Part shown: positions 1 to 64,000 of the stretch, one piece after another | Numbering within the stretch: the first letter of the stretch is position 1 | How the letters are laid out: each line of letters starts with the position of its first letter | Sequence record: OR455461.1 | Strand: one strand, 5' to 3' | Length of the DNA stretch: 64,000 bases | Origin: Staphylococcus phage AH12 | The notes under the pieces: model-generated | Databases searched by the model: none | The model's input: the letters and a program-made list of their open reading frames with translations, nothing else | What the model was told of the DNA's origin: nothing | Translations under genes and position numbers: made by a program

Positions 1-2141
1 CAAAGGTTAAAGTTTCTAGGATTTAATCTATGATAATATTCGTTACCATTTTCTGTTTCTTGATATGCTTTTACATATACTCTAATATTTTGTATTTTAA
101 ATTGATTAACTCTAGTATTAGGTAACAATATACCTTTTGTAGGTAACAATGAAGTTTGATTTTCATAATCATTACTTACTGTATGTTTAACCATTAATTT
201 TTCTGTTTGATATAGACTTCTAGATTTATTTGAAATAATAAAGTTATCATGTTTAGACAACTGTCTATCTTGAATAGTATACTCGTAATTCTTTTCATTC
301 ATATATTTCTTCATAGCTAAATGATTTACATATACATTAACTGAACCATCAAAATTATCTTTCTGTAATATATCATTTTTAAATATCTTATATCCATCAA
401 AATATACATCTGAATTAATTACATTAGTTTCAATTTGTCCTTCAGGATATTCATTACTTAGATCAATATATCTTCTAGAATCATAGTCTGGATAATCTAA
501 ATGCATATCCTCACTATTAATTCTTAATTTAGATGAAGGGTATATAACTTTTTCATTTACTAAATTAGATAACATTGATATGACTTTCTCATCTTCTGCT
601 CCATTAAAGATATCTTTTATATTAAGTTCTTCCGATATTGCATCAAAATAACTCTTTTCAGGTAATCTATCTTTAAATACTTCTGTACCTGTTAAGTGTC
701 TATACAAATCACTACCGATATTAGGATACTCTATATTATAGAATGTAACATAGTTATTTAAATTATCAATAGTAAATCTATAAAGCATTTCTCCATTTTC
801 TAATAATGATAATAATTTTTCATTATCAATATACTCAGATTTTCTTCCTAGTCTAATATACATATTTTTAACAGTGCCTTGCTGTTTATATATTTTAACA
901 TCAGAATTTTCTACTATATTAGAATCATCTGAATGACTTACATTAAATTTAACTCTATATTCACTTTGATCAAAGTTATTTAATTTATTCTCAGATAGTT
1001 TTACATTTAAGTTAATATATACTAATGGATCTTCAACCTTATCAAATCTATATTCTAATTTTTCACTAAGAATATCTATATTAGGTGGATTATACATCAC
1101 ATATTTATTAACTGGATTTAATTTAACTCCTTCAGGAAATACACCTGATTCTACAATATTCTTTTTATACTCTTCATCAATACTATCAAATAGAGAAATC
1201 ACCATAATGAAATCACTTATTGCTAATGACTTCACTAAAAAGTTATTTTTAAGTATTTCTTTTCTATCAAATTTAGTATTATATATTAATATATTATTAC
1301 TTCTATTTGAGAAAGTTATATAATCTCCATGAGACTTAATATAATCAATAGAAGATCCAGATTGATAAAATCTGTAAGAGATTGAATTAATCATATTATT
1401 GTAAATATCACTTCTATAAATTCTTCCTGAACGAGTAGAATAATATAGAGAGTTCTTGAACTTAAATATCCTTGTAATTTGATGTTGTATATCGTATTCA
1501 TATTCATTAATATTCTCATTTATTTTAAAATTCTGAGTGTATCTTTCTTCCTCAAAATCATATACTTGAATATAATATGGTTCACCGTAAAAACTAATAG
1601 CTAGACCATTTTCGTATAAGAAACTAAATCCTTCAATATTTTTATTGAATACAATAGTTTTAGTATATGCATCAGTTTTTATACTTCTAATTACTAAAGT
1701 ATCATTGGCTTCTTTAATACATATCATATCATTAAATAAAGAGTATGGTCTGTAATTTAACTCTTCACTAGATCTATAAAAGTTATAACTATATACAACT
1801 TCTGCATCTGGATTATTTATGTGTTCAGCTAAGTTATTCATGAAACATCTATAGTAACCTTTTTCACTTATAATTACTAGAATATTATCATACATCATAA
1901 TATCTTCTATAGTATCATCATCTAATTCTTCTTTAAGGAAATTTAACTCTAATACATGTTCTCCTTGAGTTGAATATCCTGTATATACATATATTTTATT
2001 ATCGTATCTAATCTCTAAAAGTAGATCATTATAAAATGTGTAAAAACTACCAGTAACTAATTCTTGAGTATTTTCTACTTTACTTAATCTGGTTTTATCT
2101 CTGAGATTATAATACAATTCATTATTTAATTTAATACTCAT
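1..2141 (-). CDS. large hypothetical (possibly structural) protein; gene starts at 2141 and runs off the window edge
   Basis: Continuous minus-strand reading frame of more than 710 codons from ATG (rc of 2139-2141), preceded by AAGGAGAG RBS at 2152-2158. Not in the supplied track because it is open at the window edge. Confidence 0.55.
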   Translation of the reverse strand, partial: MSIKLNNELYYNLRDKTRLSKVENTQELVTGSFYTFYNDLLLEIRYDNKIYVYTGYSTQGEHVLELNFLKEELDDDTIEDIMMYDNILVIISEKGYYRCFMNNLAEHINNPDAEVVYSYNFYRSSEELNYRPYSLFNDMICIKEANDTLVIRSIKTDAYTKTIVFNKNIEGFSFLYENGLAISFYGEPYYIQVYDFEEERYTQNFKINENINEYEYDIQHQITRIFKFKNSLYYSTRSGRIYRSDIYNNMINSISYRFYQSGSSIDYIKSHGDYITFSNRSNNILIYNTKFDRKEILKNNFLVKSLAISDFIMVISLFDSIDEEYKKNIVESGVFPEGVKLNPVNKYVMYNPPNIDILSEKLEYRFDKVEDPLVYINLNVKLSENKLNNFDQSEYRVKFNVSHSDDSNIVENSDVKIYKQQGTVKNMYIRLGRKSEYIDNEKLLSLLENGEMLYRFTIDNLNNYVTFYNIEYPNIGSDLYRHLTGTEVFKDRLPEKSYFDAISEELNIKDIFNGAEDEKVISMLSNLVNEKVIYPSSKLRINSEDMHLDYPDYDSRRYIDLSNEYPEGQIETNVINSDVYFDGYKIFKNDILQKDNFDGSVNVYVNHLAMKKYMNEKNYEYTIQDRQLSKHDNFIISNKSRSLYQTEKLMVKHTVSNDYENQTSLLPTKGILLPNTRVNQFKIQNIRVYVKAYQETENGNEYYHRLNPRNFNL

Positions 2142-2174
2142 TGATATTGATTCTCTCCTTTCTAAATAAAAATA

Positions 2175-2205
2175 AGTCAATCAACCTTAATGTAGTTGAT
2201 TGACT
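2175..2205 (-). terminator. stem-loop AGTCAATCAAC/GTTGATTGACT followed by T-run on the minus strand
   Basis: 11-bp perfect inverted repeat immediately after the stop of 2214..3113, with a U-run on the minus strand. Confidence 0.5.
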
Positions 2206-2213
2206 TTAATTGA

Positions 2214-3113
2214 TTAAAAGAAACTTCTATAACAGTTAATAATAATTTTATCATTAATAGCGTTTAATATAATAAATTCTTTATTAATTCCAGCATTAAC
2301 ATAAGCTGAGAATATTGTAACTAAAAATGAAGGCAAATGATCAATTGAAAGTATTGTCGTCTCTCCATACATTTTAGTGAAGTTTTCCACAAATGATCTA
2401 GATGAGAATTTATTAAAATTAGGATGTTTTTTAAATTCTTCAAATAATTTGAATATATTAATCATTGAAGATTGTCCATCAAACTTATTCTCCATCTCTT
2501 TAATTACTTCAAAATCAGTTCTATTATGACATGATTTGTAAGCTATTTGTTCTGTAGTATCGTCATTAGTTCTTCCTACAACACTTACTAAAAAGAATTT
2601 AGCAAACATATATGAAACTAAATCAGAGTCTCTTTTATTAATATTAGTTGCATAAAGTTTATCAATTACTTTTGTTGTTAATCTAGAATATATTTGACTA
2701 GCATAAATTAAAAGTTTAGCATTATTTCTAATTTTATTTGCATTTTCTTTAATTTTAATATTAATTAATCCTGCTTGAGCTAATCCAAATAAAGTATTAG
2801 GATTGATATTCATATTAGACTTAATATATGGAGTTATATTCACTAAAGATTTATTGCCTTGAATGTTTAATACTGGCATAAAGTTAGGTAATTTAACTTC
2901 CTTGGAGTTCATTAAGATAATATTACCATTTTCTAATTCATTAACAACTTCATTCTTTGAAGCTTGATTAACTCTATTTTTAATAATATTAAATGTATCA
3001 GATAATTGATCTTGTTGAACTAGATGTTCTCCTTTAATACTCTTTGTAATTTTATTAATATCTATTGGTAATTGTTTATAGATTTCAGATTCATTTAAAC
3101 CATAAGTTTTCAA
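2214..3113 (-). CDS. hypothetical protein
   Basis: 299-aa ORF. No recognisable motif. Confidence 0.55.
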   Translation of the reverse strand: MKTYGLNESEIYKQLPIDINKITKSIKGEHLVQQDQLSDTFNIIKNRVNQASKNEVVNELENGNIILMNSKEVKLPNFMPVLNIQGNKSLVNITPYIKSNMNINPNTLFGLAQAGLINIKIKENANKIRNNAKLLIYASQIYSRLTTKVIDKLYATNINKRDSDLVSYMFAKFFLVSVVGRTNDDTTEQIAYKSCHNRTDFEVIKEMENKFDGQSSMINIFKLFEEFKKHPNFNKFSSRSFVENFTKMYGETTILSIDHLPSFLVTIFSAYVNAGINKEFIILNAINDKIIINCYRSFF

Positions 3114-3153
3114 TATAATTTCACTCTTTCTTTAGTTTATTTTTATTTTCTTA

Positions 3154-3166
3154 ATATTAAATTGTT
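3154..3166 (-). promoter_or_regulatory. candidate late promoter AACA-N6-TAT (minus strand)
   Basis: Plus strand ATAttaaatTGTT is the reverse complement of AACAatttaaTAT, about 42 nt upstream of the 3113 start. Confidence 0.4.
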
Positions 3167-3402
3167 ACTATGGATTATATCATCTTTATATATTTTGTTT
3201 ATGTATCTCAAAATTTCTTTAATTTTAATTAATTAATTTTTAATAACATTTTTAATTACTATTATTTTTTATTAATTAAAATTTTATATAAATATATATT
3301 ATAAAATAGTAATATTAATTAATTTATTGAATTATATTTAGTAATATAATTATATTACCTAGGTTTTTTAAAAAAATTTGATTAAGAAAATTTTAGAAAA
3401 CC

Positions 3403-3447
3403 GAAAGAATAAAATATTATTAGAAAAAGAGGAGAGATTTGGATATG
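3403..3447 (+). promoter_or_regulatory. conserved upstream module AAAGAATAAAATATTAT ... GAGGAGAGATTTGGATATGAAAA (copy 1)
   Basis: Near-identical module also precedes the minus-strand gene at 8661. Includes RBS and start codon. Confidence 0.4.
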
Positions 3448-3945
3448 AAAATAAAATTTTTAATTACTAGTCCTTATGAAGTTAATGGACCTATTACAAA
3501 AGAAATTGAGTTTGATGAAGATAAGATGTATGAAGTTATTGGAAGAGAACTTAATCAAAATGAAGAAGATATTATTATGGATATAATGCCAGCACCTTTA
3601 CATTCAGTAGTTAGTTTTACTTATTTAGGGCATACAAAAGATAGATATACTTCAGATGATATAAACTTCTTAATGTTTGACAGTATACCTTGTTTTGATA
3701 AAGCTGCTTTTGCTTATTTAGAGTTTGATGAAAATAAAGAAGCTAATTTAGTTGATATTAGTGATGAATTGGCTAAAGCGGTTCATGAATATATTAAAAC
3801 TAATAGAGAGAATATCAGTGACGAGATTAAAGAAAAAATAGATGACAGTATTGAATCAGGTCATTTAGATGAATTAATTGATTATCTTAATGAAGATGAT
3901 AAAGAAAAAGAAATTAATGAATATGGTGATGAAGATCATGAATAG
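3439..3945 (+). CDS. hypothetical acidic protein
   Basis: 168-aa ORF with GAGGAGAG RBS. D/E-rich C-terminus. Confidence 0.55.
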   Translation: MDMKIKFLITSPYEVNGPITKEIEFDEDKMYEVIGRELNQNEEDIIMDIMPAPLHSVVSFTYLGHTKDRYTSDDINFLMFDSIPCFDKAAFAYLEFDENKEANLVDISDELAKAVHEYIKTNRENISDEIKEKIDDSIESGHLDELIDYLNEDDKEKEINEYGDEDHE

Positions 3946-4330
3946 GGATACATTAAAATTTATAATTGATAGCGAAAATAAAAAACTTGGAACAAGAAAA
4001 TCAAGATATGAATTTAAATATAAAGGATACAATGCATTCATAGTTAGACATGATACATTAGGACACTTAAATGGATATGTTGAGATTGGTGCAGGAAATT
4101 ATGATGAGAAATTAGAATATTATTCTCATGGAGGTATTACTTATAATGAAGGTGGTATAATTGGTTTTGATTGTGCTCATTCAGGAGATCTAATACCTGA
4201 AATATTTTTAAACGGTTTAATGGCGAACGAGAGTAATGATACTTATAAAAGTCTTAATTATGTAGAAAGTTGTATTAAAGAAATGATAGACTTTTTAGTG
4301 GAAAAGGAGCAATTTATTAATGGTGAATAA
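3938..4330 (+). CDS. hypothetical protein (GFDCAHSGD motif)
   Basis: Track ORF 3878..4330. The likely true start is ATG 3938 (MNRDTLKF), overlapping the upstream stop. Stop overlaps the start of the next gene. Confidence 0.45.
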   Translation: MNRDTLKFIIDSENKKLGTRKSRYEFKYKGYNAFIVRHDTLGHLNGYVEIGAGNYDEKLEYYSHGGITYNEGGIIGFDCAHSGDLIPEIFLNGLMANESNDTYKSLNYVESCIKEMIDFLVEKEQFINGE

Positions 4331-5465
4331 TATTTTTAAAACAGTGGCTATAGCAGATCTACATTATGGAAAGAAAAATCCTAAAAAATTAACTGATGAA
4401 CTTAATGAATACTTTGTTAAATATATAGAAGATAATAATGATATTGATATGGTTGTTATTTCAGGAGATCTATTTGATAGAGTTATTAGATTTAATGAAC
4501 CTGCTGGCAAAGAGGTATTAGAGTTCATGGATCGTATGTTCACTTTATCAGAAGAAAAGAACTTCTTATTACGTTTATTAAAAGGTACAAAAACACATGA
4601 CTTTAATCAACTTGATGTATTTAATCAAAATGAGTTAGAGTATAATAATTTTAAGATTATTAATACATTGGAATCTGAATTAGTTAAACATAATGGTAAA
4701 GAAGTTAATTTACTTTATATACCTGAAGAATATCCAGATGATAAGAAAGAATATTACAATGATCTTATATACTCTGTAGAGGATAATACGTATGATAATA
4801 TATTTGGTCATGGAATGATTGATTTCGTAACATTTGTTCCTGATGAAGATGATTCAGAAAATCCAGTTAAATCAGCACCTATATTAGAGTCTAAAGAGTT
4901 AATGAGAATTACTAAAGGTGTAACTGTATACGGTCATATTCATGACTTTCACGAATACAAAGATAAAGTATATTATTGTGGTTCATATTCAAGATATTCT
5001 TTTAAAGATACTGAAGATAAAGGATTCTTAGTTATTGAAAATAATCTTGATGAAGATGATTATAATGTAGAATTAATTTTAAATGAAAAAGCTCCAACTT
5101 ACGTTACTATAAATATGGATCAATATGAAAATCTAACGGAACAAAAGAAACTAGAAATAATCAATGAGTTACGTCAAGAAAATGATTATGTAAGATTTGT
5201 TTCAACGTCTAAGGATGATGTTGATATAATTAAGCAAATTTCTAGTTCCGATAAAAATATAAAAGTACAATTTAACAACAAAAATATTAAGGAAGTAAAA
5301 GTTGACGAGAAATACCAATTTATCTTAGATGATGAACTTGATGTACCTGAGACTATTATTAAATTTAACTCTATTAAACATGATAAAGATTTAGATTTAA
5401 AAGAAGTTAAAAATATAATTGATCCAGATTTTGAAGATTTAATTAATTTAGATAAAGAAAAATAA
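4320..5465 (+). CDS. SbcD/Mre11-like calcineurin-fold nuclease
   Basis: Phosphoesterase motifs in order: DLHYG, GDLFD, GTKTHD, GHGMIDF, YGHIHDF. Confidence 0.65.
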   Translation: MVNNIFKTVAIADLHYGKKNPKKLTDELNEYFVKYIEDNNDIDMVVISGDLFDRVIRFNEPAGKEVLEFMDRMFTLSEEKNFLLRLLKGTKTHDFNQLDVFNQNELEYNNFKIINTLESELVKHNGKEVNLLYIPEEYPDDKKEYYNDLIYSVEDNTYDNIFGHGMIDFVTFVPDEDDSENPVKSAPILESKELMRITKGVTVYGHIHDFHEYKDKVYYCGSYSRYSFKDTEDKGFLVIENNLDEDDYNVELILNEKAPTYVTINMDQYENLTEQKKLEIINELRQENDYVRFVSTSKDDVDIIKQISSSDKNIKVQFNNKNIKEVKVDEKYQFILDDELDVPETIIKFNSIKHDKDLDLKEVKNIIDPDFEDLINLDKEK

Positions 5466-5492
5466 TGACGTAATGGAGAGTGTATTAACGAT

Positions 5493-7241
5493 ATGGCATT
5501 TTTAGACAATAACATGACAAACCAGAACAACGGACAATCATACTTTATAGATGAAAATCAACAAATGATAAATTATGCAAATATAAGTATACCGTATAAT
5601 ACTTTAATGCAGATAATCAAGTATACAATTACAGAAAATAGACTTATTAATAATACAAATTTAAAAAGATTAAATAAATTCTTAGGAAATATAAATGAAG
5701 ATTTTGTTTATGATGAAGGTCAACAACATCAAAAAGATACAATTAAAGTATTAAAAGAATTAGTTAAAATTAGATTAGAAGAGTCTATAGAATCTCCTTC
5801 TATACTCTTAGAACACTTAGTAGATAAATTTAAGAGTCAAATGTCTGAATCACATTTATATGAAATTGTGAATAGTATTAAAATGTATTATGATGGTGAT
5901 CTAAAGAATTTATCTGATAAAGAAATTGATAATATTAATATGTATGTAAAAGAAAGATATGCTGCTTTAGAGCTATATCAAAAAGTGAATCTATTTAAAT
6001 ATGCATATGATCAATTAACTATGGATCGATTAAGTCCATCCGATTTATTAAAAGAAATATCTGAACCGATATCTCAAGTTAATAAAGTTATTAAAAGAAC
6101 TACAAATACTTCATCTAACACTAAAAATAGCTTTATTAACTTTTTAGAAACAGATATGGCAGTAGAAGTAATGGCGGACTCAATTGATAAATTAAGAAAC
6201 CCAACTAATAAACTTAAGACTGGATATAAGATGTTAAATAAAATGATTAATGGCGGTTTTGAAAATGGTCGTGTTTATTCATTCTTCGGAACACCTAAAT
6301 CATTCAAATCAGGTACTTTACTTAATATGTTAATGTCAGTTACTCTGGCTAACAAAGCAGTCGATATTAATAATTTAGATCCTAATAAAAAACCAGTAAT
6401 ATATTATTTGACTATGGAAAACTCTATGAGTGAATCTCTTGATAGACTTTATGAATATGTAACAGGTCATTCAATGAGTGAATCAAATCAATCACCACAA
6501 GAATGTGTAAATCAATTAATTGATTATACTTATAGACAAACTGGAATTAGTATTGTAGTTGAATATAAAAAGAATAATGAAGTGTCTACTGATTATCTTT
6601 ATGAAGTTTATGAAAACTTAGAAGATGAAGGATATCAATTAATGATGGTTGTACAAGACTATTTAAAACGTATTCGAGCTTCAGATCATATTGAAGACTT
6701 ACGTATACGCTTAGGTGCAATCTCTGATGAATTTACGGTGTTTGCTAAGGAAAAGGATATACCAGTAGTGACTGCAGCACAACTTAACAGAGAGGCATAC
6801 AGAAATGTAGAGAAAGCTATAAGTGAGAAAAAGACAGATATTGCTAAACAATTAGACAGAAGTCAAATTGCAGAATCAGCAATGATCATAGAGAACATAG
6901 ACTATGGTATCATCATAAATAGAGAGAATGCTAGTGATGAAAGTCAAGATGATCATTTATCATTTAAATTAATAGCTAGTCGTGGTAAGATGGGTGAAGA
7001 TAGAGTTGAATACTTCGCTCAACCATTTGATAATTCATTTAAACTTGCTGTTGATGAAGGAACACCTGAACTTAAAGGTGTAGAATCTATAGGATCAAAC
7101 TTAGAAAGTACTATAGATTCTGTGGCGGCTAAAACTAAAATGACTAATATCGCTAATCAATTTAAAAATGGTCCTATTGCTAATGAAAATACAAATAGTA
7201 ATGAAGAATTTGAACCTGGTAGTATTTTTCACGATTTTTAA
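5493..7241 (+). CDS. DnaB-like replicative DNA helicase
   Basis: Walker A GTPKSFKSGT. Helicase motif H4 AAQLNRE, with I..ESA and KMGE elements matching the DnaB C-terminal RecA domain. Confidence 0.7.
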   Translation: MAFLDNNMTNQNNGQSYFIDENQQMINYANISIPYNTLMQIIKYTITENRLINNTNLKRLNKFLGNINEDFVYDEGQQHQKDTIKVLKELVKIRLEESIESPSILLEHLVDKFKSQMSESHLYEIVNSIKMYYDGDLKNLSDKEIDNINMYVKERYAALELYQKVNLFKYAYDQLTMDRLSPSDLLKEISEPISQVNKVIKRTTNTSSNTKNSFINFLETDMAVEVMADSIDKLRNPTNKLKTGYKMLNKMINGGFENGRVYSFFGTPKSFKSGTLLNMLMSVTLANKAVDINNLDPNKKPVIYYLTMENSMSESLDRLYEYVTGHSMSESNQSPQECVNQLIDYTYRQTGISIVVEYKKNNEVSTDYLYEVYENLEDEGYQLMMVVQDYLKRIRASDHIEDLRIRLGAISDEFTVFAKEKDIPVVTAAQLNREAYRNVEKAISEKKTDIAKQLDRSQIAESAMIIENIDYGIIINRENASDESQDDHLSFKLIASRGKMGEDRVEYFAQPFDNSFKLAVDEGTPELKGVESIGSNLESTIDSVAAKTKMTNIANQFKNGPIANENTNSNEEFEPGSIFHDF

Positions 7242-7250
7242 AAATATAAT

Positions 7251-7303
7251 CCCCAATACCTATTAATTTAGGTATTGGGGAAATTTTATTATTTTTTTTT
7301 TTT
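7251..7303. terminator. bidirectional palindromic terminator element (CCCCAATACCTA ttaatt TAGGTATTGGGG plus T-run)
   Basis: 12-bp perfect stem between convergent genes 5493..7241 and 7302..8078. Member of a repeated element family. Confidence 0.65.
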
Positions 7304-8078
7304 ATAAAAGAGTACTTATTAAATCTGTTAAAAATCTTAATTGATTTTCATATGATAAATTACCATTTTTTAAATTATCTTCTAAATCTTCATCTATAAA
7401 AACTTTCATTGTGTTTAAGTCTATAATATATTCATTCTCTATAATATCTTTGTAATAACATGGTTCTAAATTATGATTTATCAAATTATTTTTAAATATT
7501 AGTAGTTTCTTGTAAAGATCTGTTTTATCTTTCTTTTTATCTTCCCAAAGACATTCAAATAAAAAATTAAATAAATATTTTTCATGATGTTCTTTAATTC
7601 CTTTCTGATAACCTTTAATTTCTATTCTATTATTATACAGATCAATATAATGTTCTTTATCTAATATATTGATGTAATTGTCAAATGTATCACTTTCAAC
7701 AAATCTAACATTATTCGATATTTTTAAATTATTACATTTTTTACCAATAACAAATATAGCATCTTTTTTTATACTTAAAATATCATTATCTGATAAATTA
7801 TTATTCATCATAAAAAATTTTCTAGCTATTTTAAATCCTTCTATTAGTGCATTATTCATATCTTTATTTTTTCTTAACATCTTACCAATGATTACATTTC
7901 TTTCGTACTTAGGTGTGTTTTTTAGCATATTGTAAGTTTCTTCATTTAACCAATTAGAATCATAAAGAATATTCATTCCTGCTGACTTTATATCATACTC
8001 AGTAATGATAGTATCTTTAATATATTTAACTTTAGATGTATAGTTCGTTTTTTGCCATAAATTAGACACTACCATCAC
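7302..8078 (-). CDS. hypothetical protein
   Basis: 258-aa ORF. Confidence 0.5.
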   Translation of the reverse strand: MMVVSNLWQKTNYTSKVKYIKDTIITEYDIKSAGMNILYDSNWLNEETYNMLKNTPKYERNVIIGKMLRKNKDMNNALIEGFKIARKFFMMNNNLSDNDILSIKKDAIFVIGKKCNNLKISNNVRFVESDTFDNYINILDKEHYIDLYNNRIEIKGYQKGIKEHHEKYLFNFLFECLWEDKKKDKTDLYKKLLIFKNNLINHNLEPCYYKDIIENEYIIDLNTMKVFIDEDLEDNLKNGNLSYENQLRFLTDLISTLL

Positions 8079-8094
8079 TCCTTTTCATATAATA

Positions 8095-8661
8095 TTATTG
8101 ATTAACAAATTTATGTTTAATCAAAGTTTTAATAAAGTCTTTTTCAGATAACCAATCTCCTGTATTATTATATACATTAATGTCAGTAACTTCATCTAGA
8201 TCTTCTTTTTCTTTAATCAAATCTTTTTCATTTCTTCCTTCACGTTTAATTTGATTATTTTCGTTAATAACTTGAATTGTTAATATATCTGATTCATTTC
8301 CGTATTTTTCTTTAATATCTCTTACAGAAGCGTCTCTACCTTCTCTATTTACAATGATTATATTTATATTGTATAAACCATTTTCTGGATATTTATAGCT
8401 TTGATCAATAGTACCATAATAATTTTCATAGAAATTGGTTTTAGCGATTAATTTATCTTTCATAGAATCATATTCTTCTTTATTTAAGAATACATAATCT
8501 TTTCCATCAATTTCATTATCTCTAATTGGTCTAGTTGTTACTTGATCTAATTTTTTGAAAGATAAATGTGGAAAATCTTTTTGGGTTACTAAATTCTCAG
8601 CCAAATAAGATTTTCCACTTCCTGAAACTCCACATAATAAAATAAATTTTTTCATATCCAA
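8095..8661 (-). CDS. guanylate kinase-like P-loop nucleotide kinase
   Basis: CGVSGSGKS Walker A. TTRPIRDNEIDGKDYVFL ... YGT matches the GMP-kinase signature. Confidence 0.6.
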   Translation of the reverse strand: MDMKKFILLCGVSGSGKSYLAENLVTQKDFPHLSFKKLDQVTTRPIRDNEIDGKDYVFLNKEEYDSMKDKLIAKTNFYENYYGTIDQSYKYPENGLYNINIIIVNREGRDASVRDIKEKYGNESDILTIQVINENNQIKREGRNEKDLIKEKEDLDEVTDINVYNNTGDWLSEKDFIKTLIKHKFVNQ

Positions 8662-8705
8662 ATCTCTCCTCAGAATTCAATTATTATAATATTTTATTCT
8701 TTGGA
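8650..8705 (-). promoter_or_regulatory. conserved upstream module (copy 2, minus strand)
   Basis: Reverse complement reads CCAAAGAATAAAATATTATAATAATTGAATTCTGAGGAGAGATTTGGATATGAAAA. Matches the module at 3403-3447. Confidence 0.4.
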
Positions 8706-8725
8706 AAATATAAAAAATTAATATC

Positions 8726-9487
8726 TTATTTTGCTTTAATACCATCATTTTCACGCAATTTTCCTATGAGATTAATAAATTCATTATAATTTTTATCTAC
8801 TACTTTTATATAATTGTATCCTGAATTTTTAGCAACTTCATCTTTTTTCTTTTCTTTAATTTCATCACGTTTTTGATAATGATTATTTTTACCTTTAATT
8901 TCTACTAATAAATTAAAATCAGGCATGTAAAAATCAGGCATGTAAAAATGTTCTTTATTAGCAAATTTATAAGGTAATGCTATATTTGATGGTGATAGTA
9001 CGTTATTTGATCTAAGATCCATTTGCGTATCTAAGAAGTTAAGGAAATCTTTTTCATAAGATCCTACATATTGAGTAGGCAATCCTTTGCCAGAACTCCA
9101 ATGATATTTACCTGAAATTCTTCTATTTTCTAACATTTTATTTTGCATATCTGGATCATTCAGTAAAGTTGTTTTACCGTATTTTTTATTCATTCTATCT
9201 TTAAATTGTTGTCTATATTTATCTTTACATATTTTATCGTGTACACGCTCATACTTTTCAGTCTGTTCATTAAATTTAGTTGGTTTTCCACATATAATAC
9301 ATGCACCATGAGTTTTTTTATTTCTATAATTAAAATATACATTTGCTGGAGATAAATCACCCAATTCTAAAGGATGTGTTTTTTCCATATGGTTATATAA
9401 ACCACTTTTGTTAATATACTTTTTATTACAGAAAGGACATTTATGATATTTTGTTGCCATTATTAAATTCACCGTTCTTTCTCTCAT
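8726..9487 (-). CDS. homing-endonuclease-like protein: N-terminal C2H2 zinc finger, C-terminal Vsr/DUF559-like PD-(D/E)XK domain
   Basis: CPFCNKKYINKSGLYNHMEKTH finger and LLVEIKGKNNHY motif (E-x-G-x-x-H) shared with the two other HE-like ORFs. Real start may be Met10 (9457), which has a GGTGA RBS. Contains a 15-bp tandem duplication (MPDFYMPDF). Confidence 0.5.
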   Translation of the reverse strand: MRERTVNLIMATKYHKCPFCNKKYINKSGLYNHMEKTHPLELGDLSPANVYFNYRNKKTHGACIICGKPTKFNEQTEKYERVHDKICKDKYRQQFKDRMNKKYGKTTLLNDPDMQNKMLENRRISGKYHWSSGKGLPTQYVGSYEKDFLNFLDTQMDLRSNNVLSPSNIALPYKFANKEHFYMPDFYMPDFNLLVEIKGKNNHYQKRDEIKEKKKDEVAKNSGYNYIKVVDKNYNEFINLIGKLRENDGIKAK

Positions 9488-9492
9488 TATTT

Positions 9493-9505
9493 ATAAGATG
9501 TTGTT
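9493..9505 (-). promoter_or_regulatory. candidate late promoter AACA-N6-TAT (minus strand)
   Basis: Plus ATAagatgtTGTT is the reverse complement of AACAacatctTAT, upstream of 8726..9487. Confidence 0.35.
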
Positions 9506-9581
9506 TCTATCGTTTATACATAAAAAATTAAGGATATATTATTTTATATAATATAATATTATATAGTATAAATATTGAAAG

Positions 9582-10034
9582 TTGGTGAATTATATCGCTA
9601 AAGATACAAAACATTTTAGAAAAGAAATATTTATGGCCCAAAATGTATATAACCGTCAAATGATGTTAGATGACATGGAAGCCATGGGACAGACGATACA
9701 GAATTTAATCATTATGAAACCTGGTACATATCCAAACACTCCTGGTTTAGGAGTTGGTATTGAAGATTATTTATTTGAAATTTTAGATAATGATACAATT
9801 ATGGATATAAGTGCCAATATAAATAATCAAATAACAAGATATATAGTTTCTCAGTCAGTAAATGTTGAAGTAAGAATAAGTAAATTGGAAAATAGTAATG
9901 CAAATATAAATAGTTTAAAAATAGATGTTAATTTATCTGATGTGTTAGATATAAATAACCAACAACTATTTTCATTTGTATTCGCTTCAAATAATTTAAC
10001 TAAGAAAATGATAACTAAATTAGTACTTGCTTAA
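9582..10034 (+). CDS. gp25/GPW-like baseplate wedge protein
   Basis: KPGTYPNTPGLGVGIEDYLFE matches the gp25-family core (rkGeR..P.fG..l..llFe). Start codon uncertain (TTG 9582 versus ATG 9633). Confidence 0.45.
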   Translation: MVNYIAKDTKHFRKEIFMAQNVYNRQMMLDDMEAMGQTIQNLIIMKPGTYPNTPGLGVGIEDYLFEILDNDTIMDISANINNQITRYIVSQSVNVEVRISKLENSNANINSLKIDVNLSDVLDINNQQLFSFVFASNNLTKKMITKLVLA

Positions 10035-10071
10035 ATATAAAATTAAAAGAAAAGAATGGAGAATATTATAA

Positions 10072-11523
10072 ATGGTAAGAAAAGCAGACAATAATGAACT
10101 TGATAACTTCATGTCAGAAGAGGAATTAAAAGAATTAGGCGTAGAAGCTGATAAAAAACAAGAAGAAACAAATAATAATCAAAATAAATCACAAAATAAT
10201 CGAAATAAAAATAATAATAGAAATAGTAATAAAAATAAACGTAAGAAAAATAATAATCAAAATAAATCGGCTATTCCGACTCAAAGAAATAAGAATAATC
10301 AAAAACAAGATGAAGAAGCTAAAACTGATCATATTGATTTTTCTCAACCAGAACCAGCTCAAAATTATAAAGACTATGATCATTTAACTCAAAAAGACGA
10401 AGAACCTAAATTATCTTCTCCAGCAGAAGATACTGAGTCTATGACTTTAGATCAATTTGAAAGTCATCAACAAGATCTTAATAAACATCAACAAAAAGTT
10501 CAAAAAGAAATTGAAGAACTTTCTAAAATTGATTCTAATGAAAGAAATAATATTTTAAGTAATATTAATGTAGATTTAAATAATATTGAAATTATTTCAG
10601 ATATTGACTATGATGTTAATAAAGAAAATACTAATTTTGTATTAAATAGTAAAGCTACTCATCAAGTAGTATTATCTCAATCAGCTTATATTGCTCATAT
10701 GGAAAGTTTACGTAACCAAGAAATTCTTTCTATTGCAGAATCTATTGATGATGATTATAATTCAGTTTTAAAAAGATATCAATTATACTTCCATAAAGTT
10801 AATACAAATTCATTAGGAATTAAAAACTTCTCAGATTTTGCTAAGTTAACTTCTGTATATGATGTTAGTACTTTAGAATACGGATTATATAATATCTCTT
10901 TCCCTGGTGAGACTAAGTTTGATATTAAATGTGGTAGTTGTAAAGAAGAACTTAAAGACGTTAAAATCTCTAACGATCAATTAATGTCATTTAAAGATGA
11001 AGAAGCTTATGAACATGTAACTAAAAATGTTCATAACATTACAACTAAAGAACAAAATGAAAAGCATTCACTAATTTCTAAAACTGAAAGAATCATGTTA
11101 AACGACTCTAAGATTATATTTGATATTATTACACCTACTATTGATAAACATTTAACTGTATTAGCAAGTATTCATACAGATGGATTGAGTCCAGAAGAAG
11201 CAGATAGATTTAAAAATAACTCAACTGCTTTAATGCATGTTAAAAATGTATACGTACCAGATCTAAAATCTCTTAAAGAAGATGGAAAACCTAAATTCCA
11301 AAAAATTCCTGAAGAATCACTTCAAGAAATTATGACAATTATTGAGAACTTATCTGTACGTGATGGGCATCAATTAACTGATAAGATATATGATTCTGTA
11401 GGTAAAAATGCTATAGAATATGCAATTAATGGAGCTAAATGTCCTAATTGTGGAAATGATCTTGGAAAAATTGATATCGATATGACAGAAGTACTTTTCA
11501 AGGAAGCTCTTCATTTGGTTTAA
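10072..11523 (+). CDS. hypothetical protein with N/K-rich N-terminus and C-terminal zinc ribbon
   Basis: Low-complexity NNNQNKSQNNRNKNNN stretch. CGSCKEE ... CPNCGND cysteine pairs. Confidence 0.55.
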   Translation: MVRKADNNELDNFMSEEELKELGVEADKKQEETNNNQNKSQNNRNKNNNRNSNKNKRKKNNNQNKSAIPTQRNKNNQKQDEEAKTDHIDFSQPEPAQNYKDYDHLTQKDEEPKLSSPAEDTESMTLDQFESHQQDLNKHQQKVQKEIEELSKIDSNERNNILSNINVDLNNIEIISDIDYDVNKENTNFVLNSKATHQVVLSQSAYIAHMESLRNQEILSIAESIDDDYNSVLKRYQLYFHKVNTNSLGIKNFSDFAKLTSVYDVSTLEYGLYNISFPGETKFDIKCGSCKEELKDVKISNDQLMSFKDEEAYEHVTKNVHNITTKEQNEKHSLISKTERIMLNDSKIIFDIITPTIDKHLTVLASIHTDGLSPEEADRFKNNSTALMHVKNVYVPDLKSLKEDGKPKFQKIPEESLQEIMTIIENLSVRDGHQLTDKIYDSVGKNAIEYAINGAKCPNCGNDLGKIDIDMTEVLFKEALHLV

Positions 11524-11591
11524 TCAATACTGTCGATAGTAAGCAATATAAGAAAAAAGTATATGAAGATGCCGCTTATCTTGCTTATCTA

Positions 11592-11789
11592 TTGGACCTC
11601 TTTGAAGGGCGTTTAAGTTTTAATGAAATACTTACTATGGATTTGAATATACTTAATTCAATGACAAAAGCTAAAGAAAAAGAAATGAAAAATAAACGAT
11701 TACAGCAGAAAAAGGTTGAATCTGCTACTAGAAAAGATTTTGATAATGGTATGCCTAAGTTGGATTTACCTAGACATCTTAATAGTTAA
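11592..11789 (+). CDS. small hypothetical protein
   Basis: 65-aa ORF, weak support. Confidence 0.3.
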   Translation: MDLFEGRLSFNEILTMDLNILNSMTKAKEKEMKNKRLQQKKVESATRKDFDNGMPKLDLPRHLNS

Positions 11790-11812
11790 TAAAGAAAGGA
11801 TGGATTTTCCAG

Positions 11813-12106
11813 ATGGTTCTTAGTACAAAAGAAAGTCAGAAAATCCTTCATATTTATGATTCACTAGTTGATAATGATGAAAATCTTTTATCATCTTTAT
11901 GTCATTCAAATAAAGGTTTACTTTTTGTAGACCTTTTATATGACATAGATTATAAAATTAAAGAAGGGTTTTCTAAAGATAATAATGAATTTAATTACAT
12001 TATATTAGAAACTGAAGAAAAAGAAAAATTAAAAGAAAAAGCTCTTTATAAAAAAAATTTAAAAATTGAAGACAACAAGGATTCTATAAGAATTTCAGTA
12101 GTATAA
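11813..12106 (+). CDS. small hypothetical protein immediately upstream of the chaperonin
   Basis: 97-aa ORF, GroES-sized, with no clear GroES motifs. Confidence 0.4.
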   Translation: MVLSTKESQKILHIYDSLVDNDENLLSSLCHSNKGLLFVDLLYDIDYKIKEGFSKDNNEFNYIILETEEKEKLKEKALYKKNLKIEDNKDSIRISVV

Positions 12107-12123
12107 AGGAGAGAATTGCTTAA

Positions 12124-13881
12124 ATGAGTGAACATAAGAAAAATAAAAAGTTGGTATCAAATATAGTAGATGAAGATTCATACAAAGAAATAGCTGAATT
12201 AACAATTGATACTATTTCTGGAACATTAATGAAATCATTAGGTTATTATGGTTCTACTACAATATTTGATGACGGTATTAGTAGATTTGTAACTAAAGAC
12301 GGATATAATATTTTAAAGAATATTAGATTTCAAGACACTATTGCTGCAGCAATATTAAACTTCATTAAAGAAGTTTCATTATCACTAGTTAAAACTGTAG
12401 GTGATGGATCTACTTCTTCAGTAATTAATTCTCAAGCTATGTTTAAAGAAATTAATGCTAGATTAAAAGAAAAAGATGATTTAGGTGGATTTTCTCGTAA
12501 AGAAATTTCAGATTCATTAAATAACATGAAAGATTTAATTACAGAAGGTTTAAAAGATAAATCTATAGAAATTAATGAAGATAATTTCTATAAATTAAAA
12601 AATATTGCTACAGTATCAAATAATAATGATGAAAAATTAGGTGAAATGGTTTACGAAATTTTTTCTCAAATAGGTAAAAATGGTTTTATCACACCTGAAA
12701 TTTCAGACAATGAAGAAGATTACTACTCATTAACTAAAGGTATTGAGAAAAATAATGCTCTATTAGATAATAAATTAATTAATGATAAAGAAAATCATTC
12801 AGTTGATTTTAATAAACCTCATGTAGTAGTAGTTAATGATAAACTAAAAGAAGAAGACATTAAATGGTGTAGTGAGATTGTTACTTCATTACAACCTTTC
12901 TCTAGTAAAGGTTTAGTATTTGTTGCACCTAGCTTTTCTAAAGAGTTTATTAGTTGGGTAAAAGTATTATTAAATGCTAACCGTAATAATGGAGGTTTAA
13001 AAGCAGCTGAAGCTGAATTTGAATTATCTGTAGCATCTTACAGTAAAGACCCTGAAGAATTAGAAGATCTTGCAATATATGTAGGTTCAAATGTTATTGA
13101 TATGACAATAGATCCAGAAGATTTTAAAAAGAATATTGTTGATAAATTAGAGGATTCTAGAAGTAATCCATTAAATTGGATGGAATTCCAACAACAATAT
13201 GTAGGGCGTACTGAAAGATTTGTAATTGATTCTTTTAAAACTCAAATCATTGAAGGTCATGGTAATAAAACTGAAACTGGTTCTAGAAGATTGAAAGATC
13301 GTATTGCAGAAATAAATAACGAAATTAGTTATTTTGCAGATATGAATTCAGAACAAGCTATTGGAGAGATTACTACATTACAACGTAGAGCTAATTCTTT
13401 AAATAGTGCAATTGCTAAATTATATGTGGGTGGTTCTTCTCAAGCAGAAAAAATCTCTCGTAAATACTTAGTGGAAGATTCAGTGCATGCTTCTAAATCA
13501 GCATTGAAATTTGGTTATGTATCTGGAGGAAATCTATCAGTAAATAAAGTTATCAAAGATATTGATACAGAAAAATTATCTGATTTAGATAGATTAGTCC
13601 TAGACTTAATTGATATTTCTTCTCGTGAAGTATATCACAAAGTATTAGAAAACTTTAATAGATTTAAAAAACCTGAAATAGAATCTATGACTCAGACTTG
13701 TATTAGTAAAGATGCAATTTATAATATTAAAACTGCCGAATATGAAGATGATGTAGAAACTGATATTATAAACTCTGTAGAAACAGATATTAAAATATTA
13801 GAAACTACAATTAGTATCATTGGTTTAATTTCATTAAGTAACCAATTCTTAACTAATTCTTTAATTATTCCACAAGATTAA
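12124..13881 (+). CDS. GroEL/Cpn60-family chaperonin-like protein
   Basis: TLG..G...I.D, TKDG and VGDGSTSSV (compare GroEL AGDGTTTATV), and C-terminal GYVSGGN (compare GVVAGGG), all in GroEL order. Confidence 0.6.
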   Translation: MSEHKKNKKLVSNIVDEDSYKEIAELTIDTISGTLMKSLGYYGSTTIFDDGISRFVTKDGYNILKNIRFQDTIAAAILNFIKEVSLSLVKTVGDGSTSSVINSQAMFKEINARLKEKDDLGGFSRKEISDSLNNMKDLITEGLKDKSIEINEDNFYKLKNIATVSNNNDEKLGEMVYEIFSQIGKNGFITPEISDNEEDYYSLTKGIEKNNALLDNKLINDKENHSVDFNKPHVVVVNDKLKEEDIKWCSEIVTSLQPFSSKGLVFVAPSFSKEFISWVKVLLNANRNNGGLKAAEAEFELSVASYSKDPEELEDLAIYVGSNVIDMTIDPEDFKKNIVDKLEDSRSNPLNWMEFQQQYVGRTERFVIDSFKTQIIEGHGNKTETGSRRLKDRIAEINNEISYFADMNSEQAIGEITTLQRRANSLNSAIAKLYVGGSSQAEKISRKYLVEDSVHASKSALKFGYVSGGNLSVNKVIKDIDTEKLSDLDRLVLDLIDISSREVYHKVLENFNRFKKPEIESMTQTCISKDAIYNIKTAEYEDDVETDIINSVETDIKILETTISIIGLISLSNQFLTNSLIIPQD

Positions 13882-13893
13882 AATTTAAACTCT

Positions 13894-13937
13894 ACCGAAA
13901 CCATTATGAATTTAATTAATGGTTTCGGTTTATTTTT
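13894..13937 (+). terminator. rho-independent terminator
   Basis: ACCGAAACCATTA / TAATGGTTTCGGT 13-bp stem followed by TTTATTTTT. Confidence 0.6.
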
Positions 13938-14056
13938 GCAAATCAATTAAAATTATATACATTTTTAAAATTTTGATTTTTATTAAACTTTTATTTGCTT
14001 TTTTATAAAATTTTTGTTATAATTAAAAATGTAGTAGAAAACAAGGAGGAATTTTA

Positions 14057-14824
14057 TTGGTTAATATGACAGCTTCACAATTCCTTAAAAACCCTACAGG
14101 AAAAGGTTCAGCTACAGTAGCTAGACGTGATCGTATTATTTTAGATATGAGAACACGATTTTCTTATCTATATAAGAAAAATAAAAGAAATTTTAAATTA
14201 AAGATATTTCTTCATCAAGAAAACTATTATTTCTATTTTCAAATACCTTCAGAAGATTACTTCAAAGATGAATTACATTATGACGTAATCATAGAATTCA
14301 GACCACCTAATGAAAAAGCAGCTAAAACTAAAGATCTTAATAATTATTTAATAAGATTTATAAGTAACTCTCCAAACTTTATGTTTACATATGGTTACTT
14401 ATATAATAAAGATGATTTACTTATTAGTTGGCTGAGTTATAAATTAGGTAAAAAAGCTTTAACTCAAGCTCCAGTTGTTAGAAACCCTAGACATGAATAC
14501 GGATTTGAGAAATCAGTTTATTTTGCACTATTGTATTTAGAAACAAATCCTAAAGCATTAAAAAATCCTTTACATTTAACATTACCAAATAGACAAAGAA
14601 TTAAGAAAACTTTTATGCCTTCAGATTTAAAGTTAAAAGAATACAATAGAATTAAAAAACAAAATACTCAAAAAGAAAAGAATAAAAATATTGTAACTAA
14701 GCAAATAAGTAATCAATTAGATAAAAGACGACAAGAACAGCAGAGGAAAACAAAACCAATCAATCGTAAATCCAAACCTATTGGAAAAGTTAAAAAGGTA
14801 AAGACTACCAAAAAGAGAAAATAA
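14057..14824 (+). CDS. hypothetical protein with strongly basic C-terminal tail
   Basis: TTG start 7 nt after AAGGAGGA. C-terminus is K/R-rich (RRQEQQRKTKPINRKSKPIGKVKKVKTTKKRK). Confidence 0.5.
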   Translation: MVNMTASQFLKNPTGKGSATVARRDRIILDMRTRFSYLYKKNKRNFKLKIFLHQENYYFYFQIPSEDYFKDELHYDVIIEFRPPNEKAAKTKDLNNYLIRFISNSPNFMFTYGYLYNKDDLLISWLSYKLGKKALTQAPVVRNPRHEYGFEKSVYFALLYLETNPKALKNPLHLTLPNRQRIKKTFMPSDLKLKEYNRIKKQNTQKEKNKNIVTKQISNQLDKRRQEQQRKTKPINRKSKPIGKVKKVKTTKKRK

Positions 14825-14914
14825 AGTTAAATATATATTATAAAAATGTATTTAATATAGTAATTTTAAATACGCTTATCATTTTATTAATTATCTAAGG
14901 AGAGTGTGTCTTAA

Positions 14915-16660
14915 TTGGAAAACAATAAAGTCGTAGAGAGAGAAGCTTTAAGAGAAGAAGATTTAAATTTGAATGAAATAGAAGAAAAGGTAGAAGAAAA
15001 GAAAGAAATACCTTTGTTATCTAGTAATGTTTTTAAATTAAAACCGGTTAAAGGTAATTTTGAGTTTACAAATAAGTATATTAATTCAATAGACTTAGAA
15101 ACTTATGAGAAAGAAGTAACTCAGAAAAATGGTAATAAGAAGATTGAAACTAAAATCATTCAGCGAGATGATATTGAAGAATTAATAAAATTTGTTGATG
15201 ATACTAATGATACATTATTCATTAATGTACATAAGATATTAAACAAACCTAATTTGAATACTGATTATGTTAATGACATATTTACAATCCAAATCAAACA
15301 ACGTTCTTATAAGAGTATATTAGAGTACATTGTCAATGACATGAATTTTATATTTAATGAAATACCACATATCATATTAAAATGTGCTAATATTTGTCAA
15401 AAAATATTTAGTAAAAAAGATGAATATAGTGAAGAAGAATTCTTCCAAGATATTCAAGATTTAATTGAAGATGAAGATTTAAGAAATGTTGTTTGTACTA
15501 TCGTTAATGATAATTATTCCATTGATTTAGATAAGACAAATGCTGAAGCAATGTTACAAAGTAAAAAAATCATTAAAAAAGATTTACAAGTTACAGACCA
15601 AGTCAATAAGTCATTTTTATCAACTGCATTATTGCAAAGATTTATTATACCTTTTATTAATCAGTATTATGTACTTACTAATAAATATCATTGTAAGAAT
15701 ACAGATGAAGATAAAGAGAGAACTAAGAATGGATATTTTAAAGCATTTAATTATTGTATGTGTATTACATCTTTAGATTATAATGTAGCTAATAATAATA
15801 AACTTTATAAGATAGTAGAACCTAAAGTAATTAAAACAAAATATAATGACAGAGTTATGTGGAAGTTTTTAGATTTACGTTCTATAGATCCAGATACAGT
15901 AATCAATAAAATAATGGATAAGATTATAAGACAAATAGTATGTAAATTATTAGTTGATACTTCTGCAGTATCTTATTTCACTTCTGTTATCAAATTCTCA
16001 ATAGATTATGAATTCCAATTCAAATATCCTATTAAGTTCAGATCAATTAAATTAACTACAGATGATGACGATGATGAAGATGGTTTTGATAAATTCCAAA
16101 TGAATAATTTCTTTAAGCAAAATGAAAGATTAGATATTGCTAATAAAATAACTATTGATCGTTATATCACTGAAAAATTAAAAGAATTAAATATCAGTGA
16201 AGAATATATTAAGCATTTATATGACAAATTTGATTATATAAATGATTTACAATCTCATTTAATTAAAGTTTATTTTGCTGAGCATTTTGATGTTAATACA
16301 AATGATAGAAAGAGCATTGTATCATTATTAGCAATTATGTCTAAAGAATTAATTGAAAATAATATGGATACTTTAGGTAAGATAGTTGCTTCAAAAGTAG
16401 TTTCTGGAACTAAAGCTAAGAATGTGGGTAAATTATCATTAGATGTTATTGCAGATAAATACTATGTATCTGCTTGGGATAAATATAAATTTATTAATGA
16501 TATTACTGAAAAAGATAATTTCATATTAAGAATTGCATTAGTTAATGGTTACAAGTTTAGTTATACTCCTGAAGATTTAAATTCTGAAGAAGAAGTAATT
16601 GCTGATATTGATAAAAAATATTTCATTTCTGAAGTATCACAATTTATATCAAATTATTAA
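14915..16660 (+). CDS. hypothetical protein
   Basis: 581-aa ORF. TTG start after AAGGAGAG. Confidence 0.55.
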   Translation: MENNKVVEREALREEDLNLNEIEEKVEEKKEIPLLSSNVFKLKPVKGNFEFTNKYINSIDLETYEKEVTQKNGNKKIETKIIQRDDIEELIKFVDDTNDTLFINVHKILNKPNLNTDYVNDIFTIQIKQRSYKSILEYIVNDMNFIFNEIPHIILKCANICQKIFSKKDEYSEEEFFQDIQDLIEDEDLRNVVCTIVNDNYSIDLDKTNAEAMLQSKKIIKKDLQVTDQVNKSFLSTALLQRFIIPFINQYYVLTNKYHCKNTDEDKERTKNGYFKAFNYCMCITSLDYNVANNNKLYKIVEPKVIKTKYNDRVMWKFLDLRSIDPDTVINKIMDKIIRQIVCKLLVDTSAVSYFTSVIKFSIDYEFQFKYPIKFRSIKLTTDDDDDEDGFDKFQMNNFFKQNERLDIANKITIDRYITEKLKELNISEEYIKHLYDKFDYINDLQSHLIKVYFAEHFDVNTNDRKSIVSLLAIMSKELIENNMDTLGKIVASKVVSGTKAKNVGKLSLDVIADKYYVSAWDKYKFINDITEKDNFILRIALVNGYKFSYTPEDLNSEEEVIADIDKKYFISEVSQFISNY

Positions 16661-16677
16661 AAAAAAAATAATTTTAA

Positions 16678-16727
16678 ATCCCATACACTCAATTATAGAG
16701 TGTATGGGATATTTTTGTTTTTTTTTT
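16678..16727. terminator. bidirectional terminator hairpin (ATCCCATACACTC / GAGTGTATGGGAT)
   Basis: 13-bp stem flanked by an A-run and a T-run, between convergent genes. Confidence 0.6.
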
Positions 16728-17868
16728 AGTTTCTGTTAATTTCTCCTTCAAATAAATAATCTATATTTATAAATGAATTTATAAATAATTCATCATTAAG
16801 TCTTTTTATTTCTAAGGGATCATTAAAATCTATTATTTGAGAAGATAAAATATTTTGTATCTTACTCCCATCAATTTCATCAACAATGTGTTTTTGATCA
16901 AATAACTTAAAGCGTTTGATTAACTCTTCTAATTTTTCTTCTTTTAAATAATCTTTAAAAGTATCTCTTAAAAGTGTCTCATTATTATATTCTTTTAAAG
17001 GAGATAATTTTGTATCTTCTATCATTCTATCTAATAGTTTAATTGTAGTTACTGGACCATATCCAGATATAGATTTGTATTCTTGATCTTTATGATCTGA
17101 AAATAAGTTAAAAATATCTATGATACCAGAATCAATATTCATAAAATCATTAATATCTTTCTTTGTACTGGAACTGAATATTTCCCCTTTTATATTTTCT
17201 TTAGATATAACCTTGCTCTTTTCAGACCCTCGTAATTCTAAAAGTAATAGTCTATCTTTATAATCTAATAATTGTCTATATATTTTATCATTACTTACAA
17301 TTAAAGAATAATCATTTTCATTATCTATAGTTGTTTTTTCCATAATATAATAAGGTAATATAGTAGGTTCTATTTTATAAGTATCAATATAATATGCATT
17401 AGGTATATACTTTACGATTGTTTTAACTAATTCTAATGTTATTGATATAGTCTTATTTATATCTCTATAAGTTATATTATCTTCATTCATTTTCTTGTAG
17501 TATTCTTTTTTATAATCAGGATCAAATGAAGTGTGATATATTGATTCTTTATCTGAATAGAATAAAAAGAATCTAGAATGCATATTTAATCTACTTGCAA
17601 AGAAATGTCTATAATGTCCTATAATATTTACTAATTCAACAACTAAATTTAATCTATTTTTAGTTTTTAAATGAGTAAAATTCTCTGAAACTTGAGGAGA
17701 ATATAATTGCTTAATAACATTATTAATGTCTATATAAATGGTTACATTGTTGTTATTAGTATTTCCTCTAAATCTTCCTCCTTCTATATAAGGTCTAACC
17801 AATTCTGTCATTTTATTGTAATTTAATTTTTTAGAATTTATTATTCTTTCAATTATTTCTACATCCAT
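16726..17868 (-). CDS. T4 RNase H-like 5'-3' exonuclease / flap endonuclease
   Basis: Colinear similarity to T4 rnh: YIDIN block, DKESIYH..DPDYKKEYYKK (compare DNAKSGYWRRDFAYYYKKNR), SLIVSNDKIYRQL (compare ILIISSDGDFTQL). Confidence 0.45.
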   Translation of the reverse strand: MDVEIIERIINSKKLNYNKMTELVRPYIEGGRFRGNTNNNNVTIYIDINNVIKQLYSPQVSENFTHLKTKNRLNLVVELVNIIGHYRHFFASRLNMHSRFFLFYSDKESIYHTSFDPDYKKEYYKKMNEDNITYRDINKTISITLELVKTIVKYIPNAYYIDTYKIEPTILPYYIMEKTTIDNENDYSLIVSNDKIYRQLLDYKDRLLLLELRGSEKSKVISKENIKGEIFSSSTKKDINDFMNIDSGIIDIFNLFSDHKDQEYKSISGYGPVTTIKLLDRMIEDTKLSPLKEYNNETLLRDTFKDYLKEEKLEELIKRFKLFDQKHIVDEIDGSKIQNILSSQIIDFNDPLEIKRLNDELFINSFINIDYLFEGEINRN

Positions 17869-17948
17869 TGATTATCTACATCCTTTCAGTATTATAATAT
17901 ATAATTAATTATTCATTTGTAAATTTATAAAAATCCATGTATAGCAAT

Positions 17949-17961
17949 AACATCATTTTAT
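17949..17961 (+). promoter_or_regulatory. candidate late promoter AACA-N6-TAT
   Basis: AACAtcatttTAT 8 nt before ATG 17969. Confidence 0.35.
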
Positions 17962-17968
17962 TAATGAT

Positions 17969-19261
17969 ATGAAGAAGAAAGTCGGTGAAAAAGAGTTGAT
18001 AGAAAGTTTAGTAAGTAAGAAATTGTTTAATATAAAACTTATAGCATTATATTCTGATGGAACAACAGAAGATATTTCTCAGTATGTTAAACGTTCTAGA
18101 ATTGAAATGAACTTCCAAGAGTACATTATGCCTTATTATAGATTTATATTAAGACCTCCTAAAGAGACTATTATAAAAATAAATACAGATAGAGAAAAAG
18201 TTGTATTTTCATTTAGTTCTAATATGACAACTAATGATACAGAAGATGTTAAATTAGATGTTCCTTTTCATGAAGAAATAATTTTAAAACCCTTAATGGA
18301 TTTAAATAATATTATTGATTATGATGATAGAATTACTAAAGATGATAATGATCGTAAAAATCTATTTGATAGATATGAAATGGTTGCAATATCAGAAGAA
18401 ATATTAAAAACAAATAAACCTATAGTATCTGGTATATACAATAATTGTACTGTAAGTGAAGTAGTTACTGATTTATTATCTCAATTTAATAATAGGGATA
18501 TATATTTTCATGAAGTTGATAATAATAGAATATATGAACAGATAATGTTATTACCTGCAAATATATATGATAATCTTAAATTCATAGATGACGTTTATGG
18601 AATATATGACAGAGAGATAAAATTATTTAATCATCATACAGGTTTAAATATATTACCTATGTCAGGATTTGATCCTAATACAATTGGTAAAGTTAAAATA
18701 CAAGTTAGGTTTCCATCAAATCAAACTGATGAAGAAATAATAGAAGGTAGTTACGAACAGATAAATCAATTAGATGATACTATAAGAAATAAAAACATAA
18801 TAACTAAAATTAATAATGTTAGTTTAGTGGATAATACAAGATTATTTAATGAACTAGTTGGATCTGAAATAAATCTGTTTGGAATAGATAATGAAAATGA
18901 AGGAACAAAATTATCTACATACAGAAGAAAAATAGAAGATCGTAATGGAGAAGTTAATAAAGTTAAAGTATATGATGATATATTTGATAACGATTACAGT
19001 TTAAAGAAAGAATTCAATAATAGTAAAGATATAATATTAAGAATGCAATTAAATGATGTAGACCTAACATTAGAAGATACATTTAAACAATTTGACATAG
19101 AATTCTTTAATGATTACTATAAACATTATAATGGAATATATGAACTTCTTGGAGTTAATCAAGAGTTTAAAAATGCTAGTAAAGCATTAGTTTTAAGTAG
19201 CTTTATAACTTTAAGAAAAGTATCAGATCATTCTTTTACAAAAAATAATCCCAATACCTAA
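17969..19261 (+). CDS. hypothetical protein
   Basis: 430-aa ORF. Stop codon lies inside the terminator hairpin. Confidence 0.55.
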   Translation: MKKKVGEKELIESLVSKKLFNIKLIALYSDGTTEDISQYVKRSRIEMNFQEYIMPYYRFILRPPKETIIKINTDREKVVFSFSSNMTTNDTEDVKLDVPFHEEIILKPLMDLNNIIDYDDRITKDDNDRKNLFDRYEMVAISEEILKTNKPIVSGIYNNCTVSEVVTDLLSQFNNRDIYFHEVDNNRIYEQIMLLPANIYDNLKFIDDVYGIYDREIKLFNHHTGLNILPMSGFDPNTIGKVKIQVRFPSNQTDEEIIEGSYEQINQLDDTIRNKNIITKINNVSLVDNTRLFNELVGSEINLFGIDNENEGTKLSTYRRKIEDRNGEVNKVKVYDDIFDNDYSLKKEFNNSKDIILRMQLNDVDLTLEDTFKQFDIEFFNDYYKHYNGIYELLGVNQEFKNASKALVLSSFITLRKVSDHSFTKNNPNT

Positions 19262-19282
19262 TTTTAATTAAAGGTATTGGGA
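19249..19282. terminator. palindromic terminator element (TCCCAATACCT ... AGGTATTGGGA)
   Basis: Family member. Overlaps the last codons of 17969..19261. Confidence 0.55.
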
Positions 19283-19288
19283 TTTAAA

Positions 19289-20110
19289 TTATTGAAATGC
19301 TTTATTTCTTTGGGCATTTTCAGTTTCTACTAATTTTACACTTACACCAAAGTTAACAATAATGTTACTTAGAATGTAGTCTTGTTTTAAGAATTGTGTT
19401 GAAGCTTGACGATTCATACTGAATAATTTATTTGCTCTAGTAACGTAAGTTTTTTGTTCGTTTATTTTTTCTTTTCGGTCAGTTTTTCCTTTTTCTAATT
19501 CTTTGATTTCACCAATAGCAATTTTACTATCTTTTTGGATATCATCTTTTAGTTGTTTACATGTTTTAGCAGCACCTTTAGAGAATTTTACAAGTTGTTC
19601 ACTTTGTTTCAGTAATGTTTCAACATTTTTTAAATTACCTAAAGCGATGTGATCATCTTCTTCATTCGCACTGTTATTTTTCAATTCATCGTATTCTTTA
19701 TCAAAATCATCTGAATAGATCTTATTACTTAAATCAGTTAATTTCTTATAATTTTCTGATTTAGCTAATTTACCAATCGGTATTTCCATTTGTGATTTAG
19801 ATGCAACAAAATCTGCAATTAATTTTTTGTCTTGTTTAAGTTTAGCTAGAACTGTTGCAGCTAATTCATGTAATTTAGTTACTTTACCAAAATGTGCTAC
19901 AAAGAAAGTAGAGAATTTTTTCATAGCTTCTTGGATTGCCTTAACAATCTTAACAAAGAATTCTTTTAATTTTTTAACCGTTTTTTTAATGTTAGAATCT
20001 TTTTTATCTTTAACAACTTCTTGAACTGCTTCATTCATAGAAATTGATTCTGTAACTATTTCTATTTCTTCATTTAAAAAACTTTCTTCAATACTGACAT
20101 TTTTAATCAT
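19289..20110 (-). CDS. helical protein, paralog family member A
   Basis: Shares the motif KK.K.FF.KI.KA..EA.KKF.TFFV with 20943..21749 and 20129..20737. Confidence 0.55.
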   Translation of the reverse strand: MIKNVSIEESFLNEEIEIVTESISMNEAVQEVVKDKKDSNIKKTVKKLKEFFVKIVKAIQEAMKKFSTFFVAHFGKVTKLHELAATVLAKLKQDKKLIADFVASKSQMEIPIGKLAKSENYKKLTDLSNKIYSDDFDKEYDELKNNSANEEDDHIALGNLKNVETLLKQSEQLVKFSKGAAKTCKQLKDDIQKDSKIAIGEIKELEKGKTDRKEKINEQKTYVTRANKLFSMNRQASTQFLKQDYILSNIIVNFGVSVKLVETENAQRNKAFQ

Positions 20111-20128
20111 CTTATATTTCCACCTTTT

Positions 20129-20737
20129 TTATTTTATATATTCTTCAACTTTACTTAATAACTCATTATGACTTTTTAATGAATTATTAATGACTTTTCT
20201 ATATAATATATTTAATTTGTTCAAGTCATTAACAAGTCTTTGATTTTCTTTTATTTTTTCAGCTTCAATTTCTTTAGTAGCAAATTTAATTGAAGTTTCG
20301 GAAGCACCTTTCATAGTGTCTGAAGATATTTTAAAAGATTTAGCAAAATTCTTTGAAGCATTAAACTGTTCAAATGATTTTTCAACTACATATTTTAAAT
20401 CTAATGACATTGTTAAAGGTATTTCTAAATAATGATTATTCTCATTTAGATCCATTTCAAATTCTTTGTATTTTAAATCAAAACTACTCTTACCTGCATG
20501 TTTTAATACATCTTCATATTTCTTAAGATCTTTAGCTTTCCATATATAAAATATAGATGCTGAACCAGATAAATTACTCATTGCAACATTTATATTTTCT
20601 TTATTCTTTTCTATTTTCTTAAGTATACTTTTTGTTTTTAGTGTAGTTCTATTAAAATGCGTATTAAAGAATTTCATAAATTTAACTAATGCATTCTTAA
20701 TAAGTGATAGTATATTTAGAAAGAATTCTTTAACCAT
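20129..20737 (-). CDS. helical protein, paralog family member B (N-terminus uncertain)
   Basis: In-frame open sequence upstream of ATG 20737 resembles the N-termini of paralogs A and C but has no start codon. Confidence 0.45.
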   Translation of the reverse strand: MVKEFFLNILSLIKNALVKFMKFFNTHFNRTTLKTKSILKKIEKNKENINVAMSNLSGSASIFYIWKAKDLKKYEDVLKHAGKSSFDLKYKEFEMDLNENNHYLEIPLTMSLDLKYVVEKSFEQFNASKNFAKSFKISSDTMKGASETSIKFATKEIEAEKIKENQRLVNDLNKLNILYRKVINNSLKSHNELLSKVEEYIK

Positions 20738-20896
20738 TTCAAAGAAATCACCAACAGGGGATTCGTTTAAAGAATTTATATTTTCATTAAATAATATTGA
20801 TTCATTAACTATATTAATTTCTTCTTTAAGAATATCTTCCGTATAATTTTTATTAGATAATAAAATTTTAATACCCCTTTCTTATAAAAATAAATT

Positions 20897-20927
20897 GACC
20901 TAATACCCAATTTAAAGGTATTAGGTC
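20897..20927 (-). terminator. hairpin GACCTAATACC / GGTATTAGGTC
   Basis: 11-bp stem, a variant of the palindromic element family, after the stop of 20943..21749. Confidence 0.5.
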
Positions 20928-20942
20928 AATAAAAATTATTTA

Positions 20943-21749
20943 TTATGCAGTTGCTGGTTTAGTTTCTTTTTTATCACTTTTTTTCCCGGCAGCATTGATA
21001 GCTTTAGCAGCCGAGAATGCAGTAGCTAAAGTTTGGTTAGAAAGTTTAATTGATTTAGATACAGCTGTACGAGATAATGAGTTAGCTTTACTAGCATTAG
21101 ATGCTACACGTTTTTTCTCATTAATAGCTTCTTTATCTTCTTTGGCAGCAGCAGCTACACCATCTTTAGCAGCTTGTTGAGCTGATTTATTAGTTTGAGA
21201 AACTAAGCTAGCTGCAGCCTTAACTTGTTTAACTGAACCGGCAGCAGCTTTAGCAGCCTTATCAGCTTCAGAGATTGTTTTAATTGAACCTTTTACAACA
21301 TTTGCCTCATCATTAAGACCAGATTTAGCATTTTCAAATCCACGATCAAAATGAGGACTATCAGCTTTAGCTAATTCTTGTAAGTTTTTCAAAGCACTTG
21401 GAGCTAATAAAGAATATTCTCTAGCTTCACTTAATTTAGCACCAGATTTAACTCCACTAATATATTTTTGAACGTTAACTACACGAGATTCTAATTTTTT
21501 ATACATTTCTACAAAGAAAGTAGTGAATTTTTTAAATGCTTCTGCAACAGCTTTAGCAATTTTAATAAAGAAATCTTTAGCTTTCTTAGCAAGTTCTCCT
21601 GCTTTTGAAGCTCCTTTTTCTTCTTCATCAGCTTCGTTTAAAGCATTAACGCTTTCTAAAACAAAAAGTTCTGTTTGAGATGCAGAAAGTTCTTCTTGTA
21701 AGAAAGACATTTCAAATGATTGATTTTGCAACATTATATTTTCCTCCAT
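20943..21749 (-). CDS. Ala/Lys-rich helical protein, paralog family member C
   Basis: N-terminal motif shared with A and B. Long A/K-rich low-complexity C-terminus. Confidence 0.55.
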   Translation of the reverse strand: MEENIMLQNQSFEMSFLQEELSASQTELFVLESVNALNEADEEEKGASKAGELAKKAKDFFIKIAKAVAEAFKKFTTFFVEMYKKLESRVVNVQKYISGVKSGAKLSEAREYSLLAPSALKNLQELAKADSPHFDRGFENAKSGLNDEANVVKGSIKTISEADKAAKAAAGSVKQVKAAASLVSQTNKSAQQAAKDGVAAAAKEDKEAINEKKRVASNASKANSLSRTAVSKSIKLSNQTLATAFSAAKAINAAGKKSDKKETKPATA

Positions 21750-21783
21750 TTATTTTTAATTTATTTTTAATTTATTTTGATAT

Positions 21784-22896
21784 TTAGAATTTAATATCAA
21801 AATCATTTTCTAATTCTTTACTGATTTCAGAATCTATTTTTTCAGATTCAGATCTAGCTTGAACTTCAGCTACACCGTCCTCAATATCTATTTTATCAGC
21901 TAATTTACTTAATCTTTCAGCCATTTTTTCCTGTTTCTCACGTGTTGTTTTATCAATATTATTATCTTTTTCACCTTCAATAATACTAACAGCGTCACGT
22001 AAGTATTCAGCAAAATCTGAACGGAATTTAATAAATTTAATATATGCTTGCTTTGTTGCCCACATTACTAACATGGACACAGCTAATGCACCAATACTAC
22101 CAAAGATAACTAAAGATGCTTTTTGAGATCTATTTAGTGCTGTTCCAGCTTCTTTTGCTTTATTTATTGTATCTTTGCTAATATCTGCATCCATAACTTT
22201 ACCAAAATTTTCTTTATATTTATCTTTATTTTTCATAAATGATTTATACATACTATCGAAGCTCTCATTAGTATTAACAATAGAGCCATCAATTTTAAAG
22301 ATATCTCTAAATTTTTTATTTTTTTCTATCATTAATATATTATTTAAAGTCTTTAATTCAATTGAATCTTTATTCTTCAATTTATTATTAGTAATTTCTA
22401 ATATTCCTTTTTCATTTTTCTCAAAACCTAAAAAGAATATTTGAGTCACAACTAATAAAGCTGAAGCTGCAATTGATGCATATGTTATCTGACCAATTTC
22501 ATTTCCATTAGTAAAACTTTTTTTGAAATCACTTTTATATTTTTCAAGCAATTTTACAGAATTCTCAACTGTATCAAAAGCAGAAACAATGGTAGGATTA
22601 AAACCTTTAGATTTTTGAACTTTTATGTAATTAAAAGTTTTTTCAAAATCTTTATATGCTTTAATTTTCTTAAAATCACCTTTACTAGAAAGAATTGATT
22701 TTAAGTTTTTGTTTCCAGATTTTTTCAACATTTTTTCAGACATTTTAGATAAAGAATTAGCGAATGCTTCCGCTTGTTCTTCAGGTTCTAAACGTTTAAA
22801 AGGTCTGAAGGGTAAAGAGAATTCCTGTAAAACTTTTTGAGACATCGCATTTTCATTCAAGAGATGTTTACGTTCAAGTTCCACAGAGAATTCCAC
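21784..22896 (-). CDS. membrane protein with two predicted TM helices
   Basis: Hydrophobic segments ITYASIAASALLVVTQIFFLGF and LVIFGSIGALAVSMLVMWA. Confidence 0.55.
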   Translation of the reverse strand: MEFSVELERKHLLNENAMSQKVLQEFSLPFRPFKRLEPEEQAEAFANSLSKMSEKMLKKSGNKNLKSILSSKGDFKKIKAYKDFEKTFNYIKVQKSKGFNPTIVSAFDTVENSVKLLEKYKSDFKKSFTNGNEIGQITYASIAASALLVVTQIFFLGFEKNEKGILEITNNKLKNKDSIELKTLNNILMIEKNKKFRDIFKIDGSIVNTNESFDSMYKSFMKNKDKYKENFGKVMDADISKDTINKAKEAGTALNRSQKASLVIFGSIGALAVSMLVMWATKQAYIKFIKFRSDFAEYLRDAVSIIEGEKDNNIDKTTREKQEKMAERLSKLADKIDIEDGVAEVQARSESEKIDSEISKELENDFDIKF

Positions 22897-22978
22897 TTCC
22901 TTTCTAGTGTTAATTTATAATAAAAATAAAAATATAGAATCACTACACGCTAATATAATTTTTCTAATTTTATATTTT

Positions 22979-22991
22979 ATAAATAAATGTT
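22979..22991 (-). promoter_or_regulatory. candidate late promoter AACA-N6-TAT (minus strand)
   Basis: Plus ATAaataaaTGTT is the reverse complement of AACAtttattTAT, about 85 nt upstream of the 22896 start. Confidence 0.35.
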
Positions 22992-23061
22992 TAAAGTAAA
23001 TAAACCTTAATTTTCTTCGTTTTAAGATTTTGTATATATTTTTTAACTAAAACTTTCTAAT

Positions 23062-24591
23062 TTATCTTTTTAGTAATTTTTCTAATGCTTTTGAATCTAA
23101 ATCACCTTTTTTACTATCACTACTAACTTTAAGTGCACCAAGTTTATTTTGCTTAATGACTTCAAATTTACGATGATCTGGAAGGTATTTATAAACTATT
23201 TCTCTAGCTTCATCAATTACAATAAATTCTAATAAGAAGAATTCTTTATAGATTTTATCTACTGCACGTCTATCTGAAATTAAATCAATACCTGTCTTAC
23301 GCTTAACTTCTTGAACTTCATCAATACTAATCATTAATGCTGTTGTAGGAATATAGTTACCTGATCTAGAACGAGTAATACCACTAGCTCTATCAACTGT
23401 ATAAATAGAATTTAATTTATTCCAAATAGCTCCAGTACGTCCACGTTTAGAATCTCTAGCAATTTTCTTAGTTCTTTCAGTATCTAATAATAGATCTTTG
23501 AATAATCTTAATTCACCTGTAGTAAATTTAACTAATTTAGTTACAAGATTAGATTTTCTAGATTTATCAGATAGATAGAAAATTACATCTTCAGTTTTAA
23601 CAGGATGAACTACTGTCTTAACACCAAATTTAACTTGTTTAGTTGGATGTTTTACACCTTGTATTGCTTCACCTTTAGAATCTGTTAATAAGAATGTAAC
23701 TTCTGTAGTGACCATTGTAGGTAATGAAGAATTTAATTTATCTTTCTGAATAGTTGTAGTAGATCCAAATTTTTCAGAATACTCTTGTTGCATGTTATTA
23801 GTAACACCTTGCAGTTGTTCTAAACGTTCTTTGAATGCTTGAGCTAAAGGAAAACTGCCGTATGCAAAAGTAGTCCCATTATCTGCTTTCACTTCACGTG
23901 ATTCTTTTAATATATCAAATAATGAACGTGTACTATTGTCTCCTGTTTCTTTTAGATTTTTAAAGACAAATATCTCTTGTTCTCCTTTCTTCGTATCTAC
24001 ATAAATCGTAGCATCATAAGTATTATCATTTCTAGGATCTAAAGATTTCAAAAGTTCTTGTGTATCAAATTCAATAGATATTAAAGTTCCTTCTTCTTGA
24101 GGGTAGTCGTAATTAACAACCTCTTCATTTAATAAATCCATCTCTTCTTTAGTAATTGACATATCATTAATAGATGATAAATTAAATTTTTCATCCGGAG
24201 TTTCTATTAAATAATCATTGACACGTTTTATATCATTTGTTGTACTTTCGTTAAAGTTTACATTATTATGCAAATTACCCATAAATGAAGTAGAATCTTT
24301 AGGATTATATTCTTGTACTGCAGTATTAGTCAGTACAAAATCGAATTCATATGCTCTTTCTAATTCTAATTGATTTCTCATTAATTCTACTGTATCATTA
24401 TCAATAGAATCAGAAGTTACAAGTGGAAATTGTAATATGAAATCACCAGCTTTTCCTCTTAGTGATCTATCAAATGGTCTTTTTCGTTTATTGTTGTTTT
24501 TATAGTTACTGCTTACGTTACCAGGAGTTGTATCCTTAAGTAAACCAATAACATCTGAAAGTATATTTACTTTTTTAGCCAAAACTTTCAC
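23062..24591 (-). CDS. hypothetical protein (GTG start)
   Basis: 509-aa ORF. Confidence 0.55.
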   Translation of the reverse strand: MKVLAKKVNILSDVIGLLKDTTPGNVSSNYKNNNKRKRPFDRSLRGKAGDFILQFPLVTSDSIDNDTVELMRNQLELERAYEFDFVLTNTAVQEYNPKDSTSFMGNLHNNVNFNESTTNDIKRVNDYLIETPDEKFNLSSINDMSITKEEMDLLNEEVVNYDYPQEEGTLISIEFDTQELLKSLDPRNDNTYDATIYVDTKKGEQEIFVFKNLKETGDNSTRSLFDILKESREVKADNGTTFAYGSFPLAQAFKERLEQLQGVTNNMQQEYSEKFGSTTTIQKDKLNSSLPTMVTTEVTFLLTDSKGEAIQGVKHPTKQVKFGVKTVVHPVKTEDVIFYLSDKSRKSNLVTKLVKFTTGELRLFKDLLLDTERTKKIARDSKRGRTGAIWNKLNSIYTVDRASGITRSRSGNYIPTTALMISIDEVQEVKRKTGIDLISDRRAVDKIYKEFFLLEFIVIDEAREIVYKYLPDHRKFEVIKQNKLGALKVSSDSKKGDLDSKALEKLLKR

Positions 24592-24619
24592 TGCCTTCCT
24601 TATTTTTATTAAGATTTTT

Positions 24620-24632
24620 ATAAAATTATGTT
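24620..24632 (-). promoter_or_regulatory. candidate late promoter AACA-N6-TAT (minus strand)
   Basis: Plus ATAaaattaTGTT is the reverse complement of AACAtaatttTAT, about 30 nt upstream of the 24591 start. Confidence 0.4.
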
Positions 24633-25361
24633 TGATGATGATTTTTAGTAAAAAAAGTAAAAAAAAAATTAGCTATTAATGACTCCATTTAAGGAATCAC
24701 TAATAGCTAATTTAAGATGAGCTGTTTTTAAATACTGTTATATTTAAGAAGGTTATCGCTTTGGGCTTTCGCCTGCCATACACTAGAAGCGATAAAATAC
24801 GTATATGACTACTTTCCTGTTTTCCGATACAGTTCCGTTCATTAAGTTTATCTATATTAATTAATATATTAAATATCTCTAAATTTCTTAGGAATATATA
24901 ATAATTCATCTAAAATAAAATTTTCTGTACTCATATTTTTATCTTTATTCTTTATCTCACTGTGAACACTTTCATTCTTCTTTCTTAATTCCTTAATTTC
25001 TTCTAATGTCATTTATTTTTATTCCCCTATACAAGCAACATATCTCTTACGCTATCTTATAAACATGTGTAGACTATATTAATTTTTCAATTAATATACC
25101 TAAATATAACAGTATAACTTTTTGATTATCGAGTATTTCATCGATTTGGAAATCTTTTATTTAACTCATTTGTCTACAATTGGCGTTTATTTCCTATTCG
25201 ATAACTGGGAGGTCCCAGACCTTCTTCTCAATACTTTATAGGGTAAAGTAATAAGTCAGGCATATTTATAGACTAGTTATAAGAGCGAAGAAAGATGACA
25301 TTCTCTCTTCCATTATTATAATATAAATTTAAAAATTAAATTAAAATAATAAGTGTGCTTT

Positions 25362-25374
25362 AACATGTACTTAT
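25362..25374 (+). promoter_or_regulatory. candidate late promoter AACA-N6-TAT
   Basis: AACAtgtactTAT 17 nt upstream of ATG 25390. Confidence 0.45.
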
Positions 25375-25389
25375 TAAAATTTTAAGAAA

Positions 25390-26379
25390 ATGAATGGTGG
25401 TGAAGAAAGATTGGCTGAAGATGATAAAAGCTTAGAAACTTCTTTTAAGGAAGAAATCAAAAAAGAAGGTAATGTAAAAGAAATAGAATCCTTTAACCCT
25501 TATAGAATGAAGGATAAAAATTCAGAAATATTTAATAAAGGTTTACCTTATATTTTCTTTACTGCTCCTCGTTTAAATTTAGTAGATGGTAATATAAATA
25601 GAGATAGTTTCTTTTCATATCTTAAAAGTGTTAAACCAAAATTATTAGAAACTTTAAATTTTAGTAATTTAAATGCTATAAGTTCAGGTAAACCTTTTAT
25701 TCCAATCCTTTCAAATAGATTTATGGGTATATCTATACCCGATACACAAACTACAATGAAAGAATTCCATGAAACATTCTACGGATATAAACAACACTTA
25801 CCGGTAGGAACAGTTAATTCAGTTGCTGGTGGAGAAATTGCTGTTGACTTTGAAGAAAATAAAAATATAGACATTATACATTTAATAAAAGCTTGGAGTG
25901 AATATATTGAAGGAGTTACTAGAGGTTATATGTATCCTTCAGAAGATGCGAAAAGTAAAAGGTATATAGATTATACTAGCTCTATATATTATTTCTTATT
26001 AGATTTTGATGGAGAAACTGTTTTACATTATTCTAAATACACAGGTTGTTTCCCTATTAATGTACCATATGATATATTCTCTCAAAATGTTGGTGAAGAT
26101 GTAGATGTTCCACATGTATCAGTTAACTTTGCTTATTCGTATAAAGAAGATATGAATCCAGATACCTTAGTTGATTTTAATACAGTATCAACAATGGGAA
26201 GTTCAGTTGCAAATGCTTCAGGTGCTTCTCCTATAAGAGCTAATATAAATGCAGTAACAATGGGTGTTAAACTCAAATACGATGAAATGTATCCTATTAA
26301 TACAGGTAGTCCTTATATTGCAATGGGATCAAGAAGTGAAGATGGATCACAAAATAAATATAGATTAAGATTTTTATAA
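25390..26379 (+). CDS. hypothetical (probably virion) protein
   Basis: 329-aa ORF behind a late-type promoter, co-directional with the two large ORFs downstream. Confidence 0.55.
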   Translation: MNGGEERLAEDDKSLETSFKEEIKKEGNVKEIESFNPYRMKDKNSEIFNKGLPYIFFTAPRLNLVDGNINRDSFFSYLKSVKPKLLETLNFSNLNAISSGKPFIPILSNRFMGISIPDTQTTMKEFHETFYGYKQHLPVGTVNSVAGGEIAVDFEENKNIDIIHLIKAWSEYIEGVTRGYMYPSEDAKSKRYIDYTSSIYYFLLDFDGETVLHYSKYTGCFPINVPYDIFSQNVGEDVDVPHVSVNFAYSYKEDMNPDTLVDFNTVSTMGSSVANASGASPIRANINAVTMGVKLKYDEMYPINTGSPYIAMGSRSEDGSQNKYRLRFL

Positions 26380-26402
26380 GAAAGTGAGTTGAAATTAATA
26401 AA

Positions 26403-29393
26403 ATGGCTATAACACAGTATTTCTCTAACGAACAAGAGAAATTAGATTTTTTAAATAATGCTAAGATAGATACGGATAGTGTTATTAAAATAGGAAGTAC
26501 TTCATACGATGTTAAAGAAAAATGGTTTAATATGGCTAGCAAATTCTTTGAAATTGATACTGAAAATACTCCTATTGATGATAATGAAAATGAAGAACTT
26601 ATTAGTTTACTTAAAGCAGGTTTATTTGGTTATATTAATGAGATTAATTCTCATGAAGTTAAAAATGCTATATATCATAGAAACGTTTTGTATGATGAAT
26701 TATTCTTAAATACAGCATCAATACCAATGTCAATTTATAACTTTGCTAAATTATATAATGTACCTATTCAAATGGCCACACCTGCTAACTTTAAAGTAGA
26801 TTTAGTAGTTAGAAAAGAAGATATATTAAAACTTCCAACTAAAGAGATTATATCTACTAAAACTATTGATAAAGAAAAATCTCTAAAAACATACGAAGCA
26901 ACTATATCTAAAAAACAAGATTTCACTATAGGTAACTTTAAATATAGCTTACCTTATGATGTTTCTATTATATTAAAACAATATCCAGTTACTAAAGATG
27001 GTAAAGAATTAATTGATTATAAAATATCAGCTAATTATAATATAGATAACAACTTATTTAAATTCTCATCTATACTAGACAATAACGTTAAAGTAACTAA
27101 AAATATTTCTAATGGAATAGATTATTTATTCTTTAGTTTAGATCTATATCAAATTGATAGAGTTGAAAAAGAATTTAATATTACAAGTAATGATATTGCA
27201 GAAAATATTTATCTAGATAGTAGTTATGAAGGTCAATTAGCTGGATTTAATGTATTTTATGAATATATGGGTGAAAGAATTCCTATGGAAACTTATTTCA
27301 ATAATACATTTACTCCAGATACGGATAATCCTTTCTGTTATTACAATTTTAAAGAGGAAAATAAATTAGAAATATCTTTCTCTAATATTGCTAATTCATT
27401 TAGACCTAAAGCAAATAGTAGAGTTGTAATTGAAACTTTAACTACTAGAGGTGAACAGGGTAACTTTAATTATAATGATGCATTAAATGTATCATTAGAA
27501 TCTGGAATTAGTACATTTGAAAAAATACCAGTTACAGTATTACCTAAAGGAAATTCTGTTAACGGTAGAAATAAACCTACAGTAAATTCAGAAAAAAGAC
27601 GTATTATTAATAAAGCTATAACTAGAGATAATATTATTACAGATTTTGATATTAAAAATTATTTTAATGAAGTTAATGACAGTAATAATATTAATAATTC
27701 ATTTATTAATTTTGTTAAGAAACGTAATGATCTATATACACGTATGTATAATGCATTCTTATTATTAAGAGATAGTAATAATAAAGTTATGCCTACAAAC
27801 ACTGCACCTTATTTAGATTTCCCTAAGCAATACTTCATTGGAAATACTTCTTTAGGAAATGAAGAAAATGGTTATGTTATTCCAGAAAATAGTCTATTTA
27901 AATACGATCATGAAGAAAAAGAATATGTCCATATACCTGATGGTTTAGATGATAAAGATGAAAAAGAAAAATTTGAAAAAGATAAAGATTCTTTATATTA
28001 TGTAAATCCTTTCTTAATCAAGATTAATAAGTATCCTTTCTTATCTTCCAACTATTATAAACTTCATGTAAATGATTTATTCTCAACTGAGTATAAATAC
28101 ATTAATGATTTAATACCTAGTAATATAACTACAACTGATTTATATGTAGAAAAATTAAATGATTTCAAAAATACATTAGAATCAGATACATTTAAATTTA
28201 GTGTAGAAATTGGTATGGATACATCATTACAAGAAATGAAAGATTTATTAAGTGTTAGAGTAGTTCTATTATCTCAAGAAACTGGAGAGAAGTATGGTTA
28301 CTTTGAATTAAAACCAGAAGAAAATATTGAATCTGAAAATAATATTATTGATGACAGTGATAGTAGTGTTGATAAATCTTCACTATATACAGGAATGATA
28401 TCTACAAACAGATCTTTCCATGAAGGAAAACTAGCAATCACAGATTCATTATATGATTCAAAAGGTATTGTACAAGATAATGTATTTATAGATGAGAAAT
28501 TTGTAGTTAAAATTGGAATTATGTATAAAGATGAAGATATGAGATATTTTAATGAATTAGATTATTCTGATGAAATGAATTTCTTTAAAGATGCTTTTCC
28601 TAATCATGAAGATAATGTAATTAATGACTATACATTAGCTTGTTCTATGGAAACTTTTGAAGGAGTATCTATCTATAAAGATATGTCAAATGTAATGAAT
28701 AGTACAATATCTATGGATGATTCTAAATGTAGAGTAGAATTAATACCAATGTTCTCATTAGGTTACTTCATGAATAATTATGAAGAAGTATATAACGTAT
28801 TAGATAGTTATAAAGATATACTAGAAGATGCTATTCCTAGATTACAAAATAATACTAGTATAGATATGAAACTGTATAATACAAAAGGTCCTTCTAATAA
28901 TTATTATTTAGATACTAAATTAAATGATGATAATGTAGAAAATAAATATATCTCTAGAACTGATATATTACTAGATCTAAATATAACACTATACGCTCCA
29001 ATTAATGATTTCTTAGATAAAGAAATTAAAAGATATATATCAGATTTTATTGAAGCATGTAATGAAAATGGTATTATACCTATATCGAATTTAATAAGAT
29101 TATTAGAACAAAATTTTGATATCATTAAATATATTGTATTTAATGGAATTTCAGGCAAATATGCAGAGAAAGTTGATAATCACTATCAAAAACTTCTTAA
29201 CACTAATTTAGGTTATAACGATCTAAATAAACAAGAAATTATCGAATATGTTCCAGAATATATAAACATTAAAAAGAATCTTAGAGATAATAAAGTAGAA
29301 ATTGAAAATGAAGATAATTCAACAGGGACTACAGTTATAGATTTAGGATTAACTTATGATGATGTTGTAAATATTACTTATTCAGTTTCTTAA
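26403..29393 (+). CDS. large hypothetical virion protein
   Basis: 996-aa ORF with no recognisable enzymatic motifs. Confidence 0.6.
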   Translation: MAITQYFSNEQEKLDFLNNAKIDTDSVIKIGSTSYDVKEKWFNMASKFFEIDTENTPIDDNENEELISLLKAGLFGYINEINSHEVKNAIYHRNVLYDELFLNTASIPMSIYNFAKLYNVPIQMATPANFKVDLVVRKEDILKLPTKEIISTKTIDKEKSLKTYEATISKKQDFTIGNFKYSLPYDVSIILKQYPVTKDGKELIDYKISANYNIDNNLFKFSSILDNNVKVTKNISNGIDYLFFSLDLYQIDRVEKEFNITSNDIAENIYLDSSYEGQLAGFNVFYEYMGERIPMETYFNNTFTPDTDNPFCYYNFKEENKLEISFSNIANSFRPKANSRVVIETLTTRGEQGNFNYNDALNVSLESGISTFEKIPVTVLPKGNSVNGRNKPTVNSEKRRIINKAITRDNIITDFDIKNYFNEVNDSNNINNSFINFVKKRNDLYTRMYNAFLLLRDSNNKVMPTNTAPYLDFPKQYFIGNTSLGNEENGYVIPENSLFKYDHEEKEYVHIPDGLDDKDEKEKFEKDKDSLYYVNPFLIKINKYPFLSSNYYKLHVNDLFSTEYKYINDLIPSNITTTDLYVEKLNDFKNTLESDTFKFSVEIGMDTSLQEMKDLLSVRVVLLSQETGEKYGYFELKPEENIESENNIIDDSDSSVDKSSLYTGMISTNRSFHEGKLAITDSLYDSKGIVQDNVFIDEKFVVKIGIMYKDEDMRYFNELDYSDEMNFFKDAFPNHEDNVINDYTLACSMETFEGVSIYKDMSNVMNSTISMDDSKCRVELIPMFSLGYFMNNYEEVYNVLDSYKDILEDAIPRLQNNTSIDMKLYNTKGPSNNYYLDTKLNDDNVENKYISRTDILLDLNITLYAPINDFLDKEIKRYISDFIEACNENGIIPISNLIRLLEQNFDIIKYIVFNGISGKYAEKVDNHYQKLLNTNLGYNDLNKQEIIEYVPEYINIKKNLRDNKVEIENEDNSTGTTVIDLGLTYDDVVNITYSVS

Positions 29394-29421
29394 TATAAAA
29401 TAAAAAGGAGAATTTAAACTT

Positions 29422-30402
29422 ATGTCTAAACCATTCATCTCAAAATATCGTCAAAGTCAAGCTGACTTAAATAAAAAAGCTAATACAGCTTTAGAACAGA
29501 AAAAATACAACGATATGGTCAATGAAGAATTACAAGTTTCAAAAGAGAAAGATTTAATTTCAGGAAGAAATAACCAAATCAAGGCTACAAATAAAAGAGC
29601 TATAGATAACGCTAAAAATAAAAATGATAGAGATTTATTATCATTAAACACTCAAACTATTATGACTACTCTTTTTTCAGCATTAGTATTTAATACTTTC
29701 CCTAACAAAATTGCTGATAAAAGTAAATTACGTGACCATATTGTAAACAAGAGTCGTGTTTTCTTTAATGAAGCAATTGATGCTGAATTAGCTGATTATC
29801 AAGGTAGTGAAGTATTTAAAAATGCAAAATTCAATGCTGCAACTTATGCTAAAGACGCTCATGGAGTTATTGATCCTAAAGACTCAATTAAAGGAGCTAA
29901 AGTAGTTTATAAAAAAGGTAGTACTGAATTTGACTACTTAGTAAATGTAGTTGCTAAGAAAATTGAATCTGCTGTAATCAGAGAATCAGAACTAGTTGAT
30001 GTACGTGAAAAATTAAACGAAGGTATTGCTGATACTCATAAAAAACAAAGTAAAACATTTTTCCGTACATTACATGAAATGGCAATTAATGATATTGTAA
30101 ATAATGAAGAATATCTTAAAGAAGAAATTTCTGCTGAAGAAGTTAATATGAATGCGTTAACTGAAGCTGTTTTAGACTATACTATTATGGAATTAGTTCA
30201 TACAGCTAAATTAAGTACATTTAATATGTCAGAAGTTCAAAAATCTATTAAAAATGGATCATTGAAAGTTAATACATCTCAATCTTCTAAAGTAAATCCT
30301 GAGAATGGTTCTACTAAACCATCTGGCGATGGTGTAAAACCTAGAGTCAGAGATAATGAAAATAAACCGAAGTCAGGAAAAGTTCAATTAAACGAAGAAT
30401 AA
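29422..30402 (+). CDS. hypothetical protein
   Basis: 326-aa ORF with AAGGAGAA RBS. Confidence 0.55.
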   Translation: MSKPFISKYRQSQADLNKKANTALEQKKYNDMVNEELQVSKEKDLISGRNNQIKATNKRAIDNAKNKNDRDLLSLNTQTIMTTLFSALVFNTFPNKIADKSKLRDHIVNKSRVFFNEAIDAELADYQGSEVFKNAKFNAATYAKDAHGVIDPKDSIKGAKVVYKKGSTEFDYLVNVVAKKIESAVIRESELVDVREKLNEGIADTHKKQSKTFFRTLHEMAINDIVNNEEYLKEEISAEEVNMNALTEAVLDYTIMELVHTAKLSTFNMSEVQKSIKNGSLKVNTSQSSKVNPENGSTKPSGDGVKPRVRDNENKPKSGKVQLNEE

Positions 30403-30422
30403 AAAAAAAAATAATAAAATTT

Positions 30423-30452
30423 CCCCAATACCTATTAATTTAGGTATTGGGG
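30423..30452. terminator. bidirectional palindromic terminator element (CCCCAATACCTA ttaatt TAGGTATTGGGG)
   Basis: Flanked by A10 and ATTATATTTTT, between convergent genes. Confidence 0.65.
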
Positions 30453-30461
30453 ATTATATTT

Positions 30462-30932
30462 TTAAATAGATTTTTGATACTCATTTCTTTCTTTTACATA
30501 TAGTGTTAATTTGTAGTACATTATATCTAATATAATATTTGGTAATTCTTCATTATCATAAACTTTATAGAGTTTTTTCTTAAAATCTTCAGATATATAA
30601 CTCATGTATCTATTATAAACATCTTCCAATATTGTATTCTTTCTTTGTTCCGTAATACTTACATTAGAAAATTTCATAGATGGATTTTCTAAATATACAT
30701 CTAGATATATTTCTTCTATTGTTATATCAAAAGTAGGTTTTAAGAAGTTATCAATAGAATAATCTAAATCATCAATAATACTTTTACCATCAAATTTATC
30801 TTCCATATCTTTTACTTTATATTGGAGTTGATTAACATTTTTTAAGCTTTGTTTATACTTATAATAATAATGTCCTATGAATATACCTAGAAGTATACAT
30901 ATAAATATTAAAGCTGTAACTAAAAACCACAT
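30462..30932 (-). CDS. membrane-anchored protein
   Basis: N-terminal TM helix MWFLVTALIFICILLGIFIGHYYY. Confidence 0.5.
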   Translation of the reverse strand: MWFLVTALIFICILLGIFIGHYYYKYKQSLKNVNQLQYKVKDMEDKFDGKSIIDDLDYSIDNFLKPTFDITIEEIYLDVYLENPSMKFSNVSITEQRKNTILEDVYNRYMSYISEDFKKKLYKVYDNEELPNIILDIMYYKLTLYVKERNEYQKSI

Positions 30933-30937
30933 TCATT

Positions 30938-31093
30938 TCACCTCCTTTTTATTCTTCTTAATTTATTGAATCTTTTTCTTTTATTCTTAATTTTAATTTT
31001 TTCACTACGTTCTTTTTTAAGAATATCATTTGAAATATTTGACACTATAAGTAATACTAAAGATATTATGAAAACCATTACAATATAAATCAT
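30938..31093 (-). CDS. small membrane peptide (51 aa; one TM helix plus highly basic tail)
   Basis: Manual translation gives MIYIVMVFIISLVLLIVSNISNDILKKERSEKIKIKNKRKRFNKLRRIKRR. TAATG overlap with the upstream gene. Below the 60-aa cutoff of the track. Confidence 0.3.
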   Translation of the reverse strand: MIYIVMVFIISLVLLIVSNISNDILKKERSEKIKIKNKRKRFNKLRRIKRR

Positions 31094-31647
31094 TACAGTT
31101 CACCATCTTTAATTCTAATGAAGTTAACATTATTTTCTATTAATAAATCCATAACAGGTTCATAATCATCATAGAGTTCATTAAAGTAAACTGTTTTTAT
31201 TCCTGAAGCTATGATATTCTTAGCACAATTGTAACATGGTGAATGTGTGCAATATAAATCAAGTCCTTCTGTAGATATTCCTTTTTTACTCATTTTAGTC
31301 AACGCATTTATTTCTGCATGAACTTCATTAAGTAATGACCATTTATGATGAAGTTCTTGATCTTCGCATTCTATTAGCTCATCTCCATTAATTTCATACC
31401 AAACATTATCTTTTTTCTTAAATATTTCATTACAATTAACTTTACCAGGAAATGATCCATTTACTCCTATAGAATATATTGAAGAATTATCTGCAATAAT
31501 TGAACTAACTTTTTTAGCTGCACACTTACTCAATTCAGAAGCTTCTTTACAATATTTCATACATAATATGTTCCATTTATTGATTTCATAAAAATCATTA
31601 AATTCATTATCATTAAAATCTATTTTTGTAGTCATAATTAAATTCAT
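31093..31647 (-). CDS. dCMP (deoxycytidylate) deaminase
   Basis: HAEINAL ... CTHSPCYNCAKNI zinc-binding cytidine/dCMP deaminase signature. Confidence 0.75.
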   Translation of the reverse strand: MNLIMTTKIDFNDNEFNDFYEINKWNILCMKYCKEASELSKCAAKKVSSIIADNSSIYSIGVNGSFPGKVNCNEIFKKKDNVWYEINGDELIECEDQELHHKWSLLNEVHAEINALTKMSKKGISTEGLDLYCTHSPCYNCAKNIIASGIKTVYFNELYDDYEPVMDLLIENNVNFIRIKDGEL

Positions 31648-31656
31648 AAACTCCTT

Positions 31657-32268
31657 TTATTTTAAATTATTAACAAATTCAGTTATTTTCTCTATAATAT
31701 AATCATATGAATAAGCTTCATCATTATTTTCATAAGCGAGTAATTTTCCTTTATTTGCATATTCATCAGCTAATTCATTGTATTTTGAATCTTGGTCAAT
31801 TGATTTATTATGTCCTTTTGTCCATGATAAATTTATATTAAACCTCATTCCTAAATTATATTTTATATCATCTATTAATGACCATAGTTCTTTATTTTTT
31901 ATAGGAGCTCCTGTATTTGTTAACCAACCATTTTCTGACCATTTTGAAAGATATTTATTAAAACCATCAACAACATATCTAGAATCTGTTTTAATATTTA
32001 TATTTAATTTTCCCTCACCTTTATACGTTTCTATAGCAAATAGAACGGAAAATATAAATGATAATATTTCTAAATTGTTATTAGTTAATTTTTCATCCAT
32101 CACAGGTATTCCCATAGAATCAAAAGGTCTATCTTCTTCAGGCAAATATATACCTAACCCACCATATTTAGTTCCTTTAGATTTAACACCTTTTATTGCA
32201 CCATCACAATAAATTATTACTTTATCACTGTTTTTATCTAAATATTTTTTAAAGTCTATCAAATTCAT
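31657..32268 (-). CDS. RNase HI-like ribonuclease H
   Basis: RNase H motifs in order: YCDGA, TNNNLEILS (TNN.aEL), DSRYVV, W..NGW. Confidence 0.65.
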   Translation of the reverse strand: MNLIDFKKYLDKNSDKVIIYCDGAIKGVKSKGTKYGGLGIYLPEEDRPFDSMGIPVMDEKLTNNNLEILSFIFSVLFAIETYKGEGKLNINIKTDSRYVVDGFNKYLSKWSENGWLTNTGAPIKNKELWSLIDDIKYNLGMRFNINLSWTKGHNKSIDQDSKYNELADEYANKGKLLAYENNDEAYSYDYIIEKITEFVNNLK

Positions 32269-32299
32269 ACACCGTCCTAGAATTTATAAAAAAAAATAA

Positions 32300-32326
32300 A
32301 TGAAGAGAGATTAGATCTCTCTTCAT
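32300..32326. terminator. perfect palindrome ATGAAGAGAGAT tag ATCTCTCTTCAT
   Basis: 12-bp stem with a 3-nt loop downstream of 32368..34440, followed by a T-run on the minus strand. Confidence 0.5.
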
Positions 32327-32367
32327 CCTTTATATAATTAAAAAGTTTTTACCATTTATTAATTTTA

Positions 32368-34440
32368 TTAAACCATAAATGAATCTAAGATCTCTTCATC
32401 TAAAGATTTAACATCAGTTTCTTCACCAGTAATTAATTTAACTAAATCTTCGTCACTATCTAAATCTTTATTAGTAACTTTAATTCTAATGTCTTCTAAA
32501 GTATCTGTTCCTTCAAGAACATCAATATAATCACTAACAAATTGAACTTCACCATCAATATTAGTAACTTTAATAGTATGACTATCCGAGAACTCTACGC
32601 TATCTACGAAAGCAAATTTAGTATTATCATTAATTAATTTATTAATGAATAATTTACGTTTAGCGATTTCTAATTCAATATCGCCTTTACGAATTTTATC
32701 AATTCTATGTGTAGAACCTGCATATTTAAACGATACATCCTTAGTGAATTTGTTTTCTTTAATAATTTGATATGTCATATTTAATTTCTCCTCTTTATTA
32801 TCATTTTTAGTTTCTTTTACATTTTTTATAGTAGATTCTTTTGATTTAATTTCTTCCTGTACCTCTTTTAATTCATCTTCATTATTAATTTCAATAATAC
32901 TTTCTTTTTCAGGTTTAGTAAATGCATATTTTCCTTCAATTATATTTTGATATTGATTAGTAAATGCATCAACGTAATTTTTATCCTCATCAAATATGTT
33001 ATCCAATGAAGATTTTAAACTTAGTTTTAGATTTGAATATCTATGTGAAGTTGTATCAATACGTTTACTACTATTAAATATATCTTTTCTTGAAGTAAAG
33101 ACATTTTTAATATCTTCATTAAAATCAGTGTTATTATTTTCAAAAGTAATGAATTTCATTAATTTTATAACATTGAAATCATCAAGTTTTATAGTTTGGT
33201 TACTTGATTGTATATATTCAAATAAGAAGTTATTGAATAAAGTATAACCTACTATATGAGTACTAGTGCTTAATGTTTCTGATATGTTCATTTTTAATGG
33301 ATATTCATTTTTCTTCTTCTTAGTATAACCACGTTTATTTTCTGAATTCAATAAATATGATTTGGAAGTGAATTCATTAACATTCCCTTTAGAGTATATT
33401 CCTGAATAAACACCTTGAAGAAGTTCAAATGTAAATCTTTTTAAAGTATACTCAATATTTTCTATGCCTAAGAAACTTAAGAATAAATCATATATCAATG
33501 TCTCTCTAATAGGATGGTCATAACTAACTGACAAGAAGCGTTGTCTAAATGGATTGAAATATAAATTTTCTCTAGTTAAGATATTTGTATCTCTTATTTT
33601 TTGTTCTTTTCCATTTGTACATATAAATAAATCTAATCTAGTATCATCCCTTGCATCACTTACTTTTGGAATATTGAATAATGGATTACTAGCGAAATAA
33701 TAATCTGAACGTTGACTAAATGTAAACACTTCAGAATATGTTCTATTTGAAAATATATCATTTCTTTCAATCTTTCCAGTCAATTTACCTTCTTTACTTC
33801 TAATATTTATATTAGCATCCATTAGTAAATCAAAATAATTAATTGCGTCATAAGATTTATTTAATAGCTCCTCATTGTTTAATGAAATTAAATAACTACC
33901 TAAATTATCTACACTTAATTCTTTATACGCTGCCATAATAGAATCTTTATTAATTTCAGCAATTAAATCGTATAATGTATTTCTTTCATAATTACCAAAA
34001 CTGCTTAGTTTTTTATGGAAACTAAAATCTGCAGTTTTATAAAATTTATAAACCATTAAATTGTCAACGATACTTGATTTAATAAATTTTAATAATGCAT
34101 CTACATTTACATCACTATTTTTATCTTTAACATTCATTTTTGGACCATATACTCTAGTAACAAAAGGAATACTATCAATTGAATAAATGATAAAAATATT
34201 TCTAGATTCTTCATTATTATCATTAGAAATAAATCTAAACATTGTATCTGTTATTTTATTTTCTTTCATAATATTAATAACGCCATCAAAAAGATTATTT
34301 ACATTATTTACATAATTTTCATCATTTACCATTTTAGATGGTTGATTAACATCTATTTCTTTCTTAAACCAACGTTTAACTTCCTTTAAACTGATATTAC
34401 TTTCTGACAAATTGTTTTTCTTTAGTATTATTCTACTCAT
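32368..34440 (-). CDS. hypothetical protein
   Basis: 690-aa ORF. Confidence 0.55.
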   Translation of the reverse strand: MSRIILKKNNLSESNISLKEVKRWFKKEIDVNQPSKMVNDENYVNNVNNLFDGVINIMKENKITDTMFRFISNDNNEESRNIFIIYSIDSIPFVTRVYGPKMNVKDKNSDVNVDALLKFIKSSIVDNLMVYKFYKTADFSFHKKLSSFGNYERNTLYDLIAEINKDSIMAAYKELSVDNLGSYLISLNNEELLNKSYDAINYFDLLMDANINIRSKEGKLTGKIERNDIFSNRTYSEVFTFSQRSDYYFASNPLFNIPKVSDARDDTRLDLFICTNGKEQKIRDTNILTRENLYFNPFRQRFLSVSYDHPIRETLIYDLFLSFLGIENIEYTLKRFTFELLQGVYSGIYSKGNVNEFTSKSYLLNSENKRGYTKKKKNEYPLKMNISETLSTSTHIVGYTLFNNFLFEYIQSSNQTIKLDDFNVIKLMKFITFENNNTDFNEDIKNVFTSRKDIFNSSKRIDTTSHRYSNLKLSLKSSLDNIFDEDKNYVDAFTNQYQNIIEGKYAFTKPEKESIIEINNEDELKEVQEEIKSKESTIKNVKETKNDNKEEKLNMTYQIIKENKFTKDVSFKYAGSTHRIDKIRKGDIELEIAKRKLFINKLINDNTKFAFVDSVEFSDSHTIKVTNIDGEVQFVSDYIDVLEGTDTLEDIRIKVTNKDLDSDEDLVKLITGEETDVKSLDEEILDSFMV

Positions 34441-34500
34441 ATCCGATTCACTCTCCTAGTGTAATTTTTATGAAATACTATTAGCTAATTAGTACTTCAC

Positions 34501-34519
34501 TTTTATAATATATATTTAA
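34501..34519 (-). promoter_or_regulatory. class-A motif TTTAAATATATATTATAAA (minus strand)
   Basis: Reverse complement of plus TTTATAATATATATTTAAA, upstream of 32368..34440. The same 19-mer core recurs at 37681, 40048 and 61060. Confidence 0.35.
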
Positions 34520-34571
34520 AAATTGATATAAAACGGTAATATGTAACTCATATAGTTTAAAATATTATGAT

Positions 34572-34584
34572 AACATATTATTAT
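34572..34584 (+). promoter_or_regulatory. candidate late promoter AACA-N6-TAT
   Basis: AACAtattatTAT 36 nt upstream of ATG 34619. Confidence 0.35.
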
Positions 34585-34618
34585 AATAATACAAACAAAA
34601 TTATTCAGAAAGAAGGTC

Positions 34619-35311
34619 ATGAAATCTATGCAAATGCCAAAAGTAGATAAAAAAGACCTGCCAAAATTAATAGAAACAATAGAGTTAAATGTAGATGAAA
34701 CTAAAAAATTTGATATGTACAATACTGAAGATGAAATCAAGTCTGAAGAGACTTTTAATAAATATGTAGAAAAAATAATTAGAAGCTCATTTGAATATAA
34801 ATCATTTATTAAAGCTTTGAAAACTGAAATGGATCTAACTAAATGTAAATTTATTCCAGAGGTAGATATAAATGATGATAAAAAGCTTACTATTGAGATG
34901 CATCACTATCCACTTTCATTGTACGACATCGTTTCTAGTTATCGTGAAAAATTAAAAACTAATTATGAATATAAACAGTCATATGAAAGTTTTACTGTAG
35001 CAGAAGATGTTATTAAAATGCATTTTGAAGGTAATATAGGTATTGTACCATTATCATATACTGCACATGAGTTAGCTCATAATGGTGATCTGTTTATACC
35101 ATTAAATGAAGAATTTGTTTTTGGTAATTTTGAAGGTCTTTTTGATCAGATTGAGTTAGAAGCTCCTTTAGAAAATAAAATAGAAGCAGTTAAGAAAATG
35201 ACTAAGAAATATGAAGAAGATCCGTCTCTATATGAGTCAGAGGTTCTTGATAAAGTTAAAACTGAAATAAAAATGAAAAATGAAGTTAAACCAAATAAGA
35301 TAATACAATAA
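34619..35311 (+). CDS. hypothetical protein
   Basis: 230-aa ORF. Confidence 0.5.
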   Translation: MKSMQMPKVDKKDLPKLIETIELNVDETKKFDMYNTEDEIKSEETFNKYVEKIIRSSFEYKSFIKALKTEMDLTKCKFIPEVDINDDKKLTIEMHHYPLSLYDIVSSYREKLKTNYEYKQSYESFTVAEDVIKMHFEGNIGIVPLSYTAHELAHNGDLFIPLNEEFVFGNFEGLFDQIELEAPLENKIEAVKKMTKKYEEDPSLYESEVLDKVKTEIKMKNEVKPNKIIQ

Positions 35312-35327
35312 AAAAAATAATAAAATT

Positions 35328-35355
35328 CCCCTAACCTATTAATTTAGGTTAGGGG
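35328..35355. terminator. palindromic terminator element variant (CCCCTAACCTA ttaatt TAGGTTAGGGG)
   Basis: Same flanks (A-run, ATAATAAAAT ... ATATATTTTTAA) as the copies at 30423 and 58843. Stem carries compensatory substitutions. Confidence 0.6.
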
Positions 35356-35367
35356 ATATATTTTTAA

Positions 35368-37626
35368 TCATTCAAATATAAAATTAGTTGAACCTGTATC
35401 ATATACTTTATTTATATAAGTTTTATTTTTATCAATCTTATGTCTTATATAACTATCATTACTTGTACCTTTTAAGAAAGTCTTTTCAATAGGTAATTCA
35501 TTACCTACTTTATACATTCCAAATTTCTCAAATTTATAACATGTATATGAATCAGATTTTACATTAAAAGTTAGACTTGGAAATATCTTTTTAATTTTAA
35601 TTAAATCTGCGTCTGTATTTAAAAGTGAAATAAAATTATGTGATACATTAGTCTTATTATTAAAAGAAAATGCACAAATAATATAACCTTTATAATAAAG
35701 AGCGAAGAAGTCAGAATCTTTCCCATAAAAGTCTTCTGTTGAATGATTTTCAAAGAAATCTTTAAATGTAAAGAATCCCATAGATTTAATTTTTATATCA
35801 CCATAATCTAATACAGAATAATCATCTTTAAATAGTAACAATTGATGTAAGAATTTAGCATAATTCTTACCATCAATTCTTTTAGTTTCATTACGGATAT
35901 CATCATCAAATAAATTAAGAAGATGGTACCCTTTTTCTTTAAGTTCATTGTATTTCTTAAGTTGATGATATTTAGCATTTATATCAGATTTAGTTTCATT
36001 GGAATGATATTTAACTCCATTAACTTCAATAGCCAATTTATACTTTTCAGAGAGTATATCAATTTCTTTACCATCTAACAAATCTCTATTCTGTCTTTCT
36101 ATATCAAAACCTAAATATTTCATTTCATCAGATACTTTTGATTCAGCAATAGAAGATTTTCCATTACTACATGACGGACAATTAATACCTTTTTCTATTA
36201 AATCATTTGCATTTATTTTAAATTCACCATGGTCTTTACATATTACTATTGATCTTTCATATTTATCGTTAGGTCTAAATTTACTCATATTATATTTATC
36301 TTTACCATGTTTAATATTTGCAAGTGTTTGATATACTTCAGTCTTTTCTTCTTCAGTATAATCAAAGTTATTAAGATTTTTAATCTTAGTATTAAGTGAC
36401 TTTATACGTTTATACTCTTTTAATTCCTGAACAGAATATTTTCTCTTATTCTTTATTTTTGGTATTGATACTGATACTGAAACTATTTCTTTTTGATCTT
36501 CATTTGAATCTTTAACTTTATCTTTAACTTTATCTTTAACTTTATCTTTAACTTTATCTTTAATATTATCCTTAACTTTATCAATATCAAAATTATTAGA
36601 GATTTCTCTTTCTATATTTTCTTTCTTCATATTCTTTTTAATTTTCGGTGTTTTCTTTATACCTTTAAGTAATTTCTCAGTTTCTTCTTCACGTTTCTTT
36701 TTATTATTCTCTACGATTTTTTCCCAGTCTTTATCTATACTAAGTTTTTCTTCTTCACATTTAGGACAAGCTAATTTTTTATCAAATAACATTTCGTGTA
36801 TAGATGTTTTAAATTCACCATGTTTTTCACATATAATTGGTTGAATATCTTTTTCGTTAATAGGTCTAAATTTAGAAAAATCATAGTTTGTATTATTAGC
36901 TTTATTTAGAGCTAAATCATAAATATGGTTTTTCTCATCTTCTGTATAATCTTTAGTCAATTCTAAAAATAAATCAGGATCTATGTCTTTTAAATTATTA
37001 AAGATATTTTCAGTAGTTGCAACTTCTCCATCTTTCTTACAACCTGGACAGCCATCAAGATTATTTATAAGAAAATTTTTAACTGAACTTTTAAAGCTAC
37101 CATGTTTTTCACAGACTATATTTTGTTTAGTATTTATACTGTTCGGTTTAAAATTAGATACATCATAAGGAGAATATAGTCCATATTTAGCTATTGTAAT
37201 ATTATAGAAGAATAAATATTTTTCTTCTTTACTTTTATTCTTTAAATATCTAACTTTATCTTTCATTTTAGTAGAGCTATTTAAGAAAAATGTATAAGGT
37301 TCTAAAAATTCATTAGGATCTTCTACCATAGGAGATTCAAGTCGCTTAGTTCTTTCTTTATTTTTTAAAAATTTCTCAGCGTTAACTTTATTTTCATTTT
37401 CTCCTGATTCAATTATTCTTAAACAGCTTTCAAAATAATTATCGAACCATTCTTTACTTTTAGTATATTTAATCATTCTTATTTTAAAATCTTCAGATAT
37501 TTTTCCTTTATATGTTACTTTTACTTTATCTTCATTTATTTGATAATCTTTATCATTATCTATATTAAATGTATAGTCATTACCTAATTTTTCTTTAAAG
37601 CTTTCTCTTAATTTTTTACCTAACAT
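35368..37626 (-). CDS. homing-endonuclease-like protein: three CxxHG...CPxC zinc-ribbon modules, KDKV tandem repeat, Vsr/DUF559-like nuclease domain
   Basis: Repeated CEKHG(S/E)FK ... CP(G/K/S)C modules three times. LAIEVNGVKYHS motif shared with the other HE-like ORFs. Confidence 0.5.
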   Translation of the reverse strand: MLGKKLRESFKEKLGNDYTFNIDNDKDYQINEDKVKVTYKGKISEDFKIRMIKYTKSKEWFDNYFESCLRIIESGENENKVNAEKFLKNKERTKRLESPMVEDPNEFLEPYTFFLNSSTKMKDKVRYLKNKSKEEKYLFFYNITIAKYGLYSPYDVSNFKPNSINTKQNIVCEKHGSFKSSVKNFLINNLDGCPGCKKDGEVATTENIFNNLKDIDPDLFLELTKDYTEDEKNHIYDLALNKANNTNYDFSKFRPINEKDIQPIICEKHGEFKTSIHEMLFDKKLACPKCEEEKLSIDKDWEKIVENNKKKREEETEKLLKGIKKTPKIKKNMKKENIEREISNNFDIDKVKDNIKDKVKDKVKDKVKDKVKDSNEDQKEIVSVSVSIPKIKNKRKYSVQELKEYKRIKSLNTKIKNLNNFDYTEEEKTEVYQTLANIKHGKDKYNMSKFRPNDKYERSIVICKDHGEFKINANDLIEKGINCPSCSNGKSSIAESKVSDEMKYLGFDIERQNRDLLDGKEIDILSEKYKLAIEVNGVKYHSNETKSDINAKYHQLKKYNELKEKGYHLLNLFDDDIRNETKRIDGKNYAKFLHQLLLFKDDYSVLDYGDIKIKSMGFFTFKDFFENHSTEDFYGKDSDFFALYYKGYIICAFSFNNKTNVSHNFISLLNTDADLIKIKKIFPSLTFNVKSDSYTCYKFEKFGMYKVGNELPIEKTFLKGTSNDSYIRHKIDKNKTYINKVYDTGSTNFIFE
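36501..36575. repeat. 12-bp coding tandem repeat (CTTTATCTTTAA x ~6) encoding (KDKV)n
   Basis: Direct tandem repeats visible in the sequence, inside 35368..37626. Confidence 0.7.
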
Positions 37627-37680
37627 ATCATGTTCATCTCCATATTATAATATTAAGATTATATTTTAATAATCTCAAAT

Positions 37681-37698
37681 TTATAATATATATTTAAA
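37681..37698 (-). promoter_or_regulatory. class-A motif TTTAAATATATATTATAA (minus strand)
   Basis: About 55 nt upstream of the HE-like gene start at 37626. Confidence 0.35.
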
Positions 37699-37714
37699 AC
37701 GTAAAATAAAATAA

Positions 37715-37744
37715 TCCCAATATCTAATTTAATAGATATTGGGA
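37715..37744. terminator. palindromic element variant (TCCCAATATCTA atttaa TAGATATTGGGA)
   Basis: 12-bp stem, same family. Confidence 0.45.
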
Positions 37745-37758
37745 AATATGTATAAATT

Positions 37759-37806
37759 AACCCTAACCTCTTCGACTAATTCAAAATCAATCTGTAGGTT
37801 AGGGTT
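37759..37806. other. long-range hairpin AACCCTAACCT ... AGGTTAGGGTT with 26-nt loop
   Basis: 11-bp stem. Stem sequence related to the 35328 variant. Confidence 0.4.
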
Positions 37807-38180
37807 AATGTTACTTTTACGAGAAAAGTATAAAGTTGCTTTAATAATTTTTTATATCCTATAAAGCATAAGAAGGATTAAAGAAACCAATATATGCATG
37901 GAACATATTAGGAATCTTATAGTGATATTTTAATAGTCTAGTTTTTCTTATATTAGGAACTAAAACTAGAAAACCTAAAGTGTATTAAAGTCAGATACTT
38001 ATCACAAATTAATGTAAAATAAGTCCTCTTTAATACTTCTTTTTTAATACTTTTTTACAACTAAAGATATGCCTTAACTTTAGTTGAATCTAATAAATTA
38101 AGTTTGGCATATCACTTAATTTATATTTTATTTATAGCAGGTCTGCAGCCAAGCTATAAGGATGATTAATCCTATAGGGT

Positions 38181-38265
38181 TGTTCCTAATGAGATTCGAA
38201 CTCATAACCTACAGATAAATTTTAATTCATAAATCTGTACGCTCTGACCATTGAGCTATAGGAAC
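38181..38265 (-). tRNA. tRNA-like gene with aberrant anticodon arm (16-20 nt loop); isotype not assignable
   Basis: Canonical acceptor stem (GTTCCTA/TAGGAAC), D-arm GCTC-AATGGTCA-GAGC and T-arm ATGAG-TTCGAAT-CTCAT. The anticodon stem TACAGAT/ATCTGTA encloses a 16-nt loop. Confidence 0.45.
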
Positions 38266-38625
38266 ATAGAAATTTAAAAAAAAATTAAAAGAGTACATTT
38301 ATCATCTATGCACTCTTTTAAGTAAATAAATATATAATAATATCTATTAATTTTTAATTATACGTAAGGAGGCGTATGGATTTCTATTTAAAACCATGAC
38401 ATATTAAAAATAGAAACAAGAGAAACCAAAGAAACATTTTTAAACCAACAACGAGTGACAAAGTAAGTTATAATAGAATTTAATCTATTATATTTTTTAG
38501 TTAAATCAAAAACTAAAAAAAATCTATAATAATTTGACGAGAATCATTATAGATTTATACTATATAGTTAATTAATATTTTTAAATAAAATTTTTTTAAT
38601 AAATAGGAATTTTAGACCAAAAAAA

Positions 38626-38695
38626 AGCTTATCCGAGGGATCGAACCCCGGACACATGATGAAAATCATTGCTCTACCAACTGAGCTAGATAAAC
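38626..38695 (-). tRNA. tRNA gene (short anticodon arm: 4-bp stem and 6-nt loop; isotype uncertain), followed by T7 run
   Basis: Acceptor stem GTTTATC/GATAAGC, D-arm GCTC-AGTTGGTA-GAGC, T-arm CGGGG-TTCGATC-CCTCG. The anticodon region is ATGA-TTTTCA-TCAT. Confidence 0.5.
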
Positions 38696-38742
38696 TTTCT
38701 TCATTATTATAATATATGTTTATATTTCACTATATTACGCTT

Positions 38743-38792
38743 TTAATAAATATAATCTTCTATATCAATTTCATTTTGTTTAATTGTCATAT
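38743..38792 (-). repeat. 50-bp duplicate of the beta-prime gene 3' end (encodes MTIKQNEIDIEDYIY*), differing from copy 40063-40112 only at 3 wobble positions
   Basis: Direct comparison of the two 50-mers: identical except for ata/att, gac/gat and atc/ata, all synonymous. Confidence 0.7.
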
Positions 38793-40027
38793 ATTCCTGA
38801 ATTATGATAATACAATTTTCTTTTATTATCAAAAATTTTCATGGGTTCTTTGATTTCTATTTTATCTTTCATTTTTAAATAATGACTATATTTCATATTA
38901 TCTAAAGAATTTGTTTTTACTTCTTTTTTGATAATATTTTCTAATTTTTCTTTTAAATTATAATTTTCATTCTCATATAAAAATACAGTAGAAAATTTAT
39001 TTTCTAAAAGAAATAGAGCTTTTTCTTGATGATAATATTTATCTTTAAATATTTCTGAATGCCAGTAAGCTCCATTACATTCGATAGCTATTTTTTCTTT
39101 AATATCATCAATATATAAAATTATATCAATTTCTCTTTTACCAATAAATTTATTATTTTCAATATGATAACTATAATTTTCGTTGTCTAAAATTTCTTTT
39201 AATTCATCCAATACATTAATTTCAAATAATGAACGTTGTTTAGAATTACATTTACAACCTCTAGGACGATATCTATCATAATTTATATAATCTTTAAAAA
39301 TAGTATTACATTTATTACATCTAAATGAATATATAAATTCTGAATTTATACCTTTAAATTCATCATAAGTGTTTAAAATGTCTATATCATATTTTTTTAA
39401 TAAATTCTTTAAATTATAATAAGTTTTATTTTTTCTAATTTTATTTAATTTTTCTTTTATGGTGTCATTTTTCATAGGATTGTCTACACCATATCTATTG
39501 ATAAAAGATTCTTTTATTATATTTGACATATTAGGTATTTCATAAATATTATTAGCATCAAATTTATTTTTTATTTGATCTTTAATATTTATGAAATTCC
39601 CATTATTTTTTAAAGTATTATGTGATTTAGAAGATATTACTTTATTTTTCATAGGATTGTCTACACCATATTTATCAATAAAAGCTTTCTTTCTTTTAAT
39701 ATTAAAATCTTCTATTTTATTCATATTGCTTGTTCCATACTTATCTTTTAAAGTTTTTCTTCCTTTTTCATATTTTTCAGGATCTTTCATAGAACAACTT
39801 CTAGAACAATATACTCCTAATTTATGTTTATTTTTTACAAATTTAACTTTATTTTTTCTACAATACTTACAGTAAATTACAGAATTTATATCATTTCTTA
39901 TATAGTACATTCTTTCAGATAAATTTACATCTTTAAATTCATTTAAAAAATCAGTGTATTTAATAATATCATTTTTATATTTATTTAAAGCAGGTCCTTT
40001 TATTTTCTTAATTTGTTCTAATTGCAT
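38780..40027 (-). CDS. homing-endonuclease-like protein with three (K/R)YGVDNPMKN repeats and a Vsr/DUF559-like nuclease domain
   Basis: AIECNGAYWHS motif. Repeated DKYGVDNPMKN modules. Its stop codon lies inside the duplicated 50-mer. Confidence 0.5.
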   Translation of the reverse strand: MQLEQIKKIKGPALNKYKNDIIKYTDFLNEFKDVNLSERMYYIRNDINSVIYCKYCRKNKVKFVKNKHKLGVYCSRSCSMKDPEKYEKGRKTLKDKYGTSNMNKIEDFNIKRKKAFIDKYGVDNPMKNKVISSKSHNTLKNNGNFINIKDQIKNKFDANNIYEIPNMSNIIKESFINRYGVDNPMKNDTIKEKLNKIRKNKTYYNLKNLLKKYDIDILNTYDEFKGINSEFIYSFRCNKCNTIFKDYINYDRYRPRGCKCNSKQRSLFEINVLDELKEILDNENYSYHIENNKFIGKREIDIILYIDDIKEKIAIECNGAYWHSEIFKDKYYHQEKALFLLENKFSTVFLYENENYNLKEKLENIIKKEVKTNSLDNMKYSHYLKMKDKIEIKEPMKIFDNKRKLYYHNSGIYDN

Positions 40028-40047
40028 ATTATCACCCTTTCTAAAAT

Positions 40048-40064
40048 GATAATATATATTTATT
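40048..40064 (-). promoter_or_regulatory. class-A-like motif AATAAATATATATTATC (minus strand)
   Basis: 20 nt upstream of the 40027 start. Overlaps the beta-prime stop. Confidence 0.3.
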
Positions 40065-40458
40065 AATAAATATAATCTTCGATGTCTATTTCATTTTGTT
40101 TAATTGTCATATCATGGAAAGACTTCATAGAGCTTGTTACAATTGCTTGAGCTACCTGATTGACTAATAAACCAATATTTTCTATACCTAATTTGTAAGG
40201 GAGTTCTCCTGCACATTTACTACAGATATCTTCACTTGCACAATACATAGGACTTCTGAAGTTCAATACTTTCCCAATATGCTCATCTACATTTGAAGTA
40301 GTTAACAGTGTTAATTGACCTTTTCTTCCTGAATTATCTTCAAAATATCTATAAAGTAAAAGATTCGCATTATCTTTAGTTAAAGTTAATTTTAATGTAT
40401 GTTTTGTTCTACAATCAGAACCTTGTTTATCTAATACAGTTGTTTGGAAAGCAGACAT
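40063..40458 (-). CDS. multisubunit RNAP beta-prime-like subunit, distal C-terminal exon
   Basis: RSPMYCASEDICSKCAG (compare RSPLTCE..GVCAKCYG) and GLLVNQVAQAIVTSSMKSFH (compare [21 protein letters not shown]). The reading frame is open upstream to 40479. Confidence 0.65.
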   Translation of the reverse strand: MSAFQTTVLDKQGSDCRTKHTLKLTLTKDNANLLLYRYFEDNSGRKGQLTLLTTSNVDEHIGKVLNFRSPMYCASEDICSKCAGELPYKLGIENIGLLVNQVAQAIVTSSMKSFHDMTIKQNEIDIEDYIY

Positions 40459-40482
40459 AAGTTTTTTAGCTTGATCATTTTA

Positions 40483-40603
40483 TTATCTATATTTTATTAT
40501 AGATTAGACTATATCTTATGAATTTAATCATTTCTATATTTAGTCGTTGAACAACTTAATAAAGTTGATGCTAGTTAGTTTTTAACATTCTAGCAATTAA
40601 TAG
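40483..40603 (-). mobile_element. group I intron-like element B (P TTAATTGCTAG, Q CTAGCATC, R GTTCAACGACTAAAT, S GATATAGTCT)
   Basis: All four core elements present in order on the minus strand. The P/Q pairing GCTAG:CTAGC covaries relative to GCTGA:TCAGC in the other four copies. Confidence 0.5.
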
Positions 40604-40644
40604 AATTTATTGTGAGCATCTAATTTACCCACCTTCTTGAGTCA

Positions 40645-40816
40645 TTTATGTTAATCTATATTAATTTAATATAGATCAGACTATATCAAAAACTCTTTAT
40701 GAGTTTAATTATATTTAGTCGTTGAACAATCATTCTGATTGATGCTGATTAAGTTTATCTCTTCTCAGCAATTAATAATTTTTCTATTATTACATTACTA
40801 TAATAAAGGGCATTCA
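40645..40816 (-). mobile_element. group I intron-like element A, with 5' region ATGCCCTTTATTATAGTAATGTAATAATAGAAAAAT shared with the intron at 45210
   Basis: P, Q, R and S elements in order (rc of 40764-40775, 40741-40752, 40713-40727, 40678-40688). The upstream exon ends ...GGTATATGA. Confidence 0.5.
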
Positions 40817-41617
40817 TATACCTAAAGCACGTCCAGCTGAACCAGCAGTCATAATGTCTCCAAACATATATAGTTCTTCTGGATCAATTCCATCAGCTAA
40901 AGAACTCTTAGCAATACGTATTTTACTAGGATCAGCGAAGTTTTTATTTGCTCCACGTATTAATGCAGTTAACTTGAAGTTATTTCCAAAACTACCTCTT
41001 GATCCACTATCATAAATATCAAGGTCTGCTAAACCTTCTAATTCTTCTTTACTTAACTTAATTAATTCTTTTTCAATAGCACTAATAGCATTCAATTCTT
41101 CACCAGGAGTATTTAATGCTTTACCATATTTCTCTAGTAATTCTTCTTTCTTTTGTTTAACTTTATCAGGAGCAACCATCATTGTAGTTGTCAAACTAGA
41201 ATTAATAAATCCTGCTATAGAGAAACCAAGCCATTGAAGTTTATCAATATACATATTCATATCTTTAGTTGTAATAACATCATTAAGTAATAAACTAGAT
41301 AACTCAGATTGTAGATTTCCTACACCTGATCCTCCCATATCTTTATTCATATATCCTATAATAGGTCCTATTTTATTGTCTAATATAAATTTATTAAATA
41401 TATATCTTCCAACTGTTGTTCTTTCATCTTTACTATTATAAACTAAATCTTTTTTAAGTTTAAATCTATCGCTAGGATTAAACATTGGTTGTGTATTTTG
41501 TCTAAATGCAAATAATTCTTTAAGTTTATCAAGAGTAATATCTTCTTTTTTTATACTTAATAAAGTTGATACTTCTTTCTCAGATAAATCTTTTTTATCA
41601 TAAGTCATATTAACCAA
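40814..41617 (-). CDS. multisubunit RNAP beta-prime-like subunit, proximal C-terminal exon
   Basis: DSGSRGSFGNNFKLTALIRG (compare [21 protein letters not shown]) and TAGSAGRALG (compare STHGARKGLADT). Confidence 0.65.
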   Translation of the reverse strand: MVNMTYDKKDLSEKEVSTLLSIKKEDITLDKLKELFAFRQNTQPMFNPSDRFKLKKDLVYNSKDERTTVGRYIFNKFILDNKIGPIIGYMNKDMGGSGVGNLQSELSSLLLNDVITTKDMNMYIDKLQWLGFSIAGFINSSLTTTMMVAPDKVKQKKEELLEKYGKALNTPGEELNAISAIEKELIKLSKEELEGLADLDIYDSGSRGSFGNNFKLTALIRGANKNFADPSKIRIAKSSLADGIDPEELYMFGDIMTAGSAGRALGI

Positions 41618-41648
41618 TTTAATTTCACTTCTTTCATATATTATTTGT

Positions 41649-41661
41649 AATATTTGAATGT
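41649..41661 (-). promoter_or_regulatory. candidate late promoter AACA-N6-TAT (minus strand) for the beta-prime C gene
   Basis: Plus ATAtttgaaTGTT is the reverse complement of AACAttcaaaTAT, 33 nt upstream of the 41617 start. Confidence 0.45.
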
Positions 41662-41886
41662 TATCGTCAATTTTATATTTTTGTAATTTATAAAAATATC
41701 TCGTAAAAAATTTGAAAACGCCCGGAATATTATATTTATATAATAATATAATTATTATAATATATTAAAATATTTAAATATTTTAATATATAAAAAATAT
41801 AATATTAGAGGGGGTATATTTAGATTTTGATTATATCAAAATCTAATAAATTATTTCTTCTTAAATTACATAAGAAAGATAAAGAA

Positions 41887-41899
41887 AACAAGTACATAT
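41887..41899 (+). promoter_or_regulatory. candidate late promoter AACA-N6-TAT for the beta gene
   Basis: AACAagtacaTAT 36 nt upstream of the GTG 41934 start. Divergent from the 41649 motif across a ~300-bp AT-rich region. Confidence 0.45.
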
Positions 41900-41933
41900 A
41901 TAAATTTATTAAATGAAAGGAATTGAATAATAA

Positions 41934-44900
41934 GTGAAGTATCTTAATAGATTAAAGAATTTAAAATTCTATTCAATTTCAGGATATAAGATTAAAGCTA
42001 TAGATGAAAATATTAAGGATCAAAAGAAAAACCAATTAATAATTTATAAAGGTTTTAAAGAAAATTCATTTATAGAATTCTTAAATAGTGGTATATTATA
42101 TTATCAAAATTTCAAGAATATTTATACTCCTAGAATATATAGAACAGCAAATAGAAAATCAAGATTAATTACTAATATTTCAGATTATCAACAAGAAATT
42201 AAAAGTAAATCAATTAAATCTTATAGAGTTGAAAGAAATGAGAAATTATTTAAAGGAAGAAACTATATAGTTGATTCAAGTAAATTTATCAATCTTGAAG
42301 ATAAATCTTTAATGACTAAGAATTTTAAAACTGTATCAGATTCAATTAAAAATACTTATAATAATTTAAATAATCCAGAAGAATATGAAAATTTATTATA
42401 TGTAATTAATGTAGATGGATACAATAAATCTTCTCAAGAAGCTATTAGACCAAATACAAAAGATTTTATGTCAAGTTTATTTATGATGATTAAGAATCAG
42501 GAAGAATTACCTCATAAAGAAAATCAAAATGTAGTAGCTTTATTTATTTCTATTGAGAACGGTATAATGTTTAAATTTGATTTTAAAGATTATAATAAAT
42601 TCAATAATAGATTAAGACAAAGATTAAGAAGAGCTATTGATTTAAATACACAACAAATAGATACAGATGAAATTTCTAATGTTGAAGATGATGATAATAC
42701 AGAAGCTATAGATTCAACTATTAAAAAGAAATCATTTAGCAATGTTAAAGATATTGATCCAGTTGAATTACAAGATAAGAATGAAGATGAAGTTAATCAG
42801 GATATTGAAGATTCTAAGATGGAAAAAATATCTAAGAAAATAGATGATACATTAAGATATATTAAATCTAATGATAATATTGATATGGATATTAATGATG
42901 AATATAATATTGCAATGATAATTGAAAAAGAATTAAACAATAATAATGATCTTATTGATATTGATGAAGATACATTATACAATGATGTACTTGATAAGAA
43001 TGATTCATTTAAATCAATTAAAAGAGATATTAAAAATAAATCATATATTGGAGACACTGCATTAAAGAATTCTAAAAAGATATTATCACTAGCTAAAAAT
43101 CAAGATGAATATCTTGAAAAATTAGAAGATTTTAGTTTCTCTGAAGATAGTATTATTGATAGAGAAATTAATGAAAATGTCAATAGTATTAATGATGAAG
43201 CAATAAACAATGTATCTTCAAATGATTTTGACTTATCTTATATGAAAAAGACATTTAATAAAGACTTTGTAAATATTATGAAGAGTTTTAATGATAAGGA
43301 AGAAATACCAGTATTCATTAACAAAATGAATGTAGAAGATAATTCAGATTCTCAATCATTAAAGAATACTGTAAAAGTTCAATTTAAGAGTCCTGATGGA
43401 ATTAACCATAATGTAAAATTTGATGTACCTAAAATTATTGATGGTAAATATTTAAAATTAAATGGTGGTAAAAAGGTTCTAACTAAACAATTAATGATGT
43501 ATCCTATTGTTAAATATAGACCAGATACAGTTTGGATTACAACTAATTATAATAAATTTATCATTGAAAAATTTGGTACTAAAGAGAATTCTGAAACTGA
43601 ATGGCTTAAAAAAGTTATTGAAGATAAACAAGTACTAGAATACATTAAAGATAAAAATGATATTAATATTCAAAAAGGTAACTCATCTTTAATTAATAAA
43701 GAATATTTAACTTCTGTGTTGTATAATAATTTATCTAAAAATATATTAAGATTCTCTAAAGATGATTTGATAATTGATTTTAATCAAAGAAATCTTAAAA
43801 AAGTTATTTCAGAAAGTAAAACTTTAAGTGAAATTGATTATGATAAAGATAAATACTATCCTATCGGTTATAGTTCAAACAAATCTAAATTAATATTGTC
43901 AAATACTACAGAATCTATTATTTTTAAAGCTACTAAAAGTAATATAGAATCTATGAATATTAATATTACAGATTATATTATTGAACAACTTGAAGATAAT
44001 ATTGATTTTAGTCTAATAGATAAAAAATTCAGTAAAAATATTCAAGCTAGTAAAACAATGGCATTTTCTCGTGTTAAAATTACTAATAAATTAATTCCTA
44101 CAATAGTATTATTAGGTTTCTATAAAGGTTTAACTAGTATTCTTGATCTTTATGAAGTTGATTATAAGTTTGTTGAAGAAAATGAAAGAATAACTATTAA
44201 AGATAAGAAGAATAAAATTAAATTCCAAAATGGTTATCTTATTTATTCAACAGATAAATTAAGATATGATTTATTATTATCAGGATTAAATACTATTCCT
44301 ACTTCACAATATGACTTTGAAGAATTTAATAGTGAAACACCTTACTTAGAATACTTTAATGATAAGTTCTATAGTCGTAATGTTGGTAAAGGAATTAAAA
44401 ATGCATTAGATTTAGCAATGGATCCTATTACAGAAGATGTATTAAGAGATTTAAAATTACCTGAAACTATGGTTGAGTTATTACTCTTAGCTAATACCAT
44501 GCTAGAAGATGTAACTGCTAGAGAACACAATGACATGGGAATATATCGTGTACGTGGTCCAGAACAAGTTAATGCTTTAATGTATAAAATGATTGCAAAT
44601 GCATATAAAGAATATTCTGACTCTTACAATAATAAGAATCCTAAGAATATTTCAGTTAAACAAGACCAATTAATTAAAACTATTATGGAACAACCTACTG
44701 TAGATGAAGTATCTGATCTTAATCCATCTTTAGAGATTGATAAGATGACTTCAGTAACTTTTAAAGGTCCAGCAGGACGTAATAATGAACAATCATATGA
44801 ACCTGATATTCGTTCATATAGTGAAAGTATGCAAGGCGTATTAGGAATATCTAGTCCTGATAGTAATAAAATTGGGGTAGTTAGACAGCTTTCATATAAT

Positions 44901-45050
44901 TCATTAATTAAATCTACTAGAGGTTATACTGATGGCGGTAAAAAAGATGCTAATGATACATCTCTATACACTCCATTAGAATTACTTAACCCTTATTCTA
45001 GTAGACATGCCGATAATCAAACATGGATAGTCGGCTTAAAAACTATTTAA
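41934..45050 (+). CDS. multisubunit RNAP beta-like subunit, exon 1
   Basis: C-terminal KGPAGRNNEQSYEPDIRSYS ... SPDSNKIGVVRQLSYNS matches [25 protein letters not shown] ... TPEGPNIGLINSLS. The stop TAA is the first triplet of the P element. Confidence 0.65.
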   Translation: MKYLNRLKNLKFYSISGYKIKAIDENIKDQKKNQLIIYKGFKENSFIEFLNSGILYYQNFKNIYTPRIYRTANRKSRLITNISDYQQEIKSKSIKSYRVERNEKLFKGRNYIVDSSKFINLEDKSLMTKNFKTVSDSIKNTYNNLNNPEEYENLLYVINVDGYNKSSQEAIRPNTKDFMSSLFMMIKNQEELPHKENQNVVALFISIENGIMFKFDFKDYNKFNNRLRQRLRRAIDLNTQQIDTDEISNVEDDDNTEAIDSTIKKKSFSNVKDIDPVELQDKNEDEVNQDIEDSKMEKISKKIDDTLRYIKSNDNIDMDINDEYNIAMIIEKELNNNNDLIDIDEDTLYNDVLDKNDSFKSIKRDIKNKSYIGDTALKNSKKILSLAKNQDEYLEKLEDFSFSEDSIIDREINENVNSINDEAINNVSSNDFDLSYMKKTFNKDFVNIMKSFNDKEEIPVFINKMNVEDNSDSQSLKNTVKVQFKSPDGINHNVKFDVPKIIDGKYLKLNGGKKVLTKQLMMYPIVKYRPDTVWITTNYNKFIIEKFGTKENSETEWLKKVIEDKQVLEYIKDKNDINIQKGNSSLINKEYLTSVLYNNLSKNILRFSKDDLIIDFNQRNLKKVISESKTLSEIDYDKDKYYPIGYSSNKSKLILSNTTESIIFKATKSNIESMNINITDYIIEQLEDNIDFSLIDKKFSKNIQASKTMAFSRVKITNKLIPTIVLLGFYKGLTSILDLYEVDYKFVEENERITIKDKKNKIKFQNGYLIYSTDKLRYDLLLSGLNTIPTSQYDFEEFNSETPYLEYFNDKFYSRNVGKGIKNALDLAMDPITEDVLRDLKLPETMVELLLLANTMLEDVTAREHNDMGIYRVRGPEQVNALMYKMIANAYKEYSDSYNNKNPKNISVKQDQLIKTIMEQPTVDEVSDLNPSLEIDKMTSVTFKGPAGRNNEQSYEPDIRSYSESMQGVLGISSPDSNKIGVVRQLSYNSLIKSTRGYTDGGKKDANDTSLYTPLELLNPYSSRHADNQTWIVGLKTI

Positions 45051-45145
45051 TTGCTGAAATTACTTTAAAGTTAATCAGCATCAATCAAATTGTTCAACGA
45101 CTAAATAATAGATACTAATTATATAATTAGTAATGATATAGTCTC
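45048..45145 (+). mobile_element. group I intron-like element 1 (P 45048, Q 45071, R 45092, S 45135)
   Basis: TAATTGCTGAAA ... TTAATCAGCATC ... GTTCAACGACTAAAT ... GATATAGTCT in order. About 100 nt. Confidence 0.45.
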
Positions 45146-45209
45146 AACTATGTATAAAGTATATAGAAATAAGATAATGTCTCCACGTATTGGAATGACT
45201 GGTATATGA
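45141..45209 (+). CDS. putative micro-exon (VSTMYKVYRNKIMSPRIGMTGI)
   Basis: Open frame between elements 1 and 2. NKIMSP loosely resembles NRALMG of beta. Ends GGTATATGA, exactly as the beta-prime exon before element A does. Confidence 0.3.
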   Translation, partial: VSTMYKVYRNKIMSPRIGMTGI

Positions 45210-45410
45210 ATGCCCTTTATTATAGTAATATAATAATAGAAAAATCTTTAATTGCTGAGAAAATAATAATTAAGTTAATCAGCATCAATCAAATTGTTCA
45301 ACGACTAAATAAGATTATACCTAAACGGTATTTGATATAGTCTCAGCTTTAATTTATTTTAAAGAAGTTCATTAAGAACTAATACACAATAAACAAAGTG
45401 TATTAAGATA
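45210..45410 (+). mobile_element. group I intron-like element 2 (P 45249, Q 45272, R 45293, S 45334) with shared 5' region
   Basis: ATGCCCTTTATTATAGTAATATAATAATAGAAAAAT followed by P, Q, R and S in order. Confidence 0.45.
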
Positions 45411-45865
45411 ATCTGACTCAAGCCAAGCACGTAATTCCAACAAAAACTAATAGTAAACCATTAGTTGGATCTGGTGTTGATAAATCTTTAGCTTATCAAT
45501 TATCAGATACATTTGCTTTTAAAGCTAAACAAGATGGTAAAGTATTAAAAATTAACGAGAAAACTGGTTTAATGACAGTAGAATATATCAATGGTGAAAA
45601 AGATATTGTTGATATATCTGAAAAATTAGCCAAAAACTCTAACTCAGGTTTTTATCAATCTAATAAACTTGATCCACAATTTAATGTAGATGACACTTTT
45701 AATAAAGGTCAAATACTTGCTAAAAATAATAATTTCTTTGCTGGATCCGGTAAAGATAATGATATTCAATTTACTTCAGGTAAATTATCTAAAGTATCTG
45801 TAGCTAGCTCATATGGTATTATAAATGCCTTTCATTATAGTAATGTAATGTCAAAAAATTATTAA
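45407..45865 (+). CDS. RNAP beta-like subunit, exon 3
   Basis: NLTQAKHVIPTKTNSKPLVGSGVDKS ... KAKQDGKVLKI matches [23 protein letters not shown] ... AKRGGVVQYV. Track ORF 45572..45865 is the ATG-limited part of this open frame. Confidence 0.55.
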   Translation, partial: DNLTQAKHVIPTKTNSKPLVGSGVDKSLAYQLSDTFAFKAKQDGKVLKINEKTGLMTVEYINGEKDIVDISEKLAKNSNSGFYQSNKLDPQFNVDDTFNKGQILAKNNNFFAGSGKDNDIQFTSGKLSKVSVASSYGIINAFHYSNVMSKNY

Positions 45866-45992
45866 TTGCTGAGAAATATTAAATTAATCAGCATCTCTAC
45901 ATTTATAGAGTTCAACGACTAAATATGATTATTCATTAATACTAATGAATTTGATATAGTCTAATCTATTATAAAAATATAATAGCTAATAT
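45866..45992 (+). mobile_element. group I intron-like element 3 (~127 nt; P4/P5, P6, P7, P8 and P9 hairpins assignable)
   Basis: TAATTGCTGAG ... TTAATCAGCATC, CTCTA/TAGAG hairpin, GTTCAACGACTAAAT, ATTCATTA/TAATGAAT hairpin, GATATAGTCT, CTATTATA/TATAATAG hairpin. Confidence 0.5.
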
Positions 45993-45994
45993 AA

Positions 45995-46756
45995 ATGACT
46001 TATGAAGATAGTTCTATTATTTCTAGTAGTATGTCTGAAGCAATGTCTACTAAAGTTACTATGAAGAAAACAGTAAATATTCCATCAAACACAAATATTC
46101 AATATATAGTTAAAGAAGGTCAGAAAGTACGTACAGGTGATCCTTTAATGATATTTGAAACTTCATTTGATGAAGAAGGTATTGGTTCTTTATTAGATAA
46201 AATCGGTAGTGAATTTGAACAAGATATTCAAGATATAGCTAATCGAGCTGTTAGAAGTAAATATACAGGTAATATTAAAAAGATTAATATTTATTATAAT
46301 GATGATATTGAAAATATGACTGATAGTTTAGCTAAATTAGTTAATAATTACATTAAAAAATCAAATGATAAATATAAAGAATATAAATCTGGAGTTAAAA
46401 ATAATAAAGAAACTTTACCTGGTATTGATGTAGATATTGCAGCTGTAGAGAAAATTAATACAGAGAAAATTAAAGGAGAAAAAGTTGACGGAGTTCTTAT
46501 TGAAATCTTCACTGAATATGAAGATGATATGAGTGTTGGAGATAAAATTAGTTTCTACGGAGCTTGTAAAACTGTAGTTGCTGATGTAACTCCTCCAAAT
46601 GAATCACCTTATTCTGAATATAGATCTGATGAAGAAGTTGAAGCTGTATTCTCTCCATTAAGTATTGTCTCTCGTATGACAGTTGATATTTATATGATGT
46701 TATTCACAAATAAAGCTTTAATAGAATTAAAACGTAAAGTAAAAGATATGGTATAA
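45995..46756 (+). CDS. RNAP beta-like subunit, exon 4
   Basis: EGQKVRTGDPLM (compare GEPVERGDVLADG) and GDKISFYGACKTVVADVTPP ... SPLSIVSRMTV (compare GDKMAGRHGNKGVISKINP ... NPLGVPSRMNIGQ). Confidence 0.6.
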   Translation: MTYEDSSIISSSMSEAMSTKVTMKKTVNIPSNTNIQYIVKEGQKVRTGDPLMIFETSFDEEGIGSLLDKIGSEFEQDIQDIANRAVRSKYTGNIKKINIYYNDDIENMTDSLAKLVNNYIKKSNDKYKEYKSGVKNNKETLPGIDVDIAAVEKINTEKIKGEKVDGVLIEIFTEYEDDMSVGDKISFYGACKTVVADVTPPNESPYSEYRSDEEVEAVFSPLSIVSRMTVDIYMMLFTNKALIELKRKVKDMV

Positions 46757-46763
46757 AATTTAT

Positions 46764-46799
46764 AAGATGATTAATATCTATTTAATCATCTTTTTTTTA
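46764..46799 (+). terminator. rho-independent terminator after the beta gene
   Basis: AAGATGATTAA / TTAATCATCTT 11-bp stem followed by T8. Confidence 0.55.
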
Positions 46800-46803
46800 T
46801 TTT

Positions 46804-46816
46804 AACACTATAATAT
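46804..46816 (+). promoter_or_regulatory. candidate late promoter AACA-N6-TAT
   Basis: AACActataaTAT 32 nt upstream of ATG 46847, directly after the terminator. Confidence 0.45.
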
Positions 46817-46846
46817 TAATAAACATATAGAAAAGAGGAAAATATA

Positions 46847-48109
46847 ATGAATTTGGAATCATTGGAAGAATCATTAGATAAAGAATTTAATTTAACTAAT
46901 GAAGAATTAGAACGTAAGGTAGATACTGATAAAGAAGAGCCTATTTGTGAGGATTGTGGTTCTAAAAATTTATCTCTTAACGAATCAAATCAATTAGTAT
47001 GTGAAGATTGTGGTTCTGAGAACAGTAAAGTAGTCAAAGAAGAATTATTAACTGAAGGAATTAGTGAATTCTTTGCTAAACATGATGTTAAGAAAATAAC
47101 TAAAAAAGCAATTAAAAGAGGTGCTACTAAAGTTGTAGTTAAAGAAATTGCAGATTTAGATATGATTGAAAAACTTAAGAAAGATAGAAGAATCAAAAAG
47201 TTACTACCATTAATAGGTGTAGTTGGTATGGCAATAAATAAGAAAAGTCCAGCTCAGATCGTAGCAAATATCGCAATTATTGGGTTGGGTGCAGCACATA
47301 GTGAAATATCTTCTAAAACTGAAGCAGGTAAAGATAAAGGATTAACAATTACTTTCACTAATGAGGAAAAAGAACTTGTTCAGTCAATTGTTTTTACAAC
47401 CACTGGATTAGACTTTAATAAAGCTGATGTAAAGAAAACTATTAAATCTTATATTGATAAGAAAGATAAAGAATTAATTGTAGAAAATATGAATAAATTA
47501 AATGAGCTAGATGGTTTGATGGAAGATATTTATATTCAAGAAGGTAAAAAATTAGATAAAGCTAAAAAAGTGGCTAGAAAAATTTTTGTGGGATTAACTC
47601 CTGAAGAAATTAAAGAAAAATTTGCTATACGTGTAGCTAAAAAGAAATATAATATTGAAGTTAAAAAAGGCTATAAGATAAATTATTCTGACGCTAAATT
47701 GTTTACACATGCAACTACACGTAAGGATTCACATACTATAGATTACGAATTAAGTTTAGTATTTTCTTTTACTAAACCTAATGGTAAGAAAAGTTTCTTG
47801 GATAGAAGCGTTTTCATTTATAATCGTTTCTCAACAATGCAAGAAGCTGTATCATTCCAAAATAAACATGGAAAAGATTTATTAAAAATATTTAAAACAA
47901 CTAAAGCAGATAAAAAACCTAAGAAATCTAAATCAGTTAATGAAGGCATGGAAGAATTAGGTATTAATGAAGATTTTGAAGACAAATTATTTGAATATTT
48001 AGAAGGCGTTACAGAGCAAATCTTATCTGAAGAAAATAAAGAAGAACAACAAACTAATGAAGATATTACATCTTTAGAAGAATCTTTAGATAAAGAATTC
48101 AGTTTATAA
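46847..48109 (+). CDS. zinc-ribbon protein with terminal LEESLDKEF repeats
   Basis: CEDCGSKNLSLNESNQLVCEDCGS. The N- and C-termini repeat (S/T)LEESLDKEF(N/S)L. Paralogous to part of 49542..51458. Confidence 0.55.
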   Translation: MNLESLEESLDKEFNLTNEELERKVDTDKEEPICEDCGSKNLSLNESNQLVCEDCGSENSKVVKEELLTEGISEFFAKHDVKKITKKAIKRGATKVVVKEIADLDMIEKLKKDRRIKKLLPLIGVVGMAINKKSPAQIVANIAIIGLGAAHSEISSKTEAGKDKGLTITFTNEEKELVQSIVFTTTGLDFNKADVKKTIKSYIDKKDKELIVENMNKLNELDGLMEDIYIQEGKKLDKAKKVARKIFVGLTPEEIKEKFAIRVAKKKYNIEVKKGYKINYSDAKLFTHATTRKDSHTIDYELSLVFSFTKPNGKKSFLDRSVFIYNRFSTMQEAVSFQNKHGKDLLKIFKTTKADKKPKKSKSVNEGMEELGINEDFEDKLFEYLEGVTEQILSEENKEEQQTNEDITSLEESLDKEFSL

Positions 48110-48115
48110 TATTTA

Positions 48116-48145
48116 TCCCAATACCTAAATTAATAGGTATTGGGA
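48116..48145. terminator. palindromic terminator element (inverted orientation; loop aattaa)
   Basis: TCCCAATACCTA aattaa TAGGTATTGGGA. Confidence 0.6.
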
Positions 48146-48164
48146 TTTTATTAAATTTCAAGTT

Positions 48165-48177
48165 AACATTAACATAT
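48165..48177 (+). promoter_or_regulatory. candidate late promoter AACA-N6-TAT
   Basis: AACAttaacaTAT 39 nt upstream of ATG 48215. Confidence 0.45.
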
Positions 48178-48214
48178 CGTATAAATAATAATAATAAGAA
48201 AGTGAGGAAAATTA

Positions 48215-49483
48215 ATGGGTTATTTTATTAGTAATGATGATCTTCAACCGAAAGATATTGTAAATAGTTATGTATCTTCATATCTTTCAGGTACTGAAAA
48301 GTATAGTAAATTCCAAGCTGGAGCTCCTAGTTTTGTTACTTATTACAGTAAAGATCATGAGAACTCAACCTCAGATAGATCGTTAGATAATGTTGAAGAA
48401 ATTATTGGTGATAATTCACCACTTAAATATAATAAATTAAAAGATTTTCCATTATATTCTGTTACTGAAATGACACCTGGTATGGAATGGGATGAAGAAT
48501 GGGGAGTTGATAAAGATCTTGAAAGTGAAGCGGTTATATTACCAGGTACTATTGAACCTCTTCCAGATGATTTTATTGTATTTCAATATCAAACTAAAGA
48601 GAATTCAACTAGTAGAATATATCGTATAACTAATGTAGAAATTAGTTCTTTAGAAAATTCATCATATTATAAAATAAGTTACCAGAATTTTAATGTAAAT
48701 ACAGATGATATAGAGAGACAAGTTACTAACACTTATAGAACTGTATTTTCTAATATTGGTACAGATAATAAATCATTAATATTAGAAGAAGATTTCTATC
48801 AAGTTAATAATAGTATTAAATACTCCGATGAAATATCTGCATTAATTATTGATAATTTCTATAATTCTTCACTAAATACATTCATTTATTATGAAGATGA
48901 AATTAGTGCAGTAGCAAATGTAAAATATATAGATTTAAATTTATCTAGATTTATATACGATAATAATTTATTAGTAAAGTCTAGTACCTATTTATCAAAC
49001 ATAATGCCTTATAAAGATAAAAATCCTAAAAATGAAAGAATAAACCAAAAGAATTATAAATATTCTCTATATGAAAGATTGAAAGATAGAAAAGAATTAC
49101 CTAATATAATAACTTTAAATGAAACTAAAGATAATTTTTTAAAGATGTTTAGAGAAAAATATTTAGAGATTAACTTTATGAATAAAGCTCTTCATGATAC
49201 AAAAATATTAAATGATATGAATGATTTCACTGAATTATCTAATATAAGTAAAATTAATAGAATTAATGAAGATTATCAAGGTGTAAATAGTTTAACTGAT
49301 CTTGATGAACGTTATAAATTAATTGTACTATATTTACAAAAAGATAATATTGATGAAAAAATTCTTGATAAAATATTTAAGTATTACGATGATAAGTTTG
49401 AATTAGATATGGAAGATTATATATTATTACCATGTATATTATTTATTATAAAGAATAATATTGAATCTAAATTTAAAAAATAA
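48215..49483 (+). CDS. hypothetical protein
   Basis: 422-aa ORF with GTGAGGAAA RBS. Confidence 0.55.
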   Translation: MGYFISNDDLQPKDIVNSYVSSYLSGTEKYSKFQAGAPSFVTYYSKDHENSTSDRSLDNVEEIIGDNSPLKYNKLKDFPLYSVTEMTPGMEWDEEWGVDKDLESEAVILPGTIEPLPDDFIVFQYQTKENSTSRIYRITNVEISSLENSSYYKISYQNFNVNTDDIERQVTNTYRTVFSNIGTDNKSLILEEDFYQVNNSIKYSDEISALIIDNFYNSSLNTFIYYEDEISAVANVKYIDLNLSRFIYDNNLLVKSSTYLSNIMPYKDKNPKNERINQKNYKYSLYERLKDRKELPNIITLNETKDNFLKMFREKYLEINFMNKALHDTKILNDMNDFTELSNISKINRINEDYQGVNSLTDLDERYKLIVLYLQKDNIDEKILDKIFKYYDDKFELDMEDYILLPCILFIIKNNIESKFKK

Positions 49484-49541
49484 TATATTATAAATCAAAA
49501 GAATTAACTATAAAATACAGAAAATAAAGGAGAATTTTAAT

Positions 49542-51458
49542 ATGTCTAAAGAAATAAATAAAACAGATTTAAATGAAGAAGATATGTTTTTATATGAAGG
49601 AAATGATTTAGATAGTAATGATGAGGAATTAGAAAGAGATATTCCTGAAGATGAGGAAGAAATTGAAGAAACTTTCAATAAATTAATCAATGAAGAAGAA
49701 ATTGATGATAAAGAAACTGATGATCTTGATGAAATAGAAGATGCTGAAGAAGAAGATGATGTAAAAGTTATTGATTCTGATGATCCTGAATACGACAGTC
49801 CTATTATCTTAGATAAAGATGATGTAGTTGATGATGATACCGCAAATAATGATGTTCAAGAAAATCTTTTATTTAATGAAGATGATAAAGAAGATGAAGA
49901 AGAAACACAACCTGGTTATACTGAATTAAGAGCTAAATTCTTAGATTCTCAAATGGTAGTTCCTACTACTTTTGGTCCTCATTCAACTTATGGAGTTAAT
50001 ACATCTAGTGCAAGTACTTCAGCATCTTCTGTTAGTGATGGAGGAATGTCAACAGCTAACGGTACAGCTAGTGTTGGTGGAGCAGTTACTGAAACTTATT
50101 TATACAATAAAGATCCTAAACCTGAATTTACTTTTGTAGATTTAAAAAATGCTTTGTTAGATACCGATGCCGAAGTAGGATATACAATAGGTACACCTGA
50201 ATCTAGTGAAGTAAAAAATCAAAGTAAAAATATTGTTGCTAATGAAGCTTATGTAGATGAGGAAAATAAAGCATTTCCTTTTGTTAAAGTAAATGAAAAT
50301 TACGATACTGCAATTGTAAAAGCTTTTAACGGTGAAGTTAAGAAAATTAATGAATCCATTTTAAATACTTTTAAATTAGAATCTAAAAGTAGAAAACAAA
50401 TTTTTGTTACTAATGAATCAATTGAAACTATGCGTAGACTATTAAATGAAACTGGAAAAATTAAAAATGGTCAACAAATTTGTGAAGATTGTGGCAGTAA
50501 ACTTTCTCTTAATGAATCTAATGAATTAATCTGTGAAAGTTGTAGCAAAGATATAAATGAAGCAATTAAACAAGAAAAAGAAGTTGGAGAAGTTATCTGT
50601 AATGAGTGTGGTGTACAAGAAGAAGTTGACCCTAACGTTAATGAAGCTGAATTAGTTTGTGAAAATTGTGGTTCTGATGATGTTGAATTTAAAACTAAAG
50701 TTATTAATGAATTTGAAACTAATGAAGAATTTTCACCTAAAGATTTATTAAGATATGCAACTACAATTTCCGAATCATTGGGTAAACGTGTAGATATAGT
50801 TGTGTCTAAAGAATCTTATTCACAAATTCCTTCTGTATATGATCCATCTTCTTTACTTGTAGATAAAGTTGACTTTGGTAAAGGATTTAAAAAAGTAATT
50901 GTTGTATCTCCTAAAGGAAATAAATTACTTAAAGAACTTTACACTAGTAATGAAATTAATTTTGATTCACTTAAAGAAGAATTCAATAATCAATTAATAC
51001 AACGTGTTACTAATGAATCACTAAATGGAATTTTAGAAAACTTTTTAAATCCTTTAGATGAAGTTAATCATAGTGTAAAAGAAGAACTTAATAATAATGA
51101 AGTTGATCTAGAACAATTAGAAGAATCAATTAATAATGAAATGAAAAATAAAGATGAAGTATTATATGAAGGTCATGAAGAGTCTTTAGAAGAATTTTAT
51201 GAAGATATTGTTTTTGAAGCTTATGAAAATGTACCTAATATAGATGAAGAAAAATTCAAAAAAGCTTTAAGTGAAAATATCAATGATCTTAATGTTAATA
51301 AAGAAATTAAAGTTAGTGAATCATCATTAATTATCAATGGAAAAACTATTGATTTTGAAGATAAAAATGAAAAAGAATTAAAAGAAATGCTAATGAATGA
51401 AGATAGATTAGAACAAAACCTATTAAACGAAAATATTTTTAAAATTATTAATGGTTAG
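49542..51458 (+). CDS. acidic protein with four CxxC zinc-ribbon motifs
   Basis: D/E-rich N-terminus. ICEDCGSKLSLNESNELICESCS, VICNECG and LVCENCGS motifs. Confidence 0.55.
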   Translation: MSKEINKTDLNEEDMFLYEGNDLDSNDEELERDIPEDEEEIEETFNKLINEEEIDDKETDDLDEIEDAEEEDDVKVIDSDDPEYDSPIILDKDDVVDDDTANNDVQENLLFNEDDKEDEEETQPGYTELRAKFLDSQMVVPTTFGPHSTYGVNTSSASTSASSVSDGGMSTANGTASVGGAVTETYLYNKDPKPEFTFVDLKNALLDTDAEVGYTIGTPESSEVKNQSKNIVANEAYVDEENKAFPFVKVNENYDTAIVKAFNGEVKKINESILNTFKLESKSRKQIFVTNESIETMRRLLNETGKIKNGQQICEDCGSKLSLNESNELICESCSKDINEAIKQEKEVGEVICNECGVQEEVDPNVNEAELVCENCGSDDVEFKTKVINEFETNEEFSPKDLLRYATTISESLGKRVDIVVSKESYSQIPSVYDPSSLLVDKVDFGKGFKKVIVVSPKGNKLLKELYTSNEINFDSLKEEFNNQLIQRVTNESLNGILENFLNPLDEVNHSVKEELNNNEVDLEQLEESINNEMKNKDEVLYEGHEESLEEFYEDIVFEAYENVPNIDEEKFKKALSENINDLNVNKEIKVSESSLIINGKTIDFEDKNEKELKEMLMNEDRLEQNLLNENIFKIING

Positions 51459-51508
51459 AATTTTATAACATTATTATATAATATTAATTATTTTTCGCTG
51501 TTTTAAAT

Positions 51509-51591
51509 AAAACCCTAATACATTACTAAACGATGAGCCAATTTAAAAATAAGAAACTCTCATCAGTTTAAAAAATGTATTAGGGGGTTTT
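51509..51591 (+). other. nested RNA structure: 16-bp long-range stem enclosing a GATGAG/CTCATC hairpin
   Basis: AAAACCCTAATACATT pairs with AATGTATTAGGGGGTTTT across 50 nt. Lies between 49542..51458 and 51628..52782. Confidence 0.35.
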
Positions 51592-51627
51592 ATTTGAAAA
51601 AATTAAACAGAAAGTAGGAGAAAACTT

Positions 51628-52782
51628 TTGAATAACGAAGATGGTAAAGTTTTAATAACGGTTCCCCATAGAACATATATACCTAATAAAGGGATGGGTC
51701 CAATAAATAAACCCTTTTATGTTAATAAAGATATTTTAAAATTGTATGACTTAATGAATATACAATATAAGAGAATAACTGAGTATGATTATGTAGATAT
51801 AAATGAAGATGGAAAATATGAAGTTGAAGAAATTAAATCAGTAGAAGATTATATTGAAATGAAGTACTTACAGGTTAATGAAATACTTAAACAGATAAAA
51901 ATTATATCTAATGACAGTGAAAAGATTAATAACGAAATGGAAGACAAATTTAAAAAAGTTAAAGAAAATTTAATCGATACTGACAATCTTAATGAATATT
52001 TAAGTGACCTTGATAAATTTAAATATAATATAGAAGATAAAAAATTAGATCTTCAATCTGAAAAAGAAGATGTTATTTCAACAATAGAAGATATGAATAA
52101 TAAATTGAGTAATATGAAAGATACTTTATCAGATTTTGAAAAAGTAAGAGAACAGTTCAATAGTAATTATAATAATACAATGAGTCTTAATGATGAAATG
52201 CAGAATCTAAGTGAAACTGCAAATTATATTAAGAATATGGAAAATGATGTAGTTAAGGTTGAAGAAAAATTAAATCTTATAAAAAATAAATCTGAAGAAC
52301 TAAAATCTTCACAAGATTCATTTAATAATAAAATAGATGATTTTGAAAATAAATTATTAGATTATAAAGAAAATCTTAAAAATTATATGATAGAAAATGC
52401 TGAAAAGTATAAAGGTGATCCAGGTATGCAAGGTCCAAGAGGTGAACCTTTCAAATATTCCGATTTTACTCAAGAGCAATTAGCTGAGTTAAAAGGAGAT
52501 AAATTCACATACGAAGATTTTACTCAAGATCAATTAGACTTATTAAAAGGTGAAAAAGGTGATAAATTAACTTTTAGTGATTTAACTACTGAAGATAAAA
52601 AAGAACTAAAAGGTGATAAAGGGGATAAATTAACTTTTAATGATCTGTCTAGTGAAGATAAAGAAGAATTAAAAGGTGAACAAGGAGATAAGGGTGATTC
52701 AGCTCCTCCTAAAGTATTCACTAGAGATGAGTATGATACTTTAGAAGAAAAAGATCCTAATACGCTTTACTTTATTATATAG
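51628..52782 (+). CDS. tail-fibre-like protein with coiled-coil region and collagen-like/KGDKGDK repeats
   Basis: GDPGMQGPRGEPF, then repeated LKG(D/E)KGDKLTF.DL units. The N-terminal ~55 aa is shared with 56573..57136. Confidence 0.5.
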   Translation: MNNEDGKVLITVPHRTYIPNKGMGPINKPFYVNKDILKLYDLMNIQYKRITEYDYVDINEDGKYEVEEIKSVEDYIEMKYLQVNEILKQIKIISNDSEKINNEMEDKFKKVKENLIDTDNLNEYLSDLDKFKYNIEDKKLDLQSEKEDVISTIEDMNNKLSNMKDTLSDFEKVREQFNSNYNNTMSLNDEMQNLSETANYIKNMENDVVKVEEKLNLIKNKSEELKSSQDSFNNKIDDFENKLLDYKENLKNYMIENAEKYKGDPGMQGPRGEPFKYSDFTQEQLAELKGDKFTYEDFTQDQLDLLKGEKGDKLTFSDLTTEDKKELKGDKGDKLTFNDLSSEDKEELKGEQGDKGDSAPPKVFTRDEYDTLEEKDPNTLYFII

Positions 52783-52787
52783 AAAGG

Positions 52788-53618
52788 ATGATTGAAATGT
52801 TAAATATAGGAAGTCTTAAATCATCTTTTCTATATAAAGGTGATAATTTAATTTATCCCAATCCTATTAAAGATGGTTTAATACTATGGTATGATTTTGC
52901 AGGAATGAAAAATGATAGTGTTAATAAAAATATTACAAAAGATTTAACAAAGAATACAAATGAAAGTGCTAAACACTTTAATTTTTTATACAATTCTCAA
53001 AGTGGATATAATAAAGGAATAAAGTTTGATGGTATTGATGATAGAATTATTCCAATAGCGAAACATGTAGATGATGGTACAACAGGTCAATTGGATATGA
53101 AAAAAATAAATAATGGACAACTTTTCTCCGTTGAAATGACAATAAAGATGTCTGACACGCTTATAGAACAAGGCTCAGAAATATTTATGACTAGTAAGAC
53201 ATACGGTAGATTTTGGTTACAATTTTTGAAAGATAATAACCACACTGAATCCGATGAGTTTGTTATATCCACTTCAACATATTATGGAAATGAAGGCGGA
53301 AGAAGTACTTACGTATTTAGTAAAGAAGAATCATATAAATATGGAGATGAATTTCATTTAACTGCTACATTAGATAAAAATGATAAAATCATATTATATG
53401 TAAATGGAATAAAAAAAGACGAAAAACCTTTAGACGATATCAAAATTACAACTCCTCAAGAACAAGACTTCTTAGTCTATATGGGTCAAGGAGATTCAAG
53501 TGCGTATTATCGTAGATTTGACCATGAACTATACTCAATGAAAATATACGACAGAGTTCTTACTGAAGAAGAAATCCAATATAATTATCAATTAGAAAAA
53601 GAAAGATGGGAGTTATAA
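52788..53618 (+). CDS. LamG/concanavalin-like jelly-roll protein (probable receptor-binding/tail-fibre component)
   Basis: Paralog of 53606..54349 at both ends (YPNPIKDGLILWYDF ... EEIQYNYQLEKERWEL). Confidence 0.45.
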   Translation: MIEMLNIGSLKSSFLYKGDNLIYPNPIKDGLILWYDFAGMKNDSVNKNITKDLTKNTNESAKHFNFLYNSQSGYNKGIKFDGIDDRIIPIAKHVDDGTTGQLDMKKINNGQLFSVEMTIKMSDTLIEQGSEIFMTSKTYGRFWLQFLKDNNHTESDEFVISTSTYYGNEGGRSTYVFSKEESYKYGDEFHLTATLDKNDKIILYVNGIKKDEKPLDDIKITTPQEQDFLVYMGQGDSSAYYRRFDHELYSMKIYDRVLTEEEIQYNYQLEKERWEL

Positions 53619-54349
53619 TTATGAGTATAATTAAATTAGGCAATGATCCCATATCTTTTGTTTATCAAGGTAATGAGTTGTTATATCCTAATCCAGTTAA
53701 AGACGGTTTATTATTATGGTATGATTTTAAAGGTATAAAGAATGACATGAATAAAGATGTTGCTATAGATTTAAGTGGAAACGAGAACAATGGGACTTTA
53801 CAAAATTTTGCTTATACAAGCGATAGTGGATATGATGACGGATTGAAATTTGACAATATCGATGATAGATTGGTTACAAATACTAATATTGAGTCTAATT
53901 CATTTACTTTATCTATGACTATTGATATAAAAAATCAAAAAGATATAAATTTTTTATTTGGTGGCAATATTTCTGCGTTTTATATGAGAAAAAATTACAA
54001 TGATTTACACGCTTCTATTTTTACTGACAAACAAGTAACTTCTTCATCCGGAAATAAATTCTTCTATAATCTATTTAATGAAGGTAAATCAAAATGTCAG
54101 GTTATATTAAAAGTCGATGACGATAATAAGACACTTTCAATATTAGGTAATGGAATATTGCTTGATGAAAGAATATTTGAAGGTATAATAAATAAATGGA
54201 GGGTAACTAGTTTGGGAGCATGGTCATCATCATCTAATAATGACAATCTCAATGGTAAACTTTTATCATCCCATCTTTACAATAGAGCATTATCTCTAGA
54301 AGAAATAAAACATAACTTTGAGTTAGAAAAAGAAAGGTGGAACTTGTAA
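53606..54349 (+). CDS. LamG-like paralog
   Basis: YPNPVKDGLLLWYDF ... EEIKHNFELEKERWNL. Overlaps the previous gene by 13 nt. Confidence 0.45.
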   Translation: MGVIIMSIIKLGNDPISFVYQGNELLYPNPVKDGLLLWYDFKGIKNDMNKDVAIDLSGNENNGTLQNFAYTSDSGYDDGLKFDNIDDRLVTNTNIESNSFTLSMTIDIKNQKDINFLFGGNISAFYMRKNYNDLHASIFTDKQVTSSSGNKFFYNLFNEGKSKCQVILKVDDDNKTLSILGNGILLDERIFEGIINKWRVTSLGAWSSSSNNDNLNGKLLSSHLYNRALSLEEIKHNFELEKERWNL

Positions 54350-54570
54350 TGAAGTTTGTAATTGCAGATGTGGAATTTTTTGAAAGATTGGGTTATAGCA
54401 CTAAATATTGGAGAAAATCTGTAGACGGAAATAAAACTATATGTCATCTAGAATATGCAGAAATTTTAGATAACGGTATTCAAGAAGAAGAAGATGTTTT
54501 AGTCGTTGATGCAACTGAAGCTCAAGATATTATGAATACGGAAGAATGGTCTAGTAAAGAAGAAGAATAA
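54337..54570 (+). CDS. small acidic protein
   Basis: 77-aa ORF overlapping the stop of the upstream gene. Confidence 0.4.
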   Translation: MELVMKFVIADVEFFERLGYSTKYWRKSVDGNKTICHLEYAEILDNGIQEEEDVLVVDATEAQDIMNTEEWSSKEEE

Positions 54571-54571
54571 G

Positions 54572-54584
54572 AACAAGTAAATAT
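54572..54584 (+). promoter_or_regulatory. candidate late promoter AACA-N6-TAT
   Basis: AACAagtaaaTAT 29 nt upstream of ATG 54612. Confidence 0.45.
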
Positions 54585-54611
54585 AATAAAAATAAATGGA
54601 GGAAATTTTTT

Positions 54612-55574
54612 ATGGCTAAAAAACATATCGGTACATGGAACGGTGTTCCTGTTTATACTGATTTTTTACCAATAGGTACACGTAGAGCTGGAGATAAGCT
54701 TAACGGACCTAAATTTATTGTTGCTCATGACACAGGAAACCCTAACACTACTGCTCAAAATAATGTCGATTACTATCGTAATTCATATAATATCGACTGG
54801 AACTATACTGCTTCAGCACATATTTTTGTTGATGATAAAGAATGTATTATCTGTGTTCCTTTAGATGAAAAAGCATGGCATGTTATGTATAATACACCAA
54901 CTGACAATGCTTGGTATGGAGCAGATGCAAACGATGCAGCTATTGGTGTTGAAGGATGTTACTTCTCTAATAGAAGTCGTTCATTAAAATCATTTGATAA
55001 CTATTGTCGTATTCTTGCTTTCTTATGTAAAGAATATAAAATTAATGCAAGCACAAATATGCCTGGTCACCAAGATATTCAGGCAGATAAACAAGATCCA
55101 GGTAACTTATTAGCTGCATGCGGTATGTCTCGTAGTGTTTCTAATGTAGATAAAAAAGTTCTAGCTTATATGAAAACTGGTGCTACTTCTACAGCTAAAA
55201 CTTCAACAGCAACTAAAGTTGCTACTAAAGAAGAAGTTGCTAAGAAAGCTCCAGCTAAACCAGCTAAAACTTCAACTGCAACTTCTAAAACTTGGAAACG
55301 TAATTCTGCAGGTATTCTATGGAAAACTGAAAAAGCTACATTTAAATGTGGTGTTGCAGTAGGTATTAAAACACGTAAAGGTGGTCCATGGACTGGATGG
55401 CCGCAAGGTCCATTTATGGCTAAAGGAGATACTATTAAATATGATGAAATTCAAGATTTTGATGGATATATTTGGGTATCAGGTAACTTTAAAGGCCAAT
55501 ACGTTTATGTACCGGTTGGTAAATCAACAGGAAATGGTAAACGTGTAGGTCCAGCATGGGGTACATTTAGTTAA
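54612..55574 (+). CDS. endolysin: N-acetylmuramoyl-L-alanine amidase (Amidase_2/PGRP) plus C-terminal SH3b
   Basis: FIVAHDTGNPNTTAQNNVDYY ... WHV amidase_2 core. C-terminal WKRNSAGILWKTEKATF ... GWPQGPF ... YDEIQDFDGYIWVSG ... AWGTFS closely resembles lysostaphin-type SH3b. Confidence 0.8.
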   Translation: MAKKHIGTWNGVPVYTDFLPIGTRRAGDKLNGPKFIVAHDTGNPNTTAQNNVDYYRNSYNIDWNYTASAHIFVDDKECIICVPLDEKAWHVMYNTPTDNAWYGADANDAAIGVEGCYFSNRSRSLKSFDNYCRILAFLCKEYKINASTNMPGHQDIQADKQDPGNLLAACGMSRSVSNVDKKVLAYMKTGATSTAKTSTATKVATKEEVAKKAPAKPAKTSTATSKTWKRNSAGILWKTEKATFKCGVAVGIKTRKGGPWTGWPQGPFMAKGDTIKYDEIQDFDGYIWVSGNFKGQYVYVPVGKSTGNGKRVGPAWGTFS

Positions 55575-55589
55575 TTCATTAATTTAATT

Positions 55590-55618
55590 GTCCTAACGTT
55601 CATATAGAGCGTTAGGAC
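55590..55618 (+). terminator. terminator hairpin GTCCTAACG / CGTTAGGAC
   Basis: 9-bp stem followed by TTATTTCTTT. Confidence 0.5.
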
Positions 55619-55636
55619 TTATTTCTTTAATAGAAG

Positions 55637-55649
55637 AACAGGTTATTAT
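55637..55649 (+). promoter_or_regulatory. candidate late promoter AACA-N6-TAT
   Basis: AACAggttatTAT 42 nt upstream of ATG 55690. Confidence 0.45.
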
Positions 55650-55689
55650 AAATATATAAAATGGAATAAAGAAAGGATTTGAATTCTAT

Positions 55690-56487
55690 ATGAAAACAAA
55701 AACTCAAGCTCTTGATTGGGTTAATAATCGTATTGGTCGCAGACTAGACTTTGATGGTTGGTATGGAGCTCAGTGTATGGATTTAACTATAGGTTACTGT
55801 GATTATATTTCAGGAGGTTCATTCCGTCCTTGGGGTAATGCAATTAATCTTAAAGACAATACAATGCCAGCTGGATGGGAATTAATTAAAAATACTACAT
55901 CATTCCTACCTCAACCTGGTGATATTGCTATTTGGGCTTATGCACCTTACGATGTTTATGGTCATACAGGTATTATTACTTCAGCTAACTTAAATAATTT
56001 CTATTCAATTGATCAGAACTGGTTTAACGCAGGAAGTAATGGTTCACCTGCTGCTAAAGTATTTCATGATTATACAGGTTTCTGGGGAGTAATTCGTCCA
56101 GCTTTTGGTAGTACAACTACTAAGAAAGCAGTTACTAAGGAAGTCGCTACTAAGAAAGCAGTTGTTAAGAAAGCAACTCCTAAGAAAGCAACTACAACAG
56201 CTACTTGGAAACGTAACTCTGCAGGCATTCTATGGAAAACTGAAAAAGCTACATTTAAATGTAATGTATCTTCAGGAATCATTACACGTAAAAATGGTCC
56301 ATGGACTGGATGGGCTCAAGGTCCATTTATGAAGAAAGGCGATAGTATTAAATATGACGAAATTCAAGATTTTGATGGTCATGTTTGGGTATCAGGTAAA
56401 TTTAAAGGACAATATGTATACGTGCCAATTGGTAAATCAAATGGTAAAGGACAACGTATTGGTGCCGCATGGGGTACATTTAGTTAA
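55690..56487 (+). CDS. second lysin: CHAP-domain peptidase plus C-terminal SH3b
   Basis: GWYGAQCMDL (catalytic Cys) ... YGHTGII (His). The SH3b is paralogous to that of 54612..55574. Confidence 0.8.
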   Translation: MKTKTQALDWVNNRIGRRLDFDGWYGAQCMDLTIGYCDYISGGSFRPWGNAINLKDNTMPAGWELIKNTTSFLPQPGDIAIWAYAPYDVYGHTGIITSANLNNFYSIDQNWFNAGSNGSPAAKVFHDYTGFWGVIRPAFGSTTTKKAVTKEVATKKAVVKKATPKKATTTATWKRNSAGILWKTEKATFKCNVSSGIITRKNGPWTGWAQGPFMKKGDSIKYDEIQDFDGHVWVSGKFKGQYVYVPIGKSNGKGQRIGAAWGTFS

Positions 56488-56572
56488 TTAAGTTTTTAAA
56501 GGGATTTTTATAAAATCCCTTTCTAACTTTTTTATATAATAAAATAATAAAGATGAAAGGAAAGAAAATTAT

Positions 56573-57136
56573 ATGTTAAAATTTAATGAAGATAATAATT
56601 TCATTATTATTAATGAAAAAGCATTTGTACCTGGTAAAGGTAAAGGTCCTTTTGTTAAACCATTTATAGCTACAGGATCTCAAATTCGTTTATATAGACG
56701 TTTAGGTTTACAAGTAACAGTAGTAGATGAAGATTATGAATATCCTAGTGATAAAGATAATAAAAAAGAAGAAAAAGCTGAAAAGAATGAAAAAGTCAGT
56801 GTTGAAAAAAGTAATGATACAACAACTGAAACAAAGAAAGATGAGAAAAGTGACTCTTCAGAAAGCAAAGAAGAGAGCGAAGTTTCTGAAGAAAGTAATG
56901 AAGAACAGTCAGTTGATGACAAAGTAGATGAACCTCAAGAAGATTCTAATGAAGAAAAAGAATCTGATAAAGTTGAAGAAGATAGTTCTGAAGAAGAATC
57001 AGAAATTAGTGAAGAAGATTTAAATGAATTCACTGTAGCTGAACTTAAAGAAGAATTAGATTCAAAAGGCGTTGAATATCCAAATAATGCACGTAAAAAA
57101 GATTTAATTGAATTATTAAAAGAAAACTCAAAATAA
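56573..57136 (+). CDS. acidic S/E-rich protein with C-terminal SAP-like motif
   Basis: N-terminal PGKGKGPFVKPF ... LY shared with 51628..52782. C-terminal FTVAELKEELDSKGVEYPNNARKKDLIELL fits LxxLxVxELRxELxxRGL. Confidence 0.5.
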   Translation: MLKFNEDNNFIIINEKAFVPGKGKGPFVKPFIATGSQIRLYRRLGLQVTVVDEDYEYPSDKDNKKEEKAEKNEKVSVEKSNDTTTETKKDEKSDSSESKEESEVSEESNEEQSVDDKVDEPQEDSNEEKESDKVEEDSSEEESEISEEDLNEFTVAELKEELDSKGVEYPNNARKKDLIELLKENSK

Positions 57137-57156
57137 GAAAGGAAGTTTAACTGATA

Positions 57157-58824
57157 ATGGCAACTACTAACTTTTATAAAGTGAAAGTATTAGATGAAAA
57201 AATAATTCCATTTTTAGGTTATAAAGAATACGGTCCTAGAGAAAATGTTATTCTTTCTGGTAGTGATTTAGCTAGTTTAAAACAAGCTGGTTGGACTATT
57301 ACTGATGTTACACCTTTACCGGAAACTGGAAAAATTAAATATGATAGACGTACTATTTATTTCAAAACTGAAGGAGAACAAGGTAAATTTATTAATGTTC
57401 CTTTCTATGTAAATCCTGTTGATGCTCGTGATGTATTTGGTTTACTTAAACTTGATTTAATCAAATTATCTGATGAAACAGTTGTAAGTACACATAATGT
57501 TAAAGATATTAAAAATGAAATATTAAGTATACCTACTTCTGATCTTGAAATTGGTGAAGAATATAAATTAAGATTATACTTCCCTAAAGATGCAGATGAA
57601 GATTATGATATAGCTATTTCTGAAGGTCATAAAGATCTTTTTGAAAGAGTTCATGATGAAGTAACTATTAAAGTAAAAGAATATGGTAAAATTACAGGTC
57701 GTCTTGTTCAATTACAACAAGATATTAATGTATATAAAGAATCTGTATTACCTTTAGAGAAAATTGTAGGATATAAAGACTTTGATTCTAAAGAGGTAAC
57801 TCCTATAAGTAAAGAGAATTTATTACAATTATTATCAGTTGAAGTTAGTGATACTAGCTTTGCTAAATTTGAACGTAATAAAAATCGCTTATTCTTCTAT
57901 AGTAAAGAAGGAAAAATAGTTGTTAAAGTTATTGAAAAGAATATTCAAGACAATATCATTAACTTTAACGTACGTATTTTAAGTGAAGAAACAGCACAAA
58001 AAGAAATTGATAAAAAACTTGAATATTCTGTTTATAATCCTGAAGATGGAAAATTTGAAAGCATTAATCAAACTAAAAGTATAACTGTTACTCCAGAGAC
58101 AGTTAATATTGAAGCTGAAGGAACTCAAAAATTAGAAGTTACTACTGAACCAGAAGGAAGAAAAGTGAGCTTTGAGTTAAAAGACGGTTCTGAATTTGCT
58201 TCATTAGATAATAAAGGAAATATTACTGGTATTTCTGAAGGAACTGCAACTGTTACAGTTAAATCAGATAATGTTTCTAAAGATGTAAAGGTTAATGTAA
58301 GCCGTTTAAAGACTAAGAGTCTAACTGTTACTCCAGAAGAAATTAACATAGATGCAGAATCAACTCAACAGTTAGACGTTAAAATTCAACCAACTACAAA
58401 CTCTGTAAGTTATTCTATTACTGAAGGATCTGAATTTGCTTCAGTTAATAACAGTGGTCTTGTAACTGCTAAAGCTGTAGGAACTGCTAAAGTTAAAGTA
58501 AGTTCTGATTCCATTAGTAAGACAGTTAATGTTAATGTAACTAGAGTAAAAACTAAAACTCTAAATGTTACTCCTAATAGTGTTGATATTAAAGATAATG
58601 AAACACAACAATTAACGGTAACTACGGATCCTAAAGGAAACCCTGTAAGCTATTCTATCTCTGAAGGATCTGAATTTGCTTCAGTTAATAATAGTGGTCT
58701 TGTAACCGCTATATCTGAAGGAACTGCTAAAGTTAAGGTTGTTTCTGATAGTGTAAGTAAAGATGTTAGTATTAACATATCTACTTCACAAGTAGAAGAA
58801 TCTCCTGAAGAACCTTTAGAATAA
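57157..58824 (+). CDS. virion surface protein with four Big_2 (bacterial Ig-like) repeats
   Basis: Four ~90-aa repeats containing ITEGSEFASVNNSGLVTA ... GTAKVKV. Confidence 0.6.
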   Translation: MATTNFYKVKVLDEKIIPFLGYKEYGPRENVILSGSDLASLKQAGWTITDVTPLPETGKIKYDRRTIYFKTEGEQGKFINVPFYVNPVDARDVFGLLKLDLIKLSDETVVSTHNVKDIKNEILSIPTSDLEIGEEYKLRLYFPKDADEDYDIAISEGHKDLFERVHDEVTIKVKEYGKITGRLVQLQQDINVYKESVLPLEKIVGYKDFDSKEVTPISKENLLQLLSVEVSDTSFAKFERNKNRLFFYSKEGKIVVKVIEKNIQDNIINFNVRILSEETAQKEIDKKLEYSVYNPEDGKFESINQTKSITVTPETVNIEAEGTQKLEVTTEPEGRKVSFELKDGSEFASLDNKGNITGISEGTATVTVKSDNVSKDVKVNVSRLKTKSLTVTPEEINIDAESTQQLDVKIQPTTNSVSYSITEGSEFASVNNSGLVTAKAVGTAKVKVSSDSISKTVNVNVTRVKTKTLNVTPNSVDIKDNETQQLTVTTDPKGNPVSYSISEGSEFASVNNSGLVTAISEGTAKVKVVSDSVSKDVSINISTSQVEESPEEPLE

Positions 58825-58842
58825 AAAAAAAATAATAAAATT

Positions 58843-58872
58843 CCCCAATACCTAAATTAATAGGTATTGGGG
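58843..58872. terminator. bidirectional palindromic terminator element (CCCCAATACCTA aattaa TAGGTATTGGGG)
   Basis: Flanks identical to the copy at 30423. Confidence 0.65.
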
Positions 58873-58881
58873 ATTATATTT

Positions 58882-59730
58882 TTAACCTCTAATAATATCA
58901 TCATCAGAAAGTTCTATTTTAGAACTTGCATCCATTTTATTTATTTCATCTGTATCTATTGTTTCTTTAATGAATTCTATTTTTAAATTCATTCCTAAAG
59001 AATTGATAACTGTTTCCATAGTCTTCCAAGTTAATTTTCCTTGTTTGATCATTTTATCTAAAGATGATTTTAGTTTACTTACTACATTAACTTCATCTGA
59101 ATTCTTTTCTATCTCACCAAATAACATTTCAAATGTATAACCTTCATTACCTAATATTTCTAAGAAATCCACAAATTCTAGTATATATTCTTCATATAAA
59201 ACATCTGGCATTAATTTAAATCCTAGTTTACCTGAAAATTTAGATGTCTTAGTTTTTCTTTTAGGATTATATAAAGTTAATTCATCTTTATCTTTAAATT
59301 CCTCTGAAACTAATGAAGCTTTATATCCAATTACTTCACAAATACTAATTAATGAATGTATAGTAAATACTTTACTACTCTTCAATCTATACATAGTGTT
59401 TTTAAATGAATCGATTTCACCTTCACCATATACTTTAGCATATCTTTCAAAATATTCTTCGAAAGTCATTCCTTCTTTATCGCCTACAATATTTTCCATA
59501 AATTGAATTACCTTTTTACCTAAATAAGGTAATTTATCATATTCTTCTTTAGTAACAATTCCTTGTATACTACCATGATATTTTGAAGAATTTGATTGTT
59601 CTTCTTGATCTTCCATTTCATCATTTAATTCAGTATATCTGACATCTTTAAATACCGATTTAACATCAACTTCGTCTACATTAGATATAATTCTTTCTAA
59701 TTCGTCTGAAACATCTCTATTGTTTTTCAT
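58882..59730 (-). CDS. hypothetical protein
   Basis: 282-aa ORF. Confidence 0.5.
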   Translation of the reverse strand: MKNNRDVSDELERIISNVDEVDVKSVFKDVRYTELNDEMEDQEEQSNSSKYHGSIQGIVTKEEYDKLPYLGKKVIQFMENIVGDKEGMTFEEYFERYAKVYGEGEIDSFKNTMYRLKSSKVFTIHSLISICEVIGYKASLVSEEFKDKDELTLYNPKRKTKTSKFSGKLGFKLMPDVLYEEYILEFVDFLEILGNEGYTFEMLFGEIEKNSDEVNVVSKLKSSLDKMIKQGKLTWKTMETVINSLGMNLKIEFIKETIDTDEINKMDASSKIELSDDDIIRG

Positions 59731-59772
59731 TTACATAATCTCCTTACAGTATATAAAAAATAAATATAATAT

Positions 59773-59802
59773 TGGTATAATGTGAAATTAATCACATTAT
59801 AC
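59773..59802. other. perfect 12-bp inverted repeat GGTATAATGTGA aattaa TCACATTATACC
   Basis: Lies between 59811..61016 and 58882..59730. Terminator or operator. Confidence 0.45.
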
Positions 59803-59810
59803 CGTATTTA

Positions 59811-61016
59811 TTAAATTCCTAAATCATCATCTTTATCTAATTCTTTACTTTTACTTGTAAATTTATCTAATAACGATTTTGATCTACCTTGGTCTTCTTC
59901 ATTTTCTTCATTTACATTATTCGATAAGTCTTCCATAGATCCAGATTCTTTATTAACCTCTGCATCTTTAAACATTGTAGATTTATCAATTTGTCTATCT
60001 TCTTGTTGATTTTTAACTTCTGTTTTATCAGCAAAAGGTAAATCGTCATCAGTAATGTTATTCGCTGCACCAAAAGGATTTTCTGGAGTACTTTGTTGTT
60101 GATTTTGAGGTGTATTATTTACATTGCCGAAAGGATTTGGATTTGATTGTTGCTGTTGTTGAGGTTGATTAAAATTACCAAATTGATTATTTGATTGTTG
60201 AGGAGCATTATTCTGTTGTTGATTAAATCCTCCATTATTATTACCAAAATTTCCAAAACCATTATTTTGTTGATTAAATCCACCTGAGTTATTTTGTTGT
60301 CTTGGAGCGTTATTATATGAAGCTTTCTCATCCATATGGTGATTAGACATATCAGTTGGTAAACCTTGAGCTCTTAGTAATCCTTTAAGTAATTGATTAT
60401 TCTCAATTTCTTTAGCTTGCATTTCAGCTTGTACACATTGATTTCTAAATGTTAAAGGATCATTAGTAATTCTAACTAATAAATTAACTAAATTAATAAA
60501 AGCATTTGCTGAAATGAAATCATATTTATTATTATCATTTACAATAATAGCAAAACCGATTTCAGTTGAATTAGTACGTTTATTAACAATTGTAGTTGGA
60601 GCGAAAGCAATACCTTTACCTGAAACTAAGCTAGGTGATTGCCAAATATGATTTTGATACTCAGCAGTTACTTGATTATTTTGGAAAATACTATTAAAGT
60701 TTTCACCAATACTCTTGTAAGTAGCTTTTAAGAAATTATTAAATTCTTGTAAGTGTGGATAACTAATTAATACATCCTCTGAAATAGGTGCTTGACCTTG
60801 TTGGAATTTACTGTAAGAGAATGAAATATAATGGTTGCCGTTATTTTCAATTTCACTTAAAAATGGAATATTGTTATACTGACTTGATTTATAAGTATTG
60901 ATATATTCACCATTAATAGCATTACCAGTGTTTTTATTCTTTCTAGCAAATAGTGTGTAAATTGAAACTGAAACATTTTGTCCTCGGTATAGATGGTCTT
61001 TGAAATTTGTTAACAT
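59811..61016 (-). CDS. protein with globular N-terminal domain and Q/N-rich FG-repeat-like low-complexity region
   Basis: GFGNFG, NQFGNF, NPFGN and NPFGAA embedded in a ~100-aa Q/N tract. Confidence 0.55.
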   Translation of the reverse strand: MLTNFKDHLYRGQNVSVSIYTLFARKNKNTGNAINGEYINTYKSSQYNNIPFLSEIENNGNHYISFSYSKFQQGQAPISEDVLISYPHLQEFNNFLKATYKSIGENFNSIFQNNQVTAEYQNHIWQSPSLVSGKGIAFAPTTIVNKRTNSTEIGFAIIVNDNNKYDFISANAFINLVNLLVRITNDPLTFRNQCVQAEMQAKEIENNQLLKGLLRAQGLPTDMSNHHMDEKASYNNAPRQQNNSGGFNQQNNGFGNFGNNNGGFNQQQNNAPQQSNNQFGNFNQPQQQQQSNPNPFGNVNNTPQNQQQSTPENPFGAANNITDDDLPFADKTEVKNQQEDRQIDKSTMFKDAEVNKESGSMEDLSNNVNEENEEDQGRSKSLLDKFTSKSKELDKDDDLGI

Positions 61017-61059
61017 AATAAAATCTCTCCTAATAAAATAATTTTTGTATTACTACTTT

Positions 61060-61080
61060 TATATAATATATATTTAAAAT
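61060..61080 (-). promoter_or_regulatory. class-A motif ATTTTAAATATATATTATATA (minus strand)
   Basis: About 44 nt upstream of the 61016 start. Confidence 0.35.
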
Positions 61081-61081
61081 T

Positions 61082-61690
61082 TTAGTCTAAAATTTTTGCT
61101 TTCTTAATGAATGACAATAATAATGATGCAATTGATAATGATGAATCAGTCATAGATTCATTTGTTCCCATTAATTCTTCTGCATAAGAATAATCGCCAT
61201 CTTTAATACTAGACATTCTTACTACTGATTTCACATCAATAGGTTGGAAATCAATGTATGAAGGAAATTCATAAGTGTTATCTGAAGATCCACCGTATAC
61301 CAATTCAATTAATTGACTCCATAAAGTTATTTCATCTATCCAGAAAACTAATTTATCTGCATATTCAGAAAGTCCTTCAAAATAATCTCTAATACGTTGA
61401 ACTTGAATAACCGTATCATCTTTAACTAATCTCAAGTTATAATCATCTAATGTTTTATCAATCTTAGTATAGCTAGACAATTGACCTTTTTCATATGCAT
61501 CTTTAAGCATTTCATTCTTAAATACTTCATTTAGATCTATATCTGAGAACTCTAAATACAAGTCTTTAAATTTAGGACTATCTACCATGAATGTCATATT
61601 GATAAATTCAGTATTAGTTTTAGGTGAAGTAGTTACCGCTGAAACTATTACATTTAACGCTGGCAATTTTTCTTCAATATATTCTATCAA
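61082..61690 (-). CDS. hypothetical protein
   Basis: 202-aa ORF. Confidence 0.5.
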   Translation of the reverse strand: MIEYIEEKLPALNVIVSAVTTSPKTNTEFINMTFMVDSPKFKDLYLEFSDIDLNEVFKNEMLKDAYEKGQLSSYTKIDKTLDDYNLRLVKDDTVIQVQRIRDYFEGLSEYADKLVFWIDEITLWSQLIELVYGGSSDNTYEFPSYIDFQPIDVKSVVRMSSIKDGDYSYAEELMGTNESMTDSSLSIASLLLSFIKKAKILD

Positions 61691-61692
61691 TC

Positions 61693-62406
61693 TTATAACC
61701 TACCTTCATATTTAATGTAAAATTCAAAACCATATTCATTTTTAAAATACTGTAAGAAATCATTTATCTTATTCATAATGAAATCTTTATTAGCAAATCT
61801 GAAGTCATATTTACTAATTGTATCTTTTTCTTTTTGAAGAGAGTTTAATTCTTTATTATTCTTATCCAATAACTCTTCATTACTAGATATTCTCTCTTTT
61901 AATTCATTTACTTCTTTTTTAAGTTTAAATGAATTATTCATACCTACTAGATTTAATAATGCATTAGATAAAGAACCTAGTTTAATTTTTTCATCTAGTT
62001 CATTATTTTTATCTTCTAATTCTCTATTATATTTTTTATTATTTCTATTCATAGTTGCAATAGCATTTTTTCTGGTATCTATTTTATTTTCTAATATATT
62101 TATTTGATTATTAATTGATTCTTTTAAAAAATCAATATTCTCTTCTAAGCTATATAAGAATATAATACCTTCATAAATATCAAATTCAATAAATTTGTTC
62201 AAGATTAAAAGAGATATATTATTTTTATTCTCAACTATATCAAAATTAGATTTAATATTTTTAATAATAGATGATTTAAAACTAGTGTGGTTAATTTTAA
62301 ATATCTCATCTGACAAAAAGTTATTAATATCTTTTCTTACATTTATAAATAATTCGTTGAGGTATTGATAATTATCAATTGCCTCTTTACGAGATATATG
62401 TGACAC
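61693..62406 (-). CDS. coiled-coil hypothetical protein
   Basis: 237-aa ORF. K/E/N-rich heptad-like sequence. Confidence 0.5.
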   Translation of the reverse strand: MSHISRKEAIDNYQYLNELFINVRKDINNFLSDEIFKINHTSFKSSIIKNIKSNFDIVENKNNISLLILNKFIEFDIYEGIIFLYSLEENIDFLKESINNQINILENKIDTRKNAIATMNRNNKKYNRELEDKNNELDEKIKLGSLSNALLNLVGMNNSFKLKKEVNELKERISSNEELLDKNNKELNSLQKEKDTISKYDFRFANKDFIMNKINDFLQYFKNEYGFEFYIKYEGRL

Positions 62407-62426
62407 AATACCTCAACTACCTTTCC

Positions 62427-63983
62427 TTATTTTAACTTAAAATCAGTAACGTTTAAAGCCTTTTTCTTAAATACATTTTTTAATCTATTATTAGCTTGTG
62501 TTACTAGTTTTTTAAATCCATGATCGACAAAATCAAAATACATCAATTTTTCATTTTCAATATAGCGTAATCTTCCCATTATCTGTATAACTTTACTTTC
62601 AGATGATAATGGAACTGTATTAATGACAGCTTTGAGACCAGGTATATCTATACCTGTTCCTAAAGATAAATCTGTAGTAATTATTAGATTAGATTCTAAT
62701 ACTTTAGATTTTTCTTCTTTATCAATTCCATCATAGTAGCGAATACAGTTTAGAAATTCTAATCCTTCTTTACCTAATTTTTCTTCTAAATAGTAATAAA
62801 ACTCATCTATCATATTTTTCAATTTAAACATAACGACAGTTTTTCTTATTTCTTTTTTCATAATAACTTCATTAATGATATTAAATATCATATCAAAATA
62901 TTCATCTTTTCTCTTATCTTTATCTATAAGATATTTACTGTAATGATTTATATTAAGACCATTTCTTCTTGATGCTGAAACAAAATCAGCTAGTTCTGTT
63001 TCACTAGGTTCACTATTGTAGCGTATAATGAACACATCATGATATTTAGATGGTATCTTTCTATTAGAAGCTATTTGTCTATCATAATTATCTGATCTAA
63101 ACATTGGTACGTTAAGGAATATATTACTGAATACCATATTCTCTGATTTATCAGATCTTTCAGGAGTTGCAGAAAGATATATAGATGGTAAATCTGTTTG
63201 TATATCTATATTTGTTAAACTTCTAAAGTCTAAATGTGCTTCATCAAATATTTTAATAGATACTTTAGTTTTAAATATTAGTTCTTGTAATTTTTCAATG
63301 TCGTCTTCTATAAATGAATTTAATGTCTTATACATAACTATATAGAAATCTATTTTACTACGTTCATCAGACTTCATTTTAAATAATTTATTAATACTTG
63401 ATTTACCTTGAATAATATATATTCTTTCGTCATCAATATTGGTATATTCTTTAATTTTATCAAACCATTGTTCTTTAAGTTTGTTATTATTAACAAATAT
63501 CATAGGAACTAGCTGACGATCAATAACACTTTTTAAAGCACAAAAAGTTTTACCTTCACCAGTTTTAAGTGATAAAAATTTCTGGGTTGAAGCTTCATAT
63601 ATACTAAAAGCGTTTAAGAATTCAATAGATTTCTTTTGTAATAAATCTCTTGGTTTAAAATTCATTTCCACATCATAATTCTTTTTAGGTTTAAAATATA
63701 AATTGTCTACTTTTCTAAAATCTTGAAAATCTACTTCTCCATGATTTTGTAATGACTGAATTAATATCTTCATATTTATTCCAGCAGGAAATGATATAGT
63801 TTTCTCTTCCTCATTATATATGAAAGCTTTATAAGTATATTTAAAGTATATTTTATCCCATACAGATAGATACTTCTCTATTGCTGAGCAATATCCTAGT
63901 TCATAATTTTCAACAAGAATTCGTGTCGGATAAACCGACACTTTTATTTTTCTTGTCTTATTTAAAACTACCATAAATTTCAA
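62427..63983 (-). CDS. SF2 DEAH-box DNA helicase (UvsW / type III res-like)
   Basis: Motif I TGEGKT, motif II FDEAH, motif III LSATPE, motif VI QIMGRLRY, in order. Confidence 0.75.
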   Translation of the reverse strand: MKFMVVLNKTRKIKVSVYPTRILVENYELGYCSAIEKYLSVWDKIYFKYTYKAFIYNEEEKTISFPAGINMKILIQSLQNHGEVDFQDFRKVDNLYFKPKKNYDVEMNFKPRDLLQKKSIEFLNAFSIYEASTQKFLSLKTGEGKTFCALKSVIDRQLVPMIFVNNNKLKEQWFDKIKEYTNIDDERIYIIQGKSSINKLFKMKSDERSKIDFYIVMYKTLNSFIEDDIEKLQELIFKTKVSIKIFDEAHLDFRSLTNIDIQTDLPSIYLSATPERSDKSENMVFSNIFLNVPMFRSDNYDRQIASNRKIPSKYHDVFIIRYNSEPSETELADFVSASRRNGLNINHYSKYLIDKDKRKDEYFDMIFNIINEVIMKKEIRKTVVMFKLKNMIDEFYYYLEEKLGKEGLEFLNCIRYYDGIDKEEKSKVLESNLIITTDLSLGTGIDIPGLKAVINTVPLSSESKVIQIMGRLRYIENEKLMYFDFVDHGFKKLVTQANNRLKNVFKKKALNVTDFKLK

Positions 63984-64000
63984 CTACTTTCTTATTTATT

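Follow-up and report, generated by a model that had tools for sequence, protein, structure and literature searches.

Fourteen intergenic copies of the motif AACA-N6-TAT, found in the 64-kb stretch of Staphylococcus phage AH12 DNA that was analysed (hereafter the window), are very probably promoters of the phage non-virion RNA polymerase (nvRNAP) and the staphylococcal counterpart of the late promoter of Bacillus phage AR9. By analogy with that phage, they are expected to share its start site, its late timing and its dependence on deoxyuridine (dU). The genes that follow them encode virion structural proteins, lysins and the virion RNA polymerase (RNAP). The AACA-N6-T type of late promoter has been experimentally mapped only in AR9, and late promoters were reported as not identified in a published Staphylococcus jumbo-phage study.

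Counting both strands of the whole window gives 16 exact AACA-N6-TAT matches. Of these, 14 are intergenic, intergenic DNA making up 9.6% of the window. As the promoter reading of a preliminary description of this DNA had implied, the motif is enriched there: the 14 copies in 6,138 bp compare with 2.87 ± 1.67 expected from dinucleotide shuffles, of which the richest held 10 and 0 of 2000 reached 14. In the 57.9 kb of coding DNA, 2 copies were observed vs. 29.6 ± 5.1 expected, with a minimum of 18 among the shuffles and two or fewer in 0 of 200. Owing to this scarcity in genes, the whole-window total (16 observed vs. 33 expected) masks the signal. Among the 16,384 patterns consisting of a 4-mer, N6 and a 3-mer, AACA..TAT has the highest intergenic/coding ratio. 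Concerning the spacing, N6 gives 14 intergenic, 1 coding sense and 1 coding antisense copies, vs. 0-4, 6-18 and 5-17, respectively, for the other spacings from N2 to N10. Tails TAA, TAG, TAC or TG in place of TAT showed neither enrichment nor depletion. All 14 intergenic copies have a gene downstream on the same strand, the distance from the motif end to the start of the longest ORF being 5-148 nt, mostly 27-40 nt.

The window, with a G+C content of about 25%, shares 94% nucleotide identity with the Staphylococcus jumbo phages vB_StaM_PB50 and Machias; its nearest relatives form the S6/MarsHill/Machias/PB50 group, and AR9 is distant kin. The same intergenic-enriched and coding-depleted pattern recurs in MarsHill, SA1 and PB50 segments. 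In the whole PB50 genome, the N6 spacing yields 41 intergenic, 13 coding sense and 1 coding antisense copies, vs. 6-24, 22-58 and 19-53 for the other spacings.

All 13 sites named in the preliminary description were found in their places, and its list had to be extended by a fourteenth, at 51467..51479(+). On the minus strand, the candidate late-type promoter AACAATTTAATAT (3154..3166, predicted +1 at 3155) faces the virion-associated gene 2214-3113(-), orthologue of AR9 g281; AACAACATCTTAT (9493..9505, predicted +1 at 9494) faces the Zn-finger endonuclease gene 8726-9487(-), orthologue of g233; AACATTTATTTAT (22979..22991, predicted +1 at 22980) faces 21784-22896(-), whose AR9 orthologue encodes a virion structural protein; and AACATAATTTTAT (24620..24632, predicted +1 at 24621) faces the virion structural protein gene 23062-24591(-), orthologue of g214. 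The two virion-RNAP genes have one site each: AACATTCAAATAT (41650..41662, minus strand, predicted +1 at 41651) for the beta-prime C gene at 40063..41617(-), consisting of ORF pieces 40814-41617 and 40063-40458 with an insert between them, and AACAAGTACATAT (41887..41899, plus strand, predicted +1 at 41898) for the beta gene at 41934..46756(+), consisting of ORF pieces 41934-45050, 45572-45865 and 45995-46756. As for the rest of the plus strand, AACATCATTTTAT (17949..17961, predicted +1 at 17960) lies before 17969-19261(+), AACATGTACTTAT (25362..25374, predicted +1 at 25373) before 25390-26379(+), a virion structural protein gene orthologous to g213, together with 26403-30402, and AACATATTATTAT (34572..34584, predicted +1 at 34583) before 34619-35311(+), orthologue of g242. 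Further along are AACACTATAATAT (46804..46816, predicted +1 at 46815; gene 46847-48109(+)), AACATTAACATAT (48165..48177, predicted +1 at 48176; gene 48215-49483(+), whose AR9 orthologue encodes a virion structural protein) and the added site AACATTATTATAT (predicted +1 at 51478), which is separated from gene 51628-52782(+) by 148 nt containing a conserved long hairpin. The two lysin genes, 54612-55574(+) (an amidase) and 55690-56487(+), are preceded by AACAAGTAAATAT (54572..54584, predicted +1 at 54583) and AACAGGTTATTAT (55637..55649, predicted +1 at 55648). The motif had been described as often following a terminator, which is true of five of the 14 sites, namely those at 24620 (a strong hairpin), 41887, 46804 (a hairpin), 48165 (terminator 48115-48146) and 55637 (terminator 55590-55618), and not of the others.

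Two copies are intragenic. The sense copy AACAAGAAATTAT (29230..29242, +), 179 nt upstream of 29422, has a counterpart in PB50 only, being absent from MarsHill and SA1, and may be an internal promoter or a chance match. The antisense copy AACAAATCTCTAT (36077..36089, +), inside 35368-37626(-), has no counterpart in the motif list of the PB50 genome and is probably a chance match. Conversely, several late-looking genes of the window have no exact motif, e.g. 9582(+), which codes for a baseplate wedge and for whose AR9 orthologue, g232, a late promoter has been mapped; the consensus therefore misses some promoters.

Of the 14 intergenic sites, twelve recur at the orthologous position in MarsHill, in SA1 or in both. 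The intergenic spacers that bear them are orthologous across relatives of 76-81% identity, while the N6 bases vary: the 11 aligned trios all agree in AACA and TAT, and at positions -7 to -4 only 0-7 of the 11 match. The 3154..3166 site, for instance, is kept with a variable N6 in PB50, MarsHill and SA1; the 17949..17961 site reads AACATTCACTTAT in both MarsHill and SA1, the 46804..46816 site reads AACACATTAATAT in SA1, and the 51467..51479 motif is identical in PB50, MarsHill and SA1. The 41887..41899 site is present in PB50 and has no exact match in MarsHill or SA1, where the virion-RNAP beta gene has only AACT-N6-TAT, about 100 nt upstream. In PB50, the motif occurs at all five virion-RNAP gene clusters and at no nvRNAP gene.

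Ten motif-bearing genes of the window, coding for virion proteins and the virion-RNAP beta and beta-prime C subunits, have AR9 orthologues, nine of which carry AACA-N6-T[AG] 24-51 nt upstream. For seven of the ten, the AR9 late start site has been mapped by experiment (Lavysh et al. 2017, Table S3): g213, g214, g281, g233 (UTR of 35 nt), g242 (32 nt), g189 (26 nt) and g264 (32 nt). The likeness to AR9 late promoters noted earlier is thereby substantiated, as is the assignment of the beta and beta-prime C genes to the virion RNAP, since they are the orthologues of g189 and g264, respectively, which are annotated as virion RNAP and mapped as late.

A second promoter class was found in the window, the AR9-type early (virion-RNAP) element AAATATATATTAT-N6-G, also reported for MarsHill (Korn et al.), with five perfect and four one-mismatch copies ahead of replication and nucleotide-metabolism operons and of the specificity-subunit gene. 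All five perfect copies are intergenic and gene-facing. They are located at 3290..3309(+), before the 3439-7241 operon (metallophosphatase, DnaB-like helicase); at 14829..14848(+), before the specificity-subunit gene; at 34498..34517(-), before the operon comprising 32368-34440, RNase H and dCMP deaminase; at 37676..37695(-), before 35368-37626(-); and at 61056..61075(-), before 59811-61016(-). AR9 g226 likewise lies behind early promoters. The preliminary description had stated that replication and nucleotide-metabolism genes lack AACA-N6-TAT. The replication genes stand behind early-type promoters. For nucleotide metabolism the statement is not strict: the guanylate-kinase-like gene 8095-8661(-) is downstream of the 9493-9505 promoter, and the stretch separating the two contains no further promoter motif; that promoter probably drives both this gene and 7302-8078(-).

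The gene at 14915..16660(+), annotated in PB50 as the promoter-specificity (sigma-like) subunit of the nvRNAP, is the homologue of AR9 gp226 (31% identity; E 9.4e-41 to PDB 7S01 chain A). Its residues V314, M315, F318, S353, Y354, F369 and Y371 align to the AR9 contact residues V206, I207, Y210, S245, Y246, F261 and Y263. Thus the 2.1bis-helix valine that excludes thymine (V314, equivalent to V206) is kept, as is the aromatic residue stacking on G(-9), and the product would recognise AACA on the template strand as in AR9. In that phage, the purified nvRNAP holoenzyme initiates specifically from the AACA element, and the structure shows the bases of the element in protein pockets; R363 and K375 of gp105 (beta-N) complete the U(-10) pocket, K375 being the second U(-10) contact. 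In the PB50 homologue of gp105, which is encoded outside the window, R363 aligns; K375 aligns less cleanly, facing an N next to a K in a gapped loop. The placement of the phage in the uracil-DNA, two-RNAP lineage is likewise supported by its S6/MarsHill/Machias/PB50 kin and by the virion-RNAP subunits and gp226 homologue that it encodes. The DNA of S6 was shown to contain dU, that of the MarsHill group is presumed to do so and behaves like U-DNA, and some genes of the window occur only in U-DNA phages.

Several other readings of these sites were weighed. A chance by-product of very AT-rich intergenic DNA might be suspected from the base composition (about 25% G+C) and from the naive whole-window count of 16, below the 33 expected. 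However, no shuffle out of 2000 reached 14 copies, other spacings and tails had no effect, the pattern ranks first among 16,384, and it is kept in relatives of 76-81% identity despite a variable spacer; the shuffles, together with the spacing and tail controls, rule out such an origin, and its probability is negligible. That the sites are promoters of the host sigma-A RNA polymerase, with TAT inside a -10 box, is scarcely more credible, even though several of them run TATAAT or TATTAA from TAT onward. Across 42 PB50 sites, no position from -36 to -12 is conserved, the relative entropy never exceeding 0.15 bit per position. AACA and TAT, 6 nt apart, stand too close to be -35 and -10 boxes, which are separated by 16-18 nt. 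Sigma-70-like sites show no enrichment (128 vs. 137.6 expected), and phages of the AR9 group do not depend on the host RNAP for transcription.

We also regard as improbable, though less so, that the motif is the binding site of another phage regulator, or an RNA-level signal in late messages, for instance a leader element or a site of processing at their 5' ends. Primary and processed 5' ends are inseparable by sequence analysis alone, and AR9 late transcript ends are poorly enriched by TEX treatment. Against this stand the in vitro initiation of the AR9 holoenzyme at the element, with contact residues conserved here, and the fact that the purge is strongest on the antisense strand of genes (in PB50, 1 copy vs. 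19-53 at other spacings). The latter fits the avoidance of spurious initiation and not an RNA signal, because such a signal would act only on sense transcripts. Of a different order is the possibility that the sites are indeed nvRNAP promoters, but of genes that are not strictly late, some being expressed in the middle phase or continuously; it is unlikely on balance, yet deserves serious consideration. In AR9, 86 continuously expressed genes combine an early with a late promoter type, early-core-like TATATTAT strings are also present in the 41618-41933 spacer of the window, and the motif occurs upstream of the DNA primase gene of PB50 (by 54 nt) and, likewise, of AR9 g225. Nevertheless, most motif-bearing genes are without a same-strand early-type consensus, and their AR9 orthologues are virion components.

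For nvRNAP promoters of late genes, the following course can be proposed on the AR9 model. The injected virion RNAP would transcribe from the AAATATATATTAT-N6-G early promoters, including the one ahead of the specificity-subunit gene, whose product would join the split beta/beta-prime nvRNAP core. The holoenzyme would then read 3'-UUGU-5' on the template strand at -11 to -8, in pockets expected to accept deoxyuridine and not thymidine, and RNA would begin at the A of TAT; of the earlier expectation of a start at the W, the predicted A is retained, and not any W. The resulting transcripts, with leaders of about 25-45 nt, would encode virion proteins, lysins and virion-RNAP subunits, of which the last are packaged for use in the following infection.

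A at +1 and T at +2 appear to be required in this lineage, the +2 T being a requirement that we infer purely from the counts. A more tentative proposal, whose chances we put slightly short of even, is that the nvRNAP of Staphylococcus jumbo phages has a tighter start-site need than that of AR9 (A at +1, T at +2), that the seven specified bases are sufficient in vivo, and that selection has, as a consequence, cleared the motif from coding DNA on both strands. If true, the late transcription units of these phages could be mapped from sequence alone, a 13-bp, dU-dependent and host-orthogonal promoter would be defined, and an enzyme contact with the +1/+2 bases would be indicated.

Among known systems, the late promoters of the phiKZ nvRNAP (T-3ATG+1) resemble the present ones in having a minimal element centred on the start site and a homologous five-subunit nvRNAP, but they have no upstream AACA element, use G at +1 and function on thymine DNA. 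A phiKZ-type late promoter was rejected here, G following TAT in only 2 of 42 PB50 sites and AACA being obligatory. The bacterial sigma-70 -10 element is likewise short, lies about 10 nt upstream of the start and is read base-wise in pockets of a sigma2-like domain; its recognition, however, takes place on the non-template strand and depends on a second element, a -35 or an extended -10, whereas AACA-N6-TAT would be read on the template strand and has no conserved upstream partner. AR9 and the window also have the early (virion-RNAP) promoter element in common, a class distinct from AACA-N6-TAT and its partner signal. The closest match is the AR9/PBS1 late promoter itself, A-11ACA-8-N6-T-1 A/G+1, used by the nvRNAP holoenzyme with gp226: the AACA, the 6-nt gap and the purine at +1 are the same, as are the short leaders, the gene classes (virion proteins, virion RNAP) and the location at orthologous places before orthologous genes, and the specificity subunits are homologous, with conserved template-strand contact residues. 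The two differ in host (Staphylococcus vs. Bacillus) and in the length of the specificity subunit, 464 aa in AR9 vs. 581 aa here, where about 115 aa are added at the N-terminus. They also differ around the start site: at +1, G occupies 16 of the 93 AR9 sites, whereas only A is found here (a single AACA-N6-TG site occurs in PB50 intergenic DNA); at +2, AR9 has A at 35, G at 19 and T at 38 sites, vs. T in essentially all sites here; and A is favoured at +4 here, unlike in AR9. Finally, coding DNA here shows a 15- to 30-fold depletion of the motif, which that of AR9 does not.

With genes called as simple longest non-overlapping ORFs, which leaves 6,138 bp (9.6%) of intergenic DNA, the AACA-N6-TAT pattern, i.e. 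the late-type signal attributed to the non-virion RNA polymerase (nvRNAP) in AR9, has 16 matches in the window, 14 of them intergenic and two intragenic (29230(+), sense, and 36077(+), antisense). All 13 sites listed in the preliminary description are present, the additional intergenic one being 51467-51479(+), and each of the 14 intergenic copies faces a gene on its own strand. The distance between the motif end and the start of the longest ORF ranges from 5 to 148 nt, mostly 27-40 nt. In the three shortest cases (5, 7 and 15 nt), the start codons are probably set too far upstream; about 20-27 nt further downstream there is another start, along with a ribosome-binding site, and for gene 25390, the annotators of the related Staphylococcus phage vB_StaM_PB50 (PB50) use the later start.

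The frequency of the motif in intergenic DNA exceeds that in shuffled sequence, a comparison suggested at the outset: 14 copies were observed vs. 2.87 ± 1.67 expected (maximum 10), and none of 2000 dinucleotide-preserving shuffles reached 14. As for the coding pieces, their shuffles gave 29.6 ± 5.1 copies (minimum 18) vs. 2 observed. Because these two effects are opposite and specific, the whole-window count (16 vs. 33 expected) looks like a depletion, a reading rejected as misleading. No other of the 16,384 patterns made of a 4-mer, N6 and a 3-mer reaches the intergenic-to-coding ratio of AACA..TAT. The N6 spacing has 14 intergenic, one coding sense and one coding antisense copies vs. 0-4, 6-18 and 5-17, respectively, for the other spacings from N2 to N10. 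Since N3 (14/13 coding copies) and N9 (18/6) share the codon phase of N6 and are not depleted, codon structure is not the cause of the coding gap. Concerning the tail, AACA-N6 followed by TAA, TAG, TAC or TG shows neither intergenic enrichment nor coding depletion. One-mismatch variants are too common in AT-rich DNA (the G+C content of the window is 20-33%) to call further promoters, e.g. for the baseplate gene 9582, and the exact consensus misses some late-looking genes.

Megablast of positions 40000-60000 matched Staphylococcus jumbo phages only, with nucleotide identities of 94% for PB50 and Machias, about 81% for LY01, S6, Madawaska and MarsHill, and 78% for SA1. Gene names were taken from the PB50 annotation of the syntenic 73 kb. 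In that segment, the N6 motif has 15 intergenic, 4 coding sense and no coding antisense copies, as compared to 14, 1 and 1 in 70 kb of MarsHill and 12, 1 and 0 in 71 kb of SA1; other spacings are background-like in all three. Over the whole PB50 genome (273,701 bp), 41 intergenic, 13 coding sense and one coding antisense copies were found vs. 6-24, 22-58 and 19-53 for the other spacings, and several of the 13 sense copies sit just 5' of annotated genes (tail sheath, baseplate wedge, portal, primase). The genes preceded by the motif in PB50 include those for the tape measure, tail sheath, major head precursor, terminase, tail fibres and baseplate wedge, as well as all five virion-RNAP gene clusters (25848(-), 130124(-), 207088(-), 207324(+) and 256820(-)) and none of the nvRNAP genes. 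With the A of TAT taken as +1, the profile of 42 PB50 sites holds information beyond the seven fixed bases only at +4 (A preferred) and as a weak bias at -3, and positions -36 to -12 show no conservation.

The orthologue of each motif gene was then located in PB50, MarsHill and SA1, and its 200 nt upstream were read, a stretch in which a chance match has an estimated p ~0.08 from base composition. For 12 of the 14 intergenic sites, MarsHill and/or SA1 have the exact motif in the equivalent position, and the spacer bases differ, as in the trios AACAATTTAATAT / AACAATTAAATAT / AACATTTAAATAT and AACAAGTAAATAT / AACAGTTAAATAT / AACAAACTAATAT. AACA and TAT are the same in all 11 ungapped motif-anchored trios (positions -7 to -4 agree in 0-7 and the flanks in 3-9 of the 11). 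This conservation is partly circular, the motif itself having been the search target; the test is the presence of the motif at nearly all orthologous places. The virion-RNAP beta gene carries AACAAGTACATAT in both the window and PB50. In MarsHill and SA1, the long spacer upstream of this gene (24283-24823 and 26297-26656 of the respective segments) has no exact motif, only AACT-N6-TAT (AACTATTGTATAT and AACTATAGAATAT) about 100-110 nt upstream; either a T is accepted at position -8 or the promoter has shifted. Of the intragenic copies, 29230 is kept in PB50 only and 36077 is absent even from PB50, and both may be neutral.

The early-type promoter of AR9, recognised by the virion RNAP, is AAATATATATTAT-N6-G (Lavysh et al. 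2017, PMC5312081). Perfect matches occur in the window at 3290(+), 14829(+), 34498(-), 37676(-) and 61056(-), and matches with one mismatch at 17887(-), 25311(-), 38702(-) and 40042(-). Downstream of early-type matches lie a metallophosphatase/helicase operon, the nvRNAP specificity subunit gene, an RNase H/dCMP deaminase operon and a tRNA. The two promoter classes divide the window, and they stand back to back in three divergent spacers (3114-3438, 17869-17968 and 34441-34618), an arrangement also present at AR9 g120/g121 and g152/g153 (Lavysh et al. 2017, PMC5312081). The claim that nucleotide-metabolism genes lack the late-type motif nearly holds, the exception being a guanylate-kinase-like gene, 8095-8661(-), which lies behind a late-promoted endonuclease gene with no promoter motif between the two. 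Outside the window, PB50 has a late-type motif at 89107-89119(-), 54 nt upstream of its DNA primase gene and within the 3' end of the preceding gene; in AR9, a late start site has been mapped for the primase gene (g225) too, and the group thus retains a late promoter on at least one of its replication genes.

At the Rfam gathering threshold, the whole window yielded two tRNAs and nothing else. Both genes, 38181-38265(-) and 38626-38695(-) (60 and 45.8 bits), are located in the 1.15-kb gap separating 35368-37626 from 38780-40027, the second directly downstream of the one-mismatch early-type promoter 38702-38721; ARAGORN gives no anticodon name for either (output 'tt').

The motif had also been described as often sitting directly after a terminator. 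This holds for five of the 14 intergenic sites (24620, 41887, 46804, 48165 and 55637), each preceded at 1-41 nt by the end of a strong hairpin with a T-rich tail; terminator-like sites are enriched in 40000-58000 (9 vs. 2.9 expected). The second most intergenic-biased pattern, CCTA-N6-TAG (10 intergenic, 2 coding), derives from the stems of such terminator hairpins, e.g. GTCCTAACG...CGTTAGGAC, in intergenic regions including 55590-55618 and 48115-48146. A long hairpin, 51480-51600(+), follows the late-type motif 51467-51479 and precedes gene 51628. It consists of the arms CCCTAATACAT...ATGTATTAGGGGG and the inner helix CGATGA...TCATCG, with a tail rich in T; PB50, MarsHill and SA1 all retain it, with a single compensatory change from C-G to U-A. 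By e-value, Rfam returned only far-sub-threshold miRNA-precursor matches for it and no family was assigned; possible roles are those of a terminator following the promoter, an attenuator or a late small RNA (about 115 nt).

The candidate reader of the motif is encoded by 14915-16660(+), behind the perfect early-type promoter 14829-14848, as in AR9, and at a position where PB50 annotates a 'non-viral RNA polymerase specificity subunit'. Its 581-aa product shows 31% identity over 427 residues to AR9 gp226, the specificity subunit of the AR9 nvRNAP, and matches PDB 7S01 chain A with an E-value of 9.4e-41. In AR9, the template-strand 3'-UUGU-5' is bound by gp226 together with beta-N: V206 sterically excludes the thymine methyl group at -10, I207 wedges the base at -10, Y210 stacks on G(-9), F261 and Y263 bond G(-9) through their main chain, and S245 and Y246 line the non-template groove; a common uracil-dependent mechanism was predicted from gp226 conservation (Fraser et al. 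2022, PMC9209446). In the alignment, these residues correspond to V314 (V206), M315 (I207), F318 (Y210), F369 (F261), Y371 (Y263), S353 (S245) and Y354 (Y246), and V314, Y354 and a KYPI block are invariant in the window, MarsHill, SA1 and AR9. Reading of the template strand in the gp226 manner would be a trait that Bacillus phages share with those of Staphylococcus and Listeria. The N-terminus of the subunit (14915-15290) holds about 115 residues absent from gp226 and common to MarsHill and SA1. As for beta-N, PB50 92978-94600(-), outside the window, is annotated as 'non-viral RNA polymerase beta-prime subunit'; its product is a homologue of AR9 gp105, the N-terminal piece of nvRNAP beta (33% identity, 503 aa), and the annotation is therefore probably mislabelled. 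R363 of gp105 aligns in this homologue, and the alignment of K375 is ambiguous.

Chance as the source of the motif is excluded by the shuffle, spacing and tail controls. That the sites would be host sigma-A promoters is unlikely: nothing is conserved at the position of a -35 box in the PB50 sites, sigma-70-like sites are not enriched (128 vs. 137.6 expected) and the AR9 group is independent of the host RNAP (Lavysh et al. 2017, PMC5312081). A processing site, or the site of another regulator, would agree poorly with the biochemistry of AR9 and with the purge of the motif from the antisense strand. For late promoters of the nvRNAP, this purge has a plausible basis, as the seven bases may suffice for initiation and selection would then remove stray copies, especially those on the antisense strand. 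Some units may be continuously expressed rather than strictly late.

The virion-RNAP beta-prime C and beta genes are split (40459-40813, 45051-45571 and 45866-45994) by an intron-like element (about 130-200 nt) that is present five times and has the conserved blocks TTAATTGCTGAGAA, TTAATCAGCATC, GTTCAACGACTAAATA and TGATATAGTCT. The gaps measure 355 and 521 nt in the window vs. 165 and 99 nt in PB50, so that the copy number varies between close relatives; in MarsHill and SA1, the beta-prime C gene is uninterrupted. The inserts had no Rfam match by e-value, even at E 0.1. Finally, ORFs 26403-29393, 34619-35311, 14057-14824 and 17969-19261 are homologues of AR9 YP_009283116, YP_009283146, YP_009283131 and YP_009283122, which would indirectly support a uracil-DNA genome.

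In the MarsHill preprint, the early motif was found with MEME and a late promoter 'was not identified' (10.1101/2020.12.14.422802), and according to a 2020 review bioinformatics fails to predict the late promoters of these phages. No description of late promoters in Staphylococcus jumbo phages came up in full-text literature searches. As far as the searched literature shows, the kind of promoter is already known, and this member, its tighter consensus and the purge from coding DNA are new. The late signal can be read from sequence, so that late and early transcription can be mapped over the window and PB50, with predicted start sites and timing. Staphylococcus jumbo phages transduce plasmids among staphylococci and are under consideration for therapy, and knowledge of their promoters would be useful for engineering reporter or payload phages.

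To our knowledge, AR9 is the only uracil-DNA jumbo phage with experimentally defined promoters. Of its 118 mapped non-early start sites, 94 share AACA-N6-T-A/G, the last base being +1 (Lavysh et al. 2017, PMC5312081). A search of AR9 with the window proteins gave orthologues for ten motif genes: virion structural genes (g213, g214, g281 and two more), the endonuclease gene g233, g242, one further protein gene, g189 (virion-RNAP beta) and g264 (virion-RNAP beta-prime C). AACA-N6-T[AG] lies 24-51 nt upstream of 9 of these 10, and for seven a late start site has been mapped, the leaders measuring 26-53 nt. In the preliminary description, the window's beta and beta-prime C genes were proposed to be late and to encode the virion-packaged RNAP; as orthologues of g189 and g264, which are late in AR9, they are indeed genes of the virion enzyme. 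The product of the beta ORF (41934-45050) is 98% identical to the protein annotated in PB50 as 'viral RNA polymerase beta subunit' and 41% identical to the AR9/PBS1 homologue.

Two testable differences from AR9 are the apparently obligatory T at +2 and the purge of the motif from genes. In AR9, the 93 mapped late promoters have A 76 times and G 16 times at +1, and A 35, G 19 and T 38 times at +2, whereas the intergenic N6 excess of PB50 is limited to TAT (41, vs. TAA 4, TAG 2, TAC 0 and TG 1). AR9 also shows intergenic enrichment at N6 (103 vs. 22-58 for other spacings) but no clear coding loss. A 50-kb piece of Listeria phage LPJP1 shows enrichment (10 vs. 1-5) and a weak depletion; the +1 base is always A there and the +2 base mainly T. 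An IMG/VR search with the specificity subunit alone gave no related loci, and one with a four-sequence alignment gave only AR9 itself and one uncultured relative (two identical loci), in which the motif is enriched and +2 is mixed. From these counts, the stricter start-site bases and the coding purge seem to characterise the Staphylococcus branch and, in part, the Listeria one.

Follow-up and report, generated by a model that had tools for sequence, protein, structure and literature searches.

A family of palindromic hairpins at gene ends in Staphylococcus phage AH12: putative two-way terminators probably kept alike by recombination between copies

Staphylococcus phage AH12 carries, mainly where genes converge, near-identical copies of one perfect 30-base palindrome. 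The kind of element is ordinary, and the copies are probably intrinsic terminators that are kept alike by recombination with one another, and not by a dedicated protein or by transposition. The DNA analysed, referred to here as the window, is a stretch of 64,000 nucleotides (sequence record OR455461.1) from a Staphylococcus jumbo phage that shares 95% identity with phages Machias and PB50 and approximately 79% with the S6/MarsHill group of seven S6-like phages. The GC content of the genome is 25%. RNA polymerase (RNAP) subunit genes lie within the window, and the phage group is AR9/PBS1-like, encoding its own multisubunit RNAPs.

A search of the window for CCCCAATACCTA, allowing up to two mismatches, returned 13 matches where 1.4 were expected, a number reached in none of 100 shuffles, and 12 of the 13 matches pair into six palindromes, at 7251, 19249, 30423, 37715, 48116 and 58843. 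An earlier note on this DNA had cited at least nine copies at gene 3' ends, and both the sequence printout and a hairpin census confirmed all nine as perfect inverted repeats. Their stems measure 12-15 bp. Six sites have a loop of 6 nt, and the loops at 16676, 20894 and 19247 measure 7, 9 and 12 nt, respectively. All lie between genes just past stop codons except 19247, whose palindrome overlaps the stop codon of gene 17969-19261 by 14 nt. The list had omitted one member, at 37754-37811 (AACCCTAACCT, with a 26-nt loop), and the copy that it called related, at 16676 (ATCCCATACACTC), is so only loosely. The family numbers 8-10 copies in the window and 19-23 in the whole genomes of Machias and S6, and no family-like hairpins were found within genes in the window, Machias or S6. 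About half of the window's terminator-like hairpins, and most of those at convergent junctions, have one stem and loop in common.

Two copies read TCCCCAATACCTA-TTAATT-TAGGTATTGGGGA. The first, at 7250-7281 (approximately 7235-7300 including its conserved flanks), separates the DnaB-like helicase gene at 5493-7241 (plus strand) from a converging gene at 7302-8078 (minus strand), and the second, at 30422-30453, separates 29422-30402 (plus) from 30462-30932 (minus). At 58840-58875, ATTCCCCAATACCTA-AATTAA-TAGGTATTGGGGATT lies between 57157-58824 (plus) and 58882-59730 (minus), and its S6 orthologue is TCCCCTAACCTTA. The variant TCCCCTAACCTA-TTAATT-TAGGTTAGGGGA at 35327-35356 stands between 34619-35311 (plus) and 35368-37626 (minus), and is represented in S6 by ACCCTAACCTTA, with the loop flipped. 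Another convergent pair, 17969-19261 (plus) and 19289-20110 (minus), meets at the member with stem AATCCCAATACCT and a 12-nt loop (19247-19284), which has an identical stem and a different loop in S6 (134976). The sixth convergent site, 16676-16712, holds the distant variant AAATCCCATACACTC-AATTATA-GAGTGTATGGGATAT between the gene for a non-virion RNAP specificity subunit (14915-16660, plus) and 16726-17868 (minus), and its S6 orthologue, TACCCATACACTC, differs from it by paired changes at the base of the stem.

The remaining sites can be assigned to a single strand. On the minus strand, the variant ATTGACCTAATACC-9 nt-GGTATTAGGTCAAT at 20894-20930 lies between the minus-strand genes 20129-20737 and 20943-21749, and its stem is kept in the S6 orthologue GACCTAATAC. 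Also on the minus strand, the variant TCCCAATATCTA-ATTTAA-TAGATATTGGGA at 37715-37744 is placed upstream of a gene for a 752-aa endonuclease-like protein and downstream of tRNA-like genes, within a stretch of approximately 46 nt that is missing from S6. It is followed on the same strand by the additional member AACCCTAACCT-26 nt-AGGTTAGGGTT at 37754-37811, whose S6 counterpart combines the same stem with an 11-nt loop. The plus-strand member ATCCCAATACCTA-AATTAA-TAGGTATTGGGAT, at 48115-48146, lies between two plus-strand genes. The stem variants CCCCTAACCTA (35327) and GACCTAATACC (20894) are as the earlier note described them, each a perfect palindrome. Its account of conserved flanks, TTAAAAATATAA on one side and AATTTTATTATTTTTTTTT on the other, holds at 7250, 30422, 35327 and 58840 but not elsewhere. 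Both of the loop orientations that it reported (TTAATT and AATTAA) do occur, but they do not give the orientation of the element and are uncoupled from the asymmetric flanks; at 30422 and 58840 the flanks point the same way and the loops are opposite.

Bidirectional Rho-independent terminators occur at convergent genes in bacteria and phages, and the AH12 elements share their layout, a GC-anchored perfect hairpin between an A-run and a T-run just past converging stop codons. Of the six convergent junctions in the window, five have a strict family member and the remaining one has the variant at 16676 (Fisher p = 1e-4). The same bias was found genome-wide in Machias, where 12 of 19 members lie at convergent junctions (21 called; p = 2.5e-11), and in S6, where 10 of 23 do so (18 junctions; p = 6e-8). 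At each of the six convergent junctions of the window, no more than 21 nt separate the edge of the stem from the stop codons on its flanks. For the hairpins at these junctions, predicted folding energies are approximately -17 to -24 kcal/mol whichever strand is read, and a U-rich tail comes after each hairpin. The bare stem-loops of all ten members have energies of -16 to -23 kcal/mol on either strand, except that 37754, which has the 26-nt loop, reaches -26 on one strand. Four copies folded together with their flanks gave -21 to -24 kcal/mol (z = -3.9 to -5.7), values equalled by none of 200 shuffles. For the two strands, the energies were -23.3/-22.9 kcal/mol at 7250 (z of about -4.8), -23.8/-22.4 at 30422 and -23.3/-23.7 at 58840. 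Within 12 nt past the stem there are 4-11 Ts, with 5-11 per strand at the six convergent-junction members and fewer on the non-transcribed side of same-direction members.

A generic terminator scan picked 7250 on both strands, 16678 on the plus strand and 20930 on the minus strand. Consistent with this, the Machias GenBank record annotates the orthologous sites as terminators on one or, often, both strands, and software-predicted terminators are also annotated in the MarsHill and Madawaska records. Because the palindrome sits between A-rich and T-rich runs, RNA from either strand would end in the same hairpin and a U-rich tail, and one element could therefore close two converging transcription units. 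In phage AR9, a member of the same group, with two multisubunit RNAPs, RNA-seq revealed that hairpin terminators predicted at the ends of operons terminate transcription strongly (Lavysh et al. 2017, PMC5312081). We infer that the family represents Rho-independent (intrinsic) terminators of an AR9/PBS1-like Staphylococcus jumbo phage, built as a palindrome of 12-15 bp on a CCC(C)/GGG(G) base, its loop usually of 6 nt, TTAATT or AATTAA. Real termination at these predicted sites fits everything that can be checked from sequence, and the transcribing enzymes would presumably be the phage's own non-canonical RNAPs and not the host enzyme. The earlier note had read the elements as bidirectional terminators kept by protein binding or mobility; junctions, folds, U-tails and the Machias annotation all agree with the first part of that reading, which stands as a prediction, and the second part is not supported. 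Ordinary terminators in a genome are not copies of one another, as so many of the AH12 hairpins are.

At orthologous sites, the two clades have different dominant variants. In S6, CCCCTAACCTTA, with a paired T/A insertion, is found at five loci whose Machias orthologues are CCCCAATACCTA, CCCCTAACCTA or CCCAAACCTAA. The Machias-type 49-mer has 9 matches in Machias, 11 in PB50 and 1-5 in S6-like phages, while the S6-type 49-mer is present at 5-7 places in S6-like phages and at 2-3 in Machias and PB50. In a comparison that covers five loci only, flanked copies are 84% alike within Machias, compared to 78% with their S6 orthologues and 75% with non-orthologues. In one orthologous pair, Machias 168890 and S6 117750, the loop is flipped and the flanks are kept, with six of six loop positions changed. 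These patterns are best explained by homologous recombination or gene conversion as the homogenising process. Copies of 30-65 bp would recombine with one another and would be alike because of this exchange, which would homogenise them within each lineage (concerted evolution), flip loops and mark points of gene gain or loss.

We also considered independent convergence, in which unrelated terminators, linked neither by homology nor by exchange, look alike only since an AT-rich genome allows few stable two-way hairpins. The GC content of 25%, the recurrence of a CCC base and a TTAATT loop on many unrelated stems, and the same general grammar in distant phages would all fit such a scenario. It is nevertheless very improbable, given that four window copies share identical or near-identical stems of 12-13 bp together with an asymmetric flank of approximately 15-20 nt per side, that the paired T/A insertion occurs at five S6 loci and at none of their Machias orthologues, and that in nine phages the number of copies of each of the two variants goes with the lineage. 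Moreover, the genome also makes use of other stems, including those of a second hairpin family (GAGGTAATGACA, here family B), so there is no tight constraint.

Exchange between copies also offers an account of the only large inversion between the clades. The block at 7282-30421, 23 kb in length, has in AH12, Machias and PB50 the opposite orientation to the one in the seven S6-like phages, and the gene order of the Bacillus outgroup phage BpSp matches that of S6. The inversion spans window positions 7234-30466 and is the sole one in a comparison of the 270-kb genomes. Both breakpoints fall inside inverted copies of the element, the left in the 7250 copy and the right in the 30422 copy. At the breakpoints, the BLAST alignments of the two sides overlap by 70 and 68 nt, precisely over the two elements, and the break is at the element in all seven S6-like phages. 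Among the five flanked copies, 7250 and 30422 are the only pair with their asymmetric flanks inverted. If inversions were viable only between convergent junctions, both ends would fall on family members with a likelihood of about 0.3 (12 of 21 junctions), and the argument for recombination rests on the exact alignment overlap and the inverted orientation of the copies. Recombination between these two copies would have produced the 23-kb inversion in an ancestor of AH12, Machias and PB50.

Gene insertions, deletions and one terminator swap were also found directly beside elements. Gene 19289-20110, which adjoins the 19247 copy, is absent from S6, and an extra gene for a 327-aa protein (CPT_Machias_162) adjoins the Machias orthologue of the 48115 copy, where the junction is convergent because of the added gene. 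Together with the inversion breakpoints, these two genes place the family at boundaries of rearrangement and of gene gain or loss.

Dispersed intergenic near-palindromes, often at gene 3' ends and possibly acting as terminators or recombination sites, are familiar as REP/BIME sequences with their RAYT transposases and as MITEs. Spread of the AH12 family as a non-autonomous element of this kind, by a phage- or host-encoded transposase, would account for its dispersal as approximately 19-23 near-palindromes per genome. It could also draw on the single element-only indel, of approximately 46 nt (window 37715 compared to S6), and on four Machias genes annotated as transposases (TnpB-like). We regard it as the least probable of the readings weighed here. 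All ten window copies are found at matching positions in the 95%-identical Machias, S6 lacks only 37715, and matched family sites in Machias and S6 carry a family hairpin in both, with 37715 (Machias 166555) as the sole exception. No target-site duplication was seen at this lone indel. Three TnpB-like genes are contained in repeats of 1.6 kb, and the ends common to these repeats lack the palindrome. The fourth adjoins a family B hairpin that is also present at the orthologous S6 site (S6 223124), for which the S6 record annotates no transposase. Furthermore, there is no Y1/RAYT (IS200-like) transposase among the Machias annotations, CCCAATACCTA-N6-TAGGTATTGGG had no match in the GTDB species genomes (one genome each of 185,579 bacterial species), and no exact copies were found in IMG/VR contigs. 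The AH12 family thus differs from REP/BIME elements and MITEs in its low copy number (about 20), its positions kept between clades, and the fact that no transposase, duplication or host copies were found. The idea of a host-derived repeat was rejected on the zero copies in the 185,579 bacterial species genomes.

A further possibility is that the phage's non-canonical RNAPs or a dedicated phage protein recognise the hairpin, above all through its CCC base and UUAAUU-type hexaloop, and that its sequence is conserved by selection, not only by recombination; its role could then be termination, antitermination, 3'-end processing or RNA protection. Loops of 6 nt dominate, in 36 of 74 Machias and 28 of 64 S6 intergenic hairpins, and at same-direction junctions the transcribed strand carries TTAATT, TTAACT or TTAAAT in 10 of 21 and 10 of 17 cases, respectively, against one case each of the antisense AATTAA. 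In Listeria phage LPJP1 and Bacillus phage BpSp, too, TTAATT loops cap unrelated stems, and one LPJP1 convergent junction has CTCCCATAACCTA-TTAATT, a near match to the family, although a borderline one (E = 6e-3). Such recognition is nonetheless unlikely. The stems of members differ greatly (AATACCTA, TAACCTA, TAATACTA, ATACACTC), varying too much to support a strict protein recognition site, loops at convergent sites occur in either orientation relative to the flanks, and the analysis turned up no candidate for a binding protein. The stem family is absent from BpSp and LPJP1, phages with homologous RNAPs, whose loops are mostly other ones. In BpSp, an AR9-related phage, the stems of terminator-like hairpins are unrelated, loops are varied and no repeated family was present in the 64 kb surveyed. 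We therefore doubt that the CCC/GGG base, approximately 12-bp stem and UUAAUU-type hexaloop, with its bias towards the transcribed strand, constitute a code read by sigma-less multisubunit RNAPs or a phage factor in the AR9-like jumbo phages of Staphylococcus, Listeria and Bacillus; if they did, the family would be a virus-specific termination or 3'-end code and not a set of generic hairpins. Since the TTAATT/CCC grammar occurs on unrelated stems and in LPJP1 and BpSp, some of the similarity between copies may reflect functional constraint, not common descent or conversion. The earlier suggestion that conservation beyond the needs of a terminator points to protein binding or a REP/MITE-like element is unsupported, with stems too variable and positions kept between clades.

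The palindrome family does not overturn current understanding. It provides a list of probable ends of operons in these Staphylococcus jumbo phages, a group with unmapped transcription, and it suggests that terminators themselves are substrates for genome rearrangement, as in the 23-kb inversion between the Machias/PB50 and S6/MarsHill clades and the adjoining gene gain and loss, which may be of use when these therapy-candidate phages are engineered or compared. The hexaloop, conserved over three host genera, is a cheap and testable lead on termination by unusual phage RNAPs.

The closest precedent is provided by the promoter-early stem-loops (PeSLs) of T4-type phages, cassettes of approximately 100 bp in hyperplastic regions that combine a sigma-70 promoter read by the host RNAP with a stem-loop, and that act as homologous recombination sites shuffling modules beside genes in which close relatives differ (Arbiol et al. 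2010, PMC2839356; Comeau et al. 2014, PMC4122927). Like PeSLs, the AH12 palindromes (family A) are short, repeated, conserved intergenic cassettes with a terminator stem-loop that lie beside variable genes and would recombine. In contrast to PeSLs, family A is a perfect palindrome without a promoter motif, found mainly at convergent junctions in conserved gene blocks, and the rearrangement in the AH12 clade took the form of an inversion and not of excised cassettes or mini-circles. Family A does not form early-promoter composites, with only one copy (Machias 122475, S6 73914) following the early-promoter motif TATATTAT, and hairpins linked to this promoter belong mostly to family B. Family B hairpins often stand directly after this motif, and are the closer likeness to PeSLs.

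The window is gene-dense, at 25% GC, and megablast identified its source as a Staphylococcus jumbo phage with 95% identity to Machias (MW349128) and vB_StaM_PB50, and ~79% identity to seven S6-like phages (S6, PALS_2, Madawaska, MarsHill, SA1, LY01 and UFV_DC4). The group is AR9/PBS1-like and encodes two multisubunit RNA polymerases, with subunit genes lying within the window, for example at 41934-45050 and 14915-16660. For comparison, Machias and S6 were each put together as whole genomes from their annotated records.

Allowing up to two mismatches, CCCCAATACCTA matched the window 13 times against 1.4 expected, a count reached in 0 of 100 shuffles. The nine palindromes to which the earlier note had drawn attention (starting at 7250, 16676, 19247, 20894, 30422, 35327, 37715, 48115 and 58840) are real, each being a perfect inverted repeat with stems of 12-15 bp, and we added a tenth member of this family, family A, at 37754-37811 (AACCCTAACCT, 26-nt loop). 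A ~65-nt asymmetric unit, TTAAAAATATAA + palindrome + AATTTTATTATTTTTTTTT, is common to 7250, 30422, 35327 and 58840. Loops of TTAATT or AATTAA had been read as the orientation of the element, which is wrong, since opposite loops occur within the same flank orientation. At gathering thresholds, Rfam returned no RNA family for the palindromes, and its sole matches were two tRNA-like genes on the minus strand at 38178-38266 and 38625-38696 (60 and 46 bits; anticodon undetermined by ARAGORN). The matching region of Machias holds two annotated tRNA-Asn genes flagged as pseudogenes.

With junctions defined by ORF-based gene calls, a strict member lies at five of the six convergent junctions in the window and a looser variant (16676) at the remaining one. 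Because the gaps between genes at these junctions are merely 27-65 nt, the element fills the convergent gap. Four further members, 20894, 37715, 37754 and 48115, lie between genes of the same direction. In the comparison with a close relative that the earlier note had called for, all ten copies were found at matching Machias positions. Family-like hairpins number 19 in Machias, where 12 sit at called convergent junctions (21 in all; Fisher p = 2.5e-11), and 23 in S6, where ten sit at such junctions (18 in all; p = 6e-8). Neither whole genome has an intragenic hairpin that matches the family.

Folded bare, the stem-loops have energies of -16 to -23 kcal/mol on both strands, with 4-11 T within the next 12 nt, while four copies folded with their flanks reached -21 to -24 kcal/mol (z = -3.9 to -5.7; matched by 0 of 200 shuffles). 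As in classical two-way terminators, the A-run and U-run are able to pair and lengthen the stem. A generic terminator scan of 5001-25000 returned 10 sites against 2.7 expected, including 7250 on both strands, and the Machias GenBank record carries software-predicted 'terminator' features at orthologous sites, often on both strands. In the related phage AR9, RNA-seq revealed strong termination at predicted terminators at operon ends (PMC5312081), the best evidence available that this phage polymerase class obeys hairpin terminators. The hairpin geometry and two-strand energetics of the bidirectional terminators proposed in the earlier note hold, and from these we infer termination itself, each family A element being predicted to act as a two-way intrinsic terminator. 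The function of the repeat family is ordinary and already annotated, by prediction, in the sister genome. None of the papers describing MarsHill/Madawaska/Machias, UFV_DC4 and SA1 refers to terminators, palindromes, repeats or inversions.

Base composition alone is insufficient to explain the preference for 6-nt, TTAATT-type loops. The hairpin might be recognized in a sequence-specific manner. Loops of 6 nt occur in about half of the intergenic hairpins of Machias and S6; the loop at convergent junctions is TTAATT/AATTAA in 10 of 13 cases in Machias and 10 of 11 in S6, and at same-direction junctions TTAATT, TTAACT or TTAAAT is far commoner on the transcribed strand than the complement. The TTAATT loop also sits on unrelated stems in the Listeria phage LPJP1, which has CTCCCATAACCTA-TTAATT at one convergent junction, and in the Bacillus outgroup BpSp, so that jumbo phages of three host genera in all share it. 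Such loops lie at 20005 (locus L015), 4585 (L016), 1364 and 16061 (L017) in LPJP1 and at 3388 and 8601 (L018) in BpSp. However, LPJP1 and BpSp have no stem family and their loops are mostly other, and even inside the Staphylococcus family the stems differ widely, leaving such recognition improbable. Both phages were rejected as carriers of family A itself: BpSp has no repeated stems across 64 kb, and stems in LPJP1 are diverse over 140 kb, a single near match lying at a convergent junction.

Besides their predicted role as two-way terminators, two family A members lie at the ends of a 23-kb inversion. Aligned with S6, the window runs on the minus strand at 1-7303, on the plus strand at 7234-30466 and on the minus strand again at 30399-64000; the overlaps of 70 and 68 nt fall precisely over elements 7250 and 30422, with no sequence gain or loss at either junction. 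There is no other inversion in the entire Machias-S6 comparison. The break lies at the element in all seven S6-like phages, and Machias and PB50 run unbroken with the window. In BpSp, the homologue of gene 7302-8078 faces the gene after ribonuclease H, as it does in S6, and the window arrangement is therefore derived. Among the five flanked copies, the one beside the DnaB-like helicase gene (7250) alone has reversed flanks, and thus makes a true inverted repeat of ~65 bp with 30422; recombination among the four direct copies would remove essential genes. If viable inversions need convergent junctions, it is not improbable (~0.3) that both ends would lie on family members by chance, and the case for an element-mediated inversion rests on the exact alignment overlap and the copy orientation.

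Several observations favour recombination between copies as the source of their likeness. In S6, CCCCTAACCTTA occurs at five loci, with a paired T/A insertion that leaves the palindrome perfect, and the Machias orthologues of these loci carry CCCCAATACCTA, CCCCTAACCTA or CCCAAACCTAA; variants track lineage rather than locus. Variant copy numbers also separate the lineages throughout the nine public genomes: a 49-mer of the Machias type hits 9 places in Machias, 11 in PB50 and 1-5 in the S6-like phages, and one of the S6 type hits 5-7 in the S6-like phages and 2-3 in Machias and PB50. In a small sample, the five flanked copies share 84% identity within Machias, 78% with their S6 orthologues and 75% with non-orthologues. 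In addition, the loop can be flipped at orthologous sites that keep their flanks, as in Machias 168890 (AATTAA) and S6 117750 (TTAATT), where all six loop positions differ, so that the change is an inversion or a replacement rather than serial point mutations. Other orthologous sites retain their own stems and their changes are paired, for example at 16676 and 20894 compared with the S6 counterparts. Taken together, the inversion, the flipped loops and the variants particular to each lineage suggest that copies swap sequence via homologous recombination or gene conversion. The annotated UvsX-like recombinase, RusA resolvase and SbcCD-like genes give the phage its own means for such exchange, and it is a speculation that hairpin cleavage at the palindromes starts it. 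The SA1 paper names the metallophosphatase gene at 4320-5465 'SbcD-like'; its product and an SbcC-like ATPase encoded elsewhere would make a hairpin-cleaving nuclease, whose bearing on palindrome recombination is likewise speculation.

The elements had also been suggested to be REP/MITE-like; judged by the REP/RAYT and MITE criteria tested, family A belongs to neither class. A host or bacterial origin was rejected after an exact-pattern scan of GTDB, with one genome per species, found 0 copies among 185,579 bacterial species. Three exact-pattern scans of IMG/VR returned no copy of the palindrome, and a pattern with a 7-N spacer, uninformative for this family, gave unrelated single matches only, one in a 42.5% GC contig. 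We also rejected a link to TnpB-like 'transposases', because the repeat ends lack the palindrome for three of the four Machias TnpB-like genes (1.6-kb repeats). These three genes (Machias 78006-79199, 205785-206987 and 228150-229355) lie in repeats of 82-84% mutual identity, and a virion protein gene made of two joined pieces has at least one of them in the gap that separates the pieces. The ends of these repeats carry GATATAGTCT-type motifs, also present near other split genes, which we suspect to be group I intron sequences.

Gene content differs beside several elements. Gene 19289-20110, immediately beside 19247, is missing in S6, and Machias gene 162, immediately beside the 48115 orthologue, is missing in the window. 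The ~46 nt holding 37715 are missing in S6, where target duplication is not evident. A search for an element repeat flanking inserted genes, in the manner of the promoter/stem-loop (PeSL) cassettes of T4-type phages, found low-complexity AT-rich similarity only. Past the RNAP beta gene, at the junction 46757-46846, the window hairpin is AAGATGATTAA-7 nt-TTAATCATCTT, whereas the matching position in 95%-identical Machias has a different hairpin, ATATCCCAATGAT-7 nt-ATCATTGGGATAT. As this site borders 46904-47518, which adjoins it and has no Machias match, the terminator was swapped between close relatives. The minus-strand gene at 35368-37626, flanked on either side by a family member (35327 and 37715), encodes a 752-aa protein whose matches are to zinc-finger and endonuclease-like sequences (PHROG homing/HNH endonuclease; weak Pfam MTES_1575). 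A 415-aa ORF at 38780-40027 (minus strand), matched by DUF7487 and weakly by the restriction-endonuclease-like MTES_1575, probably encodes a homing endonuclease, free-standing or intron-borne; it lies next to the split virion-RNAP beta-prime gene and is missing in Machias, which lacks the stretch 38792-40063.

The nearest precedent for family A is the PeSL cassette, a repeated promoter and stem-loop unit that terminates transcription and shuffles modules through recombination (PMC2839356, PMC4122927). Unlike PeSLs, family A lacks a promoter, has a perfect palindrome, sits at convergent junctions within conserved blocks and brought about an inversion; the early-promoter motif is essentially absent inside it. 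The repeat family is real and well defined, and its evolutionary behaviour fits a known kind of phage element. A second hairpin family in these phages, family B (GAGGTAATGACA), is nearer to PeSL, often lying directly 3' of the early-promoter motif TATATTAT, an AR9-like motif that several copies follow at 0-12 nt. Such promoter-linked copies may form a promoter and stem-loop composite reminiscent of PeSL, or the 5'-end hairpin of early transcripts. Family B has the form GAGGTAATGA(T)CA-loop-TG(A)TCATTACCTC and occurs mainly where small genes run in long blocks on one strand, at 7713, 42944, 97264, 231958, 233861, 244369, 245116, 252646, 261841, 267132 and 272146 in Machias (loci L003-L007) and at 48168, 193915, 201838, 223124 and 229161 in S6, with no clear copy in the window. 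At a divergent junction in the window, a small minus-strand hairpin, GAAGAGAGA-6 nt-TCTTTCTTC (25287-25325), lies directly past the early-promoter-like TATATTATAATAATG, an arrangement kept in Machias at 178942.

Follow-up and report, generated by a model that had tools for sequence, protein, structure and literature searches.

The window (the whole stretch of 64,000 nucleotides that was analysed) comes from a Staphylococcus jumbo phage of the Machias/PB50/S6 group, whose members possess AR9-like split RNA polymerases. BLAST searches demonstrated that phages PB50 and Machias are 92.8% and 91.6% identical to the window, respectively, and share its gene order. A eukaryotic or organellar source, and with it a ciliate-type suppressor tRNA, was considered and dropped after BLAST pointed to Staphylococcus jumbo phages. 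The G+C content of the window is 24%, the AUA and UUA codons are frequent, and the open reading frames (ORFs), read with the standard code, are long and uninterrupted. The gene for the virion RNA polymerase beta' subunit and a homing-endonuclease-like gene enclose a minus-strand non-coding region of about 1 kb, made up of hairpins and tRNA shapes. Homing-endonuclease-like genes are located on both sides of this tRNA-like locus. The features of the locus are listed in Table 1.

Table 1. Features of the tRNA-like locus, listed from 5' to 3' on the minus strand (positions in the window)
Feature	Position	Strand	Description and evidence
Putative promoter, TATATTAT box	38709..38716	-	MarsHill/AR9-type early-promoter consensus, 13 nt 5' of tRNA2
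tRNA2	38626..38695	-	70-nt tRNA-Lys(UUU)-like element; Rfam 45.8 bits, E 1.5e-6
tRNA2 truncated anticodon arm	38655-38670	-	A-AUGA-UUUUCA-UCAU
tRNA2 T arm and 3' acceptor strand, then U8	38617..38654	-	Putative intrinsic-terminator-like site; terminator scan
Hairpin and U-run	38514..38557	-	Homologue of the terminator after the RNA polymerase beta' gene in S6-type phages; alignment A4
Leader hairpin UAUAAUAGA-loop-UCUAUUAUA	38469..38492	-	Conserved; alignment A4 with S6, SA1 and others
Leader hairpin AUACG-CCUCCUUA-CGUAU	38360..38377	-	Anti-Shine-Dalgarno-like loop; alignment A4
Hairpin directly 5' of tRNA1	38289..38317	-	Followed by tRNA-Asn(GUU) in relatives
tRNA1	38181..38265	-	Intact acceptor/D/T cloverleaf with U(-1), G1-C72 and A73; Rfam 60 bits and covariation
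tRNA1 anticodon arm	38210..38239	-	7-bp stem 38233-38239/38210-38216, 16-nt loop 38217-38232
Core structured RNA	38053..38180	-	~128 nt, four hairpins; covariance model R1, 148.6 bits
Core hairpin H1	38159-38173	-	
PK1 5' side, H1 loop AAUC	38164..38167	-	Pairs with GAUU 38087-38090
Core hairpin H2	38134-38157	-	
Invariant H2 loop GCUGCAGA	38142-38149	-	
Core hairpin H3	38093-38124	-	
H3 loop AUAUGCC	38106..38112	-	Complementary to the H4 loop
PK1 3' side, GAUU in the H3-H4 linker	38087..38090	-	
Core hairpin H4	38058-38086	-	
H4 loop GGCAUAU	38067..38073	-	Partner of the H3 loop (loop-loop pairing)
Hairpin hp6	37985..38033	-	RNAalifold: 7 pairs with compensatory change
Hairpin hp7	37937..37973	-	Invariant stem UCUAGUUU/AAACUAGA, variable CCU-containing loop including GUUCCUAAU
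Hairpin hp8, AUGCUUUA ... UAAAGCA	37837..37869	-	By-eye reading; in all lineages including L040
Terminator-like hairpin CCCUAACCU ... AGGUUAGGG	37760-37805	-	Terminator scan; conserved in alignment A1
Terminator-like hairpin and U-run	37703-37744	-	Terminator scan; conserved in alignment A1

Two tRNA-like genes with textbook acceptor, D and T arms had been described between 38181 and 38695 in the initial annotation. Both were recovered on the minus strand by the Rfam tRNA model RF00005 (gathering score 29), with 60.0 bits for tRNA1 (E 1.8e-10 in the 64-kb window) and 45.8 bits for tRNA2. The tRNA likeness of both elements is far above chance. tRNA1, labelled ‘tRNA-???’ by ARAGORN, features a 7-bp acceptor stem, a 4-bp D stem and a 5-bp T stem with the T loop UUCGAAU, in the sequence as well as in the ViennaRNA fold. 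Its anticodon stem UACAGAU/AUCUGUA closes the 16-nt loop UUAUGAAUUAAAAUUU, exactly as first described, and the folding z-score of the element is −4.1. The 4-bp stem and 6-nt loop attributed to tRNA2 are those drawn by ARAGORN; ViennaRNA gives 5 bp and a 4-nt loop. The observation that neither element has a standard 7-nt anticodon loop (16 nt versus 6 or 4 nt) is correct, and the combination of such a loop with U33 and a purine at position 37 is found in neither tRNA1 nor tRNA2.

An orthologue of tRNA1 was found at the same site in 10 of the 10 genomes or contigs surveyed, namely in phages Machias, PB50, S6, MarsHill, Madawaska, PALS_2, DC4, LY01 and SA1 and in the divergent Logan contig L040. 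These represent about six independent lineages, all within one phage clade, and include phages reported to be tRNA-free. MarsHill, LY01 and DC4 keep the element, although ARAGORN at default settings makes no call there. In nine aligned sequences, 96.8% of the cells of the cloverleaf are paired and 12 of the 21 pairs have changes on both sides, while slid-partner controls reach 34–44%. The acceptor and T stems are 100% paired, with covariation in five of the seven acceptor pairs. U(-1), G1-C72, A73, the T-loop motif UUCRA and the GG of the D loop are conserved; only the anticodon arm is variable. Mismatches in all arms and loss from some lineages, the marks of a decaying pseudogene, are not what tRNA1 displays.

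The anticodon loop of tRNA1 measures 7, 7, 7, 8, 16, 34 and 34 nt across seven lineages, and the insertion in the arm amounts to 13 nt in the window, 31 nt in Machias and PB50, or 0 nt. The 34-nt loop of Machias and PB50 forms an extended hairpin, and the insertion there is a plain lengthening of the anticodon helix. The loops read AGUAAAU in the S6 clade, AACAAAU in LY01 and UUUUAAU in L040, and SA1 has the 8-nt loop UUUGAAUA. The near-universal U33 is replaced by G33 in S6-type copies and by A33 in LY01. ARAGORN assigns seven anticodons to the seven lineages: Ile(UAU), Arg(UCG), Gln(UUG), Leu(UAA), Leu(CAA), the 4-base UGAA and Stop(UUA), of which Arg(UCG) in Machias and Gln(UUG) in PB50 were obtained in intron mode, each with an intron of 29 nt. 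No anticodon or identity is shared by all orthologues. Because the orthologues differ in loop length and anticodon while the acceptor, D and T arms persist through compensatory changes, tRNA1 is not regarded as a decoder. The loop of L040 is canonical-looking (U33, A37, anticodon UUA) and Leu anticodons occur in both S6 and LY01 orthologues; tRNA1 may have had a decoding ancestor, or may retain residual decoding in some lineages.

The second element differs in its history. ARAGORN gives tRNA2 a 2-base ‘anticodon’. When aligned to the tRNA-Lys(UUU) of mycobacteriophage Snenia, tRNA2 lacks 3 nt in the anticodon arm, and the arm is 3 nt shorter than normal under either fold. Among the relatives, tRNA2 occurs in Machias and PB50 only, that is, in three near-identical genomes including the window, and the element and its flanks are equally conserved (98.5–99.2% in the three near-identical copies). 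tRNA2 is most likely a decayed tRNA gene derived from tRNA-Lys(UUU), the shape of which may still undergo processing.

The 3' side of tRNA1 is occupied by a structured RNA, referred to here as the core RNA. No spacer separates A73 of tRNA1 (38181) from the core (38180) in any lineage. Covariance model R1 finds a single copy in the window and one copy per genome. Changes on both sides were found in 21 of the 33 nested pairs and 96.3% of the cells are paired, compared with 27–45% in slid-partner controls. Alignment A8 had been fitted to the model, and the covariation counts are thereby biased towards the proposed structure. Several helices hold G-U pairs that fit the minus-strand RNA only. The core region has no Rfam family match, either at the gathering threshold or at E<=10, cmscan of 37500-38900 having returned only tRNA matches and noise.

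Two tertiary pairings are predicted within the core. The pseudoknot PK1, between the H1 loop and the H3-H4 linker, is 100% paired in 10 sequences, and its form in L040, GGUC:GACC, contains two compensatory pairs. The pairing of the H3 and H4 loops comprises 7 bp in nine sequences, with one A-U to G-U change, and in L040, the H3 loop has GGGC instead, matched by GCCC in the H4 loop; for both pairings, the compensatory support comes from this one divergent sequence. The H2 loop carries an invariant palindromic CUGCAG, only a hint at possible self-association. In L040, the structured RNA is followed on its 3' side by a second, degenerate tRNA-like element (52.4 bits), and tRNA shapes therefore stand on both sides of it. 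The initial annotation missed that tRNA1 makes up the 5' portion of a larger conserved structured RNA, which is predicted to continue beyond the annotated interval to approximately position 37700. In the outer part of this unit, hairpin hp6 is dispensable, being missing in Madawaska and shorter in LY01 (alignment A1), and two terminator-like hairpins (37703..37805) close the non-coding unit.

Upstream of tRNA1, the GCCUCC motif of the 38360..38377 hairpin is kept in S6, MarsHill, LY01, Madawaska and L040. A normal tRNA-Asn(GUU) is located 5–7 nt 5' of the tRNA1-like element in Machias, PB50, S6, PALS_2 and Madawaska and is absent from the window. The tandem arrangement of tRNA-Asn and tRNA1 looks like the layout of a polycistronic tRNA precursor. 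The TATATTAT motif was taken from an earlier study (bioRxiv 10.1101/2020.12.14.422802). This 8-mer is not over-represented in the window as a whole (40 copies versus 35 expected); ORFs of 100 aa or more leave 15% of the window uncovered, and 18 of the 40 copies fall in this fraction; nine copies are immediately 5' of same-strand ORFs. The case for the copy 5' of tRNA2 as a putative promoter is weak. Sigma-70-type promoters are at background level in this AT-rich DNA, and neither ARAGORN nor Rfam revealed a tmRNA at the locus.

The family formed by tRNA1 and the core is known from one Staphylococcus jumbo phage clade only. A DNA-pattern search of IMG/VR returned one chance match in a coding region and nothing else, and among metagenome contigs the same kind of search picked up a single partial contig resembling S6, besides two chance matches. 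In GTDB genomes, the strict pattern had no matches and the relaxed pattern had 42, about the number estimated for chance, none of them above 19 bits with R1. A long intergenic region is missing from the syntenic site of the Bacillus phages BpSp and Internexus, 16 IMG/VR jumbo-phage loci contain no tRNA and gave weak, incomplete R1 matches that were judged spurious, and five ENA contigs (L036-L039 and L041) lack the module of tRNA1 and core. The downstream endonuclease-like ORF, used as a protein query, yielded no useful further contigs. Two candidates were rejected: a BLAST match in Listeria phage LPJP1, which is AT-rich chance similarity, and the ‘tRNA-Phe’ of DC4 as a second odd tRNA, which is inside a coding region and has no Rfam support.

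We consider it about evenly probable that tRNA1 is a non-decoding tRNA-shaped domain on a structured RNA, processed by tRNA enzymes, and that tRNA2 is a decayed tRNA-Lys derivative. RNase P, RNase Z and the CCA-adding enzyme read the minihelix of acceptor and T arm and the elbow, not the anticodon arm. In the proposed scheme, selection would retain the parts of the cloverleaf read by tRNA-processing enzymes (the acceptor with U(-1), G1-C72 and A73, the T arm and the GG elbow of the D arm), and the anticodon arm of tRNA1 would drift freely and accept insertions. The region would be transcribed as a tRNA-operon-like precursor, host RNase P would cleave 5' of the tRNA1 domain, and RNase Z or exonucleases would work on its 3' side. 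As a result, the tRNA1 domain could set the 5' end of the structured RNA, or could remain as a nuclease-resistant, elbow-bearing 5' cap. In several copies of tRNA1, the discriminator is directly followed by CC; work on the B. subtilis enzyme indicates that CC in this place might hinder RNase Z.

The suggestion of the initial annotation that these elements are pseudo-tRNAs used as integration or processing signals divides accordingly into two parts. A role as a processing signal appears favoured for tRNA1, and possibly for tRNA2, in view of the conservation, the tandem tRNA-Asn and the fused RNA. Use as an integration site finds no support at the locus, which belongs to a lytic jumbo phage and where no repeats and no integrase were found. 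The further suggestion of a tRNA-like regulatory RNA is compatible with the locus.

More tentatively, and with a probability that we put clearly below even, tRNA1 and the doubly pseudoknotted core might constitute a new class of tRNA-fused RNA with an activity of its own, in which the tRNA shape would do more than mark a site of cleavage and would serve to attract the ribosome or host enzymes that act on tRNAs. The same caution extends to the candidate activities of the core, namely a ribozyme, a ligand- or protein-binding domain or a self-associating scaffold similar to ROOL and GOLLD. The novelty of the locus would lie in a core RNA that belongs to no Rfam family and is apparently fused to a non-decoding tRNA shape under selection, and a catalytic, ligand-binding or self-assembling core would make it a new RNA class.

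GOLLD and ROOL RNAs are encoded by phages beside tRNA islands, and some GOLLD RNAs have tRNAs within a linker (PMC12286853). Two abundant long non-coding RNAs are produced near the tRNAs of S. aureus phage K (PMC9241854). The RNA described here is likewise phage-encoded, non-coding, structured, tRNA-adjacent and covarying, with pseudoknots and loop-loop contacts. However, neither GOLLD nor ROOL was matched at the locus (cmscan of 37500-38900, E<=10), the core has ~128 nt and the whole unit about 0.45–0.6 kb with dispensable modules, and the tRNA shape is a fixed non-decoding 5' domain and not a neighbouring functional tRNA. The locus could offer a tractable model of ~215 nt for why GOLLD/ROOL-type phage RNAs accompany tRNAs.

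The TMERs of murine gammaherpesvirus 68, in which a tRNA-like element is followed by hairpins and split off by tRNase Z (PMC4838037), would be the closest analogy for the proposed mechanism. In both systems, a non-decoding viral tRNA-like element abuts a downstream RNA domain. TMERs, however, are eukaryotic Pol III products with hairpins that are Dicer-cut pre-miRNAs, whereas the downstream domain is pseudoknotted here, the virus is bacterial and the processing is proposed from the sequence. The locus might represent a bacterial-virus counterpart to the tRNA-like processing modules of herpesvirus TMERs and of the MALAT1 mascRNA.

The tRNA gene cluster of phage T4 also gives rise to two stable small RNAs that are not tRNAs, species 1 and 2 (RNA C and D); they are transcribed together with the tRNAs and freed by the tRNA-processing machinery. 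To our knowledge, they are not fused to a full non-decoding cloverleaf. YrlA bacterial Y RNAs, some of them phage-encoded, combine a tRNA mimic (T arm, D arm and acceptor-like stem) with another module. The likeness to tRNA1 and its core consists in a tRNA mimic joined to a second module in one non-coding RNA; YrlA differs in placing the tRNA-like part inside the molecule, with the two RNA ends building the Ro-binding stem. No Y-RNA match was found in Rfam at the locus (37500-38900, E<=10), and no Ro60/Rsr gene among those window proteins that were scanned, a non-exhaustive set.

The genome papers on Machias, Madawaska, MarsHill and DC4 take a different view, according to which both elements would be tRNA genes in free decay without a present function. 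We consider this unlikely. It agrees with the report of a ‘pseudo-tRNA Leu’ in DC4 (PMC10638138), with the turnover of tRNAs at the locus (tRNA-Asn present or absent, tRNA2 in one sub-lineage, a decayed Asn-like copy in L040), with the flanking homing-endonuclease-like genes and with the resemblance of tRNA2 to a tRNA-Lys with a small deletion. Free decay, however, predicts mismatches across all arms, whereas the 21 stem pairs of tRNA1 are ~97% paired, 12 of them with compensatory changes, in intergenic DNA that is otherwise barely alignable. U(-1), G1-C72, A73, UUCRA and GG are kept, variation is confined to the anticodon arm, the element persists in MarsHill, LY01 and DC4 though the default ARAGORN run calls nothing, and it is invariably joined to a covarying RNA. 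The label of a degenerating pseudo-tRNA would fit tRNA2, not tRNA1.

Pseudo-tRNAs have been annotated at the same loci before: ‘tRNA-Asn (pseudo)’ CPT_Machias_173 of Machias is the orthologue of tRNA2, and ‘pseudo-tRNA-Leu 72,405-72,475’ of DC4 and ‘tRNA-Ser’ of SA1 are orthologues of tRNA1. In the corresponding papers (Machias, Madawaska, DC4 and SA1), such elements are regarded as unrelated leftovers on which no selection acts. These papers do not mention that one of the elements occurs in every member, MarsHill with its ‘no tRNAs’ among them, and they make no reference to its covariation or to the structured RNA fused to it. Phage tRNAs are usually seen as codon supplements or as anti-defence, and odd ones are dismissed as pseudogenes. 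Here, one ‘pseudo-tRNA’ appears clearly selected for shape, not for decoding, and is joined to a compact, covarying RNA absent from databases, which would correct the annotation of a group of therapeutic-candidate Staphylococcus phages.

Non-decoding tRNA shapes might also serve as decoys that soak up readers of the tRNA body, such as tRNA-cleaving immune nucleases, T-box or other elbow readers, an explanation that we regard as rather improbable. Tracts kept in the acceptor, T arm and elbow beside a free anticodon arm are equally apt for any reader of the tRNA body, an early-promoter-like box stands 5' of tRNA2, and there is ample documentation of defences that target tRNAs and of phage tRNA countermeasures (PMC10264068, PMC11555353, PMC12851939, PMC13056530). 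The known phage countermeasures are, however, functional tRNAs with point changes in the loop and not non-decoders, anticodon nucleases require the anticodon loop, which is destroyed in these elements, and the obligatory fusion with a structured RNA would be left unexplained.

The initial annotation also raised small intervening sequences in the anticodon loop. If the elements were working decoders, removal of a mini-intron would turn tRNA1 into, for example, tRNA-Ile(UAU) or an ochre suppressor (UUA), and tRNA2 would decode with its 6-nt loop. ARAGORN in intron mode does give tRNA-Ile(UAU) with an 11-nt intron at the canonical position 37/38, only via a shifted stem register. The canonical stem register reads A-U-UUA-[13 nt]-A-U, like the intact L040 loop UUUUAAU, and a genome of 24% G+C makes AUA and UUA codons frequent. 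The intron idea nevertheless fails for tRNA1, because the intron solutions of the orthologues yield no common mature tRNA (the same procedure results in seven different anticodons), and tRNA2 carries a deletion. G33 in S6-type copies and A33 in LY01, an insertion of 13, 31 or 0 nt that merely extends a helix in Machias and PB50, and the lack of any group I intron, other intron family or other Rfam match (E<=10) also count against decoding, and the intact long ORFs in the standard code leave a suppressor unneeded. A true tRNA intron would be expected at a constant position and with a splicing signal, in bacteria a group I fold and in archaea and eukaryotes a bulge-helix-bulge motif. We know of no splicing endonuclease for such mini-introns in bacteria and of no decoding role for a 6-nt anticodon loop there. 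Taken in full, decoding by these elements appears very improbable.

That the conserved hairpins work as DNA, for instance as an origin of replication, as a site for packaging or as the target of a homing endonuclease, is hardly credible: the locus does lie between two homing-endonuclease-like genes and has the palindromes CTGCAG and GATTAATC in two invariant loops, but many helices contain G-U pairs, which the opposite strand or a cruciform would turn into A-C mismatches, the L040 H1 loop CUGGUC loses the DNA palindrome and retains the pseudoknot pairing, and all elements, including the tRNA-Asn of relatives, are on one strand between terminator-like hairpins.

The partial acceptor-stem copies (GTTCCTAAT) that had been pointed out in the spacer turned out to be at chance level. 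The window contains 27 one-mismatch copies of GTTCCTAAT versus 23.3 expected, and one further exact copy, at 37952-37960 on the minus strand. This copy falls in the loop of a conserved hairpin, and the corresponding loop of Machias is GUCCCUAAU despite the same acceptor stem.

The 64,000-nt AH12 window (OR455461.1) has a G+C content of 24% and is densely coding; its genes include pieces of a split multisubunit RNA polymerase, tail and head-tail proteins, an amidase/SH3 lysin and homing-endonuclease-like ORFs. A BLAST search with the region 37000-41000 returned Staphylococcus jumbo phages, namely vB_StaM_PB50 (92.8% identity), Machias (91.6%) and the more distant MarsHill, Madawaska, S6, PALS_2, DC4, LY01 and SA1, and the match to Bacillus AR9-like phages was confined to the polymerase gene. 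Gene order is common to the window, Machias and PB50. Two tRNA-like elements, designated tRNA1 and tRNA2, lie within one gap free of ORFs. The 415-aa ORF that separates tRNA2 from the RNA polymerase beta' gene fragment occurs in the window only and looks like a recent insertion, because Machias and PB50 carry no gene at that position. The box upstream of the 752-aa ORF is unchanged in all 10 of the 10 phages aligned. The virion RNA polymerase beta' mid-subunit is split into two ORFs about 355 nt apart (40063-40458 and 40814-41617, minus strand), and the same gene is annotated as two exons in Machias. The window has no group I intron hit at or above the Rfam gathering score.

Features of the tRNA-containing non-coding unit and its surroundings (window positions unless a sequence handle is given; L001, Machias; L040, divergent Logan contig)
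Feature	Position	Strand	Remarks
Conserved homing-endonuclease/HNH-like ORF, 752 aa	35368-37626	(-)	DUF723, phrog_3339, phrog_559; 3' of the non-coding unit
Gap without ORFs	37627-38779		about 1.15 kb
Box TTTTAAATATATATTATAAA	37680-37699		upstream of the 752-aa ORF; holds the published early-promoter consensus
Two terminator-like hairpins	37703-37805	(-)	end of unit, just before the next gene's invariant early-promoter-like box
Hairpin hp8	37837-37869	(-)	kept in all lineages
Hairpin hp7	37937-37973	(-)	stem invariant
Hairpin hp6	37985-38033	(-)	covaries; missing in Madawaska
Core RNA	38053-38180	(-)	about 128 nt
Hairpin H4	38058-38086	(-)	9 bp
Hairpin H3	38093-38124	(-)	11 bp
Hairpin H2	38134-38157	(-)	8 bp, invariant loop GCUGCAGA
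Hairpin H1	38159-38173	(-)	AGGAU-UAAUC-AUCCU
tRNA1	38181-38265	(-)	
tRNA-Asn(GUU)	L001 4372-4443; L005 1389-1461		corresponding window site about 38266-38288
Leader hairpin	38360-38377	(-)	AUACG-CCUCCUUA-CGUAU; loop resembles the anti-Shine-Dalgarno end of 16S rRNA
tRNA2	38626-38695	(-)	70 nt
Homing-endonuclease-like ORF, 415 aa	38780-40027	(-)	phrog_3339, DUF7487, weak REase_MTES_1575
Virion RNA polymerase beta' gene			one flank of the gap
Second tRNA-like element of L040	L040 1343-1410	(+)	68 nt, degenerate

With the Rfam tRNA model (gathering score 29), tRNA1 scored 60.0 bits and tRNA2 45.8 bits (E = 1.8e-10 and 1.5e-6, respectively, for the whole window). The sequence of tRNA1 is GUUCCUA-UA-GCUC-AAUGGUCA-GAGC-G-UACAGAU-[UUAUGAAUUAAAAUUU]-AUCUGUA-GGUU-AUGAG-UUCGAAU-CUCAU-UAGGAAC-A; the acceptor stem, D arm and T arm are all perfect, and the anticodon stem of 7 bp bears a 16-nt loop, exactly as the initial annotation had it. 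Its description of the tRNA2 anticodon arm (AUGA-UUUUCA-UCAU, 4 bp with a 6-nt loop) was equally accurate, with 5 bp and a 4-nt loop as the ViennaRNA alternative. ARAGORN reported two minus-strand genes (38178-38266 and 38625-38696) of unassigned identity with a two-base "anticodon".

Homologues of tRNA1 were found in the syntenic DNA of Machias, PB50, S6, MarsHill, Madawaska, PALS_2, DC4, LY01 and SA1. A further orthologue lies on the divergent contig L040 (logan ERR10857033, a public sequencing run), reached through the adjacent polymerase fragment (82% amino-acid identity) in a protein-level search. In an alignment of nine distinct sequences, from about six independent lineages of a single clade, 96.8% of cloverleaf stem cells are standard pairs, and both sides have changed in at least one lineage in 12 of the 21 pairs. 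The acceptor and T stems are 100% paired, five of the seven acceptor pairs covarying; sliding the 3' partners as a control left 34–44% paired. U(-1), G1-C72, A73, the T-loop UUCRA and the D-loop GG are retained.

The anticodon arm is ignored by RNase P, RNase Z and the CCA-adding enzyme, which recognise the acceptor/T-arm stack, the elbow, U(-1), G1-C72 and A73. Comparison of the orthologues indicates that selection acts on the tRNA-shaped body of tRNA1, not on its anticodon, and that a larger structured RNA has tRNA1 as its 5' domain. Since selection keeps what the tRNA enzymes read while the ignored anticodon arm drifts, the favoured role is that of a processing or stabilising "handle" on the fused RNA. 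Of the functions proposed initially, a processing signal is thus the one favoured by the conservation pattern, whereas the intron option is not borne out by the orthologues. A decoy for host factors that read the tRNA body would be compatible with the same conservation pattern, its sole support.

The genome papers on these phages report one or two "pseudo-tRNAs" and regard the tRNA genes as degenerating for lack of selection; they list no tRNA in MarsHill, "tRNA-Asn" in S6, PALS2 and Madawaska, "two pseudo tRNA-Asn" in Machias, "tRNA-Ser" in SA1 and "pseudo-tRNA-Leu" in DC4, with no mention of a structured RNA at the locus (bioRxiv 10.1101/2020.12.14.422802; PMC10638138). Free decay of tRNA genes fits tRNA2 but not tRNA1. 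The anticodon loop of tRNA1 varies from 16 nt in the window to AGUAAAU (G33) in the S6 clade, AACAAAU (A33) in LY01, UUUGAAUA (8 nt) in SA1 and UUUUAAU in L040. In Machias (L001 4273-4375) and PB50 (L002) it is a 34-nt insertion that lengthens the anticodon stem by a near-perfect 10+3-bp helix; the "wobble" position differs between the two (C or U), and the window has three separate deletions inside this insertion.

The model in which tRNA1 is an intron-bearing or unusual decoder is contradicted by these orthologues. In its intron and relaxed modes, ARAGORN read the window element as "tRNA-Ile(UAU) with an 11-nt intron", for which a shifted stem register was needed, and the orthologues as Arg(UCG)+29 nt, Gln(UUG)+29 nt, Leu(UAA), Leu(CAA), a four-base UGAA and Stop(UUA). 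The small intervening sequence envisaged in the initial annotation is therefore not supported: the orthologues share no mature tRNA, no Rfam intron family was found at tRNA1, and no bacterial enzyme is known for such mini-introns. Together these points argue against both an intron-bearing decoder and a pseudogene in free decay. A decoding ancestor is plausible, because the loop of L040 has a canonical appearance (UUA, U33, A37) and that of the window is similar when written in the canonical register, AU-UUA-[13 nt]-AU.

The core begins right after the discriminator A (38181) and aligns across all relatives at about 78–86% identity, with nearly invariant hairpin loops. Across nine phage sequences, pairing is retained in 96.9% of cells, and 15 of 40 pairs have changed on both sides. 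When L040 was included, aligned and thus fitted to a covariance model derived from those nine sequences, two-sided change was seen in 21 of 33 nested pairs and pairing in 96.3% of cells (slid controls, 27–45%). The loops of H3 (AUAUGCC) and H4 (GGCAUAU) are complementary in 9 of 9 phages, with one A-U to G-U change, and L040 has GGGC and GCCC in their place. A pseudoknot pairs AAUC of the H1 loop with GAUU of the H3-H4 linker (GGUC and GACC in L040). Both predicted tertiary pairings are supported, by way of the one divergent contig L040. Single-sequence folding of tRNA1 with the core (z = -3.8) recovered the cloverleaf, H1 and H2 and, in the H3/H4 region, took the loop-loop complementarity as a nested helix; the comparative data favour H3 and H4 instead. 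A role of the conserved elements at the DNA level is disfavoured, because several helices contain G-U pairs compatible with the minus-strand RNA only and all elements are coherent in strand.

The core is present in a single copy per genome; no copies were found in IMG/VR, in GTDB representative genomes or beside the polymerase gene in more distantly related jumbo phages, and the structured region 3' of tRNA1 had no match in Rfam 15 even at E ≤ 10. We thus interpret tRNA1 and the core as a structured phage RNA, absent from Rfam, joined to a tRNA-like domain that does not decode. The nearest precedents are the GOLLD and ROOL phage RNAs, which lie beside tRNA islands and in some GOLLD RNAs contain embedded tRNAs (PMC12286853), and TMERs, in which a tRNA-like part with hairpins is cut by tRNase Z (PMC4838037); the likeness is in mechanism and genomic habit, not in family. 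The core did not qualify as a GOLLD or ROOL member.

The invariant H2 loop (38142-38149, minus strand) holds the 6-nt palindrome CUGCAG, a possible site of RNA-RNA self-association or protein binding. In the window, SA1 and Madawaska, the loop of hp7 includes GUUCC, the complement of GGAAC at the 3' acceptor end; Machias has GUCCC at this place, and LY01 and the S6 clade have GACCC. The complementarity may be fortuitous or may reflect an alternative pairing. The RNA holds two copies of UUCCUAAU(AU), one in that loop (37952-37960) and the other 45 nt downstream (37907-37915, minus strand).

A normal tRNA-Asn(GUU) is present in Machias, PB50, S6, PALS_2, Madawaska and the Logan contig L035, and is cleanly missing from the window, MarsHill, LY01, DC4 and SA1. 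It lies 5–7 nt upstream of the tRNA1-like element in the five named phages that carry it (L035 ends before that point), an arrangement like that of a polycistronic tRNA precursor. The second element of L040 (Rfam 52.4 bits; ARAGORN "Asn(AUU)") has a D loop without GG and a T arm near-identical to that of S6 tRNA-Asn. It is located 3' of the structured RNA, just before the terminator, so tRNA shapes bracket the structured RNA there. The leader upstream of tRNA1 forms conserved hairpins, one with CCUCCU in its loop. The GCCUCC motif is kept on a different stem (GGG...CCC) in S6, MarsHill and Madawaska and is present in L040 too. The opposite strand of the leader hairpin carries a strong AAGGAGG followed by ATG, with an ORF of only 7 codons (1 codon in S6).

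Outside the window, tRNA2 was found only in Machias and PB50, at 98.5–99.2% identity including the flanks, and hence gives no comparative signal. Its closest other matches are phage tRNA-Lys genes. The D arm, variable loop (GUGUC vs. GGGUC) and T arm agree with mycobacteriophage tRNA-Lys(UUU), and the anticodon arm is short by one stem pair and one loop base; E. coli tRNA-Lys aligns likewise. Thus tRNA2 appears to be a tRNA-Lys, most simply read as a decayed gene, and may still be cut out by RNases P and Z or serve as a decoy. U8 follows it, and downstream of it lies a hairpin with homology to the terminator of the beta' gene in S6-type phages. The TATATTAT box 13 nt upstream, a published early-promoter consensus, is a weak candidate for its promoter, because the octamer is not enriched in the AT-rich window, yet it is concentrated in intergenic DNA upstream of ORFs.

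The published 94-nt "tRNA-Phe" of DC4 (L017 1144-1237; DC4 record 52143-52236) is probably a false positive, since it lies inside an apparent long coding sequence, the homologue of the window Big_2-domain ORF 57157-58824, and gives no match to the tRNA model of Rfam at E ≤ 1. The window also encodes a Cpn60/TCP-1-type chaperonin-like protein (12124-13881, plus strand), a dCMP deaminase (31093-31647, minus strand) and an RNase H (31657-32268, minus strand).
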